DNA from: Myxococcota bacterium
GTDB taxonomy: Bacteria > Myxococcota > XYA12-FULL-58-9 > JALHOP01
Direction of reading: 5' to 3'
Length of the DNA stretch: 64,000 nucleotides
Assembly: GCA_041288095.1 (NCBI GenBank)
Contig: JBGGMJ010000136.1
Location: forward strand, 1 to 64,000
A program made the translations under genes and the position numbers. Within the stretch, counting starts at the first letter, position 1; each line of letters begins with the position of its first letter. The notes beneath the pieces were generated by a model, which had not been told where the DNA came from, made no database searches, and worked only from the letters and a program-made list of their open reading frames with translations. Positions 1 through 64,000 of this stretch are shown here, one piece after another.

Positions 1-118
1 CACCGAGACGCTCATCTAGCTCGAGGGCCACCGCCAGCGCCTGTTGCTGCACTTCCGGGCTCGCGTAATCGTGTGTGTGCGCGGGGCCGAGAGCGACGAG
101 TCGTTCGATGGGGGTCAT
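1..118 (-). CDS. hypothetical protein, partial (runs off window start)
   Basis: ATG at 118, 2 nt past the stop of the 121..1620 gene; open to window edge (MTPIERLVALGPAHTHDYASPEVQQQALAVALELDERLG). Confidence 0.55.
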   Translation of the reverse strand, partial: MTPIERLVALGPAHTHDYASPEVQQQALAVALELDERLG

Positions 119-120
119 GT

Positions 121-1620
121 TCAGCCTAGTGGGAAAAAGCCGCCGCCACGGACGTAGGGCTCGGGCTCACCATTGAAGACACGGCGCCGCTCATTGATGT
201 TGTCGCGCAGGTCTTTCACGTAGCGGTCGCCGCGGGTGAACCAACTGCCGGTGGAGGTGGCGTAGATGCGCTCCATGAGGGGGTCGTAGGCTTCGCGCGG
301 CATCGTCACCCACACGGGGTTCTCTTGCGCCGCCAGAGCACGGAAGAACTCGTAGCGACGCATGTCACCGCCATCGACGCCGTCCTGTGCGAAGACGGAG
401 CGGAGCACCTCGTGCACCGCGGCCGCACGTGCCAGCTGTGTCGGCGTCGCCTGGGCGCGCGTCGCCGGCAGCTCGCCGTGGGCGCGCGCGAGCAGTGACG
501 CCGCGCTCTCCGGGCCGAGCTCGTTGACGCGGGCGGTGAGTGTCGCCACCGCTTGGTCGGGGTGATCACGCAGCACCGTGTTCACTTGCAGCGTCCGCAG
601 CATGTCCCATTGGCTGTACTCGGGCGTCCCCTGCTGCTGCGGCCGCGGCCCGGCGAGGATGCCCCAAGCCTCGGCGGTGACGTTCGTGCGGTCGAACTGC
701 GAGCTCAGCACGACACCGCGCGAGTTTTCCCAGACGGGCGTCGCGCGCAGCGCCTGCAGCAGCGGGTCATCGTTGGCGATGCCGGGGTTCGCGCGTAGGA
801 AGTCGACGATGCGGCGGGTCGCATCGAGGGGCTCACCCGCGGTGAGGGCCGCGACGCCACCACGAACCACCTCGGCGTTGTTGACACCCTCCGCCGACGC
901 CCGCGCGGCGATACCCAAGCGGCGCAGCACGTCCTCGCGCGCCGGACCGTCTTCGGCCGGTAGCGCCGCGATAGCGGACACAGCCGAGGCCTCATCGCGA
1001 ATCGGAATGGGACCAGCCGGCACGTTCAGGCGCGGGTCCGGGGCGTCGACTTCCCGATCGTCGCCGCCGACCGGTGCGTCCGCCGCGCCGGCGGCGCGTG
1101 TCATCGTCGGAAACTGCTCGCGCCAACCGGCACGCAAGCGGTCGCGCTCACCCGCGCGCGGCTCGGGTCGTTCGAGACCGAGCTGCAGCGGCGAGGCGCT
1201 CGTACCCAGGTGGGAGGCGAGCCCCAAGAAGTTATTGATGCCGGCCGCTTCGAACTCGCGTTGCGGAGCCGGTTCGCCGCGTGCCTGGTACGGCGTCGAG
1301 CGCTCACCGAGTGCCCGCTGCACGTCGCGAAGACGCTCGGAGCTCAGCTTGGCGTTGCCGGCACCGAAAACGCCGTCGATGACCAGCGGGTCGCCATCGC
1401 CGACCGCGTTGAGGATGTATTGCAAGGCCGCGGCATCTTCACCGCGGCTGCCGTGGCCGATGTAGCGGAGCTGGCCGCTCTCGACACGGCCCACGAGCTC
1501 GCGCACTAGATCGAGGGCGTTCTGACGGGTGAGCGGGTCACGCCAGTTGATGGCGCCTTGGGCTTCCTGGTTGCCGCGGAGCGCATAGGCTTGGCTGATG
1601 TGAAAAGTCACGGTCCCCAC
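121..1620 (-). CDS. hypothetical protein with N-terminal peptidoglycan-binding-like (PG_binding_1) segment
   Basis: 499-aa ORF; GSRGEDAAALQYILNAVG..LVIDGVFGAG..VQRALG matches the PG-binding repeat pattern; remainder helical and unrecognised; no signal peptide seen. Confidence 0.65.
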   Translation of the reverse strand: MGTVTFHISQAYALRGNQEAQGAINWRDPLTRQNALDLVRELVGRVESGQLRYIGHGSRGEDAAALQYILNAVGDGDPLVIDGVFGAGNAKLSSERLRDVQRALGERSTPYQARGEPAPQREFEAAGINNFLGLASHLGTSASPLQLGLERPEPRAGERDRLRAGWREQFPTMTRAAGAADAPVGGDDREVDAPDPRLNVPAGPIPIRDEASAVSAIAALPAEDGPAREDVLRRLGIAARASAEGVNNAEVVRGGVAALTAGEPLDATRRIVDFLRANPGIANDDPLLQALRATPVWENSRGVVLSSQFDRTNVTAEAWGILAGPRPQQQGTPEYSQWDMLRTLQVNTVLRDHPDQAVATLTARVNELGPESAASLLARAHGELPATRAQATPTQLARAAAVHEVLRSVFAQDGVDGGDMRRYEFFRALAAQENPVWVTMPREAYDPLMERIYATSTGSWFTRGDRYVKDLRDNINERRRVFNGEPEPYVRGGGFFPLG

Positions 1621-1644
1621 CCATCTTCGGAATTCGTGTTTTCA

Positions 1645-1671
1645 GTATCGGGTCGGGGTGCCTTTCGTTGC
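1645..1671 (-). promoter_or_regulatory. sigma-28-like promoter motif
   Basis: minus strand GCAA-cgaaaggcaccccga(15)-CCCGATAC, 24 nt upstream of GTG 1620. Confidence 0.65.
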
Positions 1672-1721
1672 GCGAAATGGCCCGAGGAGGCCTGACGCTG
1701 GGTCACAGGCGCCAATCGGGC

Positions 1722-1760
1722 AAAAAAAAACGCCCGGTCATGCGAGCATGCCGGGCGTTT
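1722..1760 (-). terminator. rho-independent terminator of rpsU
   Basis: stem AAACGCCCGG/CCGGGCGTTT with a 9-nt A-run on plus (U-tract on minus) just downstream of rpsU. Confidence 0.8.
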
Positions 1761-1779
1761 CTCTTCGTAACCTGGAAGC

Positions 1780-1977
1780 TTAGCGACGCGCGCGGTTCGC
1801 GCTGCGGCGGCGGCGCTTTTCAGCGCTGCGCTGCTTCTCCTTCTTGCGAATGGAGGGCTTCAGGTAGTGCTCGCGGCGGCGAACTTCCTTGAGGATGCCA
1901 GCAGCTTCGACCTTCTTCTTGAAGCGCTTCAGAGCCTTCTCGAACGGCTCGCCTTCTTTGACGACAACTTTCGTCAT
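1780..1977 (-). CDS. rpsU: 30S ribosomal protein bS21
   Basis: [52 protein letters not shown] Shine-Dalgarno upstream. Confidence 0.97.
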
Positions 1978-2089
1978 ATGCACTCACCTCCTTCGCGATG
2001 GATTTCGGCCACGTCGATGGACGTCGAGCCGGGGCGCGTGGATACCGGACTCGCCGAGGCCCGGCAAGTCGAAACGGGTCGCTCGCCGC

Positions 2090-3721
2090 TCAATCGTCGC
2101 GCATCGGCACCGAAACACCGGGTGGGGCGATGCCGCGCGGCTCGCGCAGAGCTTGGTCGCCGAAGGCCTCACGGTACTCGCCACGCAAGATGCTCTGATA
2201 GCCGTCGTAGGTGCCATCGGCCCGCATGCGGTCGCGCATCGTCGACTCGAAGCCGCCGGTCAACGCCAGGAGATTGAGGAACGTGCCGTCGACCGTCTTC
2301 ATGGGTACCGATTGCCGGCCGTCGTTGGTGACCGCCTCGCCGCCGCCGATTGACGTCACCGCATGCCGCGCGCGCAGGCCGTTGAGCAGCCACGCGAGGC
2401 CCTCGCGTCCGCCATCGCGACCTGACTGCTCGAGCAGCACCGGGAAGACACCATAGAGCGCGTAGAACGGATGGTCGGTCACTGGCTCGCGCGCGATGCT
2501 GGGGATGCCGTGGTCGATGGCGTAGCCGCCGCTCGGCGAGTTGATCGAGGCGCCGAAGCCGGGCTTGGCTCTGCGAACCGCGTCGTTGGTGCGGATCTCC
2601 TGTCGGATGCGAAACAGGTCGCGGTATTCGGGCAGGTCACGCTTGGGCATGATCGCGAACTCCCACTCCTCGTGCGACGAGCCCCAGAAGCCCTGCCAGG
2701 TCGTGCCGTCCTGGTGCTCGACCCGCTCCATGCGCGTCTGCGCCCACATGCGCTCGACCTGTGTCCGCGATAGCGGCGGGCGCGCGTAGAGGCTCATGAA
2801 GTGCAGCATCATCGCGCCTTCATGCACGCCGTGCTCGGCGCGGATGAAGCCGTATGGGTAGCCTTCGTAGGCGACGTTGGCGTCGCGGTTGTTGCTGATG
2901 CGCGTCTGGTCGCGAACCGCGTTGACGTTCTCGTCGAAGAAGACCCGGCGGACGTTGTTCGCGAGCAGGTCGTTGAAGCCGCGGTAGCGATCCGCCAGGG
3001 CGGTGTGGCCCTGCTGGCGTAACGCGTGCTCGACGCCGAGCAGCACGAACGCCCACTCACCATTGTCGAGCGCCGGTACGTGGCGCTGCCAGTAGCTGTC
3101 CGAGGGCTCGACGCTGCCGTCGTCGCGGAGCACGACCCAGGGCATGAAGCCTCCGTAGCCGGGATACTCGCGGGCGAAGCGCTCGTAGGTGGCAAGCTTG
3201 CGCTCCAAGATACGCAGCACCTCGGCCTGCGCATCGACCGGCATGAGGCGCAGCGCCAAGGGGTCGCGCTCGAGGATCTTCACCAACAGCGCGAGGTCTA
3301 GGCACTCCTTGGCAGGCACCGTCCAGGAACGCTGGCTCGCGGGCTCACGCGTCGCCGGGTCGAGATTCACGCCGTCGACGGCGAGTCCCGTGCGAGCGTC
3401 GCGTGCCAGGCGGAAGAACGGGGCCTCGGCGGTGAAGTAGTCCTCGACGAAAGCCCGCGCTCGCACCGGGTCACGCAGCACCTCGTCGACCGTATAATCG
3501 AGCGGAAACCTCCCGGGGGTCGCGCTGCGCATCGTCGGGGCCGGGAGGCTCAGGGCCTGCGCCATGCGCGTACCGCGCATGAGCCGCCGCCAGCCCTCCA
3601 CCCGCGTGTCATCCGACACCGTGGGCGCCAAGGGACGCTCCGGAGGCCGCGTTGTACCCGAATCGAATGGGCCAGGGATGACATGCGGCGAGCGTGTCAC
3701 CCGCCCGACGTCGTCTGCCAT
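2090..3721 (-). CDS. putative endo-beta-1,2-glucanase, GH162-like, with unstructured N-terminal extension
   Basis: motifs YPGYGGFMPW, VPALDNGEW, HEG, GFWGSSHEEW, PGFGASIN, GIPSIA, YGVFPVLL and TVDG parallel, in order, my recollection of fungal GH162 (TfSGL-type) sequences. Confidence 0.7.
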   Translation of the reverse strand: MADDVGRVTRSPHVIPGPFDSGTTRPPERPLAPTVSDDTRVEGWRRLMRGTRMAQALSLPAPTMRSATPGRFPLDYTVDEVLRDPVRARAFVEDYFTAEAPFFRLARDARTGLAVDGVNLDPATREPASQRSWTVPAKECLDLALLVKILERDPLALRLMPVDAQAEVLRILERKLATYERFAREYPGYGGFMPWVVLRDDGSVEPSDSYWQRHVPALDNGEWAFVLLGVEHALRQQGHTALADRYRGFNDLLANNVRRVFFDENVNAVRDQTRISNNRDANVAYEGYPYGFIRAEHGVHEGAMMLHFMSLYARPPLSRTQVERMWAQTRMERVEHQDGTTWQGFWGSSHEEWEFAIMPKRDLPEYRDLFRIRQEIRTNDAVRRAKPGFGASINSPSGGYAIDHGIPSIAREPVTDHPFYALYGVFPVLLEQSGRDGGREGLAWLLNGLRARHAVTSIGGGEAVTNDGRQSVPMKTVDGTFLNLLALTGGFESTMRDRMRADGTYDGYQSILRGEYREAFGDQALREPRGIAPPGVSVPMRDD

Positions 3722-3768
3722 GGATATGAGCCTGAATGGAGGAAGAGAAGCGGAAGGAGTGGCTCACG

Positions 3769-3796
3769 TTATCGCGGCGGTTCACGGGGGCGTTGC
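3769..3796 (-). promoter_or_regulatory. sigma-28-like promoter motif (16-nt spacer)
   Basis: minus strand GCAA-cgcccccgtgaaccgc(16)-CGCGATAA upstream of the GH162-like gene; overlaps the stop region of the upstream kinase. Confidence 0.5.
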
Positions 3797-5854
3797 TTGG
3801 GGCTGCGTCGGCTCGTCGGCGAGCCGCGCCAATGTGCGAACCAGCTCGATCGGCACGCACGGCTTGGCCATGTGCGCATCGAACCCGGCACCCAAGGCGT
3901 CGGCGACGTCGGATTGGCGAGCGTAGGCGCTGAGAGCCAACGCGGGCACACGGTGCTCCCCCTGCTCGCTGCGCAAGCGACGCATGAAGGTGTAGCCGTC
4001 TTCGCTTGGCATGCCGATGTCGGAGACGACGACGTCGACCCTCGGGCCGGCGAGCTTGATGCGGCCCTCGGACGCAGATCCAGCGAGCGAAACCTGGGCC
4101 CCTGCCCGCTCCAGTACGCCACGCACGACCTCGCGAGCATCCGGCTCGTCGTCGACGACCAGCACATGCAGCCCGGTGAGCGCATCGCCCAGCGTAATCG
4201 GCTTGCTCGGGCTCCTGGTAAGCCCATGGGCTCGAGCATCGCGGAGTCGTACCGTGAAGAGCGCTCCAGCTCCGCGACCGGCGCTCTCGGCGGTGACGCG
4301 CCCGCCATGCAGCTCGACGAGGTGGCGAACGATGGCGAGCCCGAGACCCAGACCACCGTGCGCGCGCGTGCTGATGCGATCCGCCTGATAGAAACGGTCG
4401 AAGACACGGGGCAAGAAGCTCGGATCGATCCCGACTCCGTTGTCGCGGACACTGATGCAGACCTCGCCATCGCAGCGTTGGACACTGACGTGGATGACTC
4501 CGCCCTCGGGCGTGAACTTCACGGCGTTCGAGAGCAGATTCAGCACGATCTGGTGCATGCGGCTCTCGTCGACGTTGATGTAGATCGATTCGTCGAGGTC
4601 GGCGGTCAGCGTTTGCTTCTTGGTTTCGACGGTCGGCCGCACGGAGTCGAGCGCCGAGCCGACGAGCGCGGCGAGATGGGTATCCGTTCGCACCAGCTCG
4701 AGCTTCCCCGCGATGATGCGGCTGATGTCGAGCAGATCGTTGATCACCAGCGCCTGGGCGCGTGCGTTCCGATCCAGCGCATCGATGGCGCGCGCCTGTT
4801 TGTCGGGCGGCAAGCGCCCGTCGCGCATCAGATGCAGGTAGCCCATGATGGCATTGAGCGGCGTGCGCAGCTCGTGGCTCACCATGGCGAGAAAGTCGTC
4901 CTTGGCCTGATTTGCGCGCTCGGCTTCGGCTCGCGCCGCGCGTTCGCTCGCGAGGAAGTCCTTACGCTCACGCTCGAGCTTCACGTGCGCGGTGATGTCG
5001 TAGCCATGGACGAGGATGCCCGAAACTACACCGGCCGCGTCGCGGACCGGCTGGTAGGCAAAGTCGAGAAACACTTCTTCGAGCACGTCATCGCGCCGCA
5101 GCACGACGCGCTCGGCGTGCCCGTAATACGGGACACCGGTCGAGAAGACCCGATCGAGGAGGCGGATGTAGCCCTGCGACGCCACCTCCGGCAGCACCTC
5201 GGTAACGCTGCGCCCGACGATGTTGCCTGGGTCGTCGGTACGGCCGATCAGGCGCATGTAGCTATCGTTCGCGATCTCGAAGATGTGACGGGGCCCGCGC
5301 ACGAAGGTCATGAAACCGGGTGTGTGACGGAAGACGCGCAGCAGGTGCAGGCGTTGCTGGTCGGCGAGGTCCTTGTCTGCTTCGGCGGTGCGAGCACGTC
5401 CCAGCACCGCGGCCCCCCACTGTGTGTGATCGGCTCGCTCGTGAGCGCTCGCGCGACGGAGCTCGGTCACATCGACGGTGTGCTGCAGCACCGCGGTAAC
5501 CCGCCCTTTCGCATCGCGCAGGGGCGCGTGCGTCGCGCTCCAGAAGCGTTCGCGGACGACGATCTCGCCGCCGACGTGCATCGGCACCTTGTAAGGAATG
5601 AAGGCGAGCTCGTCCGGCTTACCCGTCGTGAGCACGCGCTCGAGGGAGCGGCGTAGGGCCTGAGCGCTCTCGTTGTTGGGCTTGGTCGAGTCATTGGGGA
5701 AGACGTCGAAGACACGACGGCCGGCGAGGTCTTCCCAGCGGCTCGCGGTCACGCGCAGATAAGCCGGGTTGGCCGCAATGAAGCGCAGCTCCGCGTCCAC
5801 CACGACATAGGGGTTGGGCGATGCGGCGAAGAGGGCCTCGAAATCGATCTGCAT
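3782..5854 (-). CDS. hybrid sensor histidine kinase (PAS-PAS-HisKA-HATPase-REC), cytoplasmic
   Basis: two PAS_4-like segments, H-box SHELRTPL, N-box NLLSNAVKFT, G-boxes DNGVG and GGLGLGL, C-terminal receiver VVDD..SDIGMP..KP. Confidence 0.93.
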   Translation of the reverse strand: MQIDFEALFAASPNPYVVVDAELRFIAANPAYLRVTASRWEDLAGRRVFDVFPNDSTKPNNESAQALRRSLERVLTTGKPDELAFIPYKVPMHVGGEIVVRERFWSATHAPLRDAKGRVTAVLQHTVDVTELRRASAHERADHTQWGAAVLGRARTAEADKDLADQQRLHLLRVFRHTPGFMTFVRGPRHIFEIANDSYMRLIGRTDDPGNIVGRSVTEVLPEVASQGYIRLLDRVFSTGVPYYGHAERVVLRRDDVLEEVFLDFAYQPVRDAAGVVSGILVHGYDITAHVKLERERKDFLASERAARAEAERANQAKDDFLAMVSHELRTPLNAIMGYLHLMRDGRLPPDKQARAIDALDRNARAQALVINDLLDISRIIAGKLELVRTDTHLAALVGSALDSVRPTVETKKQTLTADLDESIYINVDESRMHQIVLNLLSNAVKFTPEGGVIHVSVQRCDGEVCISVRDNGVGIDPSFLPRVFDRFYQADRISTRAHGGLGLGLAIVRHLVELHGGRVTAESAGRGAGALFTVRLRDARAHGLTRSPSKPITLGDALTGLHVLVVDDEPDAREVVRGVLERAGAQVSLAGSASEGRIKLAGPRVDVVVSDIGMPSEDGYTFMRRLRSEQGEHRVPALALSAYARQSDVADALGAGFDAHMAKPCVPIELVRTLARLADEPTQPQATPP

Positions 5855-5903
5855 GCGGGCGTCGGATTCTGGCGAAGATAAGCACCTTCGCCGGAAGCAC
5901 CAG

Positions 5904-7742
5904 CTAGACCCGCACTCCGATGCCGGTCACCCGGACGAGCTCGTCGAAGGTCGTGATGCCGGTCCGCAGCCGGTCGAGCGCCGAGTCTCGCAGCGGGCGC
6001 ATGCCACTTGCCACGGCCTTGTCGCGGAGCTGCTCTTCGGGGACACCTGCTTGCAACGCGCCGGTGAGGTCCTTGGTGGCGCTCAACATCTCGAAAATAC
6101 CGACGCGGCCGTAGTAGCCGGTGCCCCGACAGTGGACGCAGCCCGCGCCTTCGCAGACCCCACCGTAGGCGGCGCGCTCGCTCTCCGGAATGCCGAGGAT
6201 GAGGAGCTCGTCGCCGCTGAGCGCCGCTGGCCCCTTGCAGTGCGGACAGATCCGCCGCAGCAGACGCTGCGCCATCACCCCAACCAGCGTCGAGCTGATG
6301 AGGAACGGCTCGACCCCGAGATCGACCAAACGCGTCACCGCGCCAACCGTGTCGTTGGTGTGCAACGTGCTGAACACCAGATGGCCGGTAAGCGCGGCCT
6401 CGACCGCCATTTGCGCGGTCTCACCGTCGCGGATCTCGCCGATCATGATGATGTCGGGATCCTGGCGGAGGATGCTGCGCATGGCGCTCGCGAAATCGAC
6501 ACCGATCTTCGGCTGCGCCTGCATCTGATTGAAGGCGTCGGTGACCATTTCGATCGGGTCCTCGACGGTGGTGACGTTGACGTCGTCCCCCGCGAGCCGG
6601 CGCAGCGTGGTGTAGAGCGTCGTCGTTTTGCCGCTGCCGGTCGGGCCGGTGATCAAGACGAGCCCGTGAGGCTCGGCGATCCAGCGCTCGAAGGTCTGCT
6701 GATCGTCGGTCTCGAAGCCGAGGTCCGGCAGCTCTTGCAGGAGGACCCCGGGGTCGAAGATGCGGATGACGATCTTCTCGCCGAACGCCACCGGGATACA
6801 GGAGACGCGAAGCTCGACCTCTTTGTCCGCTAGAACGGTCTTGATGCGTCCGTCTTGAGGCCGGCGTTTCTCGGCGATGTCCATGCGCGCGATGGTCTTG
6901 AGACGCGACGCGATGGCCGGGTGCACACGCTTCGGAATGGTGTGGACGTTGTGCAGCACGCCGTCGATGCGCAGGCGGACCTGCGAGTCGCCCTTGCGCG
7001 GCTCGATGTGGATGTCGCTCGCGCGTTGGTCGAAGGCATAGCGAAAGAGGAAGTCGACGGCGTTGACGACCGGCTGGTCGCTGCCCTCGATCTCTCCGAC
7101 GTTGCGCAGCTTCACCAGCTGTTCGAAGTCGCCCGACGCGGCGGATCCCGAGCTTTCCCTGGCGGCCGACTCGACGCTCTTGCGGAAGCCGTAGATCTCG
7201 GTGATCGACTTGAGAATGTCGCGTTTGCTGGCGACGACGCGCTTGAGCTTGCCTGGGTAGATGCGCCGCAGGTTCTCGATGACCTCGACGTCGAATGGAT
7301 TGTCGACCGCGATGGTCAGCTCACCGTTGCCCTCGGCGAGCGGCAGCACCACGTGCCGCAACGCGAATGGCCGCGATAGCGTACGCGTAATGAGCTGCAT
7401 GTCGAGCTCGAGCGGGTCGACCTTCTTGTACCCGAGCTGCGACTTGGCGGCGACCACCTGGGCGAGCTTGTCCTCGTCGAGCTCACCGCCGCGCCGATCG
7501 GCCAGCTTGAACGACGCCACCAGCTCGGCCGGGCTCACGGCATAATGCGCCCCCGCCGGCAGGTCGCCGCTCCCGAGCACCTGTTTGATCACCCTCGCCC
7601 GCTGCTCGCGCTGCTGGACCTCGACGCTCTTACGCTGCTCGGCGTCGATGATCTGGTTGCGCTCGAGGACATCGAGCAGCCATTCGACGGAGTACGTCGC
7701 TTGGCTGACCTTTTGGGGCGCGGCTGGCGTCGTGGAGCTCAA
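5904..7742 (-). CDS. GspE/PilB family secretion/pilus ATPase
   Basis: ASDIHIEP, RRPQDGR, Walker A GPTGSGKTTT, TVEDPIE, LRQDPDIIMIGEIRD, GHLVFSTLHTND, CxxC..CxxC. Confidence 0.93.
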   Translation of the reverse strand: MSSTTPAAPQKVSQATYSVEWLLDVLERNQIIDAEQRKSVEVQQREQRARVIKQVLGSGDLPAGAHYAVSPAELVASFKLADRRGGELDEDKLAQVVAAKSQLGYKKVDPLELDMQLITRTLSRPFALRHVVLPLAEGNGELTIAVDNPFDVEVIENLRRIYPGKLKRVVASKRDILKSITEIYGFRKSVESAARESSGSAASGDFEQLVKLRNVGEIEGSDQPVVNAVDFLFRYAFDQRASDIHIEPRKGDSQVRLRIDGVLHNVHTIPKRVHPAIASRLKTIARMDIAEKRRPQDGRIKTVLADKEVELRVSCIPVAFGEKIVIRIFDPGVLLQELPDLGFETDDQQTFERWIAEPHGLVLITGPTGSGKTTTLYTTLRRLAGDDVNVTTVEDPIEMVTDAFNQMQAQPKIGVDFASAMRSILRQDPDIIMIGEIRDGETAQMAVEAALTGHLVFSTLHTNDTVGAVTRLVDLGVEPFLISSTLVGVMAQRLLRRICPHCKGPAALSGDELLILGIPESERAAYGGVCEGAGCVHCRGTGYYGRVGIFEMLSATKDLTGALQAGVPEEQLRDKAVASGMRPLRDSALDRLRTGITTFDELVRVTGIGVRV

Positions 7743-7779
7743 GGCTCCCGCAGCTTAACACGGCCCCGACGTGGGTGCT

Positions 7780-8178
7780 CTAGCGAGCCGGCGCGATCAT
7801 GTTGCCGGTGTCGAGCGCGTCTTTGCCGGCGAAGACGAGGTTCCAGTACCAGCCGGTGACGGGCTCGAAGGCTGCCAGGGCACCCAGGCCGATGCTCGCC
7901 GCGCCAGACTTGAAGAACATGAACGCCGCGTCACGTTGACCGTCCTTCAGCGCCGCGACCGAAAAACCGAGCTTGGCGACGCCGTAAGTCATCGACGTCC
8001 AACCACCGATGACCGCAAGACCGGGAACGCAGCTCGCGCCCTGGGTGACGGCGTTGCCGGCGTTGATAGCGGCGCTGAAGTTGCGTGCGAGGTAGTTGCT
8101 GTTGATCTCGCTGCGCGACGGGCGGTCGATGTCGGTGAGGACGAGAAGCTGACGAATGGGATTGGTGGTCAAGGCCAT
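7780..8178 (-). CDS. small hydrophobic Gly/Ala-rich hypothetical protein
   Basis: 132-aa ORF filling the gap, GGAG upstream of ATG, hydrophobic C-terminal half. Confidence 0.65.
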   Translation of the reverse strand: MALTTNPIRQLLVLTDIDRPSRSEINSNYLARNFSAAINAGNAVTQGASCVPGLAVIGGWTSMTYGVAKLGFSVAALKDGQRDAAFMFFKSGAASIGLGALAAFEPVTGWYWNLVFAGKDALDTGNMIAPAR

Positions 8179-8193
8179 GAACGGACTCCGAGC

Positions 8194-8221
8194 GTATGGG
8201 CGGCCCCAATAGCGCTGTTGA
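8194..8221 (-). promoter_or_regulatory. weaker sigma-28-like promoter motif
   Basis: minus strand TCAA-cagcgctattggggcc(16)-GCCCATAC upstream of ATG 8178. Confidence 0.35.
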
Positions 8222-8291
8222 TGTCCGCGATTTTCGTCGGCGCGCGCGTGATGGTGCGTGCCCTGCAGTGCCTGGCGGTCACCGCACCCTG

Positions 8292-9629
8292 CTACATCAG
8301 CACTAGGCCTTCATCCTCGCTGAACTTCAGCTGGCCCTTCATGATCGCTTGCGTCGTCTTGCTGCGCTCGTCGGAGAGCTCGGCGATGTGCGCCAGGAGC
8401 TGCGGGTGAGTCGAGGCGATCTCCGAAAACACGCGCCGCGGAAGCTTGAGCACGATCGACTTCTTGAGCGTCTTGATGTTGGCGCTCACCGGGTTGTTGG
8501 TGAGCAGCGACATCTCGCCGAAGACGTCGCCTTCCTTGAGGTGAGCGAGCACCTGGCGCTTGCCGTCGACTTTCTTCGAGACCTCGGCGCGGCCCGAGAG
8601 CAGCAGGTAGAGCCCGTCGCCTTTCTCGCCCTCCTCGAGGAGCTTCTCGTTGGCGCCGACCTCGCGGCTCTTGAACTGCTCGATGAGCGTGCGGCGCTGA
8701 TTGGCGTCGAGGGGCCGGAAGATTGGCGATGTCGCCATCAGGTTCGAGAGCAAACGTTGGCGGTAGAACCGCAAGAGCGCGTGTTTCACCGAGGGATAGC
8801 TGTCGACGACGCTCGACAAGGTTTCGCGCGACACCTGGAAGAGCAGCGTCTCTTCCTCGGCGATGACGCTGGCGGTGCGGGGTGACTCGGAGAGCAAGGC
8901 CATCTCGCCGAAGAAAGCGCCGTCGGTGAGGTGCGCGAGGACGACCTCTTTGCCCTGGTCGCCGGTCTTGGTGATCTTCACGCGCCCGCTCGAGACGATG
9001 AACATCGAGTCGTCGACGTCGCCCTGACGAATGATGAACTCGTCGGGCACGGCGTTGCGCATCTCCATGCGCTCGAGCAACGCGATGAAGGCGTTCTTCG
9101 GCAGCTCGGAGAACAGCGGGATGGTGGGGAGCTCTTTGACCGCCGGCTCCGCCTCTTCGATCATCACGATGTCGTCGTCGTCGAGCTCCTCGATCTCGGC
9201 GGCGGCCGGCTTCTGCTTTAGCGGAGGAGGTGTGGCGGCGGGAGCGCTGGCCTTCGGCGGCGGCGGCGTGAAGCCCGCCGGTAACGAGGGCGGCTGACTC
9301 GAGCGGCCGCTCTTCTTGGCGTAGAGGTCGGCGATGATCTTCTGCGTGTCCGTGTGCTGCGGATCCATCTCGAGGATCAGCTTGCAGGCGGCGATGGCTT
9401 TGAGCAGCAAGCCGTCGGCGGCGTAGACCTGCGCGACGCTGATGTACTGGGCAATCGCCTTGTCGCTCTGGTTGAGCTTGCGGAGAATGTCGCCGCACTT
9501 CAGACGCGCGGTGATGTCGCCGGAGTCGGCGGCCAACACCTCTTCGTAAACCGCGAGGGCTTTCTCGAGCTTGCCCTTCTGAACGAGCTGGGCGGCTTCA
9601 TCTTTAAGCTTGCGGAGCTTTTCGCTCAT
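8292..9629 (-). CDS. TPR protein with two cyclic-nucleotide-binding domains
   Basis: N-terminal TPR helices, Pro-rich linker, two cNMP domains (GAFFGEMALL..PRTASV; GDVFGEMSLL..VSANI). Confidence 0.88.
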   Translation of the reverse strand: MSEKLRKLKDEAAQLVQKGKLEKALAVYEEVLAADSGDITARLKCGDILRKLNQSDKAIAQYISVAQVYAADGLLLKAIAACKLILEMDPQHTDTQKIIADLYAKKSGRSSQPPSLPAGFTPPPPKASAPAATPPPLKQKPAAAEIEELDDDDIVMIEEAEPAVKELPTIPLFSELPKNAFIALLERMEMRNAVPDEFIIRQGDVDDSMFIVSSGRVKITKTGDQGKEVVLAHLTDGAFFGEMALLSESPRTASVIAEEETLLFQVSRETLSSVVDSYPSVKHALLRFYRQRLLSNLMATSPIFRPLDANQRRTLIEQFKSREVGANEKLLEEGEKGDGLYLLLSGRAEVSKKVDGKRQVLAHLKEGDVFGEMSLLTNNPVSANIKTLKKSIVLKLPRRVFSEIASTHPQLLAHIAELSDERSKTTQAIMKGQLKFSEDEGLVLM

Positions 9630-9639
9630 CGGGATACCG

Positions 9640-9667
9640 ATTCTAACGGCCGTGGGGGGCCGGTCAA
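9640..9667 (-). promoter_or_regulatory. sigma-70-type promoter
   Basis: minus strand TTGACC-N16-TAGAAT, 10 nt upstream of ATG 9629. Confidence 0.55.
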
Positions 9668-9692
9668 GCGACCTGGAGAAAGTTGCGATCGG

Positions 9693-11006
9693 CTAACGGC
9701 GTGGGCCACTCGGGCGGCGACCGCCGGGACGAGGCCCACTGCCGCTCGATGGAGGCCCACGACGCGGGCCGCGGTCTTCAGACGGAGGCCCCCCGCGCGC
9801 GGGACGCGGACCTCGGCCTTCGGGCGCAGGTCCCCGACGATCGGTTCTCGGCCCGCGGCTATCGGCCCTCGGACCCCGACTATCGGACCTCGGACCCCGG
9901 CTATCGGCTCTCGGCCCCCGGCTATCGACTCGCGGCCCCCGGCTATCGACTCTCGGTCCCCGGCTATCGGCTCTCGGACCTCGGCTATCGACTCGCGGCC
10001 CCCGGCTATCGGCTCGCGGACCCCGACTATCGGTTCGCGGTCCCCGGCTATCACTCCTCGCCCCTCGGCTATCGGACCTCGGCCCACGACTCTCCCCGCT
10101 CCCACTCCTCTCCCGCGGCGCTCCATACCCCCTCGCCTTCTCCTCCCGCCGATACGTCTTCGACGCCGCCCCCTTCGAAAACAACATCTCACTCGTCCGC
10201 GGCCCGCGGCGCTTCGAGAGCAAATCAGCGGCATTGCCCGACCGCCACGCGCGCAACAGCTCGACCTCACCCTCGGTGAGAAATCGCCAGAGCCCCACGT
10301 CCAGATCACCCAGCTCGATGCCGCCAAACTCGGTGCGAATGAGGCGGATCACCTGCGTGCCGATCGCCTCGAACATGCGCTTCACTTGGTGATGGCGCCC
10401 CTCGTGGATCACCACCTCGAGCCACGTATTCGCCGGACTCTCGCGCACCACCGTGACCTCCGCTGGAGCAGTCGGCCGCGACGTCCTGCCGTCTTCTTCG
10501 CGCAGGCGCACACCACGGCGCAGGCGGTCGAGCTGACGCTGCTCGGGCCGTCCCTTCACCTTCACCACGTACGTCTTCGGTACGTGAAAGCGCGGGTGCA
10601 ACAAGTCGTTCGACAGCGCCCCGTCGTTGGTCAGCACGAGGAGACCCTCGGCGTCGAAGTCCAGGCGCCCCACCGGAAACACGCGCGGCATGTTGCCTTC
10701 GAAGCTCTTGCGGCCGGTGGCGCGGCTCATCTCGATCACGTCGATGACCGTCTGCCGCTTTTCCGGATCCTTGAGCGTCGTCACCACGTGGATGGGCTTG
10801 TGCAGCGCCATGTAGACGAGCGGCTCCGCGCTGACGACTCCGTAGCCATCGACCTCGATGGTGTCGTTCTCCGGATCGGCCTTGGCGCCGAGCTCGCTCA
10901 CGACCTCTCCGTTAACGCGGACACGGCCTTCGCTGATGTACTTCTCGGCGGCGCGCCGCGAGGCGATGCCCGCTTGGGCCAGGATCTTCTGTAAACGCTC
11001 TTCCAT
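9693..11006 (-). CDS. rluB: rRNA pseudouridine synthase RluB/RsuA family with Arg/Gly-rich repeat tail
   Basis: S4 domain ERLQKILAQAGIASRR, catalytic VGRLD, EGRHHQVKRM; directly downstream of scpB. Confidence 0.9.
   Translation of the reverse strand: MEERLQKILAQAGIASRRAAEKYISEGRVRVNGEVVSELGAKADPENDTIEVDGYGVVSAEPLVYMALHKPIHVVTTLKDPEKRQTVIDVIEMSRATGRKSFEGNMPRVFPVGRLDFDAEGLLVLTNDGALSNDLLHPRFHVPKTYVVKVKGRPEQRQLDRLRRGVRLREEDGRTSRPTAPAEVTVVRESPANTWLEVVIHEGRHHQVKRMFEAIGTQVIRLIRTEFGGIELGDLDVGLWRFLTEGEVELLRAWRSGNAADLLSKRRGPRTSEMLFSKGAASKTYRREEKARGYGAPRERSGSGESRGPRSDSRGARSDSRGPRTDSRGPRADSRGPRVDSRGPRADSRGPRVDSRGPRVDSRGPRADSRGPRSDSRGPRADSRGPRTDRRGPAPEGRGPRPARGGPPSEDRGPRRGPPSSGSGPRPGGRRPSGPRR
9829..10090 (-). 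repeat. coding tandem repeat, 21-bp unit, about 12 copies (R[ASVT]DSRGP)
   Basis: recurring ggctatcg(g/a)ctc units on plus; translated RxDSRGP heptads in the RluB tail. Confidence 0.92.
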
Positions 11007-11999
11007 TTAGGTGCCGGTCTCCCGTTCGGCGACGACTGGTTCCGCGGGGTTCTCGGCGGCCGGGTCGATGCTGATGCCTTGGCTTGCGAAAGCATCGCGC
11101 GTCTTGGTCTCGGTTGCGTCCAGGCCCAACACCGCCTCGTCGAGCGCTTGTACAGCGGGTTCCTCGTCGAGGCGTAGTTTCTTGGCGTTGCGGCTCAGGT
11201 CATCCAGCGTCGGCATCTCGCCCAACGTCTGGGTGATCTCTTCCTGCGACTCTTCGGTCAGCTCACTGAACTCACGCAGCGACGGTAGCTGTCCCAGGGA
11301 CGCAAGATTGAAGAAGCTCAAGAACTCCTTCGTGGTGCCGTAGAGCATCGGGCGGCCGGGCTCTTCGCGCTTGCCGACGATCCGCACGAGGTTGCGGTCG
11401 AGCAGCAGACGAATGGTCGCGCCGCAGTCGACGCCGCGGATGTGATCGATCTCCGGCTTCGTGGCCGGCTGGCGATAAGCGATGATGGCCAGGGTCTCGA
11501 GCGCCGGGCGCGACATGCGCACGGGCCGTTGCTCGGTCGTGGAACGCAGGTAGCTCGCCCATTTCGCGTTCGAGCGGAACGTCCAGCCGTCAGCGACCTC
11601 GGCGAGATTGAAGCCGCGCGTCTCGGCGTCGACGGCCCAGCGCTTCTTGAGCAGCTTGAGCGCGTCCTTGACGAGGGCCAACTTGTGGGCGCGGACCGTC
11701 TCGTGATCCTCGGCCCAGGTGCGCTCCATCACCTTCTTGATGTCGCCGAGCGTCACCGGCTCGCCGGCCGCGAAGATGATCGCCTCCACGGCATCGACGA
11801 AGTCTTCCGCGCGAATGTCGTCGAGGTTCGGTAGCTCGAGCTGGACGGCCTCGCCCGCCGGTGCTTCCTCGACCTCGGCCTCCAGCTCGGCTGCGGGATC
11901 GTCGGACGCCTCGGCGGCCGCTTCGGCCTCGGACACTTTCACTTCCGCGTCGCCGTTCTCGGCGATGTTCGCGGACTCATCCAGCGTATTGCGATTCAT
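11007..11999 (-). CDS. scpB: SMC-Scp complex subunit ScpB
   Basis: VEAIIFAAGEP, ALETLAIIAYRQP, IRGVD, PGRPMLYGTTKEFL; acidic N- and C-terminal extensions. Confidence 0.93.
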   Translation of the reverse strand: MNRNTLDESANIAENGDAEVKVSEAEAAAEASDDPAAELEAEVEEAPAGEAVQLELPNLDDIRAEDFVDAVEAIIFAAGEPVTLGDIKKVMERTWAEDHETVRAHKLALVKDALKLLKKRWAVDAETRGFNLAEVADGWTFRSNAKWASYLRSTTEQRPVRMSRPALETLAIIAYRQPATKPEIDHIRGVDCGATIRLLLDRNLVRIVGKREEPGRPMLYGTTKEFLSFFNLASLGQLPSLREFSELTEESQEEITQTLGEMPTLDDLSRNAKKLRLDEEPAVQALDEAVLGLDATETKTRDAFASQGISIDPAAENPAEPVVAERETGT

Positions 12000-14457
12000 C
12001 CAGACCCTCGAGGCGCGCGAACGCCAAGCTCACGTCATCGAACTTCGGGTGCACGTAGATCACCCCGTCTTCGTTTTGGAAGATGCGCAGCAGCTTGAGC
12101 TTGCCCATCTCGAGTAGCGCCAGGAACGTCACGACGATGTCGATGCGGCGCCTCGCGTCTTCGAGCAGGGCTTCGAAGCGCATCGGCTCCTGGCTCTCGA
12201 AGCGCTGCACCAACGTGCGGATACGCTGACGTACCGAGACCTGCTCGAGCATGACCTGGTGGCGAACCTCCGGCTTCTGCCGATCGAGGCAGCTCTGGAA
12301 GGCTTTCACCAAGGCAAACAAACCGACTTCCTTGAGCGGCGCTTCGCCTTCCGGCGGCGGCGTGGGCTCGGCGTCGCGGCCGAACGTGTCGCGGCCGAAG
12401 CGATCGAGCAGACCGAAGCGTTCCGCGACGTCTTTGTACTTCTGGTACTCGAGGAGGCGGCGCACCAGCTCGGCGCGTGGATCGATCTCTTCCTCGTCGG
12501 CCGTCTCGCCTTCCGGACGTGGCAAGAGCATGCGCGACTTCAGCTGCAAGAGCTCAGCCGCCATGAAGAGGAACTCGGACGCGACGTCGATGTCCACGTC
12601 CTCCATCGCCTTCAAATACTCGAGGTAGCGCTCACAGATGAACGCGATGGGGATATCGAAGACGTCGAGATGATGGCGCCTGATGAGATGCAGCAGCAGG
12701 TCGAGAGGGCCTTCGAAGCCGTCGAGCTGGAGCTGATAGATCGCGTGCATGCTCTCGGGAGTGGCGACGTAGTCCGTCGGCGTCTCCACCTTGGGGATCG
12801 GATTGCGGAAGGACGGCGTCGGTGCTTGCGGCTCTTCCTCGGCGGCCGTGGCCGTGGCGACGACATCGGCCATGGCGGCGGCTGCGAGCGCATCGGCGTC
12901 CGCTGGCATCTCACCCAGAGCATCCGTGGCGGCTGCGAGGGTGTCGGCCGCGGCCATCGTCTCCTCGACCGCGGTGGTCACGGCGTCGATGGTGGCTTCG
13001 TCGGAGAGTGACGCGGGCTCGAGCACGGGCTCGGGTGATGGCTCGTCAGTGGCCATCGCCGCCACTTCGGGAGGCAGCGGCTCCTCGACCGCCATGGCGG
13101 CCACCTCGGGGGGAACCGGTGCCCCTTCAGCCATCGCCTCATCGGCCGCTCGGCTCTCGGCGATCGGCTGCTCGGCAATCGCCTCGTCGGCCAATCGCTC
13201 CTCACCCTCCGCCGCCATCGCGTACTCGTAATACGGATCCGCCATCACCGGCGGGGGCGACCAAGGCTCATCCTCGATGCGCTCGTCCTCATCGACGACG
13301 GGCTTCGCCTCGGCCATCTCTTCGACGGCTCCGGGATGATTGGTCGCGAACGCGGTGTTGGCGTCCTCCGCTTGCGCCATCGCGGCCTCGAGCTCGGACT
13401 CGATCTCGGCGTCGCCATCGATGACGGGCTCGGCGATAACGGGCTCTTCCGCGACCGGCTCTTCCAAGACAGACGCCAACGCCACCGGCTCGACCACAAC
13501 GTCCGCCGCGGCGGTCACCGCTTCTCCAGCAACCGCCTCGACAGCGGTCATGTGCACCGACTCGGCCATTGCCCAGGCCGCGTCCGCGACCATCTTGCCC
13601 TCGTCGGACGCATCCGTCGCTGACGTCTCTTCGGTGACGACCGGAGCCTCGTCCGCCGCCACCAGCTCCTCGTCCGCGGCCATGACCGCTTCGACGCTGG
13701 GCTCGACGATACTCGCGACCACGCCCTCAGGCGCCTCGGTTTCCGGCAATGCGACCGGCGCCGCTTCGTGCTCGGCGGGGACATCCACCGCGGGCGCAAG
13801 CTCGTAGCCCGCCGCGGCCAACACCTCCGGCGCGGGCGCGACAGGCTCGTCGGCAACCTCGGGCTCCGCGGCCGCCATCTGCTCCGCCAGCAACTGCTCG
13901 ACGATCTGCTGCCGAACCGTCGGCTCTTCGACGAGCAGCTCCGGCTCGACCGCTATCACGGACTCGGGCGGCGCCAACGGCAAGTCGCCCATGTGCATGA
14001 ACATGTCGACGCGCGCGATGAGATCGGCGACAGCGGTGTCTTCGAGCGGCGTCGTGGGTGCGACCGGCGCCTTCGGCTCTTCAGCCTTGGCCTCGACCCG
14101 AGGTGCAATCGGTGTCGGGCGCGGCGCCGCGAGCTTCGCCTTGGGCTCGCGTCCGTATTTGGGCGCCTTGTATGCCGGGGCCTCCACCGGCGCCGGCTCG
14201 GGAGGCGGCGCGGCAGGGGCCGGGCGGCGCGGCGCGTCTGGTGCCGCGGCGGTCACGCTGGGCTCCGCCGCGAGCGCGGCTCGGATCTCCTCGAACTCGA
14301 GGTCTATGACCTCACGGGTGACCGCGGGCGAAGGTGCGTCTGGGCGTGGAGGCGCGAGCTGCACCTCGGTGCGCCCGGGGGTTGGTAGCAACCACCGCCA
14401 AACGCGTCGCAGGACGCCCGAGAAACGGGCGAAAAATCGGCCGAGCTTGCGCTTCAC
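11977..14457 (-). CDS. scpA: segregation/condensation kleisin ScpA with very long acidic N-terminal extension (start uncertain)
   Basis: C-terminal about 250 aa: FEGPLDLLLHLI, FLFMAAELLQLKSRMLLP, DPRAELVRRLLEY, VVTFLALLEM. Confidence 0.88.
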   Translation of the reverse strand: MKRKLGRFFARFSGVLRRVWRWLLPTPGRTEVQLAPPRPDAPSPAVTREVIDLEFEEIRAALAAEPSVTAAAPDAPRRPAPAAPPPEPAPVEAPAYKAPKYGREPKAKLAAPRPTPIAPRVEAKAEEPKAPVAPTTPLEDTAVADLIARVDMFMHMGDLPLAPPESVIAVEPELLVEEPTVRQQIVEQLLAEQMAAAEPEVADEPVAPAPEVLAAAGYELAPAVDVPAEHEAAPVALPETEAPEGVVASIVEPSVEAVMAADEELVAADEAPVVTEETSATDASDEGKMVADAAWAMAESVHMTAVEAVAGEAVTAAADVVVEPVALASVLEEPVAEEPVIAEPVIDGDAEIESELEAAMAQAEDANTAFATNHPGAVEEMAEAKPVVDEDERIEDEPWSPPPVMADPYYEYAMAAEGEERLADEAIAEQPIAESRAADEAMAEGAPVPPEVAAMAVEEPLPPEVAAMATDEPSPEPVLEPASLSDEATIDAVTTAVEETMAAADTLAAATDALGEMPADADALAAAAMADVVATATAAEEEPQAPTPSFRNPIPKVETPTDYVATPESMHAIYQLQLDGFEGPLDLLLHLIRRHHLDVFDIPIAFICERYLEYLKAMEDVDIDVASEFLFMAAELLQLKSRMLLPRPEGETADEEEIDPRAELVRRLLEYQKYKDVAERFGLLDRFGRDTFGRDAEPTPPPEGEAPLKEVGLFALVKAFQSCLDRQKPEVRHQVMLEQVSVRQRIRTLVQRFESQEPMRFEALLEDARRRIDIVVTFLALLEMGKLKLLRIFQNEDGVIYVHPKFDDVSLAFARLEGLDESQYAG

Positions 14458-14533
14458 GGAACCTCTGGCTCGCGGAGCTTCGCGAGACCCTGCTCATTAC
14501 CTCGGGGGTCCGACAACACGCGCCACGACCCCT

Positions 14534-15178
14534 CTAGGCAAGACCGGTCAGCGTCGCGACGCCTTGAATGAGCGCCTCGATCGGACCGCGCAGAAAACGC
14601 CCGGCGACGAAGAACAATGGGAGCAGCAAGAAGCTGCCGAACTGAGTCATCACCGCGTCGTAGCGCTCGGCCATCGCGCGCGGCAGCAGGCCGGAAAGAA
14701 CCTTCTGCCCGTCGAGCGGATGGATCGGGATCATGTTGAACAAGAACAGGCCCGCGTTCATCGTCATCATGGCGATGAACAGTTGGTCGAAGGCCTCGGG
14801 CAAGGCATAGAAGCGACGCGAGGCAGCCAAGACCAAGGCCGCGCCGACCAACATGAAAAAGTTGGAGAGCGGCCCAGCGAACGCGACCAACATGGCGCCG
14901 TTGCGCATGGTGATGTCGCGGCGAAAGCGCGATGGCTCGAACGGCACCGGCTTCGCCCACGCGAAATACGGCCGGCCGGTCGTGAAGATCAGCATGATCG
15001 GTAAGAGCAACGAGCCAATGGGATCGATATGCGACAGCGGGTTGAGGTTGAGCCGCCCGAGCTTCTCCGCGGTGTCGTCGCCCAGCTTCTTTGCCGCCCA
15101 GGCGTGCGCGTACTCGTGCACCGTGAGCGACAAGATGAGCGGGACCAAATAGAAGACCGACTTCGACAACACGTCCAT
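14534..15178 (-). CDS. site-2 protease family (M50) membrane peptidase
   Basis: HEYAH, GDDTA..GRLNLNPLSHIDPIG, AGPLSN, FNMIPIHPLDG. Confidence 0.92.
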   Translation of the reverse strand: MDVLSKSVFYLVPLILSLTVHEYAHAWAAKKLGDDTAEKLGRLNLNPLSHIDPIGSLLLPIMLIFTTGRPYFAWAKPVPFEPSRFRRDITMRNGAMLVAFAGPLSNFFMLVGAALVLAASRRFYALPEAFDQLFIAMMTMNAGLFLFNMIPIHPLDGQKVLSGLLPRAMAERYDAVMTQFGSFLLLPLFFVAGRFLRGPIEALIQGVATLTGLA

Positions 15179-15213
15179 GGGGGCTTCTCGCCTACTCTCC
15201 GGGCCCTAATAAA

Positions 15214-15240
15214 GCAACGGTAGCGGCCGTTTGCCGATGA
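15214..15240 (+). promoter_or_regulatory. sigma-28-like promoter motif
   Basis: GCAA-cggtagcggccgttt(15)-GCCGATGA, 7 nt before GTG 15248. Confidence 0.6.
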
Positions 15241-15247
15241 TGAGGAC

Positions 15248-16291
15248 GTGGAAGTCGACAATCACCGGCGGGTCGCCGCCAAGGTTCTCACGCAGGGCCC
15301 AGCCAACGCCCAGCTAGACCTCGCGAGCGCCGTAAGCCCCCCCCCGATGTGGCGAGCCGTGAGCATCCCCGACTCCCGCGCCCTCGCGACCGCCCGCCCC
15401 GAAGAGCTCGAGAGCTTCGGCTGCCGAGGCAAGGTCGCTATCGCCAACAAGGACCAGATCCTCGACGATATCTGGCACAAGCTCGGCGGCAAGCCCCGGT
15501 TCATCTACGGCCTCGCCGAGGTGGGCAGCGACTACGGCCACGCTTTCTGCGCCTTCGAGATGGAGAATCCGAAGACCGGCAAGCACGAATTCATGGTGCC
15601 GAACATCGTCGGAGTGCCCGGCTCGAAGATGGTCCAATGGATCTCGCTCACCGAGTACCTCTTCGGCGTCAACGACTTCAAAGATGCCAATCGCCAGCGC
15701 GGTTTTTACAATCGCCCTTACACCCTGGTCGCGCTCAACGACCCGAAGATCGACGTCGACGCCTGCCGCGACTACTTCCTCGACCTCGCAAAGCGCCACC
15801 AAGCCGGGACGGCGAAGTTCTCGCTGGTGCTGCCGCGCATCCGCAACGTCCTGCGCGCGCCGCTGCACGCCCTCGGCCTGCCCTACTGTGAATACGGCAA
15901 CTGCGCCCGGTGGAACTTTGAGGCCATGAAAGCGGCGAAGATCTTCCCCAGCGAGATCCACCTCGGAAACTTCTTCACGCACAACACCATGTGGCCCAAG
16001 CGCACCGCCGTTCGCTTGCTCGACGGCCTGTCGCACGTGGCGCGCGACGATGTCCGAGTCGTCCATCTCGAGCGCCCGCCGCATGCCCAGCTCAGCGCGA
16101 AGGGTAAGAGCGAAGGTCGCACCTACGTGAACGTCTTCACCCGCATCGCCGATCTCTTCGGCATCGTGACCGCCCGCGGCCGCCACTACGCGCACCTCTC
16201 CGAGCTCGCGCACGTGCGCGTCCACGTGCCCAAGGACACCATCACCGCGCACACCGAGACCCGTACCCCCAAAGCGCTAGCGGCGGCCTAA
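15248..16291 (+). CDS. hypothetical protein, possible circularly permuted papain-like (His-before-Cys) hydrolase
   Basis: 347-aa ORF with GC3-rich codons; YGHAF near the N-terminus and YGNCARW later; function is inference. Confidence 0.65.
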   Translation: MEVDNHRRVAAKVLTQGPANAQLDLASAVSPPPMWRAVSIPDSRALATARPEELESFGCRGKVAIANKDQILDDIWHKLGGKPRFIYGLAEVGSDYGHAFCAFEMENPKTGKHEFMVPNIVGVPGSKMVQWISLTEYLFGVNDFKDANRQRGFYNRPYTLVALNDPKIDVDACRDYFLDLAKRHQAGTAKFSLVLPRIRNVLRAPLHALGLPYCEYGNCARWNFEAMKAAKIFPSEIHLGNFFTHNTMWPKRTAVRLLDGLSHVARDDVRVVHLERPPHAQLSAKGKSEGRTYVNVFTRIADLFGIVTARGRHYAHLSELAHVRVHVPKDTITAHTETRTPKALAAA

Positions 16292-17197
16292 CGGATGGTG
16301 TTTGTCGACCGCGGCGCGCAGCGCGTCGCTCTCGACGTGCGTGTAGATCTCCGTCGTCGAGATATCCGCGTGCCCGAGCATCTCTTGCACCGCGCGCAGA
16401 TCGGCCCCGCCCTGGAGCAGGTGCGTCGCGAAGGCGTGACGCAATTTATGAGGAGAAAGCTTCCGCGTAATCCCGGCGACCTTTGCGTAACGTCGAACGA
16501 TTTTGAACAGAGCCATCCGCGACAGCGGTTTGCCGGCGTTGCCGATGAAGACGTAGTCCGAGGGCCTCCCCTTGAGCAGACGTGGGCGTCCGTTGGCGAG
16601 ATAGTCGTTGATCGCCGCGAGGGCTGGCTTGCCTACCGGCACCACCCGCTCCTTGGAGCCCTTGCCGGTCGGCCGGACCACGCCGAGCTGGGTGTGCAGC
16701 TCATCGAGGCGCAAGCGACAGAGCTCACTCGCGCGTAGGCCGGCAGCGTAAAGCAGCTCGAGCGCCGCCCGATCGCGGAGGAAGCGCGCGGTGACGGACG
16801 TCGCGCCGCTGGCGGCTGGACGCGCTCCCGGCGCCTCGACGAGGCGCACCATTTCCTGGCGGCTGGGAACCACCGGCAATGGCCGGCGCCGCTTCGGCCC
16901 CGTGAGCTCGGCGACCGGATTGGTGGCGATCTCTCCCTCACGCACGAGGAAAGCAAACAGCTGCCGCGCCGCCGACAAGGCGCGCCCTTGCGAAGCTGGG
17001 CTCTTTCCCGTGCCCGCGAGGCTCCGGAGCCAGCGCGTCAGATGAACGGCTCGGGCATCGGCGGCGTCGTGGACGTCGCTTGCCGCGAGGCTCGCGATCA
17101 GCCCGCGGAGGTCACGCTGGTAGGCCTCGACGGTGTGCGGCGACAGATTGCGCTCGACCCGCAGGACCTCGAGATAGCGCTCGACGCAAGCTTCCAC
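16277..17197 (-). CDS. xerD: tyrosine recombinase XerD
   Basis: VERNLSPHTVEAYQRDL, LYAAGLRASEL, GKGSKERVVP, SPHKLRHAFATHLL, QEMLGHADISTTEIYTHV. Confidence 0.92.
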   Translation of the reverse strand: MEACVERYLEVLRVERNLSPHTVEAYQRDLRGLIASLAASDVHDAADARAVHLTRWLRSLAGTGKSPASQGRALSAARQLFAFLVREGEIATNPVAELTGPKRRRPLPVVPSRQEMVRLVEAPGARPAASGATSVTARFLRDRAALELLYAAGLRASELCRLRLDELHTQLGVVRPTGKGSKERVVPVGKPALAAINDYLANGRPRLLKGRPSDYVFIGNAGKPLSRMALFKIVRRYAKVAGITRKLSPHKLRHAFATHLLQGGADLRAVQEMLGHADISTTEIYTHVESDALRAAVDKHHPLGRR

Positions 17198-17242
17198 GAC
17201 ACGATCTTAACGCCACCGCCCGACAGGCGGTAATAGTTGGTC

Positions 17243-17803
17243 ATGTCGTCCTTGCGCGATCAGGTCCAGCTCCTCCACCAGGACAACGCGCCCACGACCT
17301 TCCTGGATGCGTTGCGCTTGGTGCGAAACGTCAAATCGCTCGACGCCGAGGACCTGCAAGCACTGATGGAGCTGCACGACGCCGCGACCACGACCGACGG
17401 CGCCCGCGAGGTGCTCGCCGATTTCCTTCGCGGTAGAGCGCAGAGCATGGCGCACGAGCGCAACCAAGCGGACCGCACCCTCACCATTCTCGACAGCGGC
17501 AAGACGGTGCGCGGCCGCAAAGGCGGCTCCATCAGAGTGCATCTCGAGACCCGCTCCCACCGCGGCGGCATCTGGGAAGTGATGAGCAAAACCGACAACA
17601 TCACTTGGGAATTCGTCGGCCTCGACGACGAGCGGCGCTACACGATGGGCGAGATCAAGCTGGAGAAGCGCGGCACCGCGCGCATCGAGCTCATGGAAGT
17701 GCTGGCCCCACCCAAGAAGAGCCACGCGCGCTCGCAGAGGCCCACCGACGAGGTGCGCGTCTTCAACCTCGAAATCGCCATCGAAGGCGCGGCGAAAACC
17801 TAG
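17243..17803 (+). CDS. hypothetical protein; C-terminal half weakly chagasin/I42-like Ig fold
   Basis: ORF with GC3-rich codons; DSGKTVRGRKGGSIRVHLE..GGIWEV..GTARIEL..FNLEIAI pattern. Confidence 0.6.
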   Translation: MSSLRDQVQLLHQDNAPTTFLDALRLVRNVKSLDAEDLQALMELHDAATTTDGAREVLADFLRGRAQSMAHERNQADRTLTILDSGKTVRGRKGGSIRVHLETRSHRGGIWEVMSKTDNITWEFVGLDDERRYTMGEIKLEKRGTARIELMEVLAPPKKSHARSQRPTDEVRVFNLEIAIEGAAKT

Positions 17804-18246
17804 CGCCGCCGCCGGGCCTTGCGAGGCCTGGGCGCATCCTCGCCGTCCTCGTCGTCGTCATCATCGACCACGGGCACACTGCCGCGCATCGTCTTCGTCT
17901 TGAGCGAGACACCCGTGTCTTCGTCGACGAAGCGCAGCTCGGCCTTCACTTCGACACGCATCCCGGAGAGCGCCTTGCGCATGGCGCCGCCGATGTCGAG
18001 GTTGCCGAGGAAGCCTTTCACCTCGTCGGAGACCATGCGGTAGAGCTCGCGCCGCGTGCGCTCGGTCTGCTGCGCGAGGAACGCTATAGCGTCCTTGGGC
18101 AAGCGCATGTCCGAGACCGCGTTGCGAATACCCTCTTCGGTCATGAGCACCGCCGAGAGGCCGCCGACCACCGCCTTGCGGATCGAGTCGGGCAAGCGGC
18201 TGCGCGACTCACTGCCACCCTTCGGATTGTCGTCGTCGTAGATCAT
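17800..18246 (-). CDS. hypothetical protein
   Basis: 148-aa ORF overlapping its upstream gene by 4 nt (ATGA); LMTEEGIRNAVSDMRLPKDAIAFL. Confidence 0.75.
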   Translation of the reverse strand: MIYDDDNPKGGSESRSRLPDSIRKAVVGGLSAVLMTEEGIRNAVSDMRLPKDAIAFLAQQTERTRRELYRMVSDEVKGFLGNLDIGGAMRKALSGMRVEVKAELRFVDEDTGVSLKTKTMRGSVPVVDDDDDEDGEDAPRPRKARRRR

Positions 18247-18710
18247 AGGCGGTTCACCTCGAACGCGAGAGACAGTCCATAACAGTTGCTACGCAACGAC
18301 GCCCCATCAACCAGTTGCAGACCCAAATCGACATCGGTGCCGTCTTCCACGTCGTCGTCGAAGCGCAGCGGCACAGTCAACGTTCCGTCGACGGAGCCTT
18401 CATCTAGAGCGCTCAGCTTGAACGCCGGCAAGAGCGCCTGTGTGGCCGCGCTCTCTCCTTCGCTCCCCAGATAGAATACCACCGAGCCACCGGAAAGATC
18501 GGCGTTGGCGTCGTGAAACGTCAGCGCCAGGACGAGCGTCCACGGGTCCTGCGCCAGCTGCGTGGGTAAAGACACCTCGACGATGCGCGGAGCTTCCGGC
18601 TGGTCCGAGACGGCGACCTGGTCGCCACAAGCGAGCGGTTTGTCGCATGCCACGCCCGAAAGCGCCGTCACCAGGGCGATTGCGCCGAGCGCCGGCCTAC
18701 CTGCGTGCAT
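18243..18710 (-). CDS. hypothetical lipoprotein
   Basis: lipobox-like LVTALSGVAC; operonic overlap with both neighbours. Confidence 0.65.
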   Translation of the reverse strand: MHAGRPALGAIALVTALSGVACDKPLACGDQVAVSDQPEAPRIVEVSLPTQLAQDPWTLVLALTFHDANADLSGGSVVFYLGSEGESAATQALLPAFKLSALDEGSVDGTLTVPLRFDDDVEDGTDVDLGLQLVDGASLRSNCYGLSLAFEVNRL

Positions 18711-20043
18711 CGGCGCGCCGGTCGCCCGGCGTGAAATTCACCTGCACCAGCCGCCCCTGCGCCACTTCCTTGTCCTTGTCGAGCAGCTCTTGGCGCGGGT
18801 TCACCATGAAACCGGTGCCAACCGCTTCGATCATCATCGGCAAGTCGCTCACTGGGCTGTCGCCGAACACCATGAGCGGCGGCACACGCACCCACTGGCG
18901 CAGCACGGGACCTTTTATTTCGTACAGGCTGGTCACGACTTGTCCGGTATAGCGGCCATCGACGACCTCTAAGGCGCTGCCGATGGCGTGGTCTTCGGGG
19001 ATGCCGACGGCGCGCGCCGCCGCTTTCGCCAGCACGTCGAGCGTCGCCGACAAGAAGTACACCTCGATCCCGCGCGTCTTCAGCTTGCCGAGCACCGCCA
19101 GGGTCCCACAGCCCGACGCGTCGGCGTGGAACCGCGACATGATCGAGGGAGCGCCGGGGGCGCCTTTCGTGAGCACAACCTGCGCGGCTTCCTCGATGAC
19201 GGAGACCTCGAGACCGGCGATGACCTTCGAGGTGAGAAAAAACGCGTCCTTGATGCTGACGCGCTGCTCTTTCGGCAGCGTGGTGTCGGTGGCGCGCTCG
19301 TACACGGTACGGAGGTTGTCGTGCACCGAGGCCTCGCGGACCTTCTTGGCGTCGATACCCGAGATGGTGACGAGGAGCTCGATGACCGCGGCGTTGGCTT
19401 CGGGCTTCGCGAGCTTCTTGTCGGCAAGGACGGCGAGGAAGACATTACTGATGTCACCCTGCCAGAGCGTGAAATCCAGGTCGGTGACCGCTACAGCGGG
19501 CAGCCCCGCGCGCTTGAACGAAAGGAGGTCGAGCGTATCGATCGCCAGGCACAGCGTCGGCGGGCTCATGCTCTCGCCGTTGTAGCCGGGGATGTGACGG
19601 GCGAGGCTACCGACAACCAGCGCGTCCGGCTCCCAGTCCACGACGGCGGCGAAACGTGCCTGATCGGCGAGCCACTGCGCCTCGATGACGAAGGCACGCG
19701 CGGCGGCGGTGTCCGCGCTCTTGGGCAACGACGCGTCGCGCTCGAGGATGAACGTGCCCCCTTCGTAGATCCCCGCCGCGGTGGATGCATCGATGCCGCG
19801 GGTCTCCGCCGTGACCTTGGCGCGCGCGACCAAGCCGTCGACGGCGGACAGGTCGTTGGCGTCGACACGCTGATCGTGGGTAACGTCGAAGTCCGCGATC
19901 GTGCGCTGAGCGCTCGGCTTTTCGATGAGCGCCTTGAGCGCGGTGTCGAACGCCGCGGTATCGAGGGTCGGCTTGTGCGGATCCGGAGAGCCGCCGCAGG
20001 CCGCGAGAGTGAGCAACGCCGCGACGACAACGGTGCGTCGCAT
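18697..20043 (-). CDS. HAD-IB family hydrolase lipoprotein
   Basis: start MRRTVVVAALLTLAAC (lipobox); motif I DLDFTLW, motif II LSAT, K, motif IV GDSPVSDLPM. Confidence 0.82.
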   Translation of the reverse strand: MRRTVVVAALLTLAACGGSPDPHKPTLDTAAFDTALKALIEKPSAQRTIADFDVTHDQRVDANDLSAVDGLVARAKVTAETRGIDASTAAGIYEGGTFILERDASLPKSADTAAARAFVIEAQWLADQARFAAVVDWEPDALVVGSLARHIPGYNGESMSPPTLCLAIDTLDLLSFKRAGLPAVAVTDLDFTLWQGDISNVFLAVLADKKLAKPEANAAVIELLVTISGIDAKKVREASVHDNLRTVYERATDTTLPKEQRVSIKDAFFLTSKVIAGLEVSVIEEAAQVVLTKGAPGAPSIMSRFHADASGCGTLAVLGKLKTRGIEVYFLSATLDVLAKAAARAVGIPEDHAIGSALEVVDGRYTGQVVTSLYEIKGPVLRQWVRVPPLMVFGDSPVSDLPMMIEAVGTGFMVNPRQELLDKDKEVAQGRLVQVNFTPGDRRADARR

Positions 20044-20047
20044 CACG

Positions 20048-20866
<819 letters not shown>

Positions 20867-20908
20867 GTCGTGCGGCTACTTAGAGGACCAGCACGGCATG
20901 GTCAATCG

Positions 20909-21733
20909 ATGAACGAGGACTTCTCGCACGAGCTCGAGGTCGCCAAGCGCTTGGCGCGAGTGGCCGGCGCCCGCATTCTCGCGCACTACAACGACGGCTT
21001 CGCGGTGGAGTACAAAGGCCACGGCGATCCCGTGACGCAGGCCGATCGCGACGCGAACCACATCATCGTCGAGGGTCTGGCCGCGGCCTTTCCGACGGAC
21101 GCGATCCTCGCCGAGGAATCGAAGAACAGCGACAGCCGGCACGCGCACGCGCGCTTGTGGTGCGTCGACCCGCTCGACGGCACGCAGGAGCTGGTGAATC
21201 GCAACGGTGAGTTCGCGGTGATGATCGGGCTCGCTGTACGCGGAGAGGCGCGCGTCGGCGTCGTCTATCAGCCCACCGAAGACACGCTTTGGGCCGGCGC
21301 CGGCACCTTGGCGACGGTCGAGCGCCACGGCGGTCCGCCAACGCGGATCAAGCCGACGCAGTGCATCGATCCCGCCAAGGCCGTGCTCGTGGGCTCGCGC
21401 TCGCACACGTCGAAGTCGGTCGTCGAGGTCGCGACGACGTTGGGCGTCGCCCGCCAGGACCGCTTGGGCAGCGTCGGTCTCAAGATGGCCCGCGTCGCCG
21501 AGGGCGGTGCCGACCTGTACCTCTCGATGTCGACGCAGACGCACGAGTGGGATGGCTGCGCGCCGGAAGCGATCCTCCGCGCCGCCGGTGGCTTCGTGAC
21601 CGACTGCTTCGGCGCCCCGCTGCGCTACAACAAGCAGACGACAGGCACGCCGCGCGGCATGTTAGCCACGAACGGACTCATCCACGCAGCCGTTTTGGCG
21701 GCTGCGCGGACGGTTGTTGAACAACGATTCTGA
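20909..21733 (+). CDS. cysQ: 3'(2'),5'-bisphosphate nucleotidase CysQ / inositol monophosphatase family
   Basis: PVTQAD, AEES, WCVDPLDGT, SRSH, GSVGLK, EWDGCAP. Confidence 0.85.
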   Translation: MNEDFSHELEVAKRLARVAGARILAHYNDGFAVEYKGHGDPVTQADRDANHIIVEGLAAAFPTDAILAEESKNSDSRHAHARLWCVDPLDGTQELVNRNGEFAVMIGLAVRGEARVGVVYQPTEDTLWAGAGTLATVERHGGPPTRIKPTQCIDPAKAVLVGSRSHTSKSVVEVATTLGVARQDRLGSVGLKMARVAEGGADLYLSMSTQTHEWDGCAPEAILRAAGGFVTDCFGAPLRYNKQTTGTPRGMLATNGLIHAAVLAAARTVVEQRF

Positions 21734-21797
21734 GGTACTGCGGAGCCACTGCGGTGCAAGACCGCCGGTACTACTGCACGCTCGAGGTCGTTTGCTG

Positions 21798-22028
21798 TTA
21801 CGCGCGCTTCTTTGGGCTGACCAGCATCATCGCCTGGGCGACGTTGCGCTGTGCGCCACGCTGAAGAAGAGCACGCCCTTGCATGAGCTTCTTCTCGTCC
21901 TTGGCAGCCTTGTTGAGCGCTTCAGTCGTCCCACCGCTGTTCAAAGCGGCCGCCCGTTGCTCGGCATGAGCGCCCGCCAAGGGCGTGCCGACTGGGCGAA
22001 TGGGTGATGAAAGCGATCCCGAAATCAT
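21798..22028 (-). CDS. small basic hypothetical protein
   Basis: 76-aa ORF with GGGAG upstream and two promoter-like motifs. Confidence 0.55.
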   Translation of the reverse strand: MISGSLSSPIRPVGTPLAGAHAEQRAAALNSGGTTEALNKAAKDEKKLMQGRALLQRGAQRNVAQAMMLVSPKKRA

Positions 22029-22062
22029 GACACTAACTCCCGACAGGCTCGTCTCGCGTTGT

Positions 22063-22089
22063 GTATCGGCCGCCAGCGCGCAAAGTTGC
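22063..22089 (-). promoter_or_regulatory. sigma-28-like promoter motif
   Basis: minus strand GCAA-ctttgcgcgctggcg(15)-GCCGATAC. Confidence 0.68.
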
Positions 22090-22102
22090 GCCCCGTGTTG
22101 GA

Positions 22103-22128
22103 TTATCGCGGCTTTTTTGAGTCGTTGT
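22103..22128 (-). promoter_or_regulatory. second tandem sigma-28-like motif (14-nt spacer)
   Basis: minus strand ACAA-cgactcaaaaaagc(14)-CGCGATAA. Confidence 0.35.
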
Positions 22129-22216
22129 GCTGAAATGCGAGTCGGGACGCGCGTCTACGAGGGCACCCCTAGAACCGGTTTGGCGCGCTTCTGGCAACGA
22201 CACAGCGTGAGGGTGC

Positions 22217-22726
22217 CTAACGGGGCTTCTGAACGCGCGCCGCGAGTTGCGAAACGAAGCCGACGCCGGCGGACGTTCCTGGGATAACGCGGCGGGCTGT
22301 ACCCAAAAGCGACGCGCTCCCCGACATGTCGCGGTCCTCGTTCAGCGCGCTCGCCGAGAGGACGCGGTTAGCCGCGGCACCAAGCTCTTGCGACCAGGCT
22401 TCCAGGGAGAGCCCCAGGGCGGTGGCCGTCCGCGGGAGGTCACTGATCCAGGCGCTCAGGTGGCCGAGTTGCAGCGGTGTGAGCTCCGCATCGCCAACCC
22501 GCGTGAGAACCACGCCCGGAGCACTGTGCTCGGCGTCCACCAGCAGCCCGATGACGCATTCGACACTGACTTCGGCGACTTCGCCAACGAGCTGCCGCAC
22601 CAGGGGCGCATCGAGGCGTGACCGCGACTGCAACAGCTGCTTGGCAGCGGCGTCGACATTGGCAGCGGCGCCCCATCCGAGCACCGCTTCCTGGACCGAA
22701 CGATGAATGTGCTGGCGCTTCGCCAT
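22217..22726 (-). CDS. hypothetical protein
   Basis: 169-aa ORF starting 5 nt after the stop of the 22732 gene. Confidence 0.6.
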   Translation of the reverse strand: MAKRQHIHRSVQEAVLGWGAAANVDAAAKQLLQSRSRLDAPLVRQLVGEVAEVSVECVIGLLVDAEHSAPGVVLTRVGDAELTPLQLGHLSAWISDLPRTATALGLSLEAWSQELGAAANRVLSASALNEDRDMSGSASLLGTARRVIPGTSAGVGFVSQLAARVQKPR

Positions 22727-22731
22727 GAGGG

Positions 22732-23061
22732 TCAGTAGCGGCTACGCGTCAAATCGCCGCGCTTGCTCTGCAAGGCCGCGAGACTGAGGGGGCTCGGGGC
22801 GAGCGCCCACGAAACGACCGTGCCCACGACCGCGGCCTTCAGCCAGCCACCGAGCAACATCACCGTACCGAACGCGCCGGTGCCGGTGAGGACGAAAGCG
22901 GTCGCCGCGGCAGCGGCGCCGAGGAGCAGGATCTTGGTCTGGAATGAAGCGTCCTTGGGGGTCGCGACCTTCGCAATCGTTCCCATGTAGCCGCCGGTTG
23001 CGACTCCCACCAACACGCTCGCCGTCGCCCGCAACGCATCCGTCTTGCTCATCAACGCCAT
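22732..23061 (-). CDS. small hydrophobic Gly/Ala-rich membrane protein
   Basis: ATG 23061 with AAGGAG; GVATGGYMG and LLLGAAAAATAFVLTGTGAFG hydrophobic segments. Confidence 0.7.
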   Translation of the reverse strand: MALMSKTDALRATASVLVGVATGGYMGTIAKVATPKDASFQTKILLLGAAAAATAFVLTGTGAFGTVMLLGGWLKAAVVGTVVSWALAPSPLSLAALQSKRGDLTRSRY

Positions 23062-23084
23062 GACGCAACTCTCCTTGAGCGTCG

Positions 23085-23111
23085 TTATCGTTGCCGAGCT
23101 GGAAGGGTTGC
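23085..23111 (-). promoter_or_regulatory. sigma-28-like promoter motif
   Basis: minus strand GCAA-cccttccagctcggc(15)-AACGATAA. Confidence 0.58.
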
Positions 23112-23173
23112 GCATCCCGCCTCCGCCAGCGCGTCACGATCGAGGGGACGCGCTGGCGGCACCGCCGATGCAC

Positions 23174-23200
23174 GCACATTCGGGGGGGTGCTCCCGATAT
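23174..23200 (+). promoter_or_regulatory. sigma-28-like promoter motif
   Basis: GCAC-attcgggggggtgct(15)-CCCGATAT. Confidence 0.55.
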
Positions 23201-23231
23201 TGCACGAGCCTCGCCGCCCCGAGGATTCGAC

Positions 23232-23642
23232 ATGCAGATTCGCGCAGCCATCGATAAAGCTCTCCGCCTCACCGAGTTCGACACGATCCGTCCGAGTGAG
23301 CTGATCGAGCCGGGGCAGGCGCGTCAGCGCACGATGCAGAACAACGTGCTCAACGGCTTCATGTACGGCGTCAACGCGTTCGTGCCGATGTCGGGCGTCA
23401 TCCTCAATCCGCTGGTCGCCTTCGGCAAGTCCTGCGGCGCCATGTGGCAGATGATGCTGGCGATGAGCTTCCCGGAACAGGGAGGTGAGGCGCGCATGAA
23501 CCTCGCCGGTGACCTGCTCAAGTCCGCCGGCGAGAACTTCGTCGTCGGCGCCGCCTCGTGCCTCCCGGGCGCGGGTCCGGTGATCGCCGGCCTCTGGTCG
23601 GCGCGCAGCTTCGTCGACGCCAACCGCGCGCTCAAAACCTAG
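23232..23642 (+). CDS. small hydrophobic hypothetical protein
   Basis: ATG 23232 with GAGGA; MQIRAAIDKALRL..CLPGAGPVIAGLW. Confidence 0.7.
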   Translation: MQIRAAIDKALRLTEFDTIRPSELIEPGQARQRTMQNNVLNGFMYGVNAFVPMSGVILNPLVAFGKSCGAMWQMMLAMSFPEQGGEARMNLAGDLLKSAGENFVVGAASCLPGAGPVIAGLWSARSFVDANRALKT

Positions 23643-23661
23643 AGTCGCCCGGGCGGAGCTG

Positions 23662-24606
23662 TCAGCCGCCCTGTGCCTGCGGTGGGGCTCCCGCCGCTGG
23701 CGGGGCCTGCTTGTTCTTCTCGGCAAGCTCCATGGCCTGCAGGTAGGTCTTCGCCTGGCTCGCGTACTTGGTGCGGGCCGCGATGATCTCACCCAAGACG
23801 CGGCGCGCCTCGTCGACCTTCTGGGTCTGGGCGAGCGAAGCGCCCAGCAAGAAGCGAATCTCCTCGCGCAGCGACGGGTCGCGGATGTTCGAGAGATCAC
23901 GCAAGACCGGCTCGGCCTCGTCGTAGCGCTTCAAGCTGAAGAGCTCGGTGGCGAGCAAGTAGCGAACGTTGACGACGTAGCGGAAGTTCGGGTCGAGCGA
24001 CAGCGACTTCTTCAGCATGTCGACCGCTTCAGCGGACCGACCGCTGGTCTCGGCGAGCTTACGGCCCTGCTCGTACGCGTCTTCGGCGGCCTTCTTGCGC
24101 AGGTCGCCGACGCGCTTCTCCATGAGGCGCGCCTCGAGCTCGGTGAGGGTCGTGAGGTTCACCTGGTCGAGCATGTCGACGGCGCCCTTCTCGTTGCCCT
24201 GGTCGAGCAGGTCCAAGACCTTCTTGCTCACCGAGGCTGAGTCGATCGCCTTCTTCTTCTGAGCGTCGAGCTCGGCCAGGCGCCGGTTCAGATCTTCGCT
24301 CTGCTTCTGCGCGGAGTCGCGAGCCTGCTGGGCATCGCCCTGGGCGCGCTCGGCGTCGGCGATGTAGCTGCGCGAGCGGGCCGAGAAGACGAGGTACGCC
24401 GCGATGGTGATGACGAGGCCGACGAAGACGTTGACCGCGAGGCTGGTGAACTTACCGCGCTTCTCGATCTGCTCGAAGCGGCGCTCGAAGTTCTTCACGT
24501 CGAGCGATAGGTTCTTCACCTGGTTGTCGGCTTTGATCACGGTGTTGCGCGTCTCGAGAACCTCGCGCTTCAGGTCGACCAGCTCCTTGCCCGTCGTCTC
24601 ATCCAT
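23662..24606 (-). CDS. membrane-anchored coiled-coil/TPR protein
   Basis: coiled coil, one TM (LAVNVFVGLVITIAAYLVF), C-terminal TPRs. Confidence 0.8.
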   Translation of the reverse strand: MDETTGKELVDLKREVLETRNTVIKADNQVKNLSLDVKNFERRFEQIEKRGKFTSLAVNVFVGLVITIAAYLVFSARSRSYIADAERAQGDAQQARDSAQKQSEDLNRRLAELDAQKKKAIDSASVSKKVLDLLDQGNEKGAVDMLDQVNLTTLTELEARLMEKRVGDLRKKAAEDAYEQGRKLAETSGRSAEAVDMLKKSLSLDPNFRYVVNVRYLLATELFSLKRYDEAEPVLRDLSNIRDPSLREEIRFLLGASLAQTQKVDEARRVLGEIIAARTKYASQAKTYLQAMELAEKNKQAPPAAGAPPQAQGG

Positions 24607-24648
24607 GATTTCTCCCCCGTGCCGTAGCAAGTTCGCGGTGATCGGTGA

Positions 24649-24721
24649 TGGGTGGTGCGAGATTCGAACTCGCGACCAACGGATTAAAAGTCCGCTGCTC
24701 TACCGACTGAGCTAACCACCC
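24649..24721 (-). tRNA. tRNA-Lys(UUU), CCA not encoded
   Basis: GGGTGGTTAGCTCAGTCGGTAGAGCAGCGGACTTTTAATCCGTTGGTCGCGAGTTCGAATCTCGCACCACCCA. Confidence 0.96.
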
Positions 24722-24787
24722 TCGAAGGCGGCGCAACCTACTCGGCGCCACGCGATGGGTCAATGCGCTCTAGGCGATCGTTTGGCC

Positions 24788-25180
24788 CTATTTCACCGTG
24801 CCGGCGCGCTTCTTCTCGAGGAGCCGCTCCAGCTTGCGGAACAACACCGCGAACTGCAGCGGCTTGGTCTCGTAGTCGTCGGCGCCGAGCTCGAGGCCGA
24901 CGATACGATCACTTTGGCTGTCGCGCGCCGTCAGGAAGACCACCACGGCGTTCTTGAGCGCGCCAGTCGCATTCCAACGCTTTAGCAGATCGCGACCGTC
25001 GACCCCCGGCAGTTGCACGTCGAGGAGGACGACGTCCGGGACCTCCTTCTCCACTTCCTCGAGTGCGCGCGGACCAGTGTCGGCGACGCGTGTGCTGTAG
25101 CCGCGTGAGGTGCCGAACTTCGACAGCGCAAGCGCGATCTCGGGGTCGTCTTCGACGATGAGCAACGAGGCGGGAGGCAC
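24788..25180 (-). CDS. single-domain response regulator
   Basis: LLIVEDD, LLDVQLPGVDG, FLTAR, GADDYETKP; start approximate. Confidence 0.88.
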   Translation of the reverse strand: MPPASLLIVEDDPEIALALSKFGTSRGYSTRVADTGPRALEEVEKEVPDVVLLDVQLPGVDGRDLLKRWNATGALKNAVVVFLTARDSQSDRIVGLELGADDYETKPLQFAVLFRKLERLLEKKRAGTVK

Positions 25181-25246
25181 GCCTTCAACTATTCCGTAAG
25201 TGGCGGATCTTCTCAACTCCCGCTGGATCCGGTAGGACCCACGCCC

Positions 25247-26428
25247 ATGAAAGAAGTCGTCATTCTCTCGGCCGCACGCACTCCCATTGGCTCGCTCTTG
25301 GGTACGCTCTCTTCGCTACCCGCGCCCCGATTGGGCGCCGTCGCCATCAAAGCCGCCATCGAGCGCGCAGGCATCGACCCCGCCGCCCTCGACCAAGTCC
25401 TCATGGGTAACGTGCTGCAGGCCGGTGTGGGCCAAGCACCCGCGCGCCAGGCGATGCGCTACGCCGGCGTGCCCGACAAGGTCGGCGCCATCACGGTCAA
25501 CAAGGTGTGCGGCTCGGGTATGCGCGCCATCATGGACGGCGTGAACAGCATCAAGGTCGGCGAGTACGACATGGTCGTCGCCGGCGGCATGGAGTCGATG
25601 TCCAACGCTCCGCACATGGTCCCGGGCTCGCGCCGCGGCACCAAGATGGGCGATTGGAAGATGGTCGACGCGATGATCATCGACGGCCTCTGGGACCCGT
25701 ACGGCAACAAGCACATGGGCAACTGCGGCGAGCTCTGCGCCGCGAAGTACAAGCTCACCCGCGAGATGCAGGACGCCTTCGCGCTCGAGTCGTTCAACCG
25801 CGCCAAGGCCGCGATCACGAGCGGCCACTTCAAGAACGAGATCGTCGCCGTCGAGATCGCCGACAAGAAAGGCTCGAAGCTCATCGATCAAGACGAGAAC
25901 CCTATGTCGGCGCCGCTCGAGAAGATGGCATCGCTCAAGCCGGCCTTCGATCCCAACGGCACCATCACCGCCGCCAACGCACCGCCGGTCAACGACGGCG
26001 CCGCGGCGTTGGTGATCGCTTCGGCGGACAAGGCGAAGGCGCTCGGCAAGAAGCCGCTGGCGAAGATCGTAGCCCAGGGCTCGTTCGCGCAGGAGCCGGA
26101 CTGGTTCACCACCGCGCCTTCACAGGCCGCCAAGCTGGCGCTCAGCCGCGCCGGTCTCACCACCAAGGACATCGGCCGCTGGGAAGTGAACGAGGCCTTC
26201 GCTGTCGTCGCCATGGCCTTCATGCGCGACATGGAAGTCGATCACGCCAAGGTCAATGTCCACGGTGGCGCCGTGGCCCTCGGTCATCCCATTGGCGCCT
26301 CGGGCGCGCGCATCGTCACGACACTCGTGCACGAGCTCATCGCCAGCAAGCAGCGTTACGGCGTCGCGGCGATTTGCCTAGGCGGCGGCGAAGGCACCGC
26401 CTTGGTCATTGAGAACTTAGCGCTCTGA
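25247..26428 (+). CDS. acetyl-CoA C-acetyltransferase (thiolase)
   Basis: NKVCGSG, GGMESMS, NEAF, GHPIGASG, CLGGG. Confidence 0.95.
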   Translation: MKEVVILSAARTPIGSLLGTLSSLPAPRLGAVAIKAAIERAGIDPAALDQVLMGNVLQAGVGQAPARQAMRYAGVPDKVGAITVNKVCGSGMRAIMDGVNSIKVGEYDMVVAGGMESMSNAPHMVPGSRRGTKMGDWKMVDAMIIDGLWDPYGNKHMGNCGELCAAKYKLTREMQDAFALESFNRAKAAITSGHFKNEIVAVEIADKKGSKLIDQDENPMSAPLEKMASLKPAFDPNGTITAANAPPVNDGAAALVIASADKAKALGKKPLAKIVAQGSFAQEPDWFTTAPSQAAKLALSRAGLTTKDIGRWEVNEAFAVVAMAFMRDMEVDHAKVNVHGGAVALGHPIGASGARIVTTLVHELIASKQRYGVAAICLGGGEGTALVIENLAL

Positions 26429-26708
26429 TGCCGTGGCGGCGACGTTCCTGCGCCGCGGCCCAGTCTTCTTCGAAGCGCTCTTCGAGCGCCGCGCCATACA
26501 CGCGGCGCATGATGGTCTGAACGAGCTCGAGCGGCATGCCGCGCTTGTCGCCATGGCCAATCAGGCCGCGCAGCGCGTCCCGACGCTGGCCGTCGCGCAG
26601 CCGCGCCTCCAAATCGGTCTCCCCGTCCTCGGGGCCCGAGCGGAAGAACTCGATGTCGCTGGTCGCACGGTCGATGAATCCAGGGGGAAGGGCGGCAAAA
26701 GCACTCAC
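26406..26708 (-). CDS. small hypothetical protein
   Basis: GTG 26708 preceded by AAGGAGG; a CCCGATAA -10-like box at 26801-26808. Confidence 0.55.
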   Translation of the reverse strand: MSAFAALPPGFIDRATSDIEFFRSGPEDGETDLEARLRDGQRRDALRGLIGHGDKRGMPLELVQTIMRRVYGAALEERFEEDWAAAQERRRHGIRALSSQ

Positions 26709-26918
26709 GGTTGCCTCCTTTGGGGTGGCCGAGATGTGGATGTGTTGCACGGCGTGAGTGCAGCACACGTGCCACGCCAACCACGTACTCCGCACCCCTC
26801 TTATCGGGATAACGAAGGTTTCTCGGGGAGTGAGGCCCGCGATCTGAGGAGCGCTGGAGGGCCGCTTTTCACCCAGATCGACCGTTCCGCGGGCGTACGC
26901 CGCCCCGCCCCCTTCGAG

Positions 26919-26945
26919 GCAACTCGGTCGGGCTACCGCCGATAT
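26919..26945 (+). promoter_or_regulatory. sigma-28-like promoter motif
   Basis: GCAA-ctcggtcgggctacc(15)-GCCGATAT, 17 nt before ATG 26963. Confidence 0.68.
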
Positions 26946-26962
26946 GAACTAGACCCCGTACC

Positions 26963-28138
26963 ATGCGGACCTTACCCAACAAGAGCGCGGATCCCACCGT
27001 CGTTCGACGGAACCGTGTGCTTCGCTTCGGCCTCGACGGTTCTCGGGCCGCTAGCCTTGCGCCGGAACCGCGTCGCGCTCTCGCCCTACTACGGGCACTT
27101 GAGCTCGCCGGCAACGGGTCCGGCGCCAAGACCCTGCTCGGTTTCGGCGGCGCTACTCTGGAGTGCGAAGCGACCACCCCGACCATCAAGGCGTCCACCT
27201 GCGAGCGTATCGCCCGCGCCATGCGCGACAAGGGCTACCCGCTCACCGATCGCGGCGTGAAGCTGTTCAAGATGGAGCATGGCTTCTCGGGCTTGGTGCG
27301 GATTGGCCCGGACGTTGCCCAAGCGTACGTGCGCTGGGCCGGCGGCAAGAGCACCCGCGTCGAAGTCTCCGAGGTCGATGAGACGACGCGCGAGGAGCGC
27401 CGCGCCATCGAGATTCTCCGCATCATCGGACGCGAGCCCGATGAGCTCAAAGAGGTGTTCAAGGTTCTCGGGCTGCCGCGCTTTCGCCGCGGCGAGACCG
27501 TCGATCTCGGCAAGACCCATGGCCAAGCCCTGCTCTCCTGGGCCTCGGGCATGTCCTGGTCGTTCGACGACGACGGCTGGAAGCGCATCGCCAAGGCGTC
27601 TGGCGAACGCGATAGCGGAGCCCGCGTCACCGCCACCATCGCGCACTTCGTTCGCGACACCCTGCTCGGCGCCGGTGAGCCCGAGCACGACTACCGCAAG
27701 CAGACCTTCGGCGAGCACACCGTCAACGCCCGCACGCTCAAGATGCTGCAGCAGGTCCAGCGCACCCTGCATGGCCGCCTGAAGGTTCGTCTCATCCGTG
27801 GCTCGTACACCGGCGGCGACGACGACCGGGGCGCCCACCCGCATCAGGGCGGTGGCGCGGTCGACCTCTCGGTTCGTGGCATGGGCGCCGCGGACATCGA
27901 CCAGCTCGTCCTGGCCCTGCGCGAGGCCGGGTTCGCGGCTTGGTACCGTGCCCGCGAGGACCGCCCGCACGTTCACGCCGTCGCCGTTGGCGACCGCGAG
28001 ATGTCCGCTTCAGCGGCGTGGCAAGTACGCGCCTATTTCCGTGGGCGCGACGGCCGCAGCCATGCTGGACCCGACGCCCACAAGCACCTCTCGATTCGGC
28101 TCCCAAAATGGTTGGCGCGCTACCGCTTGGGCGCCTGA
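26963..28138 (+). CDS. protein with C-terminal M15/endolysin-like Zn peptidase domain
   Basis: RGSY..HQGGGAVD (H-x6-D), LREAGFAAWYR, HVHAVAVGD, QVRAYFRGRDG; no signal peptide seen. Confidence 0.72.
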   Translation: MRTLPNKSADPTVVRRNRVLRFGLDGSRAASLAPEPRRALALLRALELAGNGSGAKTLLGFGGATLECEATTPTIKASTCERIARAMRDKGYPLTDRGVKLFKMEHGFSGLVRIGPDVAQAYVRWAGGKSTRVEVSEVDETTREERRAIEILRIIGREPDELKEVFKVLGLPRFRRGETVDLGKTHGQALLSWASGMSWSFDDDGWKRIAKASGERDSGARVTATIAHFVRDTLLGAGEPEHDYRKQTFGEHTVNARTLKMLQQVQRTLHGRLKVRLIRGSYTGGDDDRGAHPHQGGGAVDLSVRGMGAADIDQLVLALREAGFAAWYRAREDRPHVHAVAVGDREMSASAAWQVRAYFRGRDGRSHAGPDAHKHLSIRLPKWLARYRLGA

Positions 28139-28159
28139 TCGCTTATTCTTTGGCTACCG

Positions 28160-28633
28160 ATGTACGCGACCGCGCTCGAGCCCTCCTTCCGCGTAGCCAC
28201 CCCGGCGGACCATGCCGTCGTCGTTCGTCTGCTCGAGGAGCTGGTGGATGAGCTCGGGCCGCCCGACATGGCCGCGAAGGTCAAAAGTCGCCTCGACGAG
28301 GACATCGACGCCGCCTTCGCGAGCAACCGCGTCCGCATCTTCCTGGCGGAGATGAACGGCCAAGTTGTCGGCCTCGGCCGGGCCGACGTGCTCACGACCG
28401 ACCCGATCTTCCGCCTTCGCGACGACCAGCGTTGCGGCTACGTCGACCAGATGTTCGTCCGCCCCGGCCACCGCGACCGTGGCATCGGCTCGCATCTCCT
28501 CAAGCTTTGCGAGGACTGGTTCCGCGAGCAAGGCATCGGCCACGCCTTGCTCCACGCGGCGCCGAAGGCAGTGCGCTTCTACGGACGCGAGGGCTATCAA
28601 GCCAACCGCGAGATGTTCAAGCGGCTCACCTAG
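28160..28633 (+). CDS. GNAT family N-acetyltransferase
   Basis: MFVRPGHRDRGIGSHLL, AVRFYGREGY. Confidence 0.88.
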   Translation: MYATALEPSFRVATPADHAVVVRLLEELVDELGPPDMAAKVKSRLDEDIDAAFASNRVRIFLAEMNGQVVGLGRADVLTTDPIFRLRDDQRCGYVDQMFVRPGHRDRGIGSHLLKLCEDWFREQGIGHALLHAAPKAVRFYGREGYQANREMFKRLT

Positions 28634-30348
28634 AAGAGCTTCTCGACCTCCGCGGTCGTGAGCCTGCGATGCACCGGGGGGCAATGGTCGGTGGCGCTGG
28701 CGCCGTCGCTCTCGTCGAGAGCGGCGAGCAAGCCGTCTATGGTCCCGGTCAGCGCCGGCGCATGGCGAGCGCAGCGCGCGAGTATCTCGTCCTGTGATGC
28801 GCCCATGCTCGCGATGAGCTCCGCCACCAACGCCGTGACATCCGCCCCGACGAGCGGCGCCGGGAGGCCACGCACCGCGAAGCGCTCCGGACCCACGGGC
28901 TCGATCTCGAAGCCATACGCCGCGAGGCTCTCCCAGTGCTCCTCGAGCTCGGTCGAGGCCGCGATCGTCTCGGGAAAGAGCAACGGCTGCGAGGCAATGG
29001 TTCCGTTCGCCGTCTCCCGCCGCAAGCGCTCGTAGGCGATGCGCTGATGCGCCGCGCGCTCGTCGATCAAGACCAGGTCGCCTTCGCCTTCACAAACGAT
29101 GTAGCGGCCCAGAGCCTCACCAATCGGCGTCAGGCCGGCGAAATACCCTTGGCGATCGAGCGGCAGCTCCATCGGGACATAGTGCGAAGGTTCCCGCGGT
29201 CGGTCCGCGATCGACGAGACGGGTCGCTCCGGGGCCGTCGGATAGCGCCACGGCTCCGGCTCCTTTTCGAAGTACGCCTCGGTCGCGCGCCGGACCCCCG
29301 CGAGGTGCCCCTGCATCCAAGGCGTCCCAGAGAGCACTCCCGTCAGCGCGGCGCCGATGACCCGGAACACCACCTGTCCATCGCGAAACCGCACCTCGAG
29401 CTTCTGCGGGTGCACGTTCACGTCGACCGCGTCCGCCGCGACCTCGATATGCACCACGCACACCGGGTAGCGGCCGCGCTCCACCAACGAGCGGTAGCCA
29501 TCGAGCACTGCCCGTTGCAGCATGCGGTCGCGTACGAACCGCCCATTGACGAAGAACCACAAGCCCTTGGTGTCGCCGCGGGCGGCCTCGGGGTCAGTCA
29601 CGTAGCCGCTGATGTGGACGTCATCGCGTGTCAGCGAAAACGGATAAACCTTGTCGACCTTGGCCCCCAGCGCGGCGATCAAGCGCGCTTCGTCGGTTGC
29701 GTCCTCGGGCACATCGAGGAGCCGCCGCTCGCCGTTGGTCACGACGATGCCGCATTCGCTCGCTCCGAGCACGACGCGGAGCGCGGCTTCGACGACGTGG
29801 GCCTGCTCGGTGGCGGGCGAGCGCATGAACTTGCGCCGTGCCGGGGTGTTGAAGAACAGGTCATCCACCTCGATGCAGGTGCCGACCGGGGCTCCGACCT
29901 CGGTGACGCTCTCGACCTCGCCCGCGACCGCCCTGATGCGCGTCGCCGTCACATCGAGCGCACGCCGCGTCGTCAATGTCAGGCGCGAGATCGAAGCGAT
30001 CGACGACAGGGCCTCGCCGCGAAACCCCAGCGTGCGAATCGCGAACAGATCATCGGGGTGCGCGAGCTTGCTGGTCGCGTGGCGCAAGAGCGAAGTCTTG
30101 GCGTCGCGCGGTGACATCCCGCGGCCATCGTCCTCGACGGCGATGCGTGACAACCCACCCTCGACGACGTCGACCTTGATGTGGCGGGCACCGGCGTCGA
30201 TGGCGTTCTCGACCAGCTCTTTGACGACGGATGCGGGACGCTCGATGACCTCACCCGCCGCGATGCGGTCGATGAGGTCGCTCGGCAAGACGCGAATCCG
30301 CGCCTCGTCGGTCGTGTCCCGTGTCGTCGCGCTCAAGCCGTCGACCAT
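28630..30348 (-). CDS. mutL: DNA mismatch repair protein MutL
   Basis: IAAGEVIERPASVVKELVENAIDAGA, HATSK, GFRGEALSSI, DLFFNTPARRKF, DVNVHPQK. Confidence 0.93.
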   Translation of the reverse strand: MVDGLSATTRDTTDEARIRVLPSDLIDRIAAGEVIERPASVVKELVENAIDAGARHIKVDVVEGGLSRIAVEDDGRGMSPRDAKTSLLRHATSKLAHPDDLFAIRTLGFRGEALSSIASISRLTLTTRRALDVTATRIRAVAGEVESVTEVGAPVGTCIEVDDLFFNTPARRKFMRSPATEQAHVVEAALRVVLGASECGIVVTNGERRLLDVPEDATDEARLIAALGAKVDKVYPFSLTRDDVHISGYVTDPEAARGDTKGLWFFVNGRFVRDRMLQRAVLDGYRSLVERGRYPVCVVHIEVAADAVDVNVHPQKLEVRFRDGQVVFRVIGAALTGVLSGTPWMQGHLAGVRRATEAYFEKEPEPWRYPTAPERPVSSIADRPREPSHYVPMELPLDRQGYFAGLTPIGEALGRYIVCEGEGDLVLIDERAAHQRIAYERLRRETANGTIASQPLLFPETIAASTELEEHWESLAAYGFEIEPVGPERFAVRGLPAPLVGADVTALVAELIASMGASQDEILARCARHAPALTGTIDGLLAALDESDGASATDHCPPVHRRLTTAEVEKLF

Positions 30349-30391
30349 GCCCGATGGGCGACCAGATGGGCAATCGCGCCGAGCGAGGTCT

Positions 30392-31282
30392 CTAGAGGCA
30401 GACGCGGTTGCGACCGCCTTGCTTGGCTTCATAGAGCTTCGCGTCCGCCTGCGCGATGAAGTCGGTGCCGGTGATGTCCTGCTCGCCGCGCCCCGCCGTG
30501 CGAATGCCGAGGCTCACGGTCACCTTGATGCGCTTTTGCGCGAACATGAAGTGCTTCTCTTCGATCTTCGAGCGCAGCTTCTCGCAAACCTGCGCCGCGC
30601 CCTCGAGCTCGACCTCGGGCAAGATGAGCGAGAACTCTTCTCCGCCATAGCGGGCAAAGACGTCTTCGCGGCGAATGTTCTGCGACACGATGTTCGCAAG
30701 CTCACGCAACACGTAGTCGCCGGCCAGGTGGCCGTGAGTGTCGTTGATCTGCTTGAAGTGATCGATGTCGAACATGACGAGCGACATGGCGCGGCCGTAG
30801 CGCTGAGAGCGGTTGAGCTCGCGCTCGAGCGTCTCCTGGAAGTAGCGCTTGTTGTAGGCCTGTGTGAGACCGTCGATGGTCGTCAGGCGGTAGATCTCTT
30901 CGTGGAACTTGCTCTCGATGTTCGAGCCCGAGAGGTACTTGAAGATGGTCTGGCCGAGGCGGATGACGTCGCCGTCGCGCAGCTCGCGCTCCTCGGCCGC
31001 CTCGTCGTTGACGAAAGTGCCGTTGGTCGAGCCCATATCGAAGAGCGTGAAGCGGCCGGCGCTGTTCACGATCTTGCAGTGCTGGCGCGAAATGCTGTCC
31101 TGGTCGACCTGGATGTTCGCTGACTCGGAGCGGCCGATGATCTGCTCGGGTCGGTCCAAGAAGTAACGGCGGCCGATGTTGGCGCCGTAGAAGACCACCA
31201 AGCAAGCCTGCCCGCTTGGACGTACGCGCTCGCCAAGGCCCTGCGTAACAACGGTTACGACGGTTTCGCGTTCACGAGCCAT
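30392..31282 (-). CDS. FHA-GGDEF diguanylate cyclase
   Basis: FHA IGR..ISRQH..GSTNGT; DGLT, DIDHFKQINDTHGHLAGD, I-site RRED, RYGGEEF. Confidence 0.92.
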   Translation of the reverse strand: MARERETVVTVVTQGLGERVRPSGQACLVVFYGANIGRRYFLDRPEQIIGRSESANIQVDQDSISRQHCKIVNSAGRFTLFDMGSTNGTFVNDEAAEERELRDGDVIRLGQTIFKYLSGSNIESKFHEEIYRLTTIDGLTQAYNKRYFQETLERELNRSQRYGRAMSLVMFDIDHFKQINDTHGHLAGDYVLRELANIVSQNIRREDVFARYGGEEFSLILPEVELEGAAQVCEKLRSKIEEKHFMFAQKRIKVTVSLGIRTAGRGEQDITGTDFIAQADAKLYEAKQGGRNRVCL

Positions 31283-31291
31283 ATGCTGCGA

Positions 31292-32653
31292 TCAGGATAC
31301 CCGATTTTTGACTGCTTCACGTGTCAGAACGCGATCGGCATCGCGCTCGTAACCCGGCCGGCCAAGCAGCCCGGCGGCCATACGCTTCCCTGCCTCGATG
31401 CCCGGCTCGTCGAATGGATTGATGCCCATGGTGTACCCGGTGCAGGCGCAAGCCGCCTCGAGAAGGACGAACAAGCCCCCGATGTGGGTGGCGTCGACCT
31501 GGTCGAGCCCGATGTCGAGCACTGGAACTCCTGCATCAAGCAACATCGCACGGGTGGCCCGCAATTCCGCCGCCAGCACCTCCGACAGGTCGCGCCCGCC
31601 GAGAAACGCGGCTTCCTCGCGGTCCGACAGCTCGTCAGGGACCGGCAAGGCGCGCTGGAACTTCTTCACCTTGACGAGCATCACGGCCTTGTCCTTGGGC
31701 CCTTCGATGAAGAGCTGCAGCTGCGCGTGCTGATCGGTGACACCGAGCGCCGGCACCGGGGTCTGTCCGGCGTTGACCACCTGGCCATGACGGTCGAGGC
31801 GCTTCCCCAGTGACTCCGCCCAGAGCTGAACGAACCAGCTGGTGACGACGCGCAGCGAGTCGGCGTAGGGCATCATCACCAGGGTGCGACGCGAGAGCTC
31901 ACGCTCGACGAGCACCGCCCAAGCCGCCATCAAGGTCGCTGGGTTCTGTTGCAGGTCGTCGCTGGTGACGCGCTCGACCATGTCGGCGGCGCCTTGCAGG
32001 ACCTCGCGGACGTCGACGCCACAGAACGCCGCCGGCAAGAGCCCGACGGGCGACAGAACGCTATAGCGGCCGCCAACGTTTTCTGGGATCTCGAAAGCGC
32101 GGATGCCCTCGCTATCGGCGACCTCGCGCAACAGGCCCGAGCTCTTGGCGGTGATGAAGGTCATGCGCGAGCGGGCTTCGCCAGCGCCGAGCGTCACCCG
32201 CAGCCAGCGACGCATGACGAGGAGCTGCGCCAAGGTCTCGACCGTACCACCACTCTTGCTGATGACGACGACCGCGCTGCGCGAGGGATCGAGGCGATCG
32301 AGCAACATGCCGACCGAGTCAGGATCGATGTTGTCGAGGAAGTGAACGCGCCCAGGCCGCTCGGTGGTGTGGCGGAGCGCCGCCGTGAGGGCCTGGCCGC
32401 CCATGCTCGAGCCGCCGATGCCGAGGACGACCAGATCGTCGGCAATCGAGCGCAGCCTGTTCACCTCGTTGGTGACCGAGCGCAGGAGGTCGTTGCGGGC
32501 CGGCAGGTCGTAGAAGCCGACGTCCCCACCGCGCCGGCTCATGAGCTCCCGGTGCGCCGTCTTGAGCGACGGTGCCAACTTCGCGAGTGCGTCCCGCGAC
32601 AGGCCTTGCTCGAGGACCGGCGCAAACAGCCCGTCGATGCCGACCGAGATCAT
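31292..32653 (-). CDS. pgi: glucose-6-phosphate isomerase
   Basis: GIGGS, SKSGGTVET, VGGRYSV, QLWAESLGK, DQHAQLQ, NPFDEPGIEAGK. Confidence 0.93.
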   Translation of the reverse strand: MISVGIDGLFAPVLEQGLSRDALAKLAPSLKTAHRELMSRRGGDVGFYDLPARNDLLRSVTNEVNRLRSIADDLVVLGIGGSSMGGQALTAALRHTTERPGRVHFLDNIDPDSVGMLLDRLDPSRSAVVVISKSGGTVETLAQLLVMRRWLRVTLGAGEARSRMTFITAKSSGLLREVADSEGIRAFEIPENVGGRYSVLSPVGLLPAAFCGVDVREVLQGAADMVERVTSDDLQQNPATLMAAWAVLVERELSRRTLVMMPYADSLRVVTSWFVQLWAESLGKRLDRHGQVVNAGQTPVPALGVTDQHAQLQLFIEGPKDKAVMLVKVKKFQRALPVPDELSDREEAAFLGGRDLSEVLAAELRATRAMLLDAGVPVLDIGLDQVDATHIGGLFVLLEAACACTGYTMGINPFDEPGIEAGKRMAAGLLGRPGYERDADRVLTREAVKNRVS

Positions 32654-32687
32654 GCTGCCAAGGGCTTATGAGAGCCTTAAGGGAGGG

Positions 32688-33548
32688 TCAAGGCGGGAGG
32701 AGACTCAGGGGGTTTTCGGCGGCCACCCCGCGACGCACCTCGAAGTGCAAATGAGGCCCCGTAGCGTGTCCTGTGGACCCTAGGGTCGCGATCGCCTGGC
32801 CTTGCTTCACCCGCTGGCCTTTGTTCACCAGATTCTTGGCGTTGTGCGCATAGACGGTCACCAGGCTCCCGGCGTGGCGCACCAACACGAGGTTGCCGTA
32901 GCTGCCGTGGGTGTCGGCGAAGATGACGTCACCAGCGGCAGCGGCCTTGATGGCGGTGCCGGGCGCCGCGCCGATGTCGACGCCGTCGTGACCCTTGCCG
33001 TTGCGCGAGCCGAAGCGGGAAGTGACCACGCCCTCGACCGGCCAGACGAGCTGGTACTTGCGCTTACCGACGGGGCCAGAGAGCGGCGAGCCGGAGACCG
33101 CGCTCTTGCCGACGGGGATGGGCGTCGCGGGCGTCACGAGGGTGGACGTCTTGCTCGGCGCTTCGGCCTCTGGAGACGTGGCGTTACGAGCTTTGAGCGC
33201 CGCGAGAGCCGCTTGGGTCTTCGCCGACGGACCCGCGCTCTCGGGGGCCATGCCACCGCCAACCACGAGCGTTTGCCCTACCCTGACGCTGTTACCGTCG
33301 AGGTTGTTCTTGGCGCGCAGGTCGGTGACCGACATGGCGAAGCGCTGCGAGATCCGCCAAAGCGTATCGCCCGGCTGCACCACGTATTGGCTGGCCTGGG
33401 CGGCGACCGCGGCGCCGGCCGAACGCGTGGCGACGTCGACGTGAGCCCCGATTCCCGGCGTCGTGCCGACGAGCGGCGCGGCGTAGGCGCTCGCGCACCA
33501 GGTCGAGAACAGGAAAATGCCGAGCAGCGCTTGTGACCAACGAACCAC
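32688..33548 (-). CDS. LysM + M23 peptidase (NlpD-like position after surE)
   Basis: signal peptide, LysM YVVQPGDTLWRISQRF, M23 HDGVD..YAHN..GPHLHFEVR. Confidence 0.88.
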   Translation of the reverse strand: MVRWSQALLGIFLFSTWCASAYAAPLVGTTPGIGAHVDVATRSAGAAVAAQASQYVVQPGDTLWRISQRFAMSVTDLRAKNNLDGNSVRVGQTLVVGGGMAPESAGPSAKTQAALAALKARNATSPEAEAPSKTSTLVTPATPIPVGKSAVSGSPLSGPVGKRKYQLVWPVEGVVTSRFGSRNGKGHDGVDIGAAPGTAIKAAAAGDVIFADTHGSYGNLVLVRHAGSLVTVYAHNAKNLVNKGQRVKQGQAIATLGSTGHATGPHLHFEVRRGVAAENPLSLLPP

Positions 33549-33601
33549 AGCGCACCCTAACGTGGGGCCATGTGGTCGCGCCAACTTTTTGCCGGGGAAC
33601 T

Positions 33602-34429
33602 TCAGGGCTTTTTCATCACCGGATGCGGCAGCGGCGAGTTTCCCAGCCGATCGGGCGCGCGCGGGAAGCCGTCGATCTCGATGGTCCGGGTGACCTCGAG
33701 CGAGCGGTAGTCCGTGAGATCGTAGTGGATGGGCGTGATCGCCACGAGACCGTCCGCGATAGCGTTCACGTCGCTGTCGGGGATGTCGTCGTGACCTTGG
33801 CGCGTACCGCCAATCCAGTAGTACGGCCGGCCGCGCGGGTCGACGCGCTCGGCGACCTTGTCGGCCCAATTGTTGAAGCCGAGACGGCAGACCTTGGTGC
33901 CTTTGATCTGATCGAGCGGACGGTTCGGCACGTTGACGTTCAAGAGCACGCCGCGCGGCAAGGTCACGTGCTCGAGCGAGGCGACGAGCCGCGCCACGAT
34001 CTCGGCGGCGGTCTCGAAGTGCGGCTCCTGCGCCTCGGCGGCGTTTTCACCGAGGCACAGCGACACCGCGATGGCCTTGAAGCCAAACATCGCGGCTTCC
34101 ATCGCCGCGGACACGGTCCCCGAATAGATGACGTCGTTCCCGAGGTTCGGTCCGTGGTTGATGCCGCTCACCACGATGTCCGGCCCCTGCTTCAGGATGT
34201 GATGCAGACCCACATAGACGGAGTCTGTGGGTGTCCCACTTACCGAGAACTCGCGCTCCCCAACCTTGCGAACCCGCAACGGCACGTGCAGCGAAATCGA
34301 GTGCGACGTAGCGCTCTGCTCGCGGTCAGGAGCGGTCACCCAGACCTCACCAAGGTCCGCCAGCCGTCCCGCGAGGGTCCGGAGCCCCCGAGCATGAATC
34401 CCATCGTCGTTCGCGAGAAGCAGCCTCAT
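33602..34429 (-). CDS. surE: 5'/3'-nucleotidase SurE
   Basis: LLANDDGIHARG, SGTPTD, SGINHGPNLG..YSGTVSAA, DPRGRPYYW. Confidence 0.95.
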   Translation of the reverse strand: MRLLLANDDGIHARGLRTLAGRLADLGEVWVTAPDREQSATSHSISLHVPLRVRKVGEREFSVSGTPTDSVYVGLHHILKQGPDIVVSGINHGPNLGNDVIYSGTVSAAMEAAMFGFKAIAVSLCLGENAAEAQEPHFETAAEIVARLVASLEHVTLPRGVLLNVNVPNRPLDQIKGTKVCRLGFNNWADKVAERVDPRGRPYYWIGGTRQGHDDIPDSDVNAIADGLVAITPIHYDLTDYRSLEVTRTIEIDGFPRAPDRLGNSPLPHPVMKKP

Positions 34430-34581
34430 TGCGCCGACGCCTCTAGCAACCCCACACCCACCCAGCAAGTGCGGGGCGGGGCGACAACGCTGCGCAGCTT
34501 AGACGGGAACGATCGTGCTCCCCCCGTCCCGCGCTCTGCCTCCGAAGATGTCTCGGCGAACAAGCGGTGCGGAAATTCTGA

Positions 34582-34656
34582 TCGGGGCGAGAGGATTTGA
34601 ACCTCCGACCCCTTGACCCCCAGTCAAGTGCGCTAACCAGGCTGCGCTACGCCCCG
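34582..34656 (-). tRNA. tRNA-Pro(GGG), CCA not encoded
   Basis: CGGGGCGTAGCGCAGCCTGGTTAGCGCACTTGACTGGGGGTCAAGGGGTCGGAGGTTCAAATCCTCTCGCCCCGA. Confidence 0.95.
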
Positions 34657-34819
34657 ATCAATGTGGGTGGGCGTGTAACGCAGTCGACCCCGCGAGCGCA
34701 AGCCTTCGATTTCCGCTCGCTAAAATCGATAGTTGCGCCGTACTTACGTTTGACGGGTATGTAGGCCTGCGAGTATTTTTTGGAGTGTGGCCGGTGTCGG
34801 GGGGCATTTGGTCGATGCG

Positions 34820-35728
34820 ATGCGTAACCAACACTACGCGCTGATCATCCTCGACTCGAACGGTCGCACCGTCGGCCGTCGTCGCATCGCGCGTTCCACG
34901 CTAAAGCGGACAGCCATCGCCGCCGGCGTCTTCGTCTTCCTTTGCATGGCGGCGGCGGTACACGCGCTCATCGCGCGGCCGCAGGCCCGCGCCTCGCATG
35001 CCCTGTCCCTCGAGAACGCCGACTTGCGCGAGCTCACCCGCAGGCTCGACGACCAGATCCCCGAGCTGCGTCGCATCGCGCTCGGCGCCGGAGTCGAGTT
35101 CGATCAAGTCTGGGCGAAGAGCGGCCTCGGCGTGCAAGCTCGCGGGCTCGCCGTCGGTCCGGTCGGGTCCTCCGCGAAAACGGACGCGTCACCGGAGGTC
35201 AAGAGCGTCATCTCGACCATGGAGCCCATCGAGCTGCCGCTCGAATACGAGCGCATCCTCGGAGACGGCCGCAAAGCCCGCGCCGAGCTCGGCGAGCTGC
35301 TCGAGTACTTCCACGATGCCGAGCGCATGCTCTCGAACACGCCGTCGCTGCGCCCTGCCCGCTCTCCTTGGATCACCAGCGGCTTCGGCCGGCGCAACGA
35401 CCCCGTCCATGGTGGCCTCGCGGTGCACAAAGGCATCGACATCGGCGGCCAAAACGGCACCGAGGTGTTCGCTCCAGCGGACGGCACCATCATCTTCGTG
35501 GGCAGGCGTGGCGGTTACGGCAACGTCATCGTCGTCGACCACGGCTACGGTTTGCAGACGCACTACGCCCACTTGAGCAAGTTCCGCTGCCACGTGGGCG
35601 ATGCCGTGAAGCGCGGCGATACCCTCGCCGACATGGGCAGCACCGGTAAGTCGACGGGACCGCACTTGCACTACGAGGTGCGACGTTTTGGTCGCCCGCT
35701 GGACCCGTCCCGCTTTATCCTGGATTGA
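34820..35728 (+). CDS. membrane-anchored M23 family metallopeptidase
   Basis: N-terminal TM, coiled coil, HKGID, YAHL, STGPHLHYEV. Confidence 0.9.
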   Translation: MRNQHYALIILDSNGRTVGRRRIARSTLKRTAIAAGVFVFLCMAAAVHALIARPQARASHALSLENADLRELTRRLDDQIPELRRIALGAGVEFDQVWAKSGLGVQARGLAVGPVGSSAKTDASPEVKSVISTMEPIELPLEYERILGDGRKARAELGELLEYFHDAERMLSNTPSLRPARSPWITSGFGRRNDPVHGGLAVHKGIDIGGQNGTEVFAPADGTIIFVGRRGGYGNVIVVDHGYGLQTHYAHLSKFRCHVGDAVKRGDTLADMGSTGKSTGPHLHYEVRRFGRPLDPSRFILD

Positions 35729-35738
35729 TCGCCGCGCA

Positions 35739-37049
35739 GTGAGCACCGCACCCCAGCTCAAGCGTGTCTTGGGGCCCGTTCATCTCTGGGCCATCGCCGT
35801 CGGCCTGGTGATCAGCGGCGACTACTTCGGTTGGAACTATGGGCTCGCCAAGGGTGGGCCGCTCGGCATGATGGCGGCGACGCTCATCATCACCGTCCTC
35901 TACGTGTGTTTCATCTTCAGCTACACCGAGCTGTCGACCGCGATCCCGCACAGCGGCGGGCCCTACGCCTTCGCGCGCCGCGCCTTTGGACCGTTCGTTG
36001 GCTACATCGCCGGCATCGCCACGCTCATCGAGCTGGTGTTCGCCCCCCCGGCCATCGCCCGGGCAATCGGCGCCTATGTCCACTTTCGCGTCCCCGAGCT
36101 GCCGGTCAACGCCGTGGCCATCGGCGCCTTCGCGCTCTTCTGCGGTATCAACGCCGTGGGCGTCGGCATCGCCGCGACCTTCGAGCTGGTGATCACCGCG
36201 GTGGCGGCGTTCGAGCTCTTTCTCTTCTTCACGCTCACCGGGCCCAGTGTCGACGTGTCGCGCATCATCGACGCGGGTCTGCCGTTCGGCGCCCGCGGCA
36301 TCTTCGACGCCATCCCGTTCGCCATCTGGTTCTATCTGGCCATCGAGGGTGTCGCCATGAGCGCCGAGGAAGTGAAGCGCCCCGAGCGCGACATCCCCAT
36401 CGGCTACGTCGCCGGCATTCTCACCCTCGTTACCCTCGCGCTGGGCACCCTCGTGTGCACGACCGGCGTCCTCCCTTGGGAGGCGCTCACCCAGGACGAC
36501 TCGCCACTCCCGAAGGCGCTCGCGGCCGTGCTCAGTCCAAGCCACCCGATGACCCATCTCATGGTCTATCTCGGCCTCTTCGGACTGATCGCTTCGCTGC
36601 ACGGCATCATCATGGGTTACTCGCGCCAGGTCTTTGCCCTCGCCCGCGACGATTTGCTGCCAAGCTTTCTCGCGCGCGTGCATCCGCGCTTCGGCACGCC
36701 GGTGTTCGCCATCGTCGTGCCGGGAGCCATTGGCTGCGCCGCCGTCCTCACGGAGCGCACCGACGCCATCATCACGCTGAGCGTCTTGGGCGCGGTGACC
36801 CTCTACATGGTCAGCATGCTCTCGCTCTTCAAGCTCCGGACGCGTGAGCCGAGCCTCGCACGGCCGTTCCGGGCCCCGCTCTATCCGGTGACGCCGGCGA
36901 TAGCGCTATGCCTCTCCGCTATCGCGTTCATCGCGGTGGTAGCGAGCGACGTCACGGTGGCGCTGATCTATCTCGCGCTGCTGGTGGTCGCCGCGCTCGC
37001 CTACTACGGTTCTTCGTCCACCAAGCGAATGAGCTCGCGCAGCCCCTGA
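35739..37049 (+). CDS. eat: APC-family amino acid permease, ethanolamine permease-like
   Basis: LWAIAVGLVISGDYFGWNYG, SYTELSTAIPHSGGPYAFARRAFG, PFAIWFYLAIEG. Confidence 0.8.
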   Translation: MSTAPQLKRVLGPVHLWAIAVGLVISGDYFGWNYGLAKGGPLGMMAATLIITVLYVCFIFSYTELSTAIPHSGGPYAFARRAFGPFVGYIAGIATLIELVFAPPAIARAIGAYVHFRVPELPVNAVAIGAFALFCGINAVGVGIAATFELVITAVAAFELFLFFTLTGPSVDVSRIIDAGLPFGARGIFDAIPFAIWFYLAIEGVAMSAEEVKRPERDIPIGYVAGILTLVTLALGTLVCTTGVLPWEALTQDDSPLPKALAAVLSPSHPMTHLMVYLGLFGLIASLHGIIMGYSRQVFALARDDLLPSFLARVHPRFGTPVFAIVVPGAIGCAAVLTERTDAIITLSVLGAVTLYMVSMLSLFKLRTREPSLARPFRAPLYPVTPAIALCLSAIAFIAVVASDVTVALIYLALLVVAALAYYGSSSTKRMSSRSP

Positions 37050-37576
37050 CGGACGCGCTCGATCTTGTCGTGCGACGCGCCCGCGAAGCGGAGCGGCAGA
37101 CCAGTGTCGGCCGCGATGCTGGGCATGTCTTTGCGCCGCTGCTGGAAGATGGGTGCGTCGAGACGCACGTCATCGCCGCTCGGATCCGGGTTGGTCACGA
37201 TGGTCGCGCGCGGGCTGCTCTCGGGCAGTGGCACCGCTTCCATGTCGCCCGGCTCGGGCGGGGGCAGCGCGCCGCCCTTTTCACCAGCCATGATGCGCTT
37301 GCGCGCCCCGGCCAAGGTGTAGCGCTCTTCGTGAAGGAGCCGGCGGATCTCACGAAAGATCTCGACGTCGCGATAGCGATAGCGCCGTTGATTCGAGGCC
37401 GACTTCCCAGGCCGAATCGACGGCACCTCTTTTTCCCAGTAGCGCAAGACGTGGGCGCGCACTCCGACGAGCTGCGACACCTCACCGATTTTGAAATACA
37501 GCTTCTCCGGGATCGGCGATTCAGGGCCGAGCTTGCGACTTTTGGGTCGCCCGCCGAGTGGCAGCTCGCCCTGCAA
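37004..37576 (-). CDS. MerR family transcriptional regulator
   Basis: IPEKLYFKIGEVS..HVLRYWEKE..RRY; usual position downstream of ihfA. Confidence 0.87.
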   Translation of the reverse strand: MQGELPLGGRPKSRKLGPESPIPEKLYFKIGEVSQLVGVRAHVLRYWEKEVPSIRPGKSASNQRRYRYRDVEIFREIRRLLHEERYTLAGARKRIMAGEKGGALPPPEPGDMEAVPLPESSPRATIVTNPDPSGDDVRLDAPIFQQRRKDMPSIAADTGLPLRFAGASHDKIERVRQGLRELIRLVDEEP

Positions 37577-37578
37577 GG

Positions 37579-37923
37579 CTACGCCTCGTCTTCTTCGTCG
37601 TCGTCATCGTCGTCGTCACCATCGGTAACGGCGCCGGCGACTCCGTCGTTGAGCGCGAGCTTCAAGACCTGCGAGGGTTTGAAGGCGAGAACGCGGCGCG
37701 CCGAGATCTCGATCACGTCTCCGGTCTGCGGGTTGCGACCAACGCGCGAGCGCTTGTCACGCACCTCGAAGTTTCCGAAGCCGCTGATCTTGATCTTGGA
37801 TCCAGACTCCAGCGTCTCTTTCATGGTGTCGAAGACCATCTCGACGATGTCCGCCGACTCTTTCTTCGAGAAACCAACCTTGGTGTGTACGGCTTCGACA
37901 AGATCTGCCTTCGTCATGGGCAC
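37579..37923 (-). CDS. ihfA: integration host factor subunit alpha, acidic C-terminal tail
   Basis: MTKADLVE, KISGFGNF, RVGRNPQTG, ARRVLAFKPSQVLK; follows pheT. Confidence 0.9.
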   Translation of the reverse strand: MPMTKADLVEAVHTKVGFSKKESADIVEMVFDTMKETLESGSKIKISGFGNFEVRDKRSRVGRNPQTGDVIEISARRVLAFKPSQVLKLALNDGVAGAVTDGDDDDDDDEEDEA

Positions 37924-38033
37924 CTCGTCTCCAGGGGCTACCGTAAGCGCCCATTATAGCGCTCAGGCGTTGATTGCAGCAAGGACGGCTTTTGCGTGCG
38001 ATCGTCGCCACGCAAAATGTGACCGCCGAAGCG

Positions 38034-40511
38034 CTAGCTACGAATCTCGACCTGGAAGGCTTGTTTGACGCTAGCCTGTAGGGCCTCGAACGCCGCGTTA
38101 ACCTCGACATCCGTGAGTGTGCGCTCACGGCTCCGATAGTCAATGGCGAAAGCTAAGCTGATGTGGGTGTCGGCGATCGGCTTGCCGGTATAGACGTCGA
38201 ACAGCGAGACCCGCTCGACCACGTCCCGCCCCATGGGACCGCCGGCATTGGCGGCAATGAAGACGCGCAGGGTCTCGGCCGGCAAGGTGCGATCGGCGAC
38301 GACCGCGAGGTCCCGGCGGGTGCTGGGGAACTTGGGGAGCTCGCGGTACGCCACCGCCCGCTTGGCGACGCTACCCAGGGCTTCGAGTGACAGCTCGGCC
38401 GCGACCACGGTCCCCGAAAGACCGAAGTGCGCCAAGGTGTCGGGATGGACGATGCCGGCCACACCCACACGGCGGTCTCCGACCATGAGCTCGGCCCCGG
38501 CGTGTGGATGGTAGCCGGGGATGCTCGCCGGACGGCGAACCACCCCATCGCGGGGGTCGAATGCCTCGAAGAGGTCGTCGAGAACGCCGGCGAGGTCGCT
38601 GAAATCGATGTTCTCGCCGCGCTCGTGCCAACGCCCGTCGTAGCGGCCACCGACCATGAGGATGCCGACCTCGGCGCGCTCGTCGACGAGCTCGGCCTCG
38701 CGACTCTCGGCCTCGGCTGCCCGCGCTGGATCGATCGTGGTCACCTTGCGTCCGCTTCCGCGGTCGCTCTTGCGGAACGTGGTGCCGATCTCGAAGAGCT
38801 TCAGGCTCTTCACGCCCTGACGGATGTTGGTGGTGGCGACGTCGAAGAGGCCGGGTAAGAGCGTCGTTCGCAGCGCGCTCAGCTCCTCGCCGAGCGGATT
38901 GATGAGTCGAACCGGATCACCACAGCGCTCGGCGAAGGGCGCGAATCGCGAAGGGCCGCCGAAGCCGTAGGTGACGATCTCCGTGAGCCCGATGGGCAAC
39001 AGGGCTCGGCGGGCAATCTCCGTGGGCGCCACCGCGAGGGGCTCGAACTTGAAGGGTCCGCCGGCGTCCGGGAGGTGCTCGGGGATGTTGTCGTAGCCGT
39101 GGCGCCGCGCAATCTCTTCGATGAGGTCGACCTCGATGCTGAGATCGGGCCTGAAGGTCGGGGGCTGGATACGCAGCACACCCTCGGTGCGCGCAATGCA
39201 TCTGATCTCGAGGGGCTCGAGTAGCTTTACGACCTCTTCGGCCTCGAGATCGAACCCGAGGATACGCCCCACCCGCCCCATGCGCAGGGTGATCTCGCGC
39301 GCCGGCTCGTTCTTGGCGGCGACCTCGACGAGACCCTTGCCGACGTCGGCCGCGCCCATCTCCGCCAGGAGCTGCGCGCAGCGATCGACGGCTCGCGCCG
39401 TGACCCCCGCGTCGGCGCCACGCTCGAACCGCCGCGCGGCCTCGGTCTTCAAGTCGAAGCGCTTCGAGGTGCGGCGGACGCTCACCGGCTCGAACCAGGC
39501 GCCCTCGAGCACCACGGTCGTGGTCGTCTCGCGAACTTCGGTCGCGGCCCCGCCCATCACGCCGGCGATGCCGATGGCCTTCTGGGCGTCGGCGATGATG
39601 AGGTCGTCTTCGCCGAGCTCACGCTCGACGCCGTCGAGGGTCGTGAGCTTCTCGCCCTGCTGGGCGTGGCGGACGTGGATGGTAGGCAGGCCCGACTCGG
39701 CCGCCAATGTGGACAGGTCGTAGGCGTGCAGCGGCTGACCCAACTCCATCAGCACGTAGTTGGTGGCGTCGACGACGTTGTTGATCGAGCGCTGTCCGAT
39801 CGCCTCGAGCCGCTCACGCATCCAGTCCGGTGACGGGCCGACCTTCACGTTGGTCAGGGCGCGGGCGACGAAGCGCTTGCAAGCCTTGTGATCGTCGACG
39901 ACGACGCGCACGAGCGTCGAGGTCGCGACGCCTTTTTCGGTCGGACGCTTGGTGTCGATCTTCATGCGCTTGCCGGTGAAGGCGGCGACTTCACGCGCGA
40001 CACCGTAGTGCGACAGCAAGTCCGGCCGGTTCGCGGTGACCGCGAGCTCGATGGTCGCGCCGCTCGCGACCTGCGAGAACAACGGCTTGCCGAGCTCCGC
40101 GCTGTCCGGGAGCACCCAGATGCCGTCGCTCTTTTCTTCGAGGCCGAGCTCCGACTTGCCGCAGAGCATGCCCTCGCTCTCGACACCACGGATGGCGCGC
40201 TTTCCGATCTCGAGGCCGGGGAGCTTGGCGCCGATTTGCGCGAAGGCGACATGTTGGCCGACCGCGACGTTGGGCGCGCCGCACACGACGGTGTAGCTCT
40301 TGGTGCCGTCGGTGACGGTGGTCACGCGGATCTTGTCGGCCTTGGGGTGGGGTTCCACGGCTTCGACCTTGCCGATGACGACGCCGCTGACGCCGCTCGC
40401 GGGATCGTTGACCGCTTCGACTTCGATGCCGGCGGAGGTGAGCCCCGTGACCAGGTCCGCTACCGCGGGCACGTCGACGAAATCGGACAGCCAGTCGAGC
40501 GAGATACGCAC
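38034..40511 (-). CDS. pheT: phenylalanine--tRNA ligase beta subunit
   Basis: MRISLDWL, HPKADK, VCGAPNV, TANRPDLLS, FERG, RRDLAVV, FDVYTG. Confidence 0.97.
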   Translation of the reverse strand: MRISLDWLSDFVDVPAVADLVTGLTSAGIEVEAVNDPASGVSGVVIGKVEAVEPHPKADKIRVTTVTDGTKSYTVVCGAPNVAVGQHVAFAQIGAKLPGLEIGKRAIRGVESEGMLCGKSELGLEEKSDGIWVLPDSAELGKPLFSQVASGATIELAVTANRPDLLSHYGVAREVAAFTGKRMKIDTKRPTEKGVATSTLVRVVVDDHKACKRFVARALTNVKVGPSPDWMRERLEAIGQRSINNVVDATNYVLMELGQPLHAYDLSTLAAESGLPTIHVRHAQQGEKLTTLDGVERELGEDDLIIADAQKAIGIAGVMGGAATEVRETTTTVVLEGAWFEPVSVRRTSKRFDLKTEAARRFERGADAGVTARAVDRCAQLLAEMGAADVGKGLVEVAAKNEPAREITLRMGRVGRILGFDLEAEEVVKLLEPLEIRCIARTEGVLRIQPPTFRPDLSIEVDLIEEIARRHGYDNIPEHLPDAGGPFKFEPLAVAPTEIARRALLPIGLTEIVTYGFGGPSRFAPFAERCGDPVRLINPLGEELSALRTTLLPGLFDVATTNIRQGVKSLKLFEIGTTFRKSDRGSGRKVTTIDPARAAEAESREAELVDERAEVGILMVGGRYDGRWHERGENIDFSDLAGVLDDLFEAFDPRDGVVRRPASIPGYHPHAGAELMVGDRRVGVAGIVHPDTLAHFGLSGTVVAAELSLEALGSVAKRAVAYRELPKFPSTRRDLAVVADRTLPAETLRVFIAANAGGPMGRDVVERVSLFDVYTGKPIADTHISLAFAIDYRSRERTLTDVEVNAAFEALQASVKQAFQVEIRS

Positions 40512-40516
40512 CTGCT

Positions 40517-41530
40517 TCAGCTCCCCGCGCGCGACACGAACTGGTTCGCGAAGCGCAGATCGTTTTCGTACAGCAAGCGGATGTCGTCGATGCCGTACTT
40601 GAGCATGGCGAGGCGCTCGATGCCGGTGCCAAACGCGAAGCCCTGCACCTTCTCGGGATCGTAGCCCACGTACTCGAGCACCGAAGGATGCACCATGCCG
40701 GCGCCCAGGACCTCGAGCCAGCCCATGCCCTTCTTGAGCATCGGCGAGCGCACGTCCACTTCGACGGACGGCTCGGTGAACGGGAAGAAGCTCGGCCGCA
40801 GGCGGATCTGCGCCTCGGCACCGAACAGGGCGACGGCGAGCGTCTTGAGCACGCCCTTCAAGTCCGCGAAGGTGGCCCGCTCGTCGATCCAGAGGCCTTC
40901 GATCTGATGGAAGACGGGAGAGTGCGTGGCGTCGAGGTTGTCCTTGCGGAAGACCATGCCCGGCGCGAGGACGCGCACCGGCGGCTCACGCGTCAGCATC
41001 GTGCGGATCTGCGTATTCGAGGTGTGCGTGCGCAGCACCGTGTTCTTGCCGACGAAGAAGGTGTCGTGCATGTCGCGGGCAGGATGGTCCTGCGGCATGT
41101 TGAGCGCTTCGAAGTTGTACCAGTCGTGCTCGACCAGCGGCCCGGTGGCAACCGTGAAGCCGAGCGGCGTCAACGCGCGCACGACCTCGTCCTCGATGAG
41201 CCGCAGCGCGTGCGGCGCCCCGGGAAACATGCGCCGGCCCGGCAACGTAACGTCATAGCGGCCGCTCGCTAAAACGGAGTCACGCTCGGCGGCGCCGATG
41301 CGTGTCGAGGCCTCGTCGAGCGCTTCCTCGATGCGGGTCTTGACCTCGTTGATTTTGGCGCCGAGCTTCGGGCGCTCCTCGGGAGTGACATCGCCGAGCG
41401 ACCGCATGGCGGTGCCGAGCGCACCCTTCTTGCCGAGGATTTCGGCGCGAAGCAGTGCGACGTCCTGCGACGTGCGCGCCTTCTTGGCGCGCGTCAACGC
41501 AGTCTTTTCTATGCGCTTGAGCTCTTCCAT
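40517..41530 (-). CDS. pheS: phenylalanine--tRNA ligase alpha subunit
   Basis: HPARDMHDTF, LRTHTS, FHQIEG, RPSFFPFTEPS, GFAFGTGIERLAM. Confidence 0.97.
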   Translation of the reverse strand: MEELKRIEKTALTRAKKARTSQDVALLRAEILGKKGALGTAMRSLGDVTPEERPKLGAKINEVKTRIEEALDEASTRIGAAERDSVLASGRYDVTLPGRRMFPGAPHALRLIEDEVVRALTPLGFTVATGPLVEHDWYNFEALNMPQDHPARDMHDTFFVGKNTVLRTHTSNTQIRTMLTREPPVRVLAPGMVFRKDNLDATHSPVFHQIEGLWIDERATFADLKGVLKTLAVALFGAEAQIRLRPSFFPFTEPSVEVDVRSPMLKKGMGWLEVLGAGMVHPSVLEYVGYDPEKVQGFAFGTGIERLAMLKYGIDDIRLLYENDLRFANQFVSRAGS

Positions 41531-41555
41531 GTGGCCCGTGAGAGGCTACAGGAGC

Positions 41556-41912
41556 TTAAGCGAGCGCGGCCTTGGCCTTCTTGGCAACGGCTTCAAAACC
41601 CTTCGGGTCGTGAACCGCGAGGTCCGCGAGCACGCGGCGATCGAGCTGGATGCCGGCCTTGGCGAGGCCGTTGATCAAGCGGCTGTAGCTCATCTCGAGA
41701 GGACGCACGGCCGCGTTGATGCGGGTGATCCACAGACGGCGGTACTGTCGCTTCTTCTCTTTGCGGCCCGAGAAGGCGTAGGCCAACGCGCGATCGACGG
41801 TCTCCTTGGCGACAGCGAACAGCTTACGGCGAGCGCCGTAGTAGCCCTTCGCGCGCTTGAGGACGCGCTTGCGACGTTGACGAGTTTTGAAGCCACCTTT
41901 AGTGCGAGCCAT
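41556..41912 (-). CDS. rplT: 50S ribosomal protein bL20
   Basis: [36 protein letters not shown]. Confidence 0.97.
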
Positions 41913-41952
41913 GTTCTTCTACCTACTTGAATCGAATTTTAAGACGGTCAGG

Positions 41953-42159
41953 CTAGTTGCCGTACGGGAGAAGCGACTTCGCCATCGCTTCGTCAGTCGG
42001 GCCGAGGAGGATGGTGCCGCCCAACTGGCGCTTGCGCTTGCGGCCCTTGTTGGCGAGGAGGTGGCGCTTACCGCGGCGGCCGACCTTGACTTTGCCACCA
42101 CCGGTGATGCGGTAGCGCTTTGCAGCGGCGCGCTTGGTCTTCAACTTGTTCTTCGGCAT
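41953..42159 (-). CDS. rpmI: 50S ribosomal protein bL35
   Basis: MPKNKLKTKRAAAKRYRITGGGK..RHLLANK..LLPY. Confidence 0.95.
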   Translation of the reverse strand: MPKNKLKTKRAAAKRYRITGGGKVKVGRRGKRHLLANKGRKRKRQLGGTILLGPTDEAMAKSLLPYGN

Positions 42160-42231
42160 TGCTGTATTCCTAAAGACGAGCGCGCGGGCATAGCACAAGG
42201 AGCCCGGGGGACGCTGCAAAAATCGACGCGC

Positions 42232-42260
42232 TGTCTACGTAAATCGCTCGGGAGCGTCAA
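42232..42260 (-). promoter_or_regulatory. sigma-70-type promoter for rpmI-rplT
   Basis: minus strand TTGACG-N17-TAGACA. Confidence 0.5.
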
Positions 42261-42325
42261 GCCCTGACGGACGATCATCGCGTCCCAGGCGTTCCTCGGG
42301 GCCAAAAGGCGAGCATTCGCATACG

Positions 42326-43330
42326 ATGGCGAGCGTGGGCGTAACGGGGACCAAGGGTATCGTAGCCGGCTCCGGGCAGGTCTTGACCGTCCCGGGGGCG
42401 GACGACTTGGCTCCGATCGTCGTCGCCGCCAGCGACGGCACCCCAAGATTGCCCACCGGGGCGGCGACCCGGCTGGTTCAGAGCGGCGAGCCCCAGCGCC
42501 TCGAGCTGCCGCCGCCCTTGGCCGACGGCCCGATGCCTCGAAGTGTCCCGTATACGGCTCCGCACGACCTCAGAGCACGCATCGCGCAGGCGCTGGGGGT
42601 CCTCGAAGGCCGACCGACACAGTGGGCGCGTGACCCCCACGTCGTCGCCGCCCTCACCTACTCCGATCGCTTCATCGGACCCGCCGGCCGCGTTGCAGGC
42701 TCACCGCTCGATCGTGATGCCGAGCGCGGGGACATCGACAAGATCACCATCCGGGCCGTGGTGCAGGCCATGGGGACGCGGCGTGGCGAGCTCCGCGTCG
42801 CCTTCTTCGAGGCCATGCGTGCCGCCTACAATGCCCAGGCGCGCGACATGCCGGCCGCGGCCGTGCTGCCCCTGCGCACCTTCGACTACGGGCAGGGCTT
42901 CGCGCATCCCGATGCCATCGACCTCTATGTCCATCGCGAGGGAGACACCGCGAACCCGATCGTCAGCACATCGGGCGGCATCGTCATCATGGCCGAGGAC
43001 GGCTGGTCGACCGACAACCGCTTCGCCACCTCGTCGCTGCGCGGGGGCAACACGGTCACGGTCTACGATCCGGTGCGCAACGAGGTGCACCGATACGCGC
43101 ATCTGCAACAAGTCGACGCGCGGCCGCTGCAGGTGGTCCGCCCCGGCGAACGACTCGGTCTGGTCGGCAGCACCGGCAGCGACTCGGCTCGAGGCGGCGG
43201 CGCCTCGGAACGCGGACACGGCCGCCACCTGCACTACGAGATCCGCTACTTCCCGAACGGTCTCGCGGCGGAGTCGCGCAGCTACCTCACCGAGGAGCTG
43301 CGCAAACGCTTGGGTCCGGAACCGCGCTGA
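42326..43330 (+). CDS. orphan M23 family peptidase with unstructured N-terminus
   Basis: HPDAID (HxxxD), GGNTV, YAHL, GLVGSTG, HLHYEIR; no signal peptide seen. Confidence 0.8.
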   Translation: MASVGVTGTKGIVAGSGQVLTVPGADDLAPIVVAASDGTPRLPTGAATRLVQSGEPQRLELPPPLADGPMPRSVPYTAPHDLRARIAQALGVLEGRPTQWARDPHVVAALTYSDRFIGPAGRVAGSPLDRDAERGDIDKITIRAVVQAMGTRRGELRVAFFEAMRAAYNAQARDMPAAAVLPLRTFDYGQGFAHPDAIDLYVHREGDTANPIVSTSGGIVIMAEDGWSTDNRFATSSLRGGNTVTVYDPVRNEVHRYAHLQQVDARPLQVVRPGERLGLVGSTGSDSARGGGASERGHGRHLHYEIRYFPNGLAAESRSYLTEELRKRLGPEPR

Positions 43331-43343
43331 CGCGGGCGCGCGA

Positions 43344-43863
<520 letters not shown>

Positions 43864-43871
<8 letters not shown>

Positions 43872-45876
43872 GACTCGCTCCTACGAGGTTTTCTTTCCGA
43901 ACGAACTTTGCCCGATCTGGCTTGGGCACGGTCGCCGCGTCTAACACGAGCTGAATTGACTTGTCGAGCGGCATGACCCCGAGGTCGCCCTTCTTGCGCC
44001 AACGGACGGACACCGATCGTGCCTCGCGCTCCTTGGCGCCGAGCACCATGACGACCGGTACCTTGTTGAGCTCGGCGTCGCGGATCTTGAAGCCGAGCTT
44101 CTCGCTGCGCTCGTCGAGGTGAACGCGGATGCTTTTCTCCTCGAGGGCCGCCTGGATCTCGCGGCCATAGCCCAGAAGCTCGTCGTTGATCGTGATCAGG
44201 CGAACCTGGGTCGGCGCGAGCCACAGCGGCAAGTCGCCGGCCGTGTGCTCGAGCAGGATGCCGATGAAGCGCTCGAGCGAGCCCAAGATCGCGCGGTGAA
44301 TGACGACCGGGGTGCTCTCGCCGCTCTGCTCGTTGGTGTAGCTGAGCTGGAAGCGGCGCGGCAGGCCGTAGTCGAGCTGGATGGTGCCGAGCTGGAACCA
44401 GCGGCCCAGGGCGTCCTTCACTTGGAAGTCGAGCTTCGGACCGTAAAAGGCGCCATCACCGGCGTTTAGCTCGAACTCGAGCTTGTTGTCCGCCAAAGCG
44501 GTGCGCAGCATGCCCTCGGCGTTTTCCCAGGCCTTGTCCCACGACTTGCTCTCTTCGGCGGAGAGGCCCGGCTCACGGCCGAGCGACTTCTCCGGCCGCG
44601 TCGAGAGCTGCACTTTCATCTCGAGCCCGAAGACGGCGTACACGTCTTGCAGCATCGCGAGCTGCAGGCGGATCTCTTCGCCGATCTGATCTTCACGCAC
44701 GAAGAGATGCGCGTCGTCCTGACAGAAGCTGCGCACGCGCGTGAGCCCGGCGGTCACACCGCTGCGCTCGTACCGATGCAAGCGCCCGAAGTCCGCCATG
44801 CGGATCGGTAGGTCGCGATACGAGTGCTTGGTGTGCCCGAACATCAGCATGTGGCCCGGGCAATTCATGGGCTTCATGCCGAACTCGCGCTCGTCGATCT
44901 GCGCGAAGTACATGTTGTCTTTGTAGTTCGCGTAGTGACCGCTGGTCTTGAAGAGCTCCGAGTCGGTGAGCTGCGGCGTGATGACCTCGCCCATGTCGAG
45001 CGGGCCGTAGTAGGCACGAATGAAGTCGACGAGGCCGTTGTAGATGCGCGCGCCCTTGTCGGTGAAAAACGGCGTCGCGGGCGCGTATGGGTGGAAGAAG
45101 AAGAGATCGAGCTCTTTGCCGAGCTTGCGGTGGTCGCGGCGCTTGGCCTCCTCTTGCAGCTCGACATGTTTGGCGAGCTCTTCCTCGGTCCAGAAGGCGG
45201 TGCCGTAGATGCGGGTGAGCATCGGGTTGCGCTCGTCACCGCGCCAGTACGCTCCAGCGACACTGGTGAGCTTGAACGCCTTGAGCCACGACGAGTCCGG
45301 TACGTGCGGGCCGCGGCAGACGTCGGGCCAATCGCCGAGCGTGTACACGGTGATGGTGTCATCCGCGGGAATGGCGTCGATGATCTCGAGCTTGAAGCGC
45401 TCGCCCATCTTGCTGAAGCGCTCTTTCACGGCATCGCGGGTTACCACCTCGCGCACCATGGGCACGTTCTGCTTGGCGATGCGGTGCATCTCCTCTTCGA
45501 TCTTCGGCAGATCGTCGGGAGTGAACGGGCCCTGCTCGCGATAGAAGTCGTAGTAGAAGCCGTTCTCGATCGAAGGGCCTATGGTGACCTGGGTGCCGGG
45601 GAAGAGCTTCTGCACCGCCATCGCCATCAAGTGCGCGGTGGTGTGGCGCACGATTGGCAGACCGGCTTCGGTCTTCACGGTGACGATCTTGAGGGCCGCG
45701 TCCTTGGTCAGCGGCGTATGGACGTCGATGGCGGTGTCGCCACCATCGATGATGCCCGCGATAGCGGCCTTGCCGAGATTCTTGCCGATGGACTCGGCGA
45801 CTTGCTTGATGGTGATGCCGCTGTCGTAAGTGCGGACGGAACCATCGGGGAGAGTGATGTTGACCTGTTGACTCAC
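43864..45876 (-). CDS. thrS: threonine--tRNA ligase
   Basis: RHTTAHLMA, GFYYDF, CRGPHV, GAYWRG, RDHRKLG, KPMNCPGH, GAFYGPK, HRAILGSLERF. Confidence 0.97.
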
Positions 45877-45920
45877 GCCGATGCGTCTACGCTATGCGCG
45901 GCGTATTGTGCAACGGGACG

Positions 45921-45954
45921 AAAAAAAACGCCCCTGGGGTGGGCCAGGGGCGTT
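45921..45954 (-). terminator. rho-independent terminator
   Basis: stem AACGCCCCTGG/CCAGGGGCGTT with an A8 run on plus, downstream of the 45988 gene. Confidence 0.82.
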
Positions 45955-45987
45955 CCGACTCAGGCGGAGAGTCTTTGTTGGCTCGAG

Positions 45988-47379
45988 CTAGTAACTGATG
46001 CGGATCGGCCGCAGGCTGGTGGCGTTGCCGTTGAGCTCGCTGCCGAGGGCAAAGCTGATGGCACCGCTACGGCTGCTGACCGCGCGCCAGACGTCGGAAG
46101 CATTCGAGAGAATCGGCGGCGGCGTCGCCTTGCCGGCGAGCTCGAGCTTCTGCCACGACTCACGATAAGAGCGCGTCGTCGTGTGCAGAACGCTGCGGAA
46201 GAACGCCGCGCCGGCGCCGCCCGAGGGTGAGCGCAGGATCGGCTCGACCTTGCGACCGTTGAGGGTATTCGAGCGGCCGAAGTAGACGTCGGCGAGCTGC
46301 TCGGCCGAGACCGACGACAGACCAACCGACGCGTTCGCGATAGCGTACAGGGCGCCCGGCTCGAGATCCTGGCGCGGCCGCTCGCTGGTATCGCCGGTGT
46401 TGCCGCGCTGGTCCGCGGGCTTGTCGTTCTCCTTGGGTGTCGTCAGACCCGCCGACGCCGGCTCCTTGGCGCTGGCCTGCGAGGACTGCGCGCTCGCCAT
46501 CGTGGCCGGAGGGTCCTGACGCGACGGAGTCAGCAACGCCACTTGCGCCGAGACGTCGGGGTCGAGCGACTGCACGCTACTCGAAACCACGTTGAGGCGG
46601 CGGCTGAAGACGACAGTGCTGTTATGGAGCAGCGCGATCTCGTGCGAGCCCGGCTCGGCCGTGAGGCGCAGCGGCGTCTGGTCCATGACCTTGCCGTCGA
46701 GCTGGACGGTCAAGCCCGAAGGCGTCGAGCTGACGATGATGGTGCCCGGCGAAGCGGTCGTCGAAGTCTCGACGTCGGCCGGCTCGGGCTTGCTGGTGGT
46801 GCGCGCCGAAGCTTGGGCGACGCGACGCGCCTTTTCGCGCTCACGCTCGCGCGCCGCGGCTTCACGCTCGCGCTCGCGGCGCTTGGCGGCGGACTTCGCG
46901 TCCTCGCGCGTGTTGCTGGCGACGGTGGGCTTGTCTTCCGGCTTGTCCTCTTCGGGCTTGGCTTCCTCGGCCTTCGCTTCGTCAGCCTTGTCCGCTGGAG
47001 CGGCCGCGGCCATGTCGGTCGTCGTCACCGTGCCCTTGGCCGGCGACGTGCTCGAGCGGTCGCGTAGCTCCATCGCGATCTTCATGAGCTGCGGCAGATC
47101 GGCGCTCGCCTTGCTCGACTTGGCGGCTTCGGTAAAGCGCTTGACCGCTTCTTCGTAGCGTCCGCTTTCGAGCGCAGCGAGACCAGCGGCGCGCAGCGCG
47201 CGGCTCACGTCACCGGTTGGCTCCCCTTCGCGCGCCGGCGTGTCCGACCCACCGGCGCTCTCTTGGGCCTTGTGGCGTGTGAGCACGTAAACCGCGGCGC
47301 CCGCTACGTTGATCGCCACCACCACCGCGACCACGTTGAGAGCGAGAGATGGCTTTCGCCGGCTTACTGAACCCTTCAT
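45988..47379 (-). CDS. membrane-anchored protein: TM, TPR-like helix, charged linker, PEGA domain, C-terminal PBP-like domain
   Basis: TM VVAVVVAINVAGAAVYVL; PEGA IIVSSTPSGLTVQLDGK..QTPL..PGSHEI; C-terminal AIANASVGLSSVSAEQLADVYFG..VSSRSGAISF. Confidence 0.78.
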   Translation of the reverse strand: MKGSVSRRKPSLALNVVAVVVAINVAGAAVYVLTRHKAQESAGGSDTPAREGEPTGDVSRALRAAGLAALESGRYEEAVKRFTEAAKSSKASADLPQLMKIAMELRDRSSTSPAKGTVTTTDMAAAAPADKADEAKAEEAKPEEDKPEDKPTVASNTREDAKSAAKRREREREAAAREREREKARRVAQASARTTSKPEPADVETSTTASPGTIIVSSTPSGLTVQLDGKVMDQTPLRLTAEPGSHEIALLHNSTVVFSRRLNVVSSSVQSLDPDVSAQVALLTPSRQDPPATMASAQSSQASAKEPASAGLTTPKENDKPADQRGNTGDTSERPRQDLEPGALYAIANASVGLSSVSAEQLADVYFGRSNTLNGRKVEPILRSPSGGAGAAFFRSVLHTTTRSYRESWQKLELAGKATPPPILSNASDVWRAVSSRSGAISFALGSELNGNATSLRPIRISY

Positions 47380-47486
47380 TGCTGCACCTTGCGCGCGCCG
47401 GGCACGCGTCCGTCACGCGATCTTTTTCGTTTCGCCCGCACCTCTGCTTGCGGCAGAGCTGAACTGGAATTTCTTCGATTCTAGCC

Positions 47487-48659
<1,173 letters not shown>

Positions 48660-48863
48660 TCCTCCGCTCCTTCACTTTGCGATGGGCGACCGTTGCACCC
48701 CCAAGACAGGGGCGCGTGGTCGCGGCTGTTTCGCGCTCGCGCACGAACACGCGACGTCCTTACCGATGACGCGTTAGCGACGCTCTTTCTAACACCGTCC
48801 AGCCAGCAATTCGAGGAATCTTCACGTGGCGGCGCGGGGTAAGAGGACCAACCGCGGAGTATA

Positions 48864-48935
<72 letters not shown>

Positions 48936-49157
48936 TCGTACTTCTGCGCGCCGTCTACCCGTTGTCCTGACACGAAGTCAATGCAGACATGATCGGCGCA
49001 CGCAGTCGCGACGTCAGATCTCGCGCTGCACGAAATTTCCCTTACAGGACCTCACAAATTCGTGTGTGCGCGTGGCAGCGCGTGCGTGGAACACGGCCAC
49101 AACTATTGCAACAATTGCATGTTTGACTGGGTTTAGATTCGCCAAATTTTTATCTAC

Positions 49158-49178
49158 TGGGTACCGTTCAAGTACCCA
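49158..49178. promoter_or_regulatory. inverted repeat directly before the EamA start codon
   Basis: TGGGTAC-cgttcaa-GTACCCA abutting ATG 49179. Confidence 0.35.
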
Positions 49179-50201
49179 ATGCAGTCGCAGTATCAGCCCC
49201 GGTCAGGCGTGCATTACCTCCTGCTGTACGCCTTCTTGTTCAGCTTGATGGGCGTGTGCGTGAAGCTCGTCGCGCACCTCCCCAGTCAGCTGATCGTGAG
49301 CGCCCGCATTGTCGTGACGCTGGTGGCGACGGCCTCGCTACTCGGACTGAAGCGCGTGCCCGTGCTCGGGAACAACCGCAAGACGCTGATCTTGCGCGGC
49401 ATCACCGGCACGCTGGCGCTCAACTGCTACTTCTACGCGATGGCGCACATGCCCATCGCCGAGGCCATCCTCATTCAGAACACGACGCCGGTGTTCACGG
49501 GCTTGCTCGCCGCCGTCTTCCTGCGCGAGCGCCGCCACTGGAGTGTCGGGCTCACCACGGTCGCGAGCTTGGTTGGCGTGCTCATCATGACCCGCCCCGA
49601 GACCATCTTCGGCGCCTCGCAAGCGCGCATGGACCTGTTGCCGGTCGTCTGCGCTCTCGCAGGCGCCATCTTCACGGCATCGTCGTTCGTCATCATCCGT
49701 CGTCTGGGCACCAACGAGCACCCGCTCGTCGTCGTCTTCTATACGCCGCTCGTCGGCGTCTTCCTCACCCTGCCCTTCACGGTGAACGGCTTCGTCATGC
49801 CGTCGGCGCGCGAGTGGATCGTCCTCGGCGTGCTCGGCATCATCACGCAGCTCGGTCAGATGGCGCTCTCCGTCGGCATTCGCCGCGAACCGGTGGCGCG
49901 TGTCACCAACCTGACGCATGCGCAGCTCGTCTTCGCGACCATCTGGGGTGCTTTGCTCTTCAACGAGTACCCCGACGGCTGGACGCTCATCGGCGCGACC
50001 GTCGTCGTCGGCGCGAGCGTCATCACCGTCCTCGCGGCGCGAGCGGACAACTCGGGCCCCTCCCCAGGCGACTTCGCGACCACGACATCGGAGCGCATGA
50101 GCTCGCTGCAGGCGCTGGTTCCAGAACCCAGCGAAACCGACGAGCCCCGCCCCCGCCACTCGGCGGCCGAGCTCTCCCAAGCGCGCACGCCTACCTCTTG
50201 A
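49179..50201 (+). CDS. DMT/EamA family transporter
   Basis: about 10 TM helices; LILRGITG, PVFTGLLAAVFLRER, GVLIMTRP, WGALLFNEYP. Confidence 0.88.
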   Translation: MQSQYQPRSGVHYLLLYAFLFSLMGVCVKLVAHLPSQLIVSARIVVTLVATASLLGLKRVPVLGNNRKTLILRGITGTLALNCYFYAMAHMPIAEAILIQNTTPVFTGLLAAVFLRERRHWSVGLTTVASLVGVLIMTRPETIFGASQARMDLLPVVCALAGAIFTASSFVIIRRLGTNEHPLVVVFYTPLVGVFLTLPFTVNGFVMPSAREWIVLGVLGIITQLGQMALSVGIRREPVARVTNLTHAQLVFATIWGALLFNEYPDGWTLIGATVVVGASVITVLAARADNSGPSPGDFATTTSERMSSLQALVPEPSETDEPRPRHSAAELSQARTPTS

Positions 50202-50437
50202 TCGCCTCGCGCGGCGCGAGGCTAAAGGTCGAGTTCCGGAAACAAGCCGGAACCCGACGCCTGCTTTGCAGAGCGTCAAACGCGCGCGTTGCGGCCACGC
50301 GGCGGCTCCAGGCCGGGGGTTCACGGGCCGTCACCGCTAATACGAGCCGCGGCTCTCGCGACGCTGTCGCGTTGGGTCTCGCGCGGTGTCGCCCGGCCTT
50401 ACGCGACGCTGCGAGCCGTTCTTGCTCGCGGGGGCGA

Positions 50438-51856
50438 TCAAAAGGTTAGGAGAAAACCGCTCTCGACGCCGTAGGCGCGCTGGTGCGCGTCGCTGACGAT
50501 TGCGTCCTCGGGACGGAGCACGTGTAGCGTGTCGTAGGCCATGCCCTCGATCACGTAGGCGAAGTAGCGCGTGGGCCGCAGCTCGTAGCCGAGTCGCACG
50601 CAGACGTTGTGCTTGATGCCGGGGCCGGTGGTGCCGTTCGTGAGGACCACCGTGTTGGACGCGTCGCGCGTGTAGTTCGGCAGCACATCGTCGCGGTTGA
50701 CGATGCTCGCCATGCCCGCGATTGCGTACAGGGCGTGGTGCATCGAAAACCTGCCGCGCACCGACACGAAACCGCCGTACTCATCGAGATCGGCCGCGGG
50801 TACCGCCACGGTGCCGTTGGGATTCAGCTGCGAGCCACGACCGAAGCCCAGCGCCAGCAAGCCAATGTTGGCATTGTTGCGGCCGAGATAACCTTCGACG
50901 CGGACGTCGAGGCTGTCACTGGGGTTGATCGTGAAGTAGACGGCGCCCGCCATCGCCATGGCGCGCCGCGTGTCGGGGCGATCCTTGTTGAAGATGAGCT
51001 GCGTCGCGATGCCCGAAACGCCGAGCGTCAGATCTTCGTCGACGATGGCGAGCCGCGCCGCGAAGGTCGGGAAGCGTGACAGCTCGAGCGGACCGTCGCG
51101 GCCGCCGGCGTTGTTACCACCCTGAAATCCGATGGCGACGCCCAAGTCGAAGCGCTCCGGGCGGAACACGAGCTTGAGCTGCTGACGGAAGAAGCCGGTG
51201 TTTCCCGCTTGGTACAAACCGCCGACGAAGTTGTAGGTGTGCGTCGACAGCGGCGCGTGCAGGTCGAAGTCCTGCCCGAGCTCGATGGCGAAGGCCTTGC
51301 TGGGAGCCCACGTCACCTTGGCGATGCGCAAGCGAGGAAAGGCGTTGATGATGGGCGTCGGCTTGGTGTTGTCCCAGAAGTCGACCTCGATGACTCCGCG
51401 AAAGTGACCGTTCTCGTTGACCGCGATGCCGAAGCGGCTCTGCACGATCTGCATCGAGAAGCGTCCCTGATCGTGCACGAACGAGGTGACGGGATTGCCC
51501 GCCGCGGAGATGGCGCTCGCGTTGGGCTGCGAGAACGACTCCATGCCGCGGAAGGTGTAGATCGCCGTGGGTTTGATCAGGCCGTAGACGCGCACCGCGG
51601 GCAAGGCGTCGAAGGGCTCTTCCTGCGGCGGCGCGAGCACGAGGTCGGCGGAGCCGCCGGTCGGCTTCGAAATGTCCTGCGACGGGATGATGGCCGCCCC
51701 GCCGTTCGACGGAGAATCATCGACGCGCTTCTTGTCGCCGTCTTGATCGCCCCAGAGCCCTCCTGAGGGAGGAGTCTGCTCGTCTTTTTCACCGGCGGCA
51801 GCGCCGCTCGCGAGAACGGCGCTGCAGAACATCGCGACCGCGATGAGCTTCATCAT
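50438..51856 (-). CDS. putative outer-membrane beta-barrel (DcaP-like porin)
   Basis: signal peptide; VYGLIK, QSRFG, GVIEVDF, PRLRIA, LGQD; terminal Phe. Confidence 0.7.
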   Translation of the reverse strand: MMKLIAVAMFCSAVLASGAAAGEKDEQTPPSGGLWGDQDGDKKRVDDSPSNGGAAIIPSQDISKPTGGSADLVLAPPQEEPFDALPAVRVYGLIKPTAIYTFRGMESFSQPNASAISAAGNPVTSFVHDQGRFSMQIVQSRFGIAVNENGHFRGVIEVDFWDNTKPTPIINAFPRLRIAKVTWAPSKAFAIELGQDFDLHAPLSTHTYNFVGGLYQAGNTGFFRQQLKLVFRPERFDLGVAIGFQGGNNAGGRDGPLELSRFPTFAARLAIVDEDLTLGVSGIATQLIFNKDRPDTRRAMAMAGAVYFTINPSDSLDVRVEGYLGRNNANIGLLALGFGRGSQLNPNGTVAVPAADLDEYGGFVSVRGRFSMHHALYAIAGMASIVNRDDVLPNYTRDASNTVVLTNGTTGPGIKHNVCVRLGYELRPTRYFAYVIEGMAYDTLHVLRPEDAIVSDAHQRAYGVESGFLLTF

Positions 51857-51859
51857 GCG

Positions 51860-53473
51860 CTACTGACCCGGACACTCACCCGAGATGCAGGGGCAGGTGT
51901 TGGAGTTGACGCAATCGAACGTGGCGATGTCTTCGTAACGGCCGCCACGCACCGTGAACAACGCGACGCGGTTCTTGATGTTGCCGAGCGCGTCGTAGTC
52001 CACCGGTCCGGAAGCGCCGGTGTACTCGATGGGTTGTCGCGCCTGGATGGTGCGGATGGCAATGCGAATGTTGTCGATACCCGGGCCGACCGGCGTGATG
52101 TCCGCTCCAGCGGGGCACGACGTCTCCGGACGCGCCACGCACGTGGTTGCCGGCGGGACTGGTGTGCACGTCGGGGCATAGGCACGCGCTGCGTTCACGC
52201 TACTGCAAGGCATCGCGTTGCGAACCTGCACGCCGGTGATCTGATCCGGCGCGGCCGCGTCCTGCATGGCCGTGAACATGCCGAGGAGCATGGTCATCGC
52301 GTTGTCGTAGTAGATGGCATCGCGATAAACCGGAACGAGACCGAACTTCGCCTGGAAGTCCGTCGCGAACTGATCACCCGTCGGCCCGTCCTTGACGACG
52401 TGCGAGACGCCGATCTCGCCTTCCGCGAGCTCACCGAGCACCAGGAGGTTCGAGCTGAAGCGGAAGGTCTGGAAGTGGACGACGCGAATCGAGCTGCCGA
52501 GACCCGGAAGGTTGCGGCCCTTGATGTTGGTGATGAACTGCACGTCGTTACGCCCGAAGGTCGCGACGGCGATGTAGTCGGGCTGCGCCGGCAGGAGGTC
52601 CGGCTCCGGCGGCGGCAGCGCGGTCTGCCCGGTGGGCGGAGGATTCGTGTTGAAGTGCGGGTTGTTGGGATAGTTGCCGTTGGTCGGGGTGAGGTCGACG
52701 TTCTGCGCGTCGAGCATGCCGTCGATGTCGGTGCTGAAATCGATGTCACGCGGATCTTGCGCGTTGTTGTGGAGCTTGCGCTCGAACACCACGCGACTCT
52801 GCTGATCGCGTGGCACCAGCTTCAGGAGCTCGGTCGCGACCGCGGTGGTCGTTGCCTGCCCGAACGCTTCGTCGGAGCCGTAGGTCTGCACCTTGATGAT
52901 GCCGTCGCCGTTGACGTCGCCGCCGTTCGGGGAGGCACGAATGAGCTGCGCCACGACCTGCGCCTGGAGGCCCGTCGACATGATGGTCCGCGACATCCAG
53001 AACTGACTGTTGCGGCGTGAAGCCTGGAGATCGGCGTCCGTTGGAACGGACGCGGTCGCCGAGAGAAAGCTACCACCGGTGCAGCTGCTGCACTGCATGG
53101 GGATCTGGAGCTCGTCGGTGACCCCCGGCTTGTTGGCTTCCTCGGCGATCTGCGTGGTGTCGATGGTCGCGGCTCTTGCGCCATCACGAACCGTGTCGCG
53201 AATACGATTGATGGCGCGGCTGTCCGCGCCGCCGACGACGTCGTTCTCGGAGTTCTGGGGACTGAGCTTGAAGTGGAAGCCCGTCTGCCCTTCCGCCGCG
53301 AGCGCGTCGTTGAACTGCCCCAACGCAAGCTCGACGGCCTGCAGCCAGGAAAGCTCCGAGTTGTTGCCGGTCTGATCGATGACCGCGCCGAGGACGACGG
53401 GCGTGCCCGGCTCGCTGTCACTGCTACAACCGATCGCGCTGAGCGCCACCAGCAGGGCGAGAGAATACTTCAT
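51860..53473 (-). CDS. lipoprotein, type I periplasmic substrate-binding fold
   Basis: lipobox LSAIGC; VLGAVIDQTG, YGSDEAFGQ, YYDNA, IEYTGASGPVDYDALGN. Confidence 0.75.
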   Translation of the reverse strand: MKYSLALLVALSAIGCSSDSEPGTPVVLGAVIDQTGNNSELSWLQAVELALGQFNDALAAEGQTGFHFKLSPQNSENDVVGGADSRAINRIRDTVRDGARAATIDTTQIAEEANKPGVTDELQIPMQCSSCTGGSFLSATASVPTDADLQASRRNSQFWMSRTIMSTGLQAQVVAQLIRASPNGGDVNGDGIIKVQTYGSDEAFGQATTTAVATELLKLVPRDQQSRVVFERKLHNNAQDPRDIDFSTDIDGMLDAQNVDLTPTNGNYPNNPHFNTNPPPTGQTALPPPEPDLLPAQPDYIAVATFGRNDVQFITNIKGRNLPGLGSSIRVVHFQTFRFSSNLLVLGELAEGEIGVSHVVKDGPTGDQFATDFQAKFGLVPVYRDAIYYDNAMTMLLGMFTAMQDAAAPDQITGVQVRNAMPCSSVNAARAYAPTCTPVPPATTCVARPETSCPAGADITPVGPGIDNIRIAIRTIQARQPIEYTGASGPVDYDALGNIKNRVALFTVRGGRYEDIATFDCVNSNTCPCISGECPGQ

Positions 53474-53512
53474 GACCCGCGCTCCTCCCGAAAACGACGC
53501 TTGGGCGAAGCG

Positions 53513-55756
53513 TCAGAACGTTTGCGACAACCTGAAGAAGAACTGACGACCTACGCTCGGGATGTCGAAGCCGCCATGCCCCGGGTAGCTGAAGCGCGCG
53601 TCGAGAACGTTCTTCACGCCCGCGAGCAGCCGCGTCTCGGCTTCATCCCCGAACAGGAAAATATCCAAAGACGTAAGTGTAAGGTCGAATGTAGCATAGG
53701 CTGGTAATTCGTACACGCCGCGGTTGTTCAAGAGCACGTTGCTCTGCGAGGCGCCGCGCGGCCCGACGACGCGCGCGGTGGCGTCGATGGCCATGAACGC
53801 TTCCGGCAGTCGCATCGTAAGGCCCGAGTAGATCGTGAAGTTCGGGAACTCGGGCGGCGCCTTGAAGCCGAAATTCTGCGTCCGAATCGTGTCCTCGTAG
53901 TTCTGAGCCTGCGCCGAGCCGGTGAAGTAACCCGAGAAGCGCGGCGAGCTGGCGCGGAAGCCGAGCTCACCACCCGCGATGTCTTGGTTCGCGAGGTTAC
54001 GCGTCGTGAAGTTGGTCGTGATCTGCGTGAACTCGACCTTGTCGTAGATGCGCTGGTAGTAGACCGAGCCGTCGATGGCGATGCTGTTCGTTACAGCGTA
54101 CGTCGTCGCCAGCTCGGTGCTGAATACCGACTGCGGCTCGACCGGCGGCAAACCCGTGCTGTCGCCGATGGTGCGGTTACCGACCGTGTTGTACGCGGCG
54201 CCGAAGCCCGGCTGCGCGAACAGCTGCACACCGGACGGCGTCTGGAAGGCGCGGCCGACGAAGAGCTTGCTGGTGACGCGCGGGCTGAACTGGTACGCGA
54301 GACCGGCGCGCCAGCTCAGCTGGTCACGGAACAGATTCGGTGCGTCATAGCGGATGTTGCCGAGGAGATAGAGATCGGGGGCGGCGCTGAACGGGTTACC
54401 ACCGATCTGCGCATAGACGCCGGTGTTGCTGATCGTCTGGCGCCGATCGACGCCGACGCCGATGCGGTCGAGGGTGTCACCGATGGCGCTGCCGGGCGGC
54501 GGGTCTTGGCCCGCCACGGGCTCCACGCGTCGAGTGAAGAAGAGGATGTCTTCGCGGTCGTAGCTGTAGTCGGCGCCGACCTTGAGCTCGAGTTGCGCCG
54601 GGAGGCTGGCTTCGAGCGCGCCGCCCACACCCGCCGCAGTGTAGCCGAAGTTACGCGAGTAGCTGAACTGCGGCATGTCGGCGTTCGACATGAGCCGGTC
54701 GTTGTCGGTCGGCGAGCCACCGGAGACGTCGGCGTTGATGGACAACGTCACGTCACGGCCGTAGCCGTAGATGTAGTTGAGGCTCGCCCAGTTGTTGGTG
54801 AGGGCGATGCGGCTGTTGTGCGTCAGGGTCGCGCCGGGCTGGAACTCGGCGACCGAGTCCAGCATCTGCATACCGCCTTGCAGCTTGAAGATGCCGAGGC
54901 TGTCGAAGTTGCCGTTGAAGGCGCCGTAGAGTGACTTCGGCCGCGTCTTGTCGTTCTGACTCTCCGCGCCGCCGAAGAAACCGCGGAAGAGCGCCGAGGT
55001 ATCGTCCTGGTTGATGAAGGTCTTGTGCAGGCGCAGGCCGGAGCGGTCGACCGTCTCTTGCGAGTACGCGACCATGATGTTGATCTTGTCGTTGCCGTAG
55101 CCGACGCGTCCGCTAAAGCCGAGCCCGCTATTGCTGTTCACCGAGCGCATCTGGCCGCCGAGCTCACCGGTCAAGCCGTTGTTGGGCTGGCGCGTGATGA
55201 TGTTCACGGTCGCGAGGAAGGCGTTGGCGCCGTAGAGCGCCGAGAGCGGGCCCTTGGCGATCTCGATGCGCTCGACCATCTCGAACGGGATGTACTCGGA
55301 GCCCAGGAAGGCCGTGAGGTCGGGGCGGAAGTTGACGGCGGTGCCGTTGATCATCACGCGGACGATGCGGGTACCACCACGCAGACCGGGAGACACGCCG
55401 CGGACGCCGACCGACGGCAGCACCAAGTCGTCGATGACGTACAAGCCGGGTGTGTTTGCCAAGACCTCGGCGAGCGTCGTCCAGCCGTGGCGGTAGATTT
55501 CGTCGCGCTCCCAGGTAACGACGTTCGCTGGTGCGAGCGCTCGAGACTGCTCGCGGCCCGTCGCGGTGATGACCGGCGCGTTGAGCAAGATCTCCGTATC
55601 CAGCGACGTCGCGCCTTCGATCGGCGTATTGGTCACGTCGGTCGCTGAGGTCTGCGCGCGTACTATCGTCGGCGACCCGACGAGACTCGCGACGACGAGC
55701 AGACACGTAGGGACTGCGCTGGAAACCCAGCGAGGGAGTCGGCCGTTGTGTATCAC
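53513..55756 (-). CDS. TonB-dependent receptor
   Basis: VITATGREQSRALAPANV, TLAEVLANTPG, VERIEIAKGPLSALYGANAF, GRQFFFRLSQTF. Confidence 0.9.
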   Translation of the reverse strand: MIHNGRLPRWVSSAVPTCLLVVASLVGSPTIVRAQTSATDVTNTPIEGATSLDTEILLNAPVITATGREQSRALAPANVVTWERDEIYRHGWTTLAEVLANTPGLYVIDDLVLPSVGVRGVSPGLRGGTRIVRVMINGTAVNFRPDLTAFLGSEYIPFEMVERIEIAKGPLSALYGANAFLATVNIITRQPNNGLTGELGGQMRSVNSNSGLGFSGRVGYGNDKINIMVAYSQETVDRSGLRLHKTFINQDDTSALFRGFFGGAESQNDKTRPKSLYGAFNGNFDSLGIFKLQGGMQMLDSVAEFQPGATLTHNSRIALTNNWASLNYIYGYGRDVTLSINADVSGGSPTDNDRLMSNADMPQFSYSRNFGYTAAGVGGALEASLPAQLELKVGADYSYDREDILFFTRRVEPVAGQDPPPGSAIGDTLDRIGVGVDRRQTISNTGVYAQIGGNPFSAAPDLYLLGNIRYDAPNLFRDQLSWRAGLAYQFSPRVTSKLFVGRAFQTPSGVQLFAQPGFGAAYNTVGNRTIGDSTGLPPVEPQSVFSTELATTYAVTNSIAIDGSVYYQRIYDKVEFTQITTNFTTRNLANQDIAGGELGFRASSPRFSGYFTGSAQAQNYEDTIRTQNFGFKAPPEFPNFTIYSGLTMRLPEAFMAIDATARVVGPRGASQSNVLLNNRGVYELPAYATFDLTLTSLDIFLFGDEAETRLLAGVKNVLDARFSYPGHGGFDIPSVGRQFFFRLSQTF

Positions 55757-55836
55757 GGTGCCCGTTCTAACAGCCGAGAAGATCTTCGACCAAGATTTTT
55801 TGTCGAAGCGACTTCTCCTCGCGATCCTCGAACAAG

Positions 55837-56922
55837 CTATTGCGACAAGAATCCGTAGGCGCGGACGTCACGCAAACAGCGTGCAAGATCGCGCGGCCCC
55901 ACGCGTAGCGCGAGCTTCGTCACCGCTTCGCGCAACACCAGCACGTCGCGTCGCTCGCCTGGTGCCAGAAGTGGGCGATGCCCCACACCCTGCACGAATG
56001 ACTTGGCGTCAGGGGCTTTCCCGACGACATGTGTGTCCTCTGAAGCGGATTCCGGCGCGAGGGTCAGAGCGTCGGAGCCTTCGCCGCAGCCGTGCGCGAC
56101 ATCGAGGATCACCATCGGCCGGTCACCGCTGTCGATCTCCAACACCCCTTCGTCGCCGGGATTGGCGACGAACGAGGTCTCGCGACTATCATCCGTCAAA
56201 ACGGACAGGTCCTCGATGACGGACGGGTCGCCACGTCGCCATGAGACCTTGATGGCGCGCGGCGCCACGAAGCTGCGCGGCCTCTCCTCGACGACGATGC
56301 GTACGCCGTCGTCGGACAAGACGCGCTGGCGCACCGACTTGAGCACCTCGACCTCACCGGACGCGCCGCGCAAGTGGACCGTCTGCGCGCGATCGATGAC
56401 GTGCACCATCCCCGCCTCGTCGACCAACACGCCAGCCGGCACCTCGCCCGGGCTCACGAGCTCGTACCCCGGCTTCTGCAGGTTGACCTGCTCCTGAAAG
56501 ACCGCGCCGCAGGGTTGATTCGCCGGCAGCAACGCGAACGACTGCTGCAAGGTGTCGGGATTCTCGGTGCTGGCGACCACGAGCAGGAGCTCCCGGGGAC
56601 CAGGCTTCACCCAGCGCATGGTCTCGAGCTCTTCGCCCGCCAAGGTTGGGCCGGTGCACGCATGCGACCACACCCCGCCCTTCTCGGTCGGCGTCTGCAA
56701 GAAGACCTGCGGTTTCATCGCCGGGCCATCGCGGGTCACCACGACCGCGTCGGCGACTCCGTCACCGTTGAAGTCGTAGTCGAGAAAGCCGAGCGCGTCC
56801 TTACGCACCTTCTTGAAGGCGTCGCTGTCCTTGAACGGCGTCGGCTGGACCTGCACCTTGCCTGCGCAGCTCGCCGCCAAGAGCGCGAGCAGCGCACCGC
56901 CAAAACGAACGACAGACTTCAC
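55837..56922 (-). CDS. hypothetical lipoprotein
   Basis: lipobox LLAASC; DFNGDGVAD Ca-binding/FG-GAP-like motif; starts right after the acyl-CoA ligase stop. Confidence 0.65.
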   Translation of the reverse strand: MKSVVRFGGALLALLAASCAGKVQVQPTPFKDSDAFKKVRKDALGFLDYDFNGDGVADAVVVTRDGPAMKPQVFLQTPTEKGGVWSHACTGPTLAGEELETMRWVKPGPRELLLVVASTENPDTLQQSFALLPANQPCGAVFQEQVNLQKPGYELVSPGEVPAGVLVDEAGMVHVIDRAQTVHLRGASGEVEVLKSVRQRVLSDDGVRIVVEERPRSFVAPRAIKVSWRRGDPSVIEDLSVLTDDSRETSFVANPGDEGVLEIDSGDRPMVILDVAHGCGEGSDALTLAPESASEDTHVVGKAPDAKSFVQGVGHRPLLAPGERRDVLVLREAVTKLALRVGPRDLARCLRDVRAYGFLSQ

Positions 56923-56923
56923 G

Positions 56924-58741
56924 TCAGTCCGCGCCGCCGGCACCCTCGTACATGGAGTCGAAGACCTTCTTGTAGCGCTCGTTGACCACCTTGCGCTTGA
57001 TCTTCAGCGACGGGGTCATCTCGCCGCTCTCGACCGAGAAGTCGTGATCGAGGATGGCGAAGCGCTTGATGCTCTCGTAGCTCGCGAGCTGCTTGTTGAC
57101 CTGGGTGATCCAAGCGTCGACCATCTTCTCAATCTCGGGACGCTTCGTGAGCTCCTCGAGCGAGCCGTTTGCCAGGCCCTCTTCCTTGGCGACGTTCTTC
57201 AAGACGTCGGGGTCGAGCGTCACCACCGCGGTCAGGTACTTGCGCTTGTCGCCGTGCACCACCGCTTGCGAGATCAGCTTGTGCGTCTTGAGGACGTTCT
57301 CGATGTTCTGCGGCGCGACGTTCTTGCCGCCGGCGGTAACGATGATGTCCTTCTTGCGGTCGGTGATCTTGAGCGTGCCACCGGGCTCGATCATGCCGAT
57401 GTCACCGGTGGAGAACCAGCCGTCCTTGAGCACTTCCGCCGTAGCGGACGGGTTGTTCCAGTACTCGCTCATGACGCCGCGGCCCTTGATGAGGATTTCG
57501 CCGTCCGAGGCAATCTTCACCTCGGTGCCGGGGAGCGGCAGGCCGACCGAGCCGATGCTGTTCTGGCCGGGGCGGTTGACGAAGCTCGCGGCGGAGGTCT
57601 CGGTGAGGCCGTAGCCCTCGAGGATCTCGATGCCGGCGTCGCGGAAGAACCAGTTGATCTTCGGCGACAAGGGAGCGCCGCCCGACACCAGGATGCGCAT
57701 GCGGCCACCGAGCAGATCGCTCAGGCCCTTGCCGACCTTCGAGAACACCAGCTTCTTCAAGACCGCGAACTTGATGCTGTCGCGCAGACCCAATGAGCGG
57801 TTCTCCTTCTCGGCCTCGCCGTTCTTCTGCGACAGGTCGACCGCCGCATTGAAGAGCTTGGCCTTGAGGCCGCCGGGCGCGGTGCCCTTCTGCACCACCG
57901 CCGAGAAGAACTTCTCGAAGACGCGCGGCACGCCGCACATGATGGTCGGACGAACCTCGCCCAGGTTTTCCTTGATGGTCTGCATGTTCTCGGCGAAAGC
58001 CATGACGTAGCGGCACGACAGCCAAGCAGCCTCGAGAACGCGGCCGAACGAGTGCGACAGCGGCAGGAAGAAGAGCTGGATGTCGCTTTCGCGGAGCACG
58101 TTGATCGCTTGCACCGCTTCGGCCTCGTACGCCATCGCGTCGTGAGTGAGCACGACCCCTTTGGGCTTGCCGGTGGTGCCCGAGGTATAGATGAGCGTGA
58201 ACGGCGACTCTTTCTTCAGCGCCTTGCGCCGGGCGTCGAGCTCCGTCTTCACCTTCTCGACGTCTCCACCCTGCTTGATGAAGGCGTCGTAGGTGATCAC
58301 CCAGCCGTCTGCGTTGGCGGACACGTTGCCCGTCATCTGCACGATGCGGCGAAGGTCGGGCATGTTCTTGCGCTCGGCGAGCATCTTCTCGGTCTGCTTC
58401 TCGTCCTCGACGAAGGCGAGGACGGCGCCGCTGTTCTGCGCGATGTAGCCGCACTCCTCGGCGAGCGATGACGGATAGACCGGCACGGTGATGCCGCCGG
58501 CGTGCAGGATGGCCATGTCGAGGATGACCCACTCGAGACGCGTGTTCGACACGATGTGAACGCGGTCGCCGCCTTTCACACCCTGCGCGAGCAACCCCGC
58601 CGACGCACGCATCGCTTCGTCGTAGAGCTGCTTCCAGGTGCGCTCTTCGTAGCGGCCGGCGCGCTTTTCCAGCGCTGCGACCTTCGTTGCGTGCTGCTCG
58701 GCGTTCTCGACGAATAGATCAAGGATGGTTGTGCGGGCCAT
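56924..58741 (-). CDS. long-chain fatty acid--CoA ligase (FadD-like)
   Basis: YTSGTTGKPKG, LPLSH, VPRVFEK, EGYGLTET, GWFSTGDIG, DRKKDIIVTAGGKNVAP, TPSLKIKR. Confidence 0.92.
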   Translation of the reverse strand: MARTTILDLFVENAEQHATKVAALEKRAGRYEERTWKQLYDEAMRASAGLLAQGVKGGDRVHIVSNTRLEWVILDMAILHAGGITVPVYPSSLAEECGYIAQNSGAVLAFVEDEKQTEKMLAERKNMPDLRRIVQMTGNVSANADGWVITYDAFIKQGGDVEKVKTELDARRKALKKESPFTLIYTSGTTGKPKGVVLTHDAMAYEAEAVQAINVLRESDIQLFFLPLSHSFGRVLEAAWLSCRYVMAFAENMQTIKENLGEVRPTIMCGVPRVFEKFFSAVVQKGTAPGGLKAKLFNAAVDLSQKNGEAEKENRSLGLRDSIKFAVLKKLVFSKVGKGLSDLLGGRMRILVSGGAPLSPKINWFFRDAGIEILEGYGLTETSAASFVNRPGQNSIGSVGLPLPGTEVKIASDGEILIKGRGVMSEYWNNPSATAEVLKDGWFSTGDIGMIEPGGTLKITDRKKDIIVTAGGKNVAPQNIENVLKTHKLISQAVVHGDKRKYLTAVVTLDPDVLKNVAKEEGLANGSLEELTKRPEIEKMVDAWITQVNKQLASYESIKRFAILDHDFSVESGEMTPSLKIKRKVVNERYKKVFDSMYEGAGGAD

Positions 58742-58988
58742 GGGCGGCTCTCTAGCTCCAGGTTGGCAGCCTCTGCAAGTCGCGTCGAAACCAAGCGGCA
58801 TGTGGCGCAATTCCGCACTTCGCGATCGCTGTGCGCTGCGTCCGGCGAATCGGCTGCGAAAGTCGGCCGCTGCGTCACATCGACATTGACCCGCGCTCGA
58901 AAACCCCTTACCGACGTGCGCACGAAAGAGCGCCCGTGCGAATCGACCGAGACGTGGCTCGGTCGCTGTCGCCGGCAAGGAGAGCCTG

Positions 58989-61325
58989 ATGCGTTGCCGC
59001 ATCCTAGTAGTCCTGGCCATGACCGCTGTAGCGGTCGGCTGCTTGGACAAAGCCGAGGTCGACGAAGCCGAGACCGCAGAGCTGCTCGTATCGCAGCCGC
59101 AGCTTCAGGATTTCGATCCGTCGAACAGCATCATTCCCTTCCCGAACATCTTGTTGCTGTCACCGACGACCGGCTTGAACACGCTGCCGGCGACGTGCGG
59201 TGAATCGACGGGCGCGCAGGGGCTCCGCGAAGGCGTACTCAATACGCTCGACGGCGTCGGCACCTGGCTGCCGGCGGTTTACGCCACCTTCACGGCGCCG
59301 GTGGACATCGCCAGCACCGAGGGGCTGGTCGCGGGTGAGGTCGACGAGAGCGACCGTGTCTTCCTGATCAAGCAAGTCGCCGACCCAGCCGACGCCGTCG
59401 CGGTGCCGGCGCAGGTGGGGCGCTTCCAGACCATTCGCTACAGCGACGCCCTGCCAACCTGTGGCGCCGCCAACGTGATCGATGCGATCACGGTGACGCC
59501 AATCGCGCCGCTCGACGACGACTCGGTCTACACCGTGGCCGTCCTCCAGGGCGTGACCTCGACCGACGGCGAGGAGTTCCAGCCGTCGACCGCTTGGTTC
59601 TTCAGCCGCCAGCTCGCGGCCCCGGTCAGCATCTTCGACCAGGACGAGGACGGCGTGCTCACGACAAGCGACGTCGTCTTCAACAACACGCCGCTCGATC
59701 AGTTCGATCCGCGCGACGCGAACGGCAACGGCGTCGCCGACACCATCGAGCGCCTGGCCGGCATTCAGCAGCTCTTCGGGCTGAACCAGCGCTTTCTCCC
59801 GTACGTCGACGACGCGCTCGACACCGTCACGGGTCGTGACGTCACGCGCGACGACATCCTCATCGCCTGGGCGTTCAAGACCCAGACCGTCGAGGAGCCT
59901 CTCGATCCGACGGCGGACAGCCCCGCCGCCATCGCGGTCGAGAACGCCGAGCTCGCTGGCCCCTTCGGCCCCATCGCGGGCGCCCCGGCCGGCGTCACGG
60001 TGCAGCAATTCTACGAAGCGAACCTCGGCGCTGGCATTTGCACCCAGCTGCCTTGCGCCGCCATCGGCAACATCTTCGGCGGTGGGCTCTCGGCGCCGAA
60101 CTTCCAGGTAGCCGGCCCGAACACCGGCGTCCTCACCGCCACGGTCCCCGGCACGTGGAACCACCCGCTCAATCCAACGGAGCAGCCGGGCACTCCGCTG
60201 CAAATCCTCGCGGTTCGCCCAGCGACGGCGGCGCCAGCCACCGGTTATCCACTGGTCGTCTTCGGACACGGCATCACGCGCTCGAAGGGTGACTTGCTCG
60301 CTATCGCGGGCCAGCTCGCTGGTCTCGGCATCGCAACGGTCGCCATCGACTGGCCGTTGCATGGCTCACGTGCGGTGCAGATCTTCCCCACGGGGTCGGC
60401 CTGCCAGTCCCCGAGTGATGCTGGCGCCCCCGACCCAACAGTCAGCGTGGCTTGCTTCCAGCCCATCCTGAGCTCCAATCTAGCCGCGACGCGTGACGGC
60501 TTCCGCCAGGGCGCGCTGGACATCATCAGCCTGGTTTCGGCCATGACCAGCGAGTGCGCGGCTCCCGATGGCGCGACGAACTGCAACGGCTTCGCCATCA
60601 ACGCGAACGCTGTCGGCTATATCGGACAGTCGCTGGGCACCGTCATCGGCACCCTGCCGGTGGCCATGGTCCCGGACTTCAAGGCCGCGGTGTTCAACGT
60701 CGGCGGCGTCAGCCTCACGACCATCCTCGAGAACACCGACAGCAATGCCTTGAAGTGCCCGCTGATCGACGCGCTGATCAGGAATGGCACGTTGCAGGGC
60801 AAGCTCTGGCAGCAGCCGGACAACTCTTTCAACAACCTCGATGCGCTCTGCGTTCAAACGAACACGACGCAGCCGATCGCCGTCGCCAGCCAGCCGGCGT
60901 TCCGCTCCTTCGCCGCGGCGACCCGCTGGATCGCCGATCCCTGCGACGGTGTGAACTTCCTCGACGTCATCGCCGGGAAGGTCGCCGGCGGCGACCTGCA
61001 CGTGCTCGTGCAGCAAGTCGAGGGTGACCTGGTGGTGCCGAACGAATCGACCGTCATCATGGGTCGGTTGCTCGGCTTCCAGGCCGCGACCGAGGCAACG
61101 ACGCCGACGTCCGCGTCGTTCACCGCCAGCACCGGCCTCGGCCTTCCGGCGACACCTGCTGCCTGGCTGAACTACAGCAGCGATGCGGTCACCTATGACC
61201 ACGGATCGCTGTTGGAGCCAGCCGAGGCGACCACGCCGGCACAGCTCGCGACGGGTCAGATGCAGACTGACGCCTTCACCTTCTTGGCCACCCAGCTCGC
61301 CGCCGCCGCGGCAGCCGCCGAGTAA
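58989..61325 (+). CDS. lipoprotein lipase, Pla-1/VolA-like (Lipase_bact_N + alpha/beta hydrolase)
   Basis: lipobox VAVGC; FDPSNSIIPFPN, LNTLDG, VVFGHGIT, AIDWPLHG, ATRDGFRQ, nucleophile GQSLG, DLVVPN, DHGSLL. Confidence 0.82.
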   Translation: MRCRILVVLAMTAVAVGCLDKAEVDEAETAELLVSQPQLQDFDPSNSIIPFPNILLLSPTTGLNTLPATCGESTGAQGLREGVLNTLDGVGTWLPAVYATFTAPVDIASTEGLVAGEVDESDRVFLIKQVADPADAVAVPAQVGRFQTIRYSDALPTCGAANVIDAITVTPIAPLDDDSVYTVAVLQGVTSTDGEEFQPSTAWFFSRQLAAPVSIFDQDEDGVLTTSDVVFNNTPLDQFDPRDANGNGVADTIERLAGIQQLFGLNQRFLPYVDDALDTVTGRDVTRDDILIAWAFKTQTVEEPLDPTADSPAAIAVENAELAGPFGPIAGAPAGVTVQQFYEANLGAGICTQLPCAAIGNIFGGGLSAPNFQVAGPNTGVLTATVPGTWNHPLNPTEQPGTPLQILAVRPATAAPATGYPLVVFGHGITRSKGDLLAIAGQLAGLGIATVAIDWPLHGSRAVQIFPTGSACQSPSDAGAPDPTVSVACFQPILSSNLAATRDGFRQGALDIISLVSAMTSECAAPDGATNCNGFAINANAVGYIGQSLGTVIGTLPVAMVPDFKAAVFNVGGVSLTTILENTDSNALKCPLIDALIRNGTLQGKLWQQPDNSFNNLDALCVQTNTTQPIAVASQPAFRSFAAATRWIADPCDGVNFLDVIAGKVAGGDLHVLVQQVEGDLVVPNESTVIMGRLLGFQAATEATTPTSASFTASTGLGLPATPAAWLNYSSDAVTYDHGSLLEPAEATTPAQLATGQMQTDAFTFLATQLAAAAAAAE

Positions 61326-61339
61326 CGAGGAAGCCCACG

Positions 61340-63382
61340 ATGAAATTGACTATGATGAAGAAAATTTCCGTCGGCCTCCTGGCAAGCGCTGTCATGCTCT
61401 CCGCGAGCATCGCGCAAGCCTCGGGCTTCTACCTGAGCAATCAGGGCGCGCGCGCCACCGGCCGCTCCAACGCGGTGGTCGCTAGCCCAGGCGACGCGTC
61501 GACCATCTGGTACAACCCGGCGGGTCTCGCGACCCTGGACGGGAAGTTCCAGCTCTATCTCGGCACGTCGCTGATCGCGCCGAACTACAGCTTCGTGCCC
61601 GCCGGTGGCGGCGAGCGCACCCATGACGACGTCGGCATTTTGCCAGCGCCGCATGCGTACCTGGGCGGCAAGGTCTTGCCGTTCCTCGCGCTCGGTCTCG
61701 GCTTCAACGCCTCGTACGGCGCGACCGTGCGCTGGGGTGAAGACTCGCCGGGCCGCACCGTCGTGCGCGAGCAGAGCTTGCGGACGCTGTGGTTCCAGCC
61801 GACCGCCTCGATCGACTTCTCCACGCTCGGCGTGAAGGGGCTGTCGATCGGCGCGACGCTCGACCTCGTGCACGCTTCGGCGTACCTGACGCGCGACATC
61901 GCGTTCGGCAACAACAGCTACGGCAGCGTCGCTCTCGACGGTACGGACTTCCGCGTTGGCGGACACTTCGGTGTCTTGTACCGCCCCGAGTTCGCGCCCG
62001 GCCTGTCGCTCGGCGCGCGCTATCAGCTGCCGATCCGCACCCGCCTCACCGGCACCGACAACGTCGACTTCGACGCGCCGGCTCCGGTGCGTGGCCTGCT
62101 GCCGCCTGACGGCAGCGGCAGCGTCGACTGCGTCGACATCCCGCAGCAGGTGATCATCGGTGGTGCCTACAAGTTCGCCAAGATGCTCGAGATCGAAGTC
62201 GACGCCATCTGGAACGACTGGTCGGACTTCGAACGCTTGCTCTTCACCTTCCCCGACGGTTCGACGTCGACGTCGGTCCGCCAGTACGAAGACCGCTGGG
62301 GCGTGCGCACCGGCGTCGAGCTCGACCTCGGTGTCGTCGTGCCGCGCATCGGTTACGAGTACGACCCGACGCCGATTCCGCGCGAATCGCTCGACCACAC
62401 GCTCCCCGACATCGTGCGCAACATCGTCACCGCTGGTGTGACCGTTCGTCCGACCTGCCACTTCTGGATCGACGCGGGCGGTTGGTACCTCCTTCCGAAG
62501 TCGCGCGAGACCATGGACGCGCCGTCGACGCGCCAACCGGTCATCGGCACCTTCCGCACCAGCGCTTGGGTCGCCGCCTTGAGCGTCGGCATGGCGTTCG
62601 GCAACGAAGAGAGCTGCGGCGCCAAGCCGGTTGCCGAGCCCACCGTGACCGACACGCCGCTCCGCGATAGCGACAGCGACGGCGTCTTCGATGCCAACGA
62701 TGCCTGCCCGACCGTGGCCGGCAACGACGGCACCGGCTGCCCGCTGCCGGTCGACGCGGACAATGACGGCGTCATGGACAACGTCGACAAGTGCCCCGGC
62801 GTGACCGGTGTGGCGCCCGACGGCTGCCCGCCCGCCGATCCGGACAAGGACGGCGTCGTGGGTGACGCGGATGCCTGCCCGAACGAGGCCGGCGACCCGC
62901 CGAACGGCTGCCCGAACCCGGATCCCGATGGTGACGGTATCGCTGGCGCCGCCGACACCTGCCCGAAGGAGCCGGAGACCAAGAACGGCTTCCAGGACAC
63001 GGACGGTTGCCCCGACGAGCTGCCCGCCGCGGTGGCCAAGTTCAACGGCAAGCTCGAGGGCGTGAAGTTCGCCACCGCGAGCTCGCGTCTCACCAAGGAC
63101 AGCTACGCGGCGCTCGACAGCATCGCGAAGACCTTGACCGAGTACCCCGAGCTCAAGCTCGAGATCTCGGGCCATACCGACAGCGTCGGTAACGCGGAGA
63201 AGAACCTGGTGCTCTCGCAGGGTCGCGCTGACTCGGTGAAGAAGTACCTGGCCGGCAAGGGTGTAGCCGCCGAGCGCCTGACGGCGATTGGCTACGGCGC
63301 CGACAAGCCGGTTGCGGACAACGCTACGAAGGAAGGCCAGGCGGCCAACCGTCGCATCGAGTTCCGTATCCTCACCAACTAA
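61340..63382 (+). CDS. FadL/TodX-type outer-membrane transporter fused to TSP3 repeats and an OmpA C-terminal domain
   Basis: signal peptide, ASGFYL..GARATGR..DASTIWYNPAGL, DPTPIP..TLPD; D.D.DGV.D..D.CP repeats; EISGHTDSVG..LSQGRA..GYG..NRRIEF. Confidence 0.85.
   Translation: MKLTMMKKISVGLLASAVMLSASIAQASGFYLSNQGARATGRSNAVVASPGDASTIWYNPAGLATLDGKFQLYLGTSLIAPNYSFVPAGGGERTHDDVGILPAPHAYLGGKVLPFLALGLGFNASYGATVRWGEDSPGRTVVREQSLRTLWFQPTASIDFSTLGVKGLSIGATLDLVHASAYLTRDIAFGNNSYGSVALDGTDFRVGGHFGVLYRPEFAPGLSLGARYQLPIRTRLTGTDNVDFDAPAPVRGLLPPDGSGSVDCVDIPQQVIIGGAYKFAKMLEIEVDAIWNDWSDFERLLFTFPDGSTSTSVRQYEDRWGVRTGVELDLGVVVPRIGYEYDPTPIPRESLDHTLPDIVRNIVTAGVTVRPTCHFWIDAGGWYLLPKSRETMDAPSTRQPVIGTFRTSAWVAALSVGMAFGNEESCGAKPVAEPTVTDTPLRDSDSDGVFDANDACPTVAGNDGTGCPLPVDADNDGVMDNVDKCPGVTGVAPDGCPPADPDKDGVVGDADACPNEAGDPPNGCPNPDPDGDGIAGAADTCPKEPETKNGFQDTDGCPDELPAAVAKFNGKLEGVKFATASSRLTKDSYAALDSIAKTLTEYPELKLEISGHTDSVGNAEKNLVLSQGRADSVKKYLAGKGVAAERLTAIGYGADKPVADNATKEGQAANRRIEFRILTN
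62665..63020 (+). repeat. thrombospondin type-3-like Ca-binding coding repeats
   Basis: DSDSDGVFDANDACP, DADNDGVMDNVDKCP, DPDKDGVVGDADACP, DPDGDGIAGAADTCP, DTDGCPD. Confidence 0.8.
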
Positions 63383-63396
63383 TTAGGCGTTTTCCC

Positions 63397-63444
63397 AAGG
63401 CCCGCGCTGGGGTTTTCACCCCCGGCGCGGGCTTTGCTCTTTTT
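63397..63444 (+). terminator. rho-independent terminator
   Basis: GCCCGCGCtGGGG/CCCCgGCGCGGGC hairpin followed by tttgctcttttt after the FadL-OmpA gene. Confidence 0.72.
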
Positions 63445-63475
63445 GGCGGCCGTCGTTGAGTGTACGACATAGGGG

Positions 63476-64000
63476 ATGTCCCTCGTCGGCACGCGCCTTG
63501 GAAAATACGAGCTCGCCGCCGAGATCGGTCACGGCGGCATGAGCGTCGTGTACCGAGCGCACGACACGCAATTGAAGCGCGACGTCGCCGTCAAGGTCAT
63601 GCACGCGTTCATGGCCGAGCAGCCCGAGGCACGCGAGCGATTCCATCGCGAAGCCGTCGCGGTCGCGCGGTTACGGCATCCGAACATCATCGAGATCTTC
63701 GACTACTCGGGCGAGAAGGCCTCGACCAGCTACATCGTCATGGAGCTCGTCGACGGGACCGCTTTGGCGGACGCGGTGCGCGACCGGCCACTCTCTTGTC
63801 CCGAGGCCGCGTTGATCCTCGCGCGCCCCATCGCCGATGCCCTCGACTCCGCCCATAAAGGCGGCGTCGTGCACCGCGACTTGAAGCCCGAGAACATCTT
63901 GCTCGGGCGCCACGGCGAGCTGAAGCTCACCGACTTCGGCATCGCCCGTATCCTCGACAACCAGGCGATGACGATGACGGGCACCCTCCTGGGGTCACCC
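63476..64000 (+). CDS. Ser/Thr protein kinase, partial (runs off window end)
   Basis: not in the ORF track; MSLVGTRLGKYELAAEIGHGGMSVVY..VAVKVM..HPNII..HRDLKPEN..DFGIA. Confidence 0.92.
   Translation, partial: MSLVGTRLGKYELAAEIGHGGMSVVYRAHDTQLKRDVAVKVMHAFMAEQPEARERFHREAVAVARLRHPNIIEIFDYSGEKASTSYIVMELVDGTALADAVRDRPLSCPEAALILARPIADALDSAHKGGVVHRDLKPENILLGRHGELKLTDFGIARILDNQAMTMTGTLLGSP

Follow-up and report, generated by a model that had tools for sequence, protein, structure and literature searches.

Do the genes that share a short promoter-like motif in this DNA form one regulon, and are their products exported? The preliminary description of the window (the whole 64,000-nt stretch analysed) proposed that they are effectors which lack signal peptides, attack bacterial envelopes, and leave the cell through a type III-like or other contact-dependent machine. 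The source organism belongs to an uncultured Myxococcota lineage. The features concerned lie in positions 1-28138:

121..1620, minus strand: orphan 499-aa protein, exact site upstream
1646..1671, minus strand: promoter-like site GCAAC-N15-CCGATA for 121-1620, exact, ending 25 nt before the start
2090..3721, minus strand: GH162-type endo-beta-1,2-glucanase homologue, 543 aa (PDB match and motif variant)
3796, minus strand: promoter-like variant GCAAC-N16-GCGATA for 2090-3721, at most one mismatch
7780..8178, minus strand: Gly/Ala-rich protein (132 aa) from a very rare family; the sole upstream motif version has two mismatches
15214..15239, plus strand: promoter-like site GCAAC-N15-CCGATG for 15248-16291, one mismatch
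15248..16291, plus strand: orphan 347-aa protein, predicted circularly permuted papain-like (NlpC/P60 superfamily) fold (VIA, AF2, conservation)
21798..22028, minus strand: 76-aa ORF with an exact motif site, GC3 only 0.70
22089, minus strand: motif site for 21798-22028, exact match
22732..23061, minus strand: Gly/Ala-rich 109-aa protein with one TM-like stretch, start corrected from 23115
23111, minus strand: motif site GCAAC-N15-ACGATA for 22732-23061, at most one mismatch, inside the longer ORF 22732-23115
23232..23642, plus strand: Gly/Ala-rich 136-aa protein (ORF)
26919..26944, plus strand: promoter-like site GCAAC-N15-CCGATA for 26963-28138, exact match
26963..28138, plus strand: 391-aa protein, helical N-terminal part and predicted C-terminal LAS (M15-like) domain (VIA, conservation)

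The motif, GCAAC-N15/16-CCGATA (in extended form cGCAAC-N14/15-GCCGATA[A/C]), is a real bipartite promoter defining a large regulon that includes the window genes. The 5.85 Mb genome contained 117 exact sites (81 with N15, 36 with N16), compared with 0-4 for each of the other spacers from 8 to 23 and 4 for a genome-wide reversed-pattern control. A high-GC3 ORF lay 3-100 nt downstream of 101 of the 117 sites, as against 1410 of 3000 random positions; in a stricter test using the true ORF 5' end, the values were 69/117 and 388/3000. The one-mismatch type CCGATG, as at 15214, occurred 28 times genome-wide and 9 times in the control, and counting tolerated variants would probably bring the total to two to three times above 117. 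Genomes of the same genus carried 91-143 sites each (controls, 1-4), and other genomes of the order mostly 8-60, the exception with a single site being 65% complete.

Counted at up to one mismatch, positions 1-28138 held six sites, 1671(-), 3796(-), 15214(+), 22089(-), 23111(-), and 26919(+), lying 8-48 nt upstream of an ORF. The label "motif-bearing" is weaker for 7780-8178 and 23232-23642, which had no upstream site within one mismatch in the window scan. Because site 23111 falls inside ORF 22732-23115, the start of this gene is better placed at 23061. The coding status of 21798-22028 is uncertain owing to its low GC3.

Among the window products, 2090-3721 is a clear homologue of TfSGL, the GH162 enzyme of Talaromyces funiculosus (PDB 6imu/6imw; E 9.6e-40, residues 70-521), as had been proposed. 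Homology spans the whole catalytic domain, and the protein keeps the Glu aligned to the position differing between 6imu and the mutant 6imw, identified as the general acid E262 in the available part of PMC12102758. A similar motif variant was found upstream of an orthologue with 79% identity (L132), and the search for close relatives yielded just a few MAGs (9 loci). The same partial source describes GH162 as mostly eukaryotic (PMC12102758); the protein studied here differs from TfSGL in that it is bacterial, carries a signal-less extension of 69 residues, and is encoded behind a T3SS-type promoter.

The proposed His/Cys papain-like protein, 15248-16291, had neither a Pfam nor an NCBIfam match and only 6 homologues in 5.8 billion clusters. 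H98, C219, and H279 were invariant in its family (7 sequences), and the AF2 model had a mean pLDDT of 70. The best VIA matches were TseH (Z 7.8), 3kw0 (7.2), YiiX (7.1), and RID (6.8), followed by a next row at 4.4. The top structural matches, TseH (PDB 6v98, a Vibrio cholerae T6SS effector) and the YiiX/C92 permuted papain-like hydrolases, aligned over 141-150 residues and have the His-before-Cys order seen in the invariant H98 and C219. However, sequence identity to them is 8-9%, the delivery system differs, and their Z values (7.1-7.8) lie where chance fold likeness is possible. Modelling and conservation thus support a permuted papain-like protein at the level of fold.

For 26963-28138, no Pfam match appeared even at E 10. 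Its AF2 model (pLDDT 88.8) gave VIA matches over residues 244-370 to Hedgehog-N, DD-peptidase 1lbu, VanX, VanY, LdcB, and Ply500 (Z 6-7.3). Across 45 family sequences, H294-x6-D301 and H338 were invariant and H336 was at least 90% conserved. These results support the earlier M15-like assignment, with residues 244-370 predicted to form a LAS/M15-like zinc peptidase domain. Distant homologues combine this domain with SH3_3, LysM, or "peptidoglycan-binding" parts. Four orthologues were found among five relatives searched (95, 87, 85, and 44% identity); upstream of them both boxes are kept, and the spacer and flanks differ. The fold matches of the LAS and papain-like enzymes fall in a middling Z range (6-8).

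The peptidoglycan-binding domain suggested for 121-1620 was not confirmed. Pfam and NCBIfam gave 0 matches, the PDB search returned nothing relevant, and a single homologue was present in 5.8 billion clusters; a weak Atlas lead to PG_binding_1 (0.75) was under the Atlas bar, and Atlas structure rows were HEAT/TPR-like at TM <0.4. The protein ends in a helical repeat, and its N-terminal region may be PG-binding-like. The three small proteins (7780, 22732, 23232), described as Gly/Ala-rich and hydrophobic, are real ORFs with 24-30% G+A, and two of them have one TM-like stretch each (residues 40-58 in 22732-23061). The third, 7780-8178, showed neither an SP-like nor a TM-like stretch by our heuristic, and had 9 relatives with E <=1e-3 among 1.84 billion representatives. 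Its similarity to 23232-23642 was marginal (BLASTP E 0.01).

Signals were called with a home-made hydrophobicity heuristic, not SignalP. In agreement with the claim that the motif-bearing products lack a Sec signal or lipobox, none of nine window ORF versions had a Sec-like N-terminus, an RR motif, or a lipobox by this heuristic; the sole exception in the scan was the internal hydrophobic stretch of 22732-23061. The proposed unstructured N-termini were predicted in two proteins: AF2 pLDDT was <50 over the first 46 residues of 15248-16291 and the first 13 of 26963-28138. In 2090-3721, the GH162 match leaves residues 1-69 uncovered. N-terminal composition of the regulon was shifted modestly relative to controls (Pro 1.55x, Lys 0.42x, Ser and Thr 1.12x).

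Genome-wide, the same kind of heuristic found SP-like N-termini in 9 of 109 proteins downstream of the motif and in 1177 of 4461 ORFs (26%; p = 3.9e-6), a depletion that would also be expected of a set of cytoplasmic proteins. Pfam matches were found for 26/109 regulon proteins and 35/44 non-motif window ORFs (Fisher p = 2.6e-10); NCBIfam matches were also missing for 82 of the 84 Pfam-less proteins, and only 2 paralogue pairs were present among the 109. Hydrolases without an SP-like N-terminus included three S8 subtilases, Trypsin_2-PDZ, M64, GH3, and Lipase_3 proteins; a serpin, an ExeM/NucH-like protein, and the window GH162, LAS, and papain-like proteins likewise lacked one. The regulon also holds members of cytoplasmic type (SpoU methylase, adenosine deaminase, glutathione peroxidase, homoserine dehydrogenase, an intracellular-type PHB depolymerase, and SCP2) and a Ser/Thr kinase. 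Since nine members carry Sec or lipoprotein signals, it is not purely T3SS cargo.

These products make a non-secreted life-phase programme a serious rival, possible without being probable in our judgement. A FliA-type sigma factor would here be the global regulator of one physiological state, for example development, starvation, swarming, or attack. The bulk of the products would function within the producing cell, and the few enzymes would exit by other means, for example lysis, vesicles, or Tad/T2SS-like systems. The plain cytoplasmic enzymes, the kinase, and the nine signal-bearing proteins fit such a programme, and a missing signal peptide is the default for cytoplasmic proteins. The predator Bdellovibrio bacteriovorus offers a precedent: in the accessible portion of PMC3627812, its FliA is a global attack-phase regulator acting on >90 promoters, TTAAG-N16-CCGATA is present in 92 of the 140 promoters active in attack phase, and the set includes proteases, surface proteins, and a large number of uncharacterised proteins. 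By that partial account, the two systems share the -10 box CCGATA, the spacing, the number of promoters, and the proteases and uncharacterised members, whereas the single Bdellovibrio FliA also runs flagellar genes and uses the -35 box TTAAG. In the lineage studied here, the -35 box is GCAAC, a separate paralogue lies within the cluster for a non-flagellar T3SS, and flagellin promoters form another class. Against the life-phase programme, the sigma gene is embedded in a T3SS cluster across the order and beyond, the signal-less subtilases, trypsin-like, M64, GH3, GH162, and peptidoglycan hydrolase-like domains have extracytoplasmic substrates, and nearly every member is an orphan unrelated to the others, as is typical of effector repertoires.

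The T3SS-like machine expected outside the window is indeed encoded in the genome. A non-flagellar type III export apparatus is present (SctV, U, R, S, T, Q, N, L, O, and J). All of these components except SctV and SctU, together with a FliK-like protein, are encoded on one contig (C92), where no T3SS-associated secretin was found. The genome also has a Tad-like TadB/C pair, and no TssC (T6SS) was detected in it. The anticipated sigma-28-type promoter likewise found a counterpart in a FliA-family sigma gene of the T3SS cluster (163.7 bits to FliA_WhiG). Its orthologues share a contig with sctO, 5-6 kb apart in 11 genomes and 19-25 kb apart in G000 and G001. The motif preceded the sigma operon in 8 of 18 loci scanned: same-strand exact sites lay ~1600-1770 nt upstream of the matched sigma sequence in G009, G014, G029, and G037, one-mismatch sites within the same range in G017, G019, and G040, and a site at -732 in G025; the other 10 had no site with up to one mismatch there. 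G000 had motif variants before both the sigma operon and the SctI-like/SctJ operon, an exact site was found downstream of sctU, and the T3SS structural operon of this genome has a variant site. Because the sigma gene lies near sctO in many relatives, with the motif before its own operon even in genomes that are only distantly related, and a variant at the T3SS operon of this genome, we infer with fair strength that the FliA paralogue of the T3SS cluster reads the motif.

The motif has the -10 box and spacing of sigma-28 (FliA) promoters, with GCAA rather than TAAA in the -35 box, and same-genus genomes contain flagellin, FlhA, and flagellar FliA. It might accordingly mark an ordinary flagellar FliA regulon whose products leave, if at all, via the flagellar type III apparatus. 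We consider this very improbable. Flagellin promoters of five relatives read TAAAGG or TCAAGG ... CGATG, not GCAAC...CCGATA, and this different -35 box disfavours flagellar export. The motif was also enriched in relatives where no flagellin was found (G004, G006, G010, and G015; 17-42 sites), and TAAA-N15/16-[GC]CGAT[GA]A was not enriched in this genome (4 vs 2). Apart from the peptidoglycan-binding call and the flagellar route, all points of the effector proposal open to computation came out favourably; the products are candidates for export.

A third FliA paralogue (C127:21744-22568; 166 bits to FliA_WhiG), without linkage to secretion genes, could instead read the promoters in a WhiG-like development or sporulation programme, its wall hydrolases remodelling the cell's own envelope. 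Relatives of this sigma at >=59% identity were found solely within the genus and in G005 (59%), the genomes richest in sites (91-143 and 60, respectively), with weak matches in G006 and G012; in G005 the T3SS-linked sigma orthologue was not found at E 1e-20. The C127-type sigma may thus drive part or all of the regulon expansion. As the reader of these promoters it seems unlikely: it is absent from G004, G009, G010, G013, G015, and G025, which nevertheless have 19-45 sites, its own gene has no motif upstream, unlike the T3SS sigma operon in 8 of 18 loci, and signal-less hydrolases could not enter the producer's own periplasm.

HrpL of Pseudomonas syringae and Erwinia, a sigma factor encoded in the T3SS cluster, acts on hrp-box promoters of scattered effector genes. 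The arrangement described here is similar in that an alternative sigma is encoded with T3SS genes, one bipartite promoter serves apparatus genes and dozens of scattered, unrelated, signal-less genes, and searching for the promoter yields a catalogue of candidate effectors. HrpL, however, is an ECF sigma and not of the FliA family, its system targets plant cells, those enzymes that can be recognised here suit bacterial envelopes instead, and the present set is larger (117 exact sites), with its members being candidate cargo.

Another parallel is the "needleless" T3SS* of Myxococcus xanthus (mxan_2434-2464), which acts with Kil/Tad in prey lysis according to the available parts of PMC12075869 and PMC10849154. 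Both are non-flagellar Myxococcota T3SSs with no dedicated secretin in the cluster and a co-occurring Tad-like system. A difference is that the lineage studied here is also flagellated. T3SS* effectors are still termed only "potential" in those portions of the two papers, and the part of PMC12075869 at hand makes no mention of a sigma factor. In the distant, non-flagellated 9 Mb genome G029, the T3SS cluster likewise contains this sigma operon together with the motif. It has only 5 exact sites, two in the T3SS cluster and one before a signal-less PG_binding_1 + CHAP protein, so that the set described here is >20 times larger (117 vs 5).

The best reading, to which we assign a probability of about 0.5, is that a sigma factor linked to the T3SS controls a regulon of candidate anti-bacterial effectors; with moderate confidence, the regulon products, mostly lineage-specific and without Sec signals, would be T3SS substrates. 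A single sigma factor would drive their joint production, the T3SS would deliver the products into neighbouring bacteria, and the delivered enzymes would attack periplasmic glucans, peptidoglycan, and other polymers. Speculatively, and by analogy with FliA-FlgM, a small conserved protein, whose gene immediately precedes that of the sigma factor, might hold the sigma until the machine is active. On this reading, the products of the more than 100 regulon genes would be good candidates for the cargo that has long been sought for the predation machine of myxobacteria.

Aligning the upstream regions of the genes named in the preliminary description revealed a bipartite promoter-like motif, GCAAC-N15/16-CCGATA. 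The genome assembly to which the window belongs (G000; 5.85 Mb in 212 contigs, 66% G+C, 90% complete) was then searched for it, and 117 exact sites were found, 81 with the N15 spacer and 36 with the N16 spacer. Other spacers (8 to 23) gave 0–4 exact sites each, and the reversed pattern, which served as a control, occurred 4 times. The 117 sites yielded the extended consensus cGCAAC-N14/15-GCCGATA[A/C]; position −1 is a G in 70 of them, and CCGATA is followed by A or C in 96. A same-strand ORF with high GC3 was located within 3–100 nt of 101 sites, compared with 1410 of 3000 random positions, and under a stricter test for true ORF 5′ ends the figures were 69 of 117 and 388 of 3000, respectively. 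Because some single-change variants also exceeded the control (ACAAC, GAAAC, GCACC, [A/T/G]CGATA, and CCGATC/G), the true set of sites is larger than 117.

Control of the sigma-28 type had been proposed for these genes, and the motif supports this in part. The GCCGATAA box of the sigma-28 (FliA) promoter class is present at the −10 position, 15 nt after the 4-base −35 core, and the spacing is fixed at N15/16, but the −35 box TAAA of that class is absent and GCAAC (GCAA for TAAA) stands in its place. The pattern TAAA-N14-16-GCCGATA occurred once in G000.

Seven sites with at most one mismatch were found in the window, six of them within positions 1–28138.

Motif sites in the window and the features that they precede (at most one mismatch)
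121–1620: ORF previously described as a PG-binding-domain protein
2090–3721: GH162 homologue
15248–16291: protein with a permuted papain-like match
21798–22028: small ORF
22732–23061: small Gly/Ala-rich protein
26963–28138: predicted M15-like enzyme
46003–46028 (−): seventh site, GCAAC-N15-CCGATC, with one mismatch, 126 nt before thrS (43864–45876)

The seventh site was excluded from the set, as it may be a chance match or may mark a housekeeping member of the regulon. The ORF at 22732–23115 is better started at 23061, since the motif site at 23111 falls inside the longer ORF. The label "motif-bearing" thus holds for six ORFs and is weaker for two small genes, 7780 and 23232, which had no upstream site at up to one mismatch. 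The small Gly/Ala-rich window proteins are real and very rare. Upstream of the orthologues of 26963–28138, both boxes were conserved while the spacer and flanks had diverged. This held for three genomes of the genus (95, 87, and 85% identity) and for one from a different family in the order (44% identity). No motif was found upstream of the distant GH162 homologues (loci L133–L140).

Among the window proteins, 2090–3721 is, by sequence, clearly homologous to TfSGL, a GH162 endo-beta-1,2-glucanase from a fungus. A phmmer search against the PDB matched its product to the catalytic (alpha/alpha)6 domain of this enzyme (6imu_A, E 9.6e-40), with query residues 70–521 aligned to residues 15–477 of the chain. 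At the column occupied by E in 6imu and by Q in the mutant entry 6imw, the window protein has Glu (HEGAMM); the available text of PMC12102758 gives E262 of TfSGL as the general acid and E262Q as the acid-catalyst mutant. The earlier GH162-like assignment was thus borne out by both the match and the retained general-acid residue. The same text describes GH162 as mostly eukaryotic, and only 9 bacterial relatives, all MAG loci, were found.

The product of 26963–28138 is predicted to be an M15-like enzyme outside the curated M15 families. Its zinc ligands, H-x6-D and H-x-H, are present: H294, D301, and H338 were invariant in 45 sequences, and H336 was at least 90% conserved among them, with HxxGxAxD as the local motif. 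In the AF2 model (pLDDT 88.8), all of the top 31 VIA rows were Hedgehog/DD-peptidase folds (Z 5.9–7.3, rmsd 2.9–5.1), aligned over 95–119 residues within model residues 242–391. These included Hedgehog-N, Streptomyces DD-peptidase, VanX, VanY, LdcB, and the Ply500 endolysin; as the Z-scores are middling, it is the coherence of this list that carries the weight. Neither Pfam, searched up to E 10, nor NCBIfam gave a matching family, and a PDB sequence search returned nothing. The previous M15-like call therefore stands on the ligands and the fold, but not on the curated M15 profile. Around 35 full-length relatives were found in Myxococcota and "Deltaproteobacteria" MAGs, and the last 150 residues occur in other proteins as fusions with SH3_3, LysM, or peptidoglycan-binding parts.

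For 15248–16291, six relatives were found in 5.8 billion clusters, and H98, C219, and H279 were invariant among the homologues. Comparison with 48,161 chains (VIA-wide) gave four rows with Z of at least 5 (7.8, 7.2, 7.1, and 6.8), the next being 4.4. These four, TseH, 3kw0, YiiX, and the MARTX RID domain, are all circularly permuted papain-like folds. The match to such a fold, of the NlpC/P60 superfamily and with His before Cys, has Z below 8 and comes from a model with a pLDDT of only 70. For neither this model nor that of 26963–28138 did Foldseek return a PDB match at E ≤0.001, and both fold calls were based on VIA-align Z-scores together with conserved residues.

The assignment of a PG-binding domain to 121–1620 was not upheld. 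No Pfam match was obtained at E up to 10, a PDB sequence search gave nothing relevant, and the sole support was an Atlas feature score of 0.75 against PG_binding_1 clusters, which is under the tool's bar of 0.9. One relative was found. Overall, eight window proteins had no Pfam match even at E 10 and no NCBIfam match. As had been claimed, no signal peptide or lipobox was seen: our home-made heuristics, which also set the ORF starts, detected no Sec-like N-terminus, RR motif, or lipobox in these eight proteins.

Several other loci in the window were recorded. At 5904–7742 (−), a GspE/PilB-type ATPase that carries an MshEN domain stands alone, with no partner secretion genes in the window. It lies between a PAS hybrid histidine kinase (3782–5854) and the gene at 7780–8178, and a TPR protein (8292–9629) containing a pair of cNMP-binding domains follows it. 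In the 826-aa ScpA homologue at 11977–14457 (−), the ScpA domain covers only residues 591–802, preceded by an N-terminal extension of ~590 residues without a family match. A diguanylate cyclase (GGDEF; 30395–31282, −) carries an FHA domain at its N-terminus, and this domain also matches the profile of the YscD cytoplasmic domain (Yop-YscD_cpl, 1.1e-14). A TonB-dependent receptor is surrounded by four long ORFs of 472, 537, 368, and 778 aa, at 50441–53473 (−), 55840–56943 (−), and 58989–61322 (+), which had neither a Pfam family nor a motif site.

We then defined the regulon as the best ORF behind each exact site (GC3 ≥0.74, ≥60 aa), which gave 109 ORFs, with 8 sites dropped. At 1e-4, only 26 of these proteins had a Pfam match, making the remaining 83 a rich source of family-less proteins. 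NCBIfam gave no match for 82 of the 84 Pfam-less proteins submitted. By comparison, Pfam matched 35 of 44 non-motif ORFs in the window and, on two further contigs, 49 of 70. Only two paralogue pairs were found among the 109 proteins. Degradative enzymes are well represented in the annotated quarter: it has proteases (three subtilases, two trypsin-like proteases, a clostripain, and an M64 peptidase) along with a GH3 enzyme, a class-3 lipase, alpha/beta hydrolases, a serpin, and an ExeM/NucH-like nuclease. By heuristic, signal-peptide-like N-termini were present in 9 of 109 regulon proteins versus 1177 of 4461 crude genome ORFs (p = 3.9e-6), and were absent from the subtilases, one trypsin-like protease, the M64 peptidase, the GH3 enzyme, the lipase, and the serpin. 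The regulon also holds ordinary cytoplasmic enzymes, which argues against a pure cargo list. N-terminal composition was considered as a type III signal; its shifts were only modest, and it was not used as evidence. In 19 of the 109 genes (loci L001–L109), a hand count placed the first possible start codon within 12 nt past the −10 box, so that many transcripts would have little or no leader, provided that the starts are placed correctly.

An export machine outside the window had been postulated, and the genome search did find a type III apparatus (SctV, U, R, S, T, Q, N, L, O, and J) and a TadB/C-like pair; TssC was not found in G000. The assembly has three secretins, none of them on contig C92, which carries the main cluster.

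Type III export and FliA-family sigma genes (G000 unless stated)
C31: SctV, one FHIPEP protein
C41: SctU
C92: cluster of SctT, S, R, Q, a FliK-like protein, SctO, SctN, SctL, a FliG_M-like protein, and a 292-aa SctJ
C92:23691–24182 (−): 163-aa ORF heading the SctJ operon; weak SctI match (T3SS_basalb_I, E 0.008, below cut-off); preceded by ACAAC-N15-CCGATAAT
C92:35188–36072 (−): T3SS-linked sigma; 163.7 bits to TIGR02479, with FliA_WhiG as best family
C92:35188–38544 (−): conserved sigma operon, outside the window; also at loci L150–L167
C127:21744–22568 (+): third FliA-family sigma
G001:C2:523490–524128: flagellar FliA of a genus member

No flagellin was found in the G000 assembly, nor was the canonical flagellar promoter class clearly enriched there. 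All three same-genus genomes carry flagellins, a second FHIPEP gene next to them, and a flagellar FliA. The genus is therefore flagellated, and the G000 MAG (90% complete) probably lacks that contig rather than having truly lost these genes. In two other relatives from the order (G014 and G016), 10–15 flagellin matches were found, several in tandem on one contig, which is unusually many for Myxococcota.

Two FliA/WhiG-like sigma genes were detected in G000, at 164 and 166 bits (cut-off 189.6). As it scores below this cut-off, the T3SS-linked sigma is a divergent relative rather than a curated member of the family. The genus as a whole has three FliA-family sigmas: flagellar, T3SS-linked, and the third type. 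A further sigma, adjoining SctV on C31, proved to be RpoH (334 bits), which is not secretion-linked, and was dropped.

Orthologues of the T3SS-linked sigma were 95–99% identical within the genus, 63–80% within the order, and 56–69% in three genomes of two other families, and in eleven relatives (G004, G008, G009, G010, G011, G013, G015, G019, G020, G025, and G029) they lay 5–6 kb from sctO on one contig. The operon order is a ~180-aa Gly/Ala-rich protein with the C-terminal end ...SNIMKTKHDTAKNxINNVR, a 138-aa TPR protein, a ~160-aa protein, and the sigma. In the ~160-aa protein, which could be a FlgM-like anti-sigma, the N-terminus is disordered and the C-terminus (...QLDGSPVLAQLVDEVTEGARK) is conserved. 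The motif preceded this operon at 8 of the 18 loci scanned (four exact, four with one mismatch), and a two-mismatch version occupied the equivalent place in G000. In the same genome, the SctI-like/SctJ operon was preceded by ACAAC-N15-CCGATA, and an exact site was located just after sctU. Flagellin promoters in five relatives (TAAAGG or TCAAGG ... CGATG) belong to a different −35 class, and relatives in which no flagellin was found still had 17–42 motif sites. The linkage to the cluster, the motif before the sigma operon, the different −35 box of flagellin promoters, and the sites in flagellin-less relatives together indicate that the T3SS-linked paralogue is likely the reader of the motif.

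The third paralogue (C127 type) could have contributed to the expansion of sites in the two most site-rich lineages. Clear orthologues (≥59% identity) were confined to the genus and G005, and those in G006 and G012 were weaker (40–41%). G005 has 60 sites and no detectable orthologue of the T3SS-linked sigma, which counts against the latter as the reader of the motif. However, the motif does not occur before the gene of the C127-type paralogue itself.

The T3SS-linked sigma could also be followed in a distant relative of another family, G029 (9 Mb, 70% G+C), in which no flagellin was found and only five exact motif sites occur. Two of the five are in its T3SS cluster, one before the sigma operon and one before a 73-aa helical protein. 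Another precedes a signal-less protein with PG_binding_1 (3e-20) and CHAP (3e-13) domains, another a signal-less protein of unknown family, and the last lies inside a secretin-like gene. The pairing of the T3SS cluster with signal-less wall hydrolases in G029 indicates that this theme predates the expansion seen in G000. The first gene of its sigma operon had a weak needle-protein match (T3SS_needle_F, E 0.044); the myxobacterial "needleless" system may therefore have unrecognised needle-like parts.

Taken together, these results are consistent with a reading to which we give a probability of roughly 0.4: a FliA-family sigma, born in a myxobacterial non-flagellar T3SS cluster, would mark the putative cargo of the machine with one promoter. 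In this lineage the cargo would have expanded to well over 100 unrelated signal-less proteins, including enzymes acting on periplasmic beta-1,2-glucan and peptidoglycan, and the same promoter would pick out T3SS* lysis effectors in cultured myxobacteria, for example the PG_binding_1 and CHAP protein of G029. The HrpL/hrp-box system of plant pathogens is the closest in logic to the motif and its T3SS sigma, whereas the sigma here is of the FliA family.

In the available text of two papers, the "needleless" T3SS* of Myxococcus xanthus is needed for prey lysis together with a Kil/Tad pilus, and T3SS* effectors are only "potential" (PMC12075869, PMC10849154). The word "sigma" does not occur in that of PMC12075869, which thus treats no cluster sigma factor there. 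Literature searches that did not reach the first T3SS* report (Thiery et al. 2022) listed no paper on a T3SS-linked FliA-type sigma in Myxococcus. According to the available text of PMC3627812, two thirds of the attack-phase promoters of Bdellovibrio bacteriovorus are under the control of FliA, with TTAAG-N16-CCGATA as the promoter sequence.

Because the promoter is conserved before the T3SS sigma operon and is also found before signal-less wall and glucan hydrolases, it offers a direct and cheap listing of candidate effectors in any myxobacterial genome, and it points to a few genes that could be tested in species amenable to culture. If the reading is true, a FliA-type sigma would have come to run predator weaponry for a second time, independently of Bdellovibrio, recruited here by duplication and a changed −35 box that would keep flagellar and weapon genes apart.

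Follow-up and report, generated by a model that had tools for sequence, protein, structure and literature searches.

The window, that is, the whole 64,000-nucleotide stretch of DNA analyzed here, carries ahead of several orphan genes a two-box motif of the type GCAAC-N15-CCGATA, which has been scored with a position matrix trained on the genome's own sites (the 99th percentile of shuffled upstream regions being 11.5). The predicted promoters and the genes concerned are the following, the gene models used throughout being those of a crude, home-made caller:

121..1620, minus strand: target gene, 499-aa orphan, no Pfam family
1646..1671, minus strand: predicted promoter GCAAC-N15-CCGATA(C), matrix score 22.6, past the rpsU terminator and 26 nt ahead of the GTG at 1620
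2090..3721, minus strand: target gene, 543-aa orphan, ATG at 3721, no Pfam family
3770..3796, minus strand: predicted promoter GCAAC-N16-GCGATAA, matrix score 21.0
7780..8178, minus strand: target gene, 132-aa orphan, no Pfam family
8232..8257, minus strand: predicted promoter GCACC-N15-GACGAAAA, matrix score 20.2, 54 nt ahead of the start at 8178
15214..15240, plus strand: predicted promoter GCAAC-N15-GCCGATGA, matrix score 22.1
15248..16291, plus strand: target gene, 347-aa orphan, no Pfam family
21798..22028, minus strand: target gene, 76-aa polar ORF, start region conserved within the genus
22064..22089, minus strand: predicted promoter GCAAC-N15-GCCGATAC, the strongest of the window, matrix score 24.2
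22104..22128, minus strand: weaker tandem promoter candidate ACAAC-N14-GCGATAA, matrix score 15.0, -10 retained in three congeners
22217..22726, minus strand: 169-aa orphan, next after the 109-aa orphan on the same strand, no Pfam family
22732..23061, minus strand: target gene, 109-aa orphan, no Pfam family
23086..23111, minus strand: predicted promoter GCAAC-N15-AACGATAA, matrix score 22.5, conserved in congener G002
23174..23199, plus strand: weak candidate promoter GCACA-N15-CCCGATAT, matrix score only 14.2, partly conserved in G002
23232..23642, plus strand: possible target gene, 136-aa orphan, no Pfam family
26919..26944, plus strand: predicted promoter GCAAC-N15-GCCGATAT, matrix score 21.2, boxes retained in congeners G001, G002 and G003
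26963..28138, plus strand: target gene, 391 aa, C-terminal LAS-type peptidase domain, no Pfam family

None of the seven downstream window proteins tested belongs to a Pfam family and, among 5.8 billion proteins, the 499-aa orphan matches only itself and one 81%-identical homologue. The form GCAA-N17-CGATA occurs four times in the window as against 0.25 expected, and a count of at least 4 was reached in none of 100 shuffles; between 27 and 64 kb there is no matrix site of score ≥18. A sequence-only reading of the same DNA had listed eight promoters, six of which are strong (21.0–24.2); the one at 23174-23199(+) is weak, whereas that at 8194-8221(-) scores below 12 and gives way to the site at 8232-8257(-), missed by that reading, which lies 40 nt off and precedes the same gene. 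Of its three additional, weaker matches, 22104-22128(-) scores 15.0 and is conserved in the genus; those at 17207-17233 and 26801-26808 both fall below 12. In the three congeneric genomes (G001–G003) both boxes are conserved and the spacers drift: at 22064..22089(-) both boxes are identical in all three and the spacer has diverged, at 15214..15240(+) the boxes are retained in G002 and G003 with an altered spacer, and the locus of 23086..23111(-) is absent or replaced in G001 and G003.

The 391-aa target has no Sec signal and a disordered N-terminus, residues 1–17 falling below 50 in an AF2 model of pLDDT 88.5. Foldseek gave no match to this model at E ≤ 0.001; VIA-align returned moderate Z scores, from 7.0 to 5.2, to VanX, VanXY, 1lbu, LdcB, VanY, phage endolysins and MepA (VanX: Z 7.0, rmsd 2.8, 102 aligned residues), the best 14 rows consisting only of LAS peptidases, endolysins or the Hedgehog N-domain and involving target residues 243–370. 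The metal ligands of LAS enzymes follow the pattern H-x6-D plus a later His, and in the target H294, D301, H336 and H338 are invariant across 44 sequences. Judged by modeled fold and ligands alike, the protein has a C-terminal LAS (M15 / DD-peptidase fold) domain.

Across the 5.85-Mb genome GCAAC-N15/16-CCGATA is found 117 times, 81 times with N15 and 36 times with N16, as opposed to 0–4 times for each of nine other spacings between 10 and 20. Only 8 of these 117 exact sites lie within gene calls, 109 of the 116 that could be assessed are co-oriented with the downstream gene (7 are not) and the median distance to the gene start is ~48 nt. An unbiased scan for two 4-mers separated by a gap, covering all 2954 upstream regions, ranked CAAC-N17-GATA first (120 vs 8.1 at other spacings), and no words of upstream DNA show a stronger strand bias than CGATAA and CCGATA. 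The matrix finds 373 sites of score ≥18; intergenic DNA represents ~7% of the genome, yet 310 of the 373 are upstream of, and co-oriented with, a gene, and these are scattered over 20-kb bins in a Poisson-like manner (mean 1.05, variance 1.11). The excess over shuffled DNA in the window and the bias in strand and position show that the motif exceeds background, and the earlier suggestion of a scattered, non-flagellar, genome-wide program is borne out. The motif is genuine and very probably a promoter signal, and it probably marks ~6% of the genes, corresponding to roughly 300–400 dispersed transcription units.

The full form of the motif is (a/g)C-GCAAC-N15/16-(G)CCGATA(A/C). The -35 columns of the matrix are G 81%, C 84%, A 92%, A 77% and C 97%, those of the -10 are G 59%, C 63%, C 98%, G 99%, A 100%, T 79%, A 84% and A 55% / C 27%, and the distance between GCAAC and CCGATA is 15 nt in 287 and 16 nt in 135 of 427 matrix sites; counted from GCAA to GCCGATAA, the spacers are likewise 15 or 16. 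The motif thus contains the -10 of the sigma-28 class, GCCGATAA including the extended GC, and the 15-nt spacer that in this class separates a four-base -35 core from an eight-base -10, whereas the sigma-28 -35, TAAA(G), is not enriched, TAAA-N15-GCCGATA being found 6 times at the right spacing and 1–6 times elsewhere; the proposal of a sigma-28-like promoter with a variant -35 is therefore sustained. Upstream regions devoid of the motif yield a weak TTGAC-N18-TAGA signal, in keeping with the claim that housekeeping promoters are different. In the sigma-28 geometry given by PMC12784957 the -10 occupies positions -15 to -8, and transcription in this class begins about 7–8 nt past the -10 octamer. 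ATG is in excess at offsets 9–11 past the hexamer (11, 17 and 16 vs about 4–6) and 35 of 310 called starts lie 9–13 nt from the site, followed by a gap at 14–19; this peak with its gap fits leaderless mRNAs beginning where sigma-28 geometry predicts, and the mRNA of the 347-aa orphan, whose GTG is 9 nt past the hexamer, is probably leaderless.

The search for FliA/WhiG-family sigma genes recommended by the sequence-only reading returned two, for both of which TIGR02479 is the best model (both scores lying under the curated cut-off of 189.6 bits) and FliA and WhiG are the closest solved relatives:

G000:C92:35188-36072: sigmaC92, 294 aa, 163.7 bits
contig C127: C127 sigma, 275 aa, 166.1–166.4 bits, FlgM-family anti-sigma gene directly after

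Compared with P. aeruginosa FliA, sigmaC92 retains D66, R82, R97 and S224 and has Phe in place of Y76. The residues expected to read the -10 are therefore present as D118, F128, R134 and R149 (= D66, Y76, R82 and R97) and are invariant or nearly so across 11 orthologues. In region 4.2, on the other hand, S271 (= S224) is kept but R275 replaces the -35-contacting Q228, and the recognition helix carrying this Arg is invariant in the 11 orthologues. The C127 sigma retains both the Ser and the Gln of region 4.2 and, as read from the alignment, the equivalents of E. coli FliA D81, R84 and R91; the ORF that follows it (80 aa) matches PF04316 (FlgM) with E = 2.4e-7 and 31.3 bits vs a cut-off of 25. 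No FlgM was recognized beside sigmaC92, where the 159-aa neighbor matches no family or solved chain, and this assembly, which is 90% complete, lacks a third sigma-28-like paralogue that relatives carry next to a second flhA.

The sigma gene is the last of an operon that begins with a needle-family protein, followed by a small TPR protein (matching generic TPRs only) and the 159-aa unknown protein. This operon is conserved at 10 of 10 loci examined, and in G000, G001, G009, G040 and G029 (22.7) it has a matrix site ahead of it, while in G025 the site (22.3) is directly ahead of the sigma gene itself. Among 40 relatives, a sigmaC92 orthologue of ≥55% identity is present in 19 of the 22 genomes having at least 12 exact sites and in 3 of the 18 having fewer; outside the order the motif is strongly enriched only in G025 and G034, the only two genomes there with 68–69% orthologues. 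The motif was found with no orthologue of ≥55% detected in G005 (60 sites, 97% complete), G016 and G022. G029 possesses operon and strong site, yet its 9 Mb contain only 5 exact sites, and its family has 0–12 in 43 genomes, so that sigmaC92 alone does not imply a large regulon; the family probably holding Myxococcus displays no regulon expansion. Since genomes rich in the motif tend to be those with an orthologue of sigmaC92, and since the conserved operon of this sigma itself has the motif ahead of it, sigmaC92 is the best candidate reader among the factors considered, and the location of the site ahead of the operon suggests positive autoregulation.

The targets are non-flagellar and Flagellin_N has no match in the genome (89.98% complete). 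Pfam families are lacking in 85 of 122 targets (70%) vs 44 of 122 controls (36%; Fisher p = 2e-7), which substantiates the association with orphans noticed in the window, although the set is not made of orphans only and hydrolases are prominent in it: peptidases number 12 among targets and 4 among controls (122 each; p = 0.067 alone), and serpins, the LAS-fold cell-wall peptidase and needle-family proteins are also included. A home-made heuristic assigns Sec-like signals to 13 of 308 targets (4%) vs 404 of 2416 controls (17%). Residues 2–25 of the targets are enriched in P (1.56x), Q (1.36x) and S (1.29x) and depleted in L (0.76x) and C (0.39x), with an STPQN fraction of 0.29 vs 0.21 in controls (p = 4e-26), alike in Pfam-positive and Pfam-negative subsets; the codons of this N-terminal stretch have coding-like GC3, and cysteine is depleted (0.58x) along the entire proteins. 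Normally secreted enzymes (M4 with FTP propeptide, S8, M14, GH3 and the LAS cell-wall peptidase) appear among the targets with a polar N-terminus and no Sec signal; UvrC, ketopantoate hydroxymethyltransferase, a class IV aminotransferase and a UbiA prenyltransferase, all of them clearly enzymes of the cytoplasm, are targets as well.

The genome encodes a type III export apparatus comprising FlhA, FlhB, FliOPQR, FliM/N-like, FliK-like and YscO-like proteins and a PcrH-like chaperone. The apparatus genes lack strong sites, the sole one being a 19.2 site 382 nt ahead of flhA; the gene of the PcrH/IpgC-like chaperone adjoins flhB and the next gene is a target (site score 22.7). Since 39 of 41 genomes have FHIPEP, it does not discriminate those bearing the motif. 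The C-termini of 20 proteins (the first gene of the sigma operon and paralogues) were combined in a profile that, compared with solved chains, matched 7y6c_F (4.3e-6), PrgI (3.8e-5), MxiH (1.3e-3) and YscF (1.4e-3); of the 32 rows listed, 30 are chains of needles, tips or other parts of type III secretion. Against PF09392, 17 of the 20 C-termini match at E ≤ 1 (best 2.4e-6), but in the 41 genomes no needle-like protein reaches the cut-off of 29.4 bits, the best single matches being 25–27 bits; those of G000 have 25.5, 21.6 and 17.6 bits, and its own operon protein has no match by itself. The needle-like domain is at the extreme C-terminus (16 of 16 proteins checked end 1–4 residues past the model end) of proteins of 185–440 aa with long N-terminal extensions, as opposed to the about 70–90 residues of SctF. 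The needle-family paralogues of G000 that could be assessed (3 of 3) are motif targets.

The likelier account of these data is that an alternative sigma of the sigma-28 (FliA/WhiG) family, sigmaC92 being the foremost candidate, reads the motif and governs a genome-wide regulon. In this lineage the -35 preference of a sigma-28 relative would have shifted from TAAA to GCAA(C), the Gln → Arg change (R275) would underlie the altered -35 reading, and sigmaC92 would drive, in addition to its own operon, the roughly 300–400 dispersed units. The regulon may further be the type III secretion system's substrate set, a proposal with somewhat less than an even chance, made by analogy with FliA/FlgM control of flagellar class-3 genes and with the "hrp box" of HrpL and suggested by targets devoid of Sec signals, with polar N-termini, and including needle-family proteins, peptidases, serpins and a cell-wall peptidase. 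In its boldest and rather doubtful form, the sigma would switch on the entire type III cargo, about 300 Sec-less proteins made up of divergent needle-family members, proteases, serpins, cell-wall peptidases and some 200 fast-evolving orphans; to our knowledge, such a number of substrates would exceed any known set.

As to the nature of the motif, a regulator operator or a piece of dispersed repeat is hardly credible: two boxes at a constant distance might, in theory, bind a dimer, but the boxes are dissimilar and directional, the start-codon distances with their leaderless peak suit a promoter, and spacers and flanks are unrelated between sites. It is also very unlikely that the promoter belongs to an ECF (group 4) sigma. 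In ECF promoters the -35 commonly ends in AAC and the -10 begins with CG, and 36 region-2 matches, most of about 180–220 aa, exist in the genome; however, the -10 corresponds to the sigma-28 box in its complete extended form, (G)CCGATA(A), at a spacing of 15 nt, the autoregulatory site is conserved ahead of the sigmaC92 operon in distant genomes, and of 33 sigma genes called not one comes first behind a site. That the same promoter class is read by another sigma-28-like factor, either the C127 sigma or the third paralogue, is improbable, if clearly less so. The C127 sigma has the slightly higher TIGR02479 score (166.4 bits), precedes a FlgM-family ORF, keeps the FliA residues mentioned above and has a 59% orthologue in G005, where no sigmaC92 orthologue was found; on the other hand, orthologues of ≥40% were found in only 6 of 40 relatives (G001–G003, G005, G006 and G012), whereas the motif is enriched in 22, its recognition helix, nearly that of FliA (Ser + Gln), predicts a TAAA -35, and its gene has a sigma-54-type box instead of a motif site nearby. 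The carriers of the third paralogue (G024, G030–G032, G038–G040) have 0–9 sites.

More serious, and close to an even chance, is the alternative that the regulon is real but unrelated to type III secretion, being a growth-phase, predation or developmental program whose products stay in the cell or exit via lysis, vesicles or another secretion system. The FliA-driven attack-phase program described for Bdellovibrio in PMC3627812 offers a precedent, and the presence of cytoplasmic enzymes among the targets, export apparatus genes outside motif control and an FHIPEP distribution that does not track the motif argue in the same direction. Against it, the candidate sigma operon starts with a needle-family protein whose assessable paralogues are all targets, normally secreted enzymes lack Sec signals and share the polar N-terminus, and cysteine is depleted over whole target proteins.

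What is new is a defined variant promoter marking ~6% of the genes in a non-flagellated, uncultured soil bacterium of a predator phylum, together with a candidate sigma in which one substitution, Gln to Arg, could plausibly account for the altered specificity. The promoter provides a functional grouping for roughly 200 orphan genes per genome beyond the reach of homology annotation and can immediately be used on hundreds of Myxococcota metagenome-assembled genomes. It also offers a handle on the cargo and the regulation of the ancestral "needle-less" type III system of myxobacteria; were the substrate proposal true, the motif would be a direct read-out of these substrates and the set by far the largest known for type III secretion.

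Sigma-28 is the textbook factor of late flagellar genes, classical FliA regulons are roughly ten times smaller than the one found here and, as far as we know, large non-flagellar sigma-28 regulons are few, namely those of Bdellovibrio and WhiG. The latter factor is controlled by RsiG and c-di-GMP, with a small regulon and a canonical box. WhiG of Streptomyces is presented in PMC8325347 and PMC13595943 as a sigma-28-family factor serving a non-flagellar program, and recruitment of the family outside flagellar control is what it has in common with the present case. In Bdellovibrio bacteriovorus, TTAAG-N16-CCGATA is reported at 92 of 140 attack-phase promoters, ahead of proteases, surface proteins and many uncharacterized genes (PMC3627812). 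The CCGATA -10, the 15/16-nt spacing, the large and mostly non-flagellar set and the predator lineage are common to both systems, but Bdellovibrio is flagellated and has a canonical TTAAG/TAAA -35 and 92 mapped promoters, whereas the present genome has cGCAAC as -35, yielded no flagellin and contains about 310 sites of score ≥18, known from sequence. With canonical FliA/FlgM of E. coli, Salmonella and P. aeruginosa, as described in PMC12784957, the system shares the -10 GCCGATAA, the spacing and the -10-reading residues, and differs in the -35 and in the Arg of sigmaC92 at the place of the -35-contacting Gln. As with FliA, the proposed sigma control would concern substrates and not the export apparatus; unlike in FliA/FlgM, the sigma gene is flanked by that of the 159-aa protein, no FlgM being recognized.

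The "Myxo" non-flagellar T3SS, or T3SS*, is described as the earliest-branching non-flagellar system, and that of M. xanthus as needle-less and required for prey lysis; the parts of these accounts considered here name no substrate or dedicated sigma for it (PMC3459982, PMC10849154). Phylum and kind of export apparatus, including FliO, are the same in M. xanthus and in the present bacterium. HrpL, the sigma whose "hrp box" precedes the genes of type III effectors in plant-pathogenic Pseudomonas and Erwinia, belongs to the ECF group and recognizes another box; its targets are proven to be secreted, whereas here secretion is only proposed. The likeness consists in a single alternative-sigma promoter placed before many unrelated, fast-evolving, Sec-less proteins, and the logic of the hrp box once served to read effector sets from genomes.

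The motif GCAAC-N15/16-CCGATA (CCGATA being referred to below as the hexamer) recurs throughout the genome under study, a 5.85-Mb metagenome-assembled genome in 212 contigs (66% G+C, completeness 89.98%), in which the window covers 64 kb from the start of an 80-kb contig (C136); the nearest homologues of the genome's proteins carry the source names "Myxococcota bacterium" and "Deltaproteobacteria bacterium", and sequencing runs matching window positions 19000-28500 are soil and cave DNA metagenomes only. Within the window GCAA-N17-CGATA occurs 4 times against 0.25 expected, and genome-wide there are 81 sites with a 15-nt and 36 with a 16-nt spacer, all other GCAAC/CCGATA spacings from 10 to 20 yielding 0-4 sites each. 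According to our own crude gene caller (4991 genes, 92.7% coverage), 8 of the 117 exact sites are intragenic, 109 of 116 are co-oriented with the downstream gene and the hexamer lies at a median of ~48 nt from the start codon; the motif is thus neither at background frequency nor devoid of strand bias. Spacers and flanks show no conservation and the motif is therefore not a repeat.

A prior-free analysis of 2954 upstream regions identified CGATAA and CCGATA as the most strand-biased words and CAAC-N17-GATA as the top spaced dyad (120 vs 8.1). A two-block position matrix trained on the genome's own sites, with the consensus (a/g)C-GCAAC-N15/16-(G)CCGATA(A/C), places 427 of the 2954 regions above the 99th percentile of shuffled sequence, where 30 would be expected; matches on the opposite strand of these regions number 204 and are largely due to divergent neighbours. 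Among the 373 sites scoring at least 18 in the whole genome, 310 lie upstream of a co-oriented gene at a distance of no more than 400 nt, and another 42 fall inside genes; at scores of at least 20 the upstream, co-oriented fraction is 215/236. Clustering of the sites into islands is ruled out by their Poisson-like distribution.

The sequence-only reading had placed eight sites in front of orphan genes, and the sequences are indeed present there. Six of them are strong (scores 21.0-24.2), the one at 23174 is weak (14.2) and that at 8194-8221 fails (score <12), the same gene being preceded by an unlisted site at 8232-8257 that scores 20.2. The canonical sigma-28 box TAAA-N15-GCCGATA is not enriched in this genome, and the upstream regions lacking the motif display a weak TTGAC-N18-TAGA signal, which fits the earlier remark that housekeeping genes carry sigma-70-like boxes. 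Overall, the data support the proposed alternative-sigma regulon, which on sequence grounds would belong to the sigma-28 family and be characterized by a changed -35 box, exceptional size and a non-flagellated lineage. The motif is not described in the accessible portions of the literature searched on GCCGATAA, Myxococcus sigma factors and type III secretion (T3SS), Bdellovibrio FliA and myxococcal needles, the scope being that of papers available without subscription.

A separate dispersed element of 21 nt, AAATGGGGACACTAACCATTT, occurs with its reverse complement genome-wide (for example at G000:C4:12476 and 12524, C9:34477 and 34503, C55:16586 and 16639) and has no copy in the window. The pattern AAATG-N11-CATTT is found 38 times, compared to 0-4 at other spacings, and copies are often arranged in inverted pairs 25-55 nt apart; the element could be the site of a regulator or a small mobile/REP-like element.

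Three congeners retain synteny with the genome under study at 78-86% DNA identity. Their orthologous sites have the same -35 and -10 boxes, with many substitutions in the spacers. ATG triplets pile up at offsets 9-11 past the hexamer (11, 17 and 16 vs about 4-6), and 35 of 310 called starts lie 9-13 nt past it, beyond which positions 14-19 are nearly empty. This would be the pattern of leaderless mRNAs if transcription started ~8-10 nt past the hexamer, the geometry of sigma-28 promoters as exemplified by P. aeruginosa fliC, whose -10 element spans -15 to -8 in the available text of PMC12784957; judging by its distance from the start codon, site 15214 is probably of the leaderless kind. At window 22157-23249, orphan genes and their promoters are kept in G002 and, in G001 and G003, absent or replaced; the flanking genes stay syntenic, so that the targets turn over quickly.

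The sequence-only reading had described the genes behind the motif as orphans, and the enrichment is borne out by a comparison with ordinary genes. A Pfam family is absent from 7/7 window targets tested and from 5/22 other window genes. In a larger sample drawn from the 40 stretches richest in targets, no family at E <= 1e-5 was found for 85 of 122 targets (score >=18) compared to 44 of 122 same-stretch controls (p = 2e-7), the controls being 122 of 150 random draws from 292 eligible genes having an upstream region of at least 40 nt and a matrix score <10. Of the 37 annotated targets, 12 are peptidases (M14, two S8, S41, two S9, M64, M1, two M4, C26 and VanY) against 4 among the controls (p = 0.067), and others are 2 serpins, a lipase, a PHB depolymerase, a beta-lactamase-fold protein, a GH3 enzyme, two alpha/beta hydrolases and ordinary enzymes such as UvrC. 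One motif target, L028:574-13047 (G000:C190), encodes 4157 aa with dynein-type AAA_5 and VWA domains.

Sec-type signals, scored by a home-made heuristic, are unexpectedly depleted among the targets (13/308 vs 404/2416 controls, p = 1e-10), and so are lipoboxes and multi-pass membrane proteins. Among signal-less proteins, Pro, Gln, Ser, Asn and Thr are over-represented at residues 2-25 of the targets, and Leu, Phe, Tyr, Cys, Lys, Asp and Glu under-represented, a shift that fades deeper into the protein and is present in targets both with and without a Pfam family. The codons of these polar N-termini have a coding-like GC3, and the target peptidases, too, begin with polar stretches and not with signal peptides.

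Two of the window targets and some further window genes are the following:

121-1620 (-), target of 499 aa, with one homologue in a search of 5.8 billion proteins
26963-28138 (+), target of 391 aa; its 33 full-length homologues all come from uncultured Myxococcota-type genomes
3782-7742 (-), hybrid PAS histidine kinase with receiver domain, adjoining a T2SSE/MshEN-type secretion ATPase
8292-9629, TPR protein with two cNMP-binding domains
11977-14457 (-), ScpA homologue of 826 aa, with the ScpA domain confined to residues 591-802 behind a long N-terminal extension

For two window targets Protein Atlas gave sub-threshold leads only (scores 0.76-0.85), and a profile of the 391-aa target retrieved nothing meaningful among solved chains. 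The confidently predicted model of the 391-aa target (pLDDT 88.5, first 17 residues disordered) shows the LAS/DD-peptidase fold in its C-terminal domain: each of the top 14 VIA-align rows (Z 7.0-5.2) is VanX, a VanY-type enzyme, a phage endolysin, MepA or the Hedgehog N-domain, and H294, D301, H336 and H338 are invariant among the homologues. The assignment is due to VIA-align and not to Foldseek, which returned no row at E <= 0.001. This predicted fold indicates that at least some "orphans" are probably cell-wall hydrolases in disguise.

As regards the factor reading the motif, the genome has 36 sigma region-2 matches, and genes resembling the FliA/WhiG family, which the sequence-only reading had suggested looking for, are indeed present: two proteins have TIGR02479 as best model (166 and 164 bits, under the curated cut-off of 189.6) and FliA and WhiG as nearest solved relatives. 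The relevant loci are:

G000:C92:35188-36072, sigmaC92, a FliA/WhiG-like sigma factor of 294 aa
G000:C127, gene at 21744, FliA/WhiG-like paralogue of 275 aa (C127 sigma), directly followed by an 80-aa FlgM-family gene
L001:1265-1285 (G000:C127), sigma-54-type box TGGCAC-N5-TTGCT, ~25 nt before the C127 sigma gene
G000:C31:3248-8564, the assembly's single flhA (FHIPEP family), with a PP2C phosphatase and another sigma factor (regions 1.2, 2 and 4; 273 aa) nearby
G001:C2:523499-528150 and G002:C2:136786-141437, as in many other relatives, third sigma-28-like gene and second FHIPEP copy, 2.5-4 kb apart in most relatives

sigmaC92 keeps the readers of the -10 and extended -10 (D118, F128, R134 and R149) and the Ser, and has Arg275 in place of the Gln contacting the -35; its recognition helix does not vary among 11 orthologues, of which the most distant has 43% identity. 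Homologues number 1262 at E <= 1e-20, those among the matches listed being all of metagenome/MAG origin and labelled "sigma-70 family" or, by JGI, "FliA"; a sigma of this type is not described in the accessible, subscription-free portions of the literature searched on Myxococcus sigma factors. The gene is the last of a conserved row encoding proteins of 111 aa, 185 aa, 138 aa (TPR) and 159 aa. A matrix site precedes the 185-aa gene in G000, G001, G009, G040 and G029 (score 22.7), and in G025 a site lies directly before the sigma gene (22.3), so that an operon-associated site is present in 6 of 11 genomes, G000, from which the matrix derives, being included. Full-length profiles of the operon proteins gave nothing meaningful against solved chains, and the TPR protein matched generic TPRs only. 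The 159-aa protein encoded next to sigmaC92 is a candidate anti-sigma factor.

Exact sites, judged against a reversed-pattern control (0-7), number 91-143 in the genus and mostly 17-60 in the order (fewer in G007, G012 and G016, with 1, 8 and 12), 45 in G025, 17-53 in part of family f12, 0-12 in 43 genomes of f17 and about 0 in f21 and f26. The sigmaC92 orthologue has 95-99% identity in the genus, 63-80% in the order and 68-69% in G025 and G034; no other genome sampled outside the order is strongly enriched in the motif. An orthologue of at least 55% identity is present in 19 of the 22 relatives with at least 12 exact sites and in 3 of the 18 with fewer, the exceptions being G005, G016 and G022 (sites, no such orthologue) and G007, G012 and G040 (orthologue, few sites); since related genomes are not independent, this co-occurrence is a pattern, not a statistic.

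Because of this phyletic pattern and of its conserved, motif-preceded operon, sigmaC92 is favoured as the putative, autoregulated reader of the motif. A rival candidate is the FlgM-linked C127 sigma, which retains in its recognition helix both residues, Ser and Gln, by which P. aeruginosa FliA touches the -35 element (available text of PMC12784957); despite this FliA-like helix, the TAAA box is not enriched in the genome. The sigma-54-type box before its gene suggests a sigma-54 → sigma-28 cascade like that of polar flagellates. The third sigma-28-like paralogue, located beside a second flhA in relatives, is another rival; neither gene was found in the 90%-complete assembly of the genome under study.

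We infer that the regulon may be linked to type III secretion. No flagellin was found in the assembly (89.98% complete), which encodes FlhA, FlhB, FliO/P/Q/R and FliM/N-like, FliK-like and YscO-like proteins, spread over three contigs, the fliOPQR row being about 25 kb from sigmaC92. A conserved helix closes the 185-aa product of the sigma operon's first gene, and a profile built from the C-terminal 75 residues of 20 such orthologues and paralogues matches solved needle proteins, namely 7y6c_F (4.3e-6), PrgI (3.8e-5), MxiH and YscF (about 1e-3), and then tip proteins. Matches to PF09392 at E <= 1 are given by 17 of the 20, none singly reaching the family cut-off and the copy of the genome under study being unmatched alone. 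Three further paralogues exist in this genome; two of them have a visible upstream region, and these, like the operon gene, are motif targets (scores 21.3, 25.2 and 19.3).

The Bdellovibrio precedent, where FliA marks 92/140 attack-phase promoters (available text of PMC3627812), shows that genes under sigma-28 can form a life-style programme that is not devoted to secretion. Pointing away from type III secretion, the large f17 genomes have the operon and its site and no expanded regulon, and some targets are plainly cytoplasmic enzymes. Furthermore, FHIPEP is nearly universal in the sample (39/41 genomes), its co-occurrence being uninformative as a test, and we know of no precedent for a type III substrate set of about 300.

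According to the accessible portions of the sources, the myxobacterial system branches earliest among non-flagellar T3SS (PMC3459982), goes by the description needle-less and is needed for prey lysis by M. xanthus (PMC10849154), and includes FliO (PMC12403147); these portions name neither substrates nor a dedicated sigma factor, and needle-family proteins in Myxococcota are not described in the subscription-free literature searched, as far as its accessible portions go.

In the genome under study, a small TPR protein encoded beside flhB matches the translocator chaperones PcrH (2.4e-9, full length) and IpgC, and its gene is followed by a target whose site scores 22.7. The apparatus genes themselves have no strong sites before them. 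In this respect the regulon resembles the flagellar hierarchy, in which sigma-28 controls the late substrates and not the machine.
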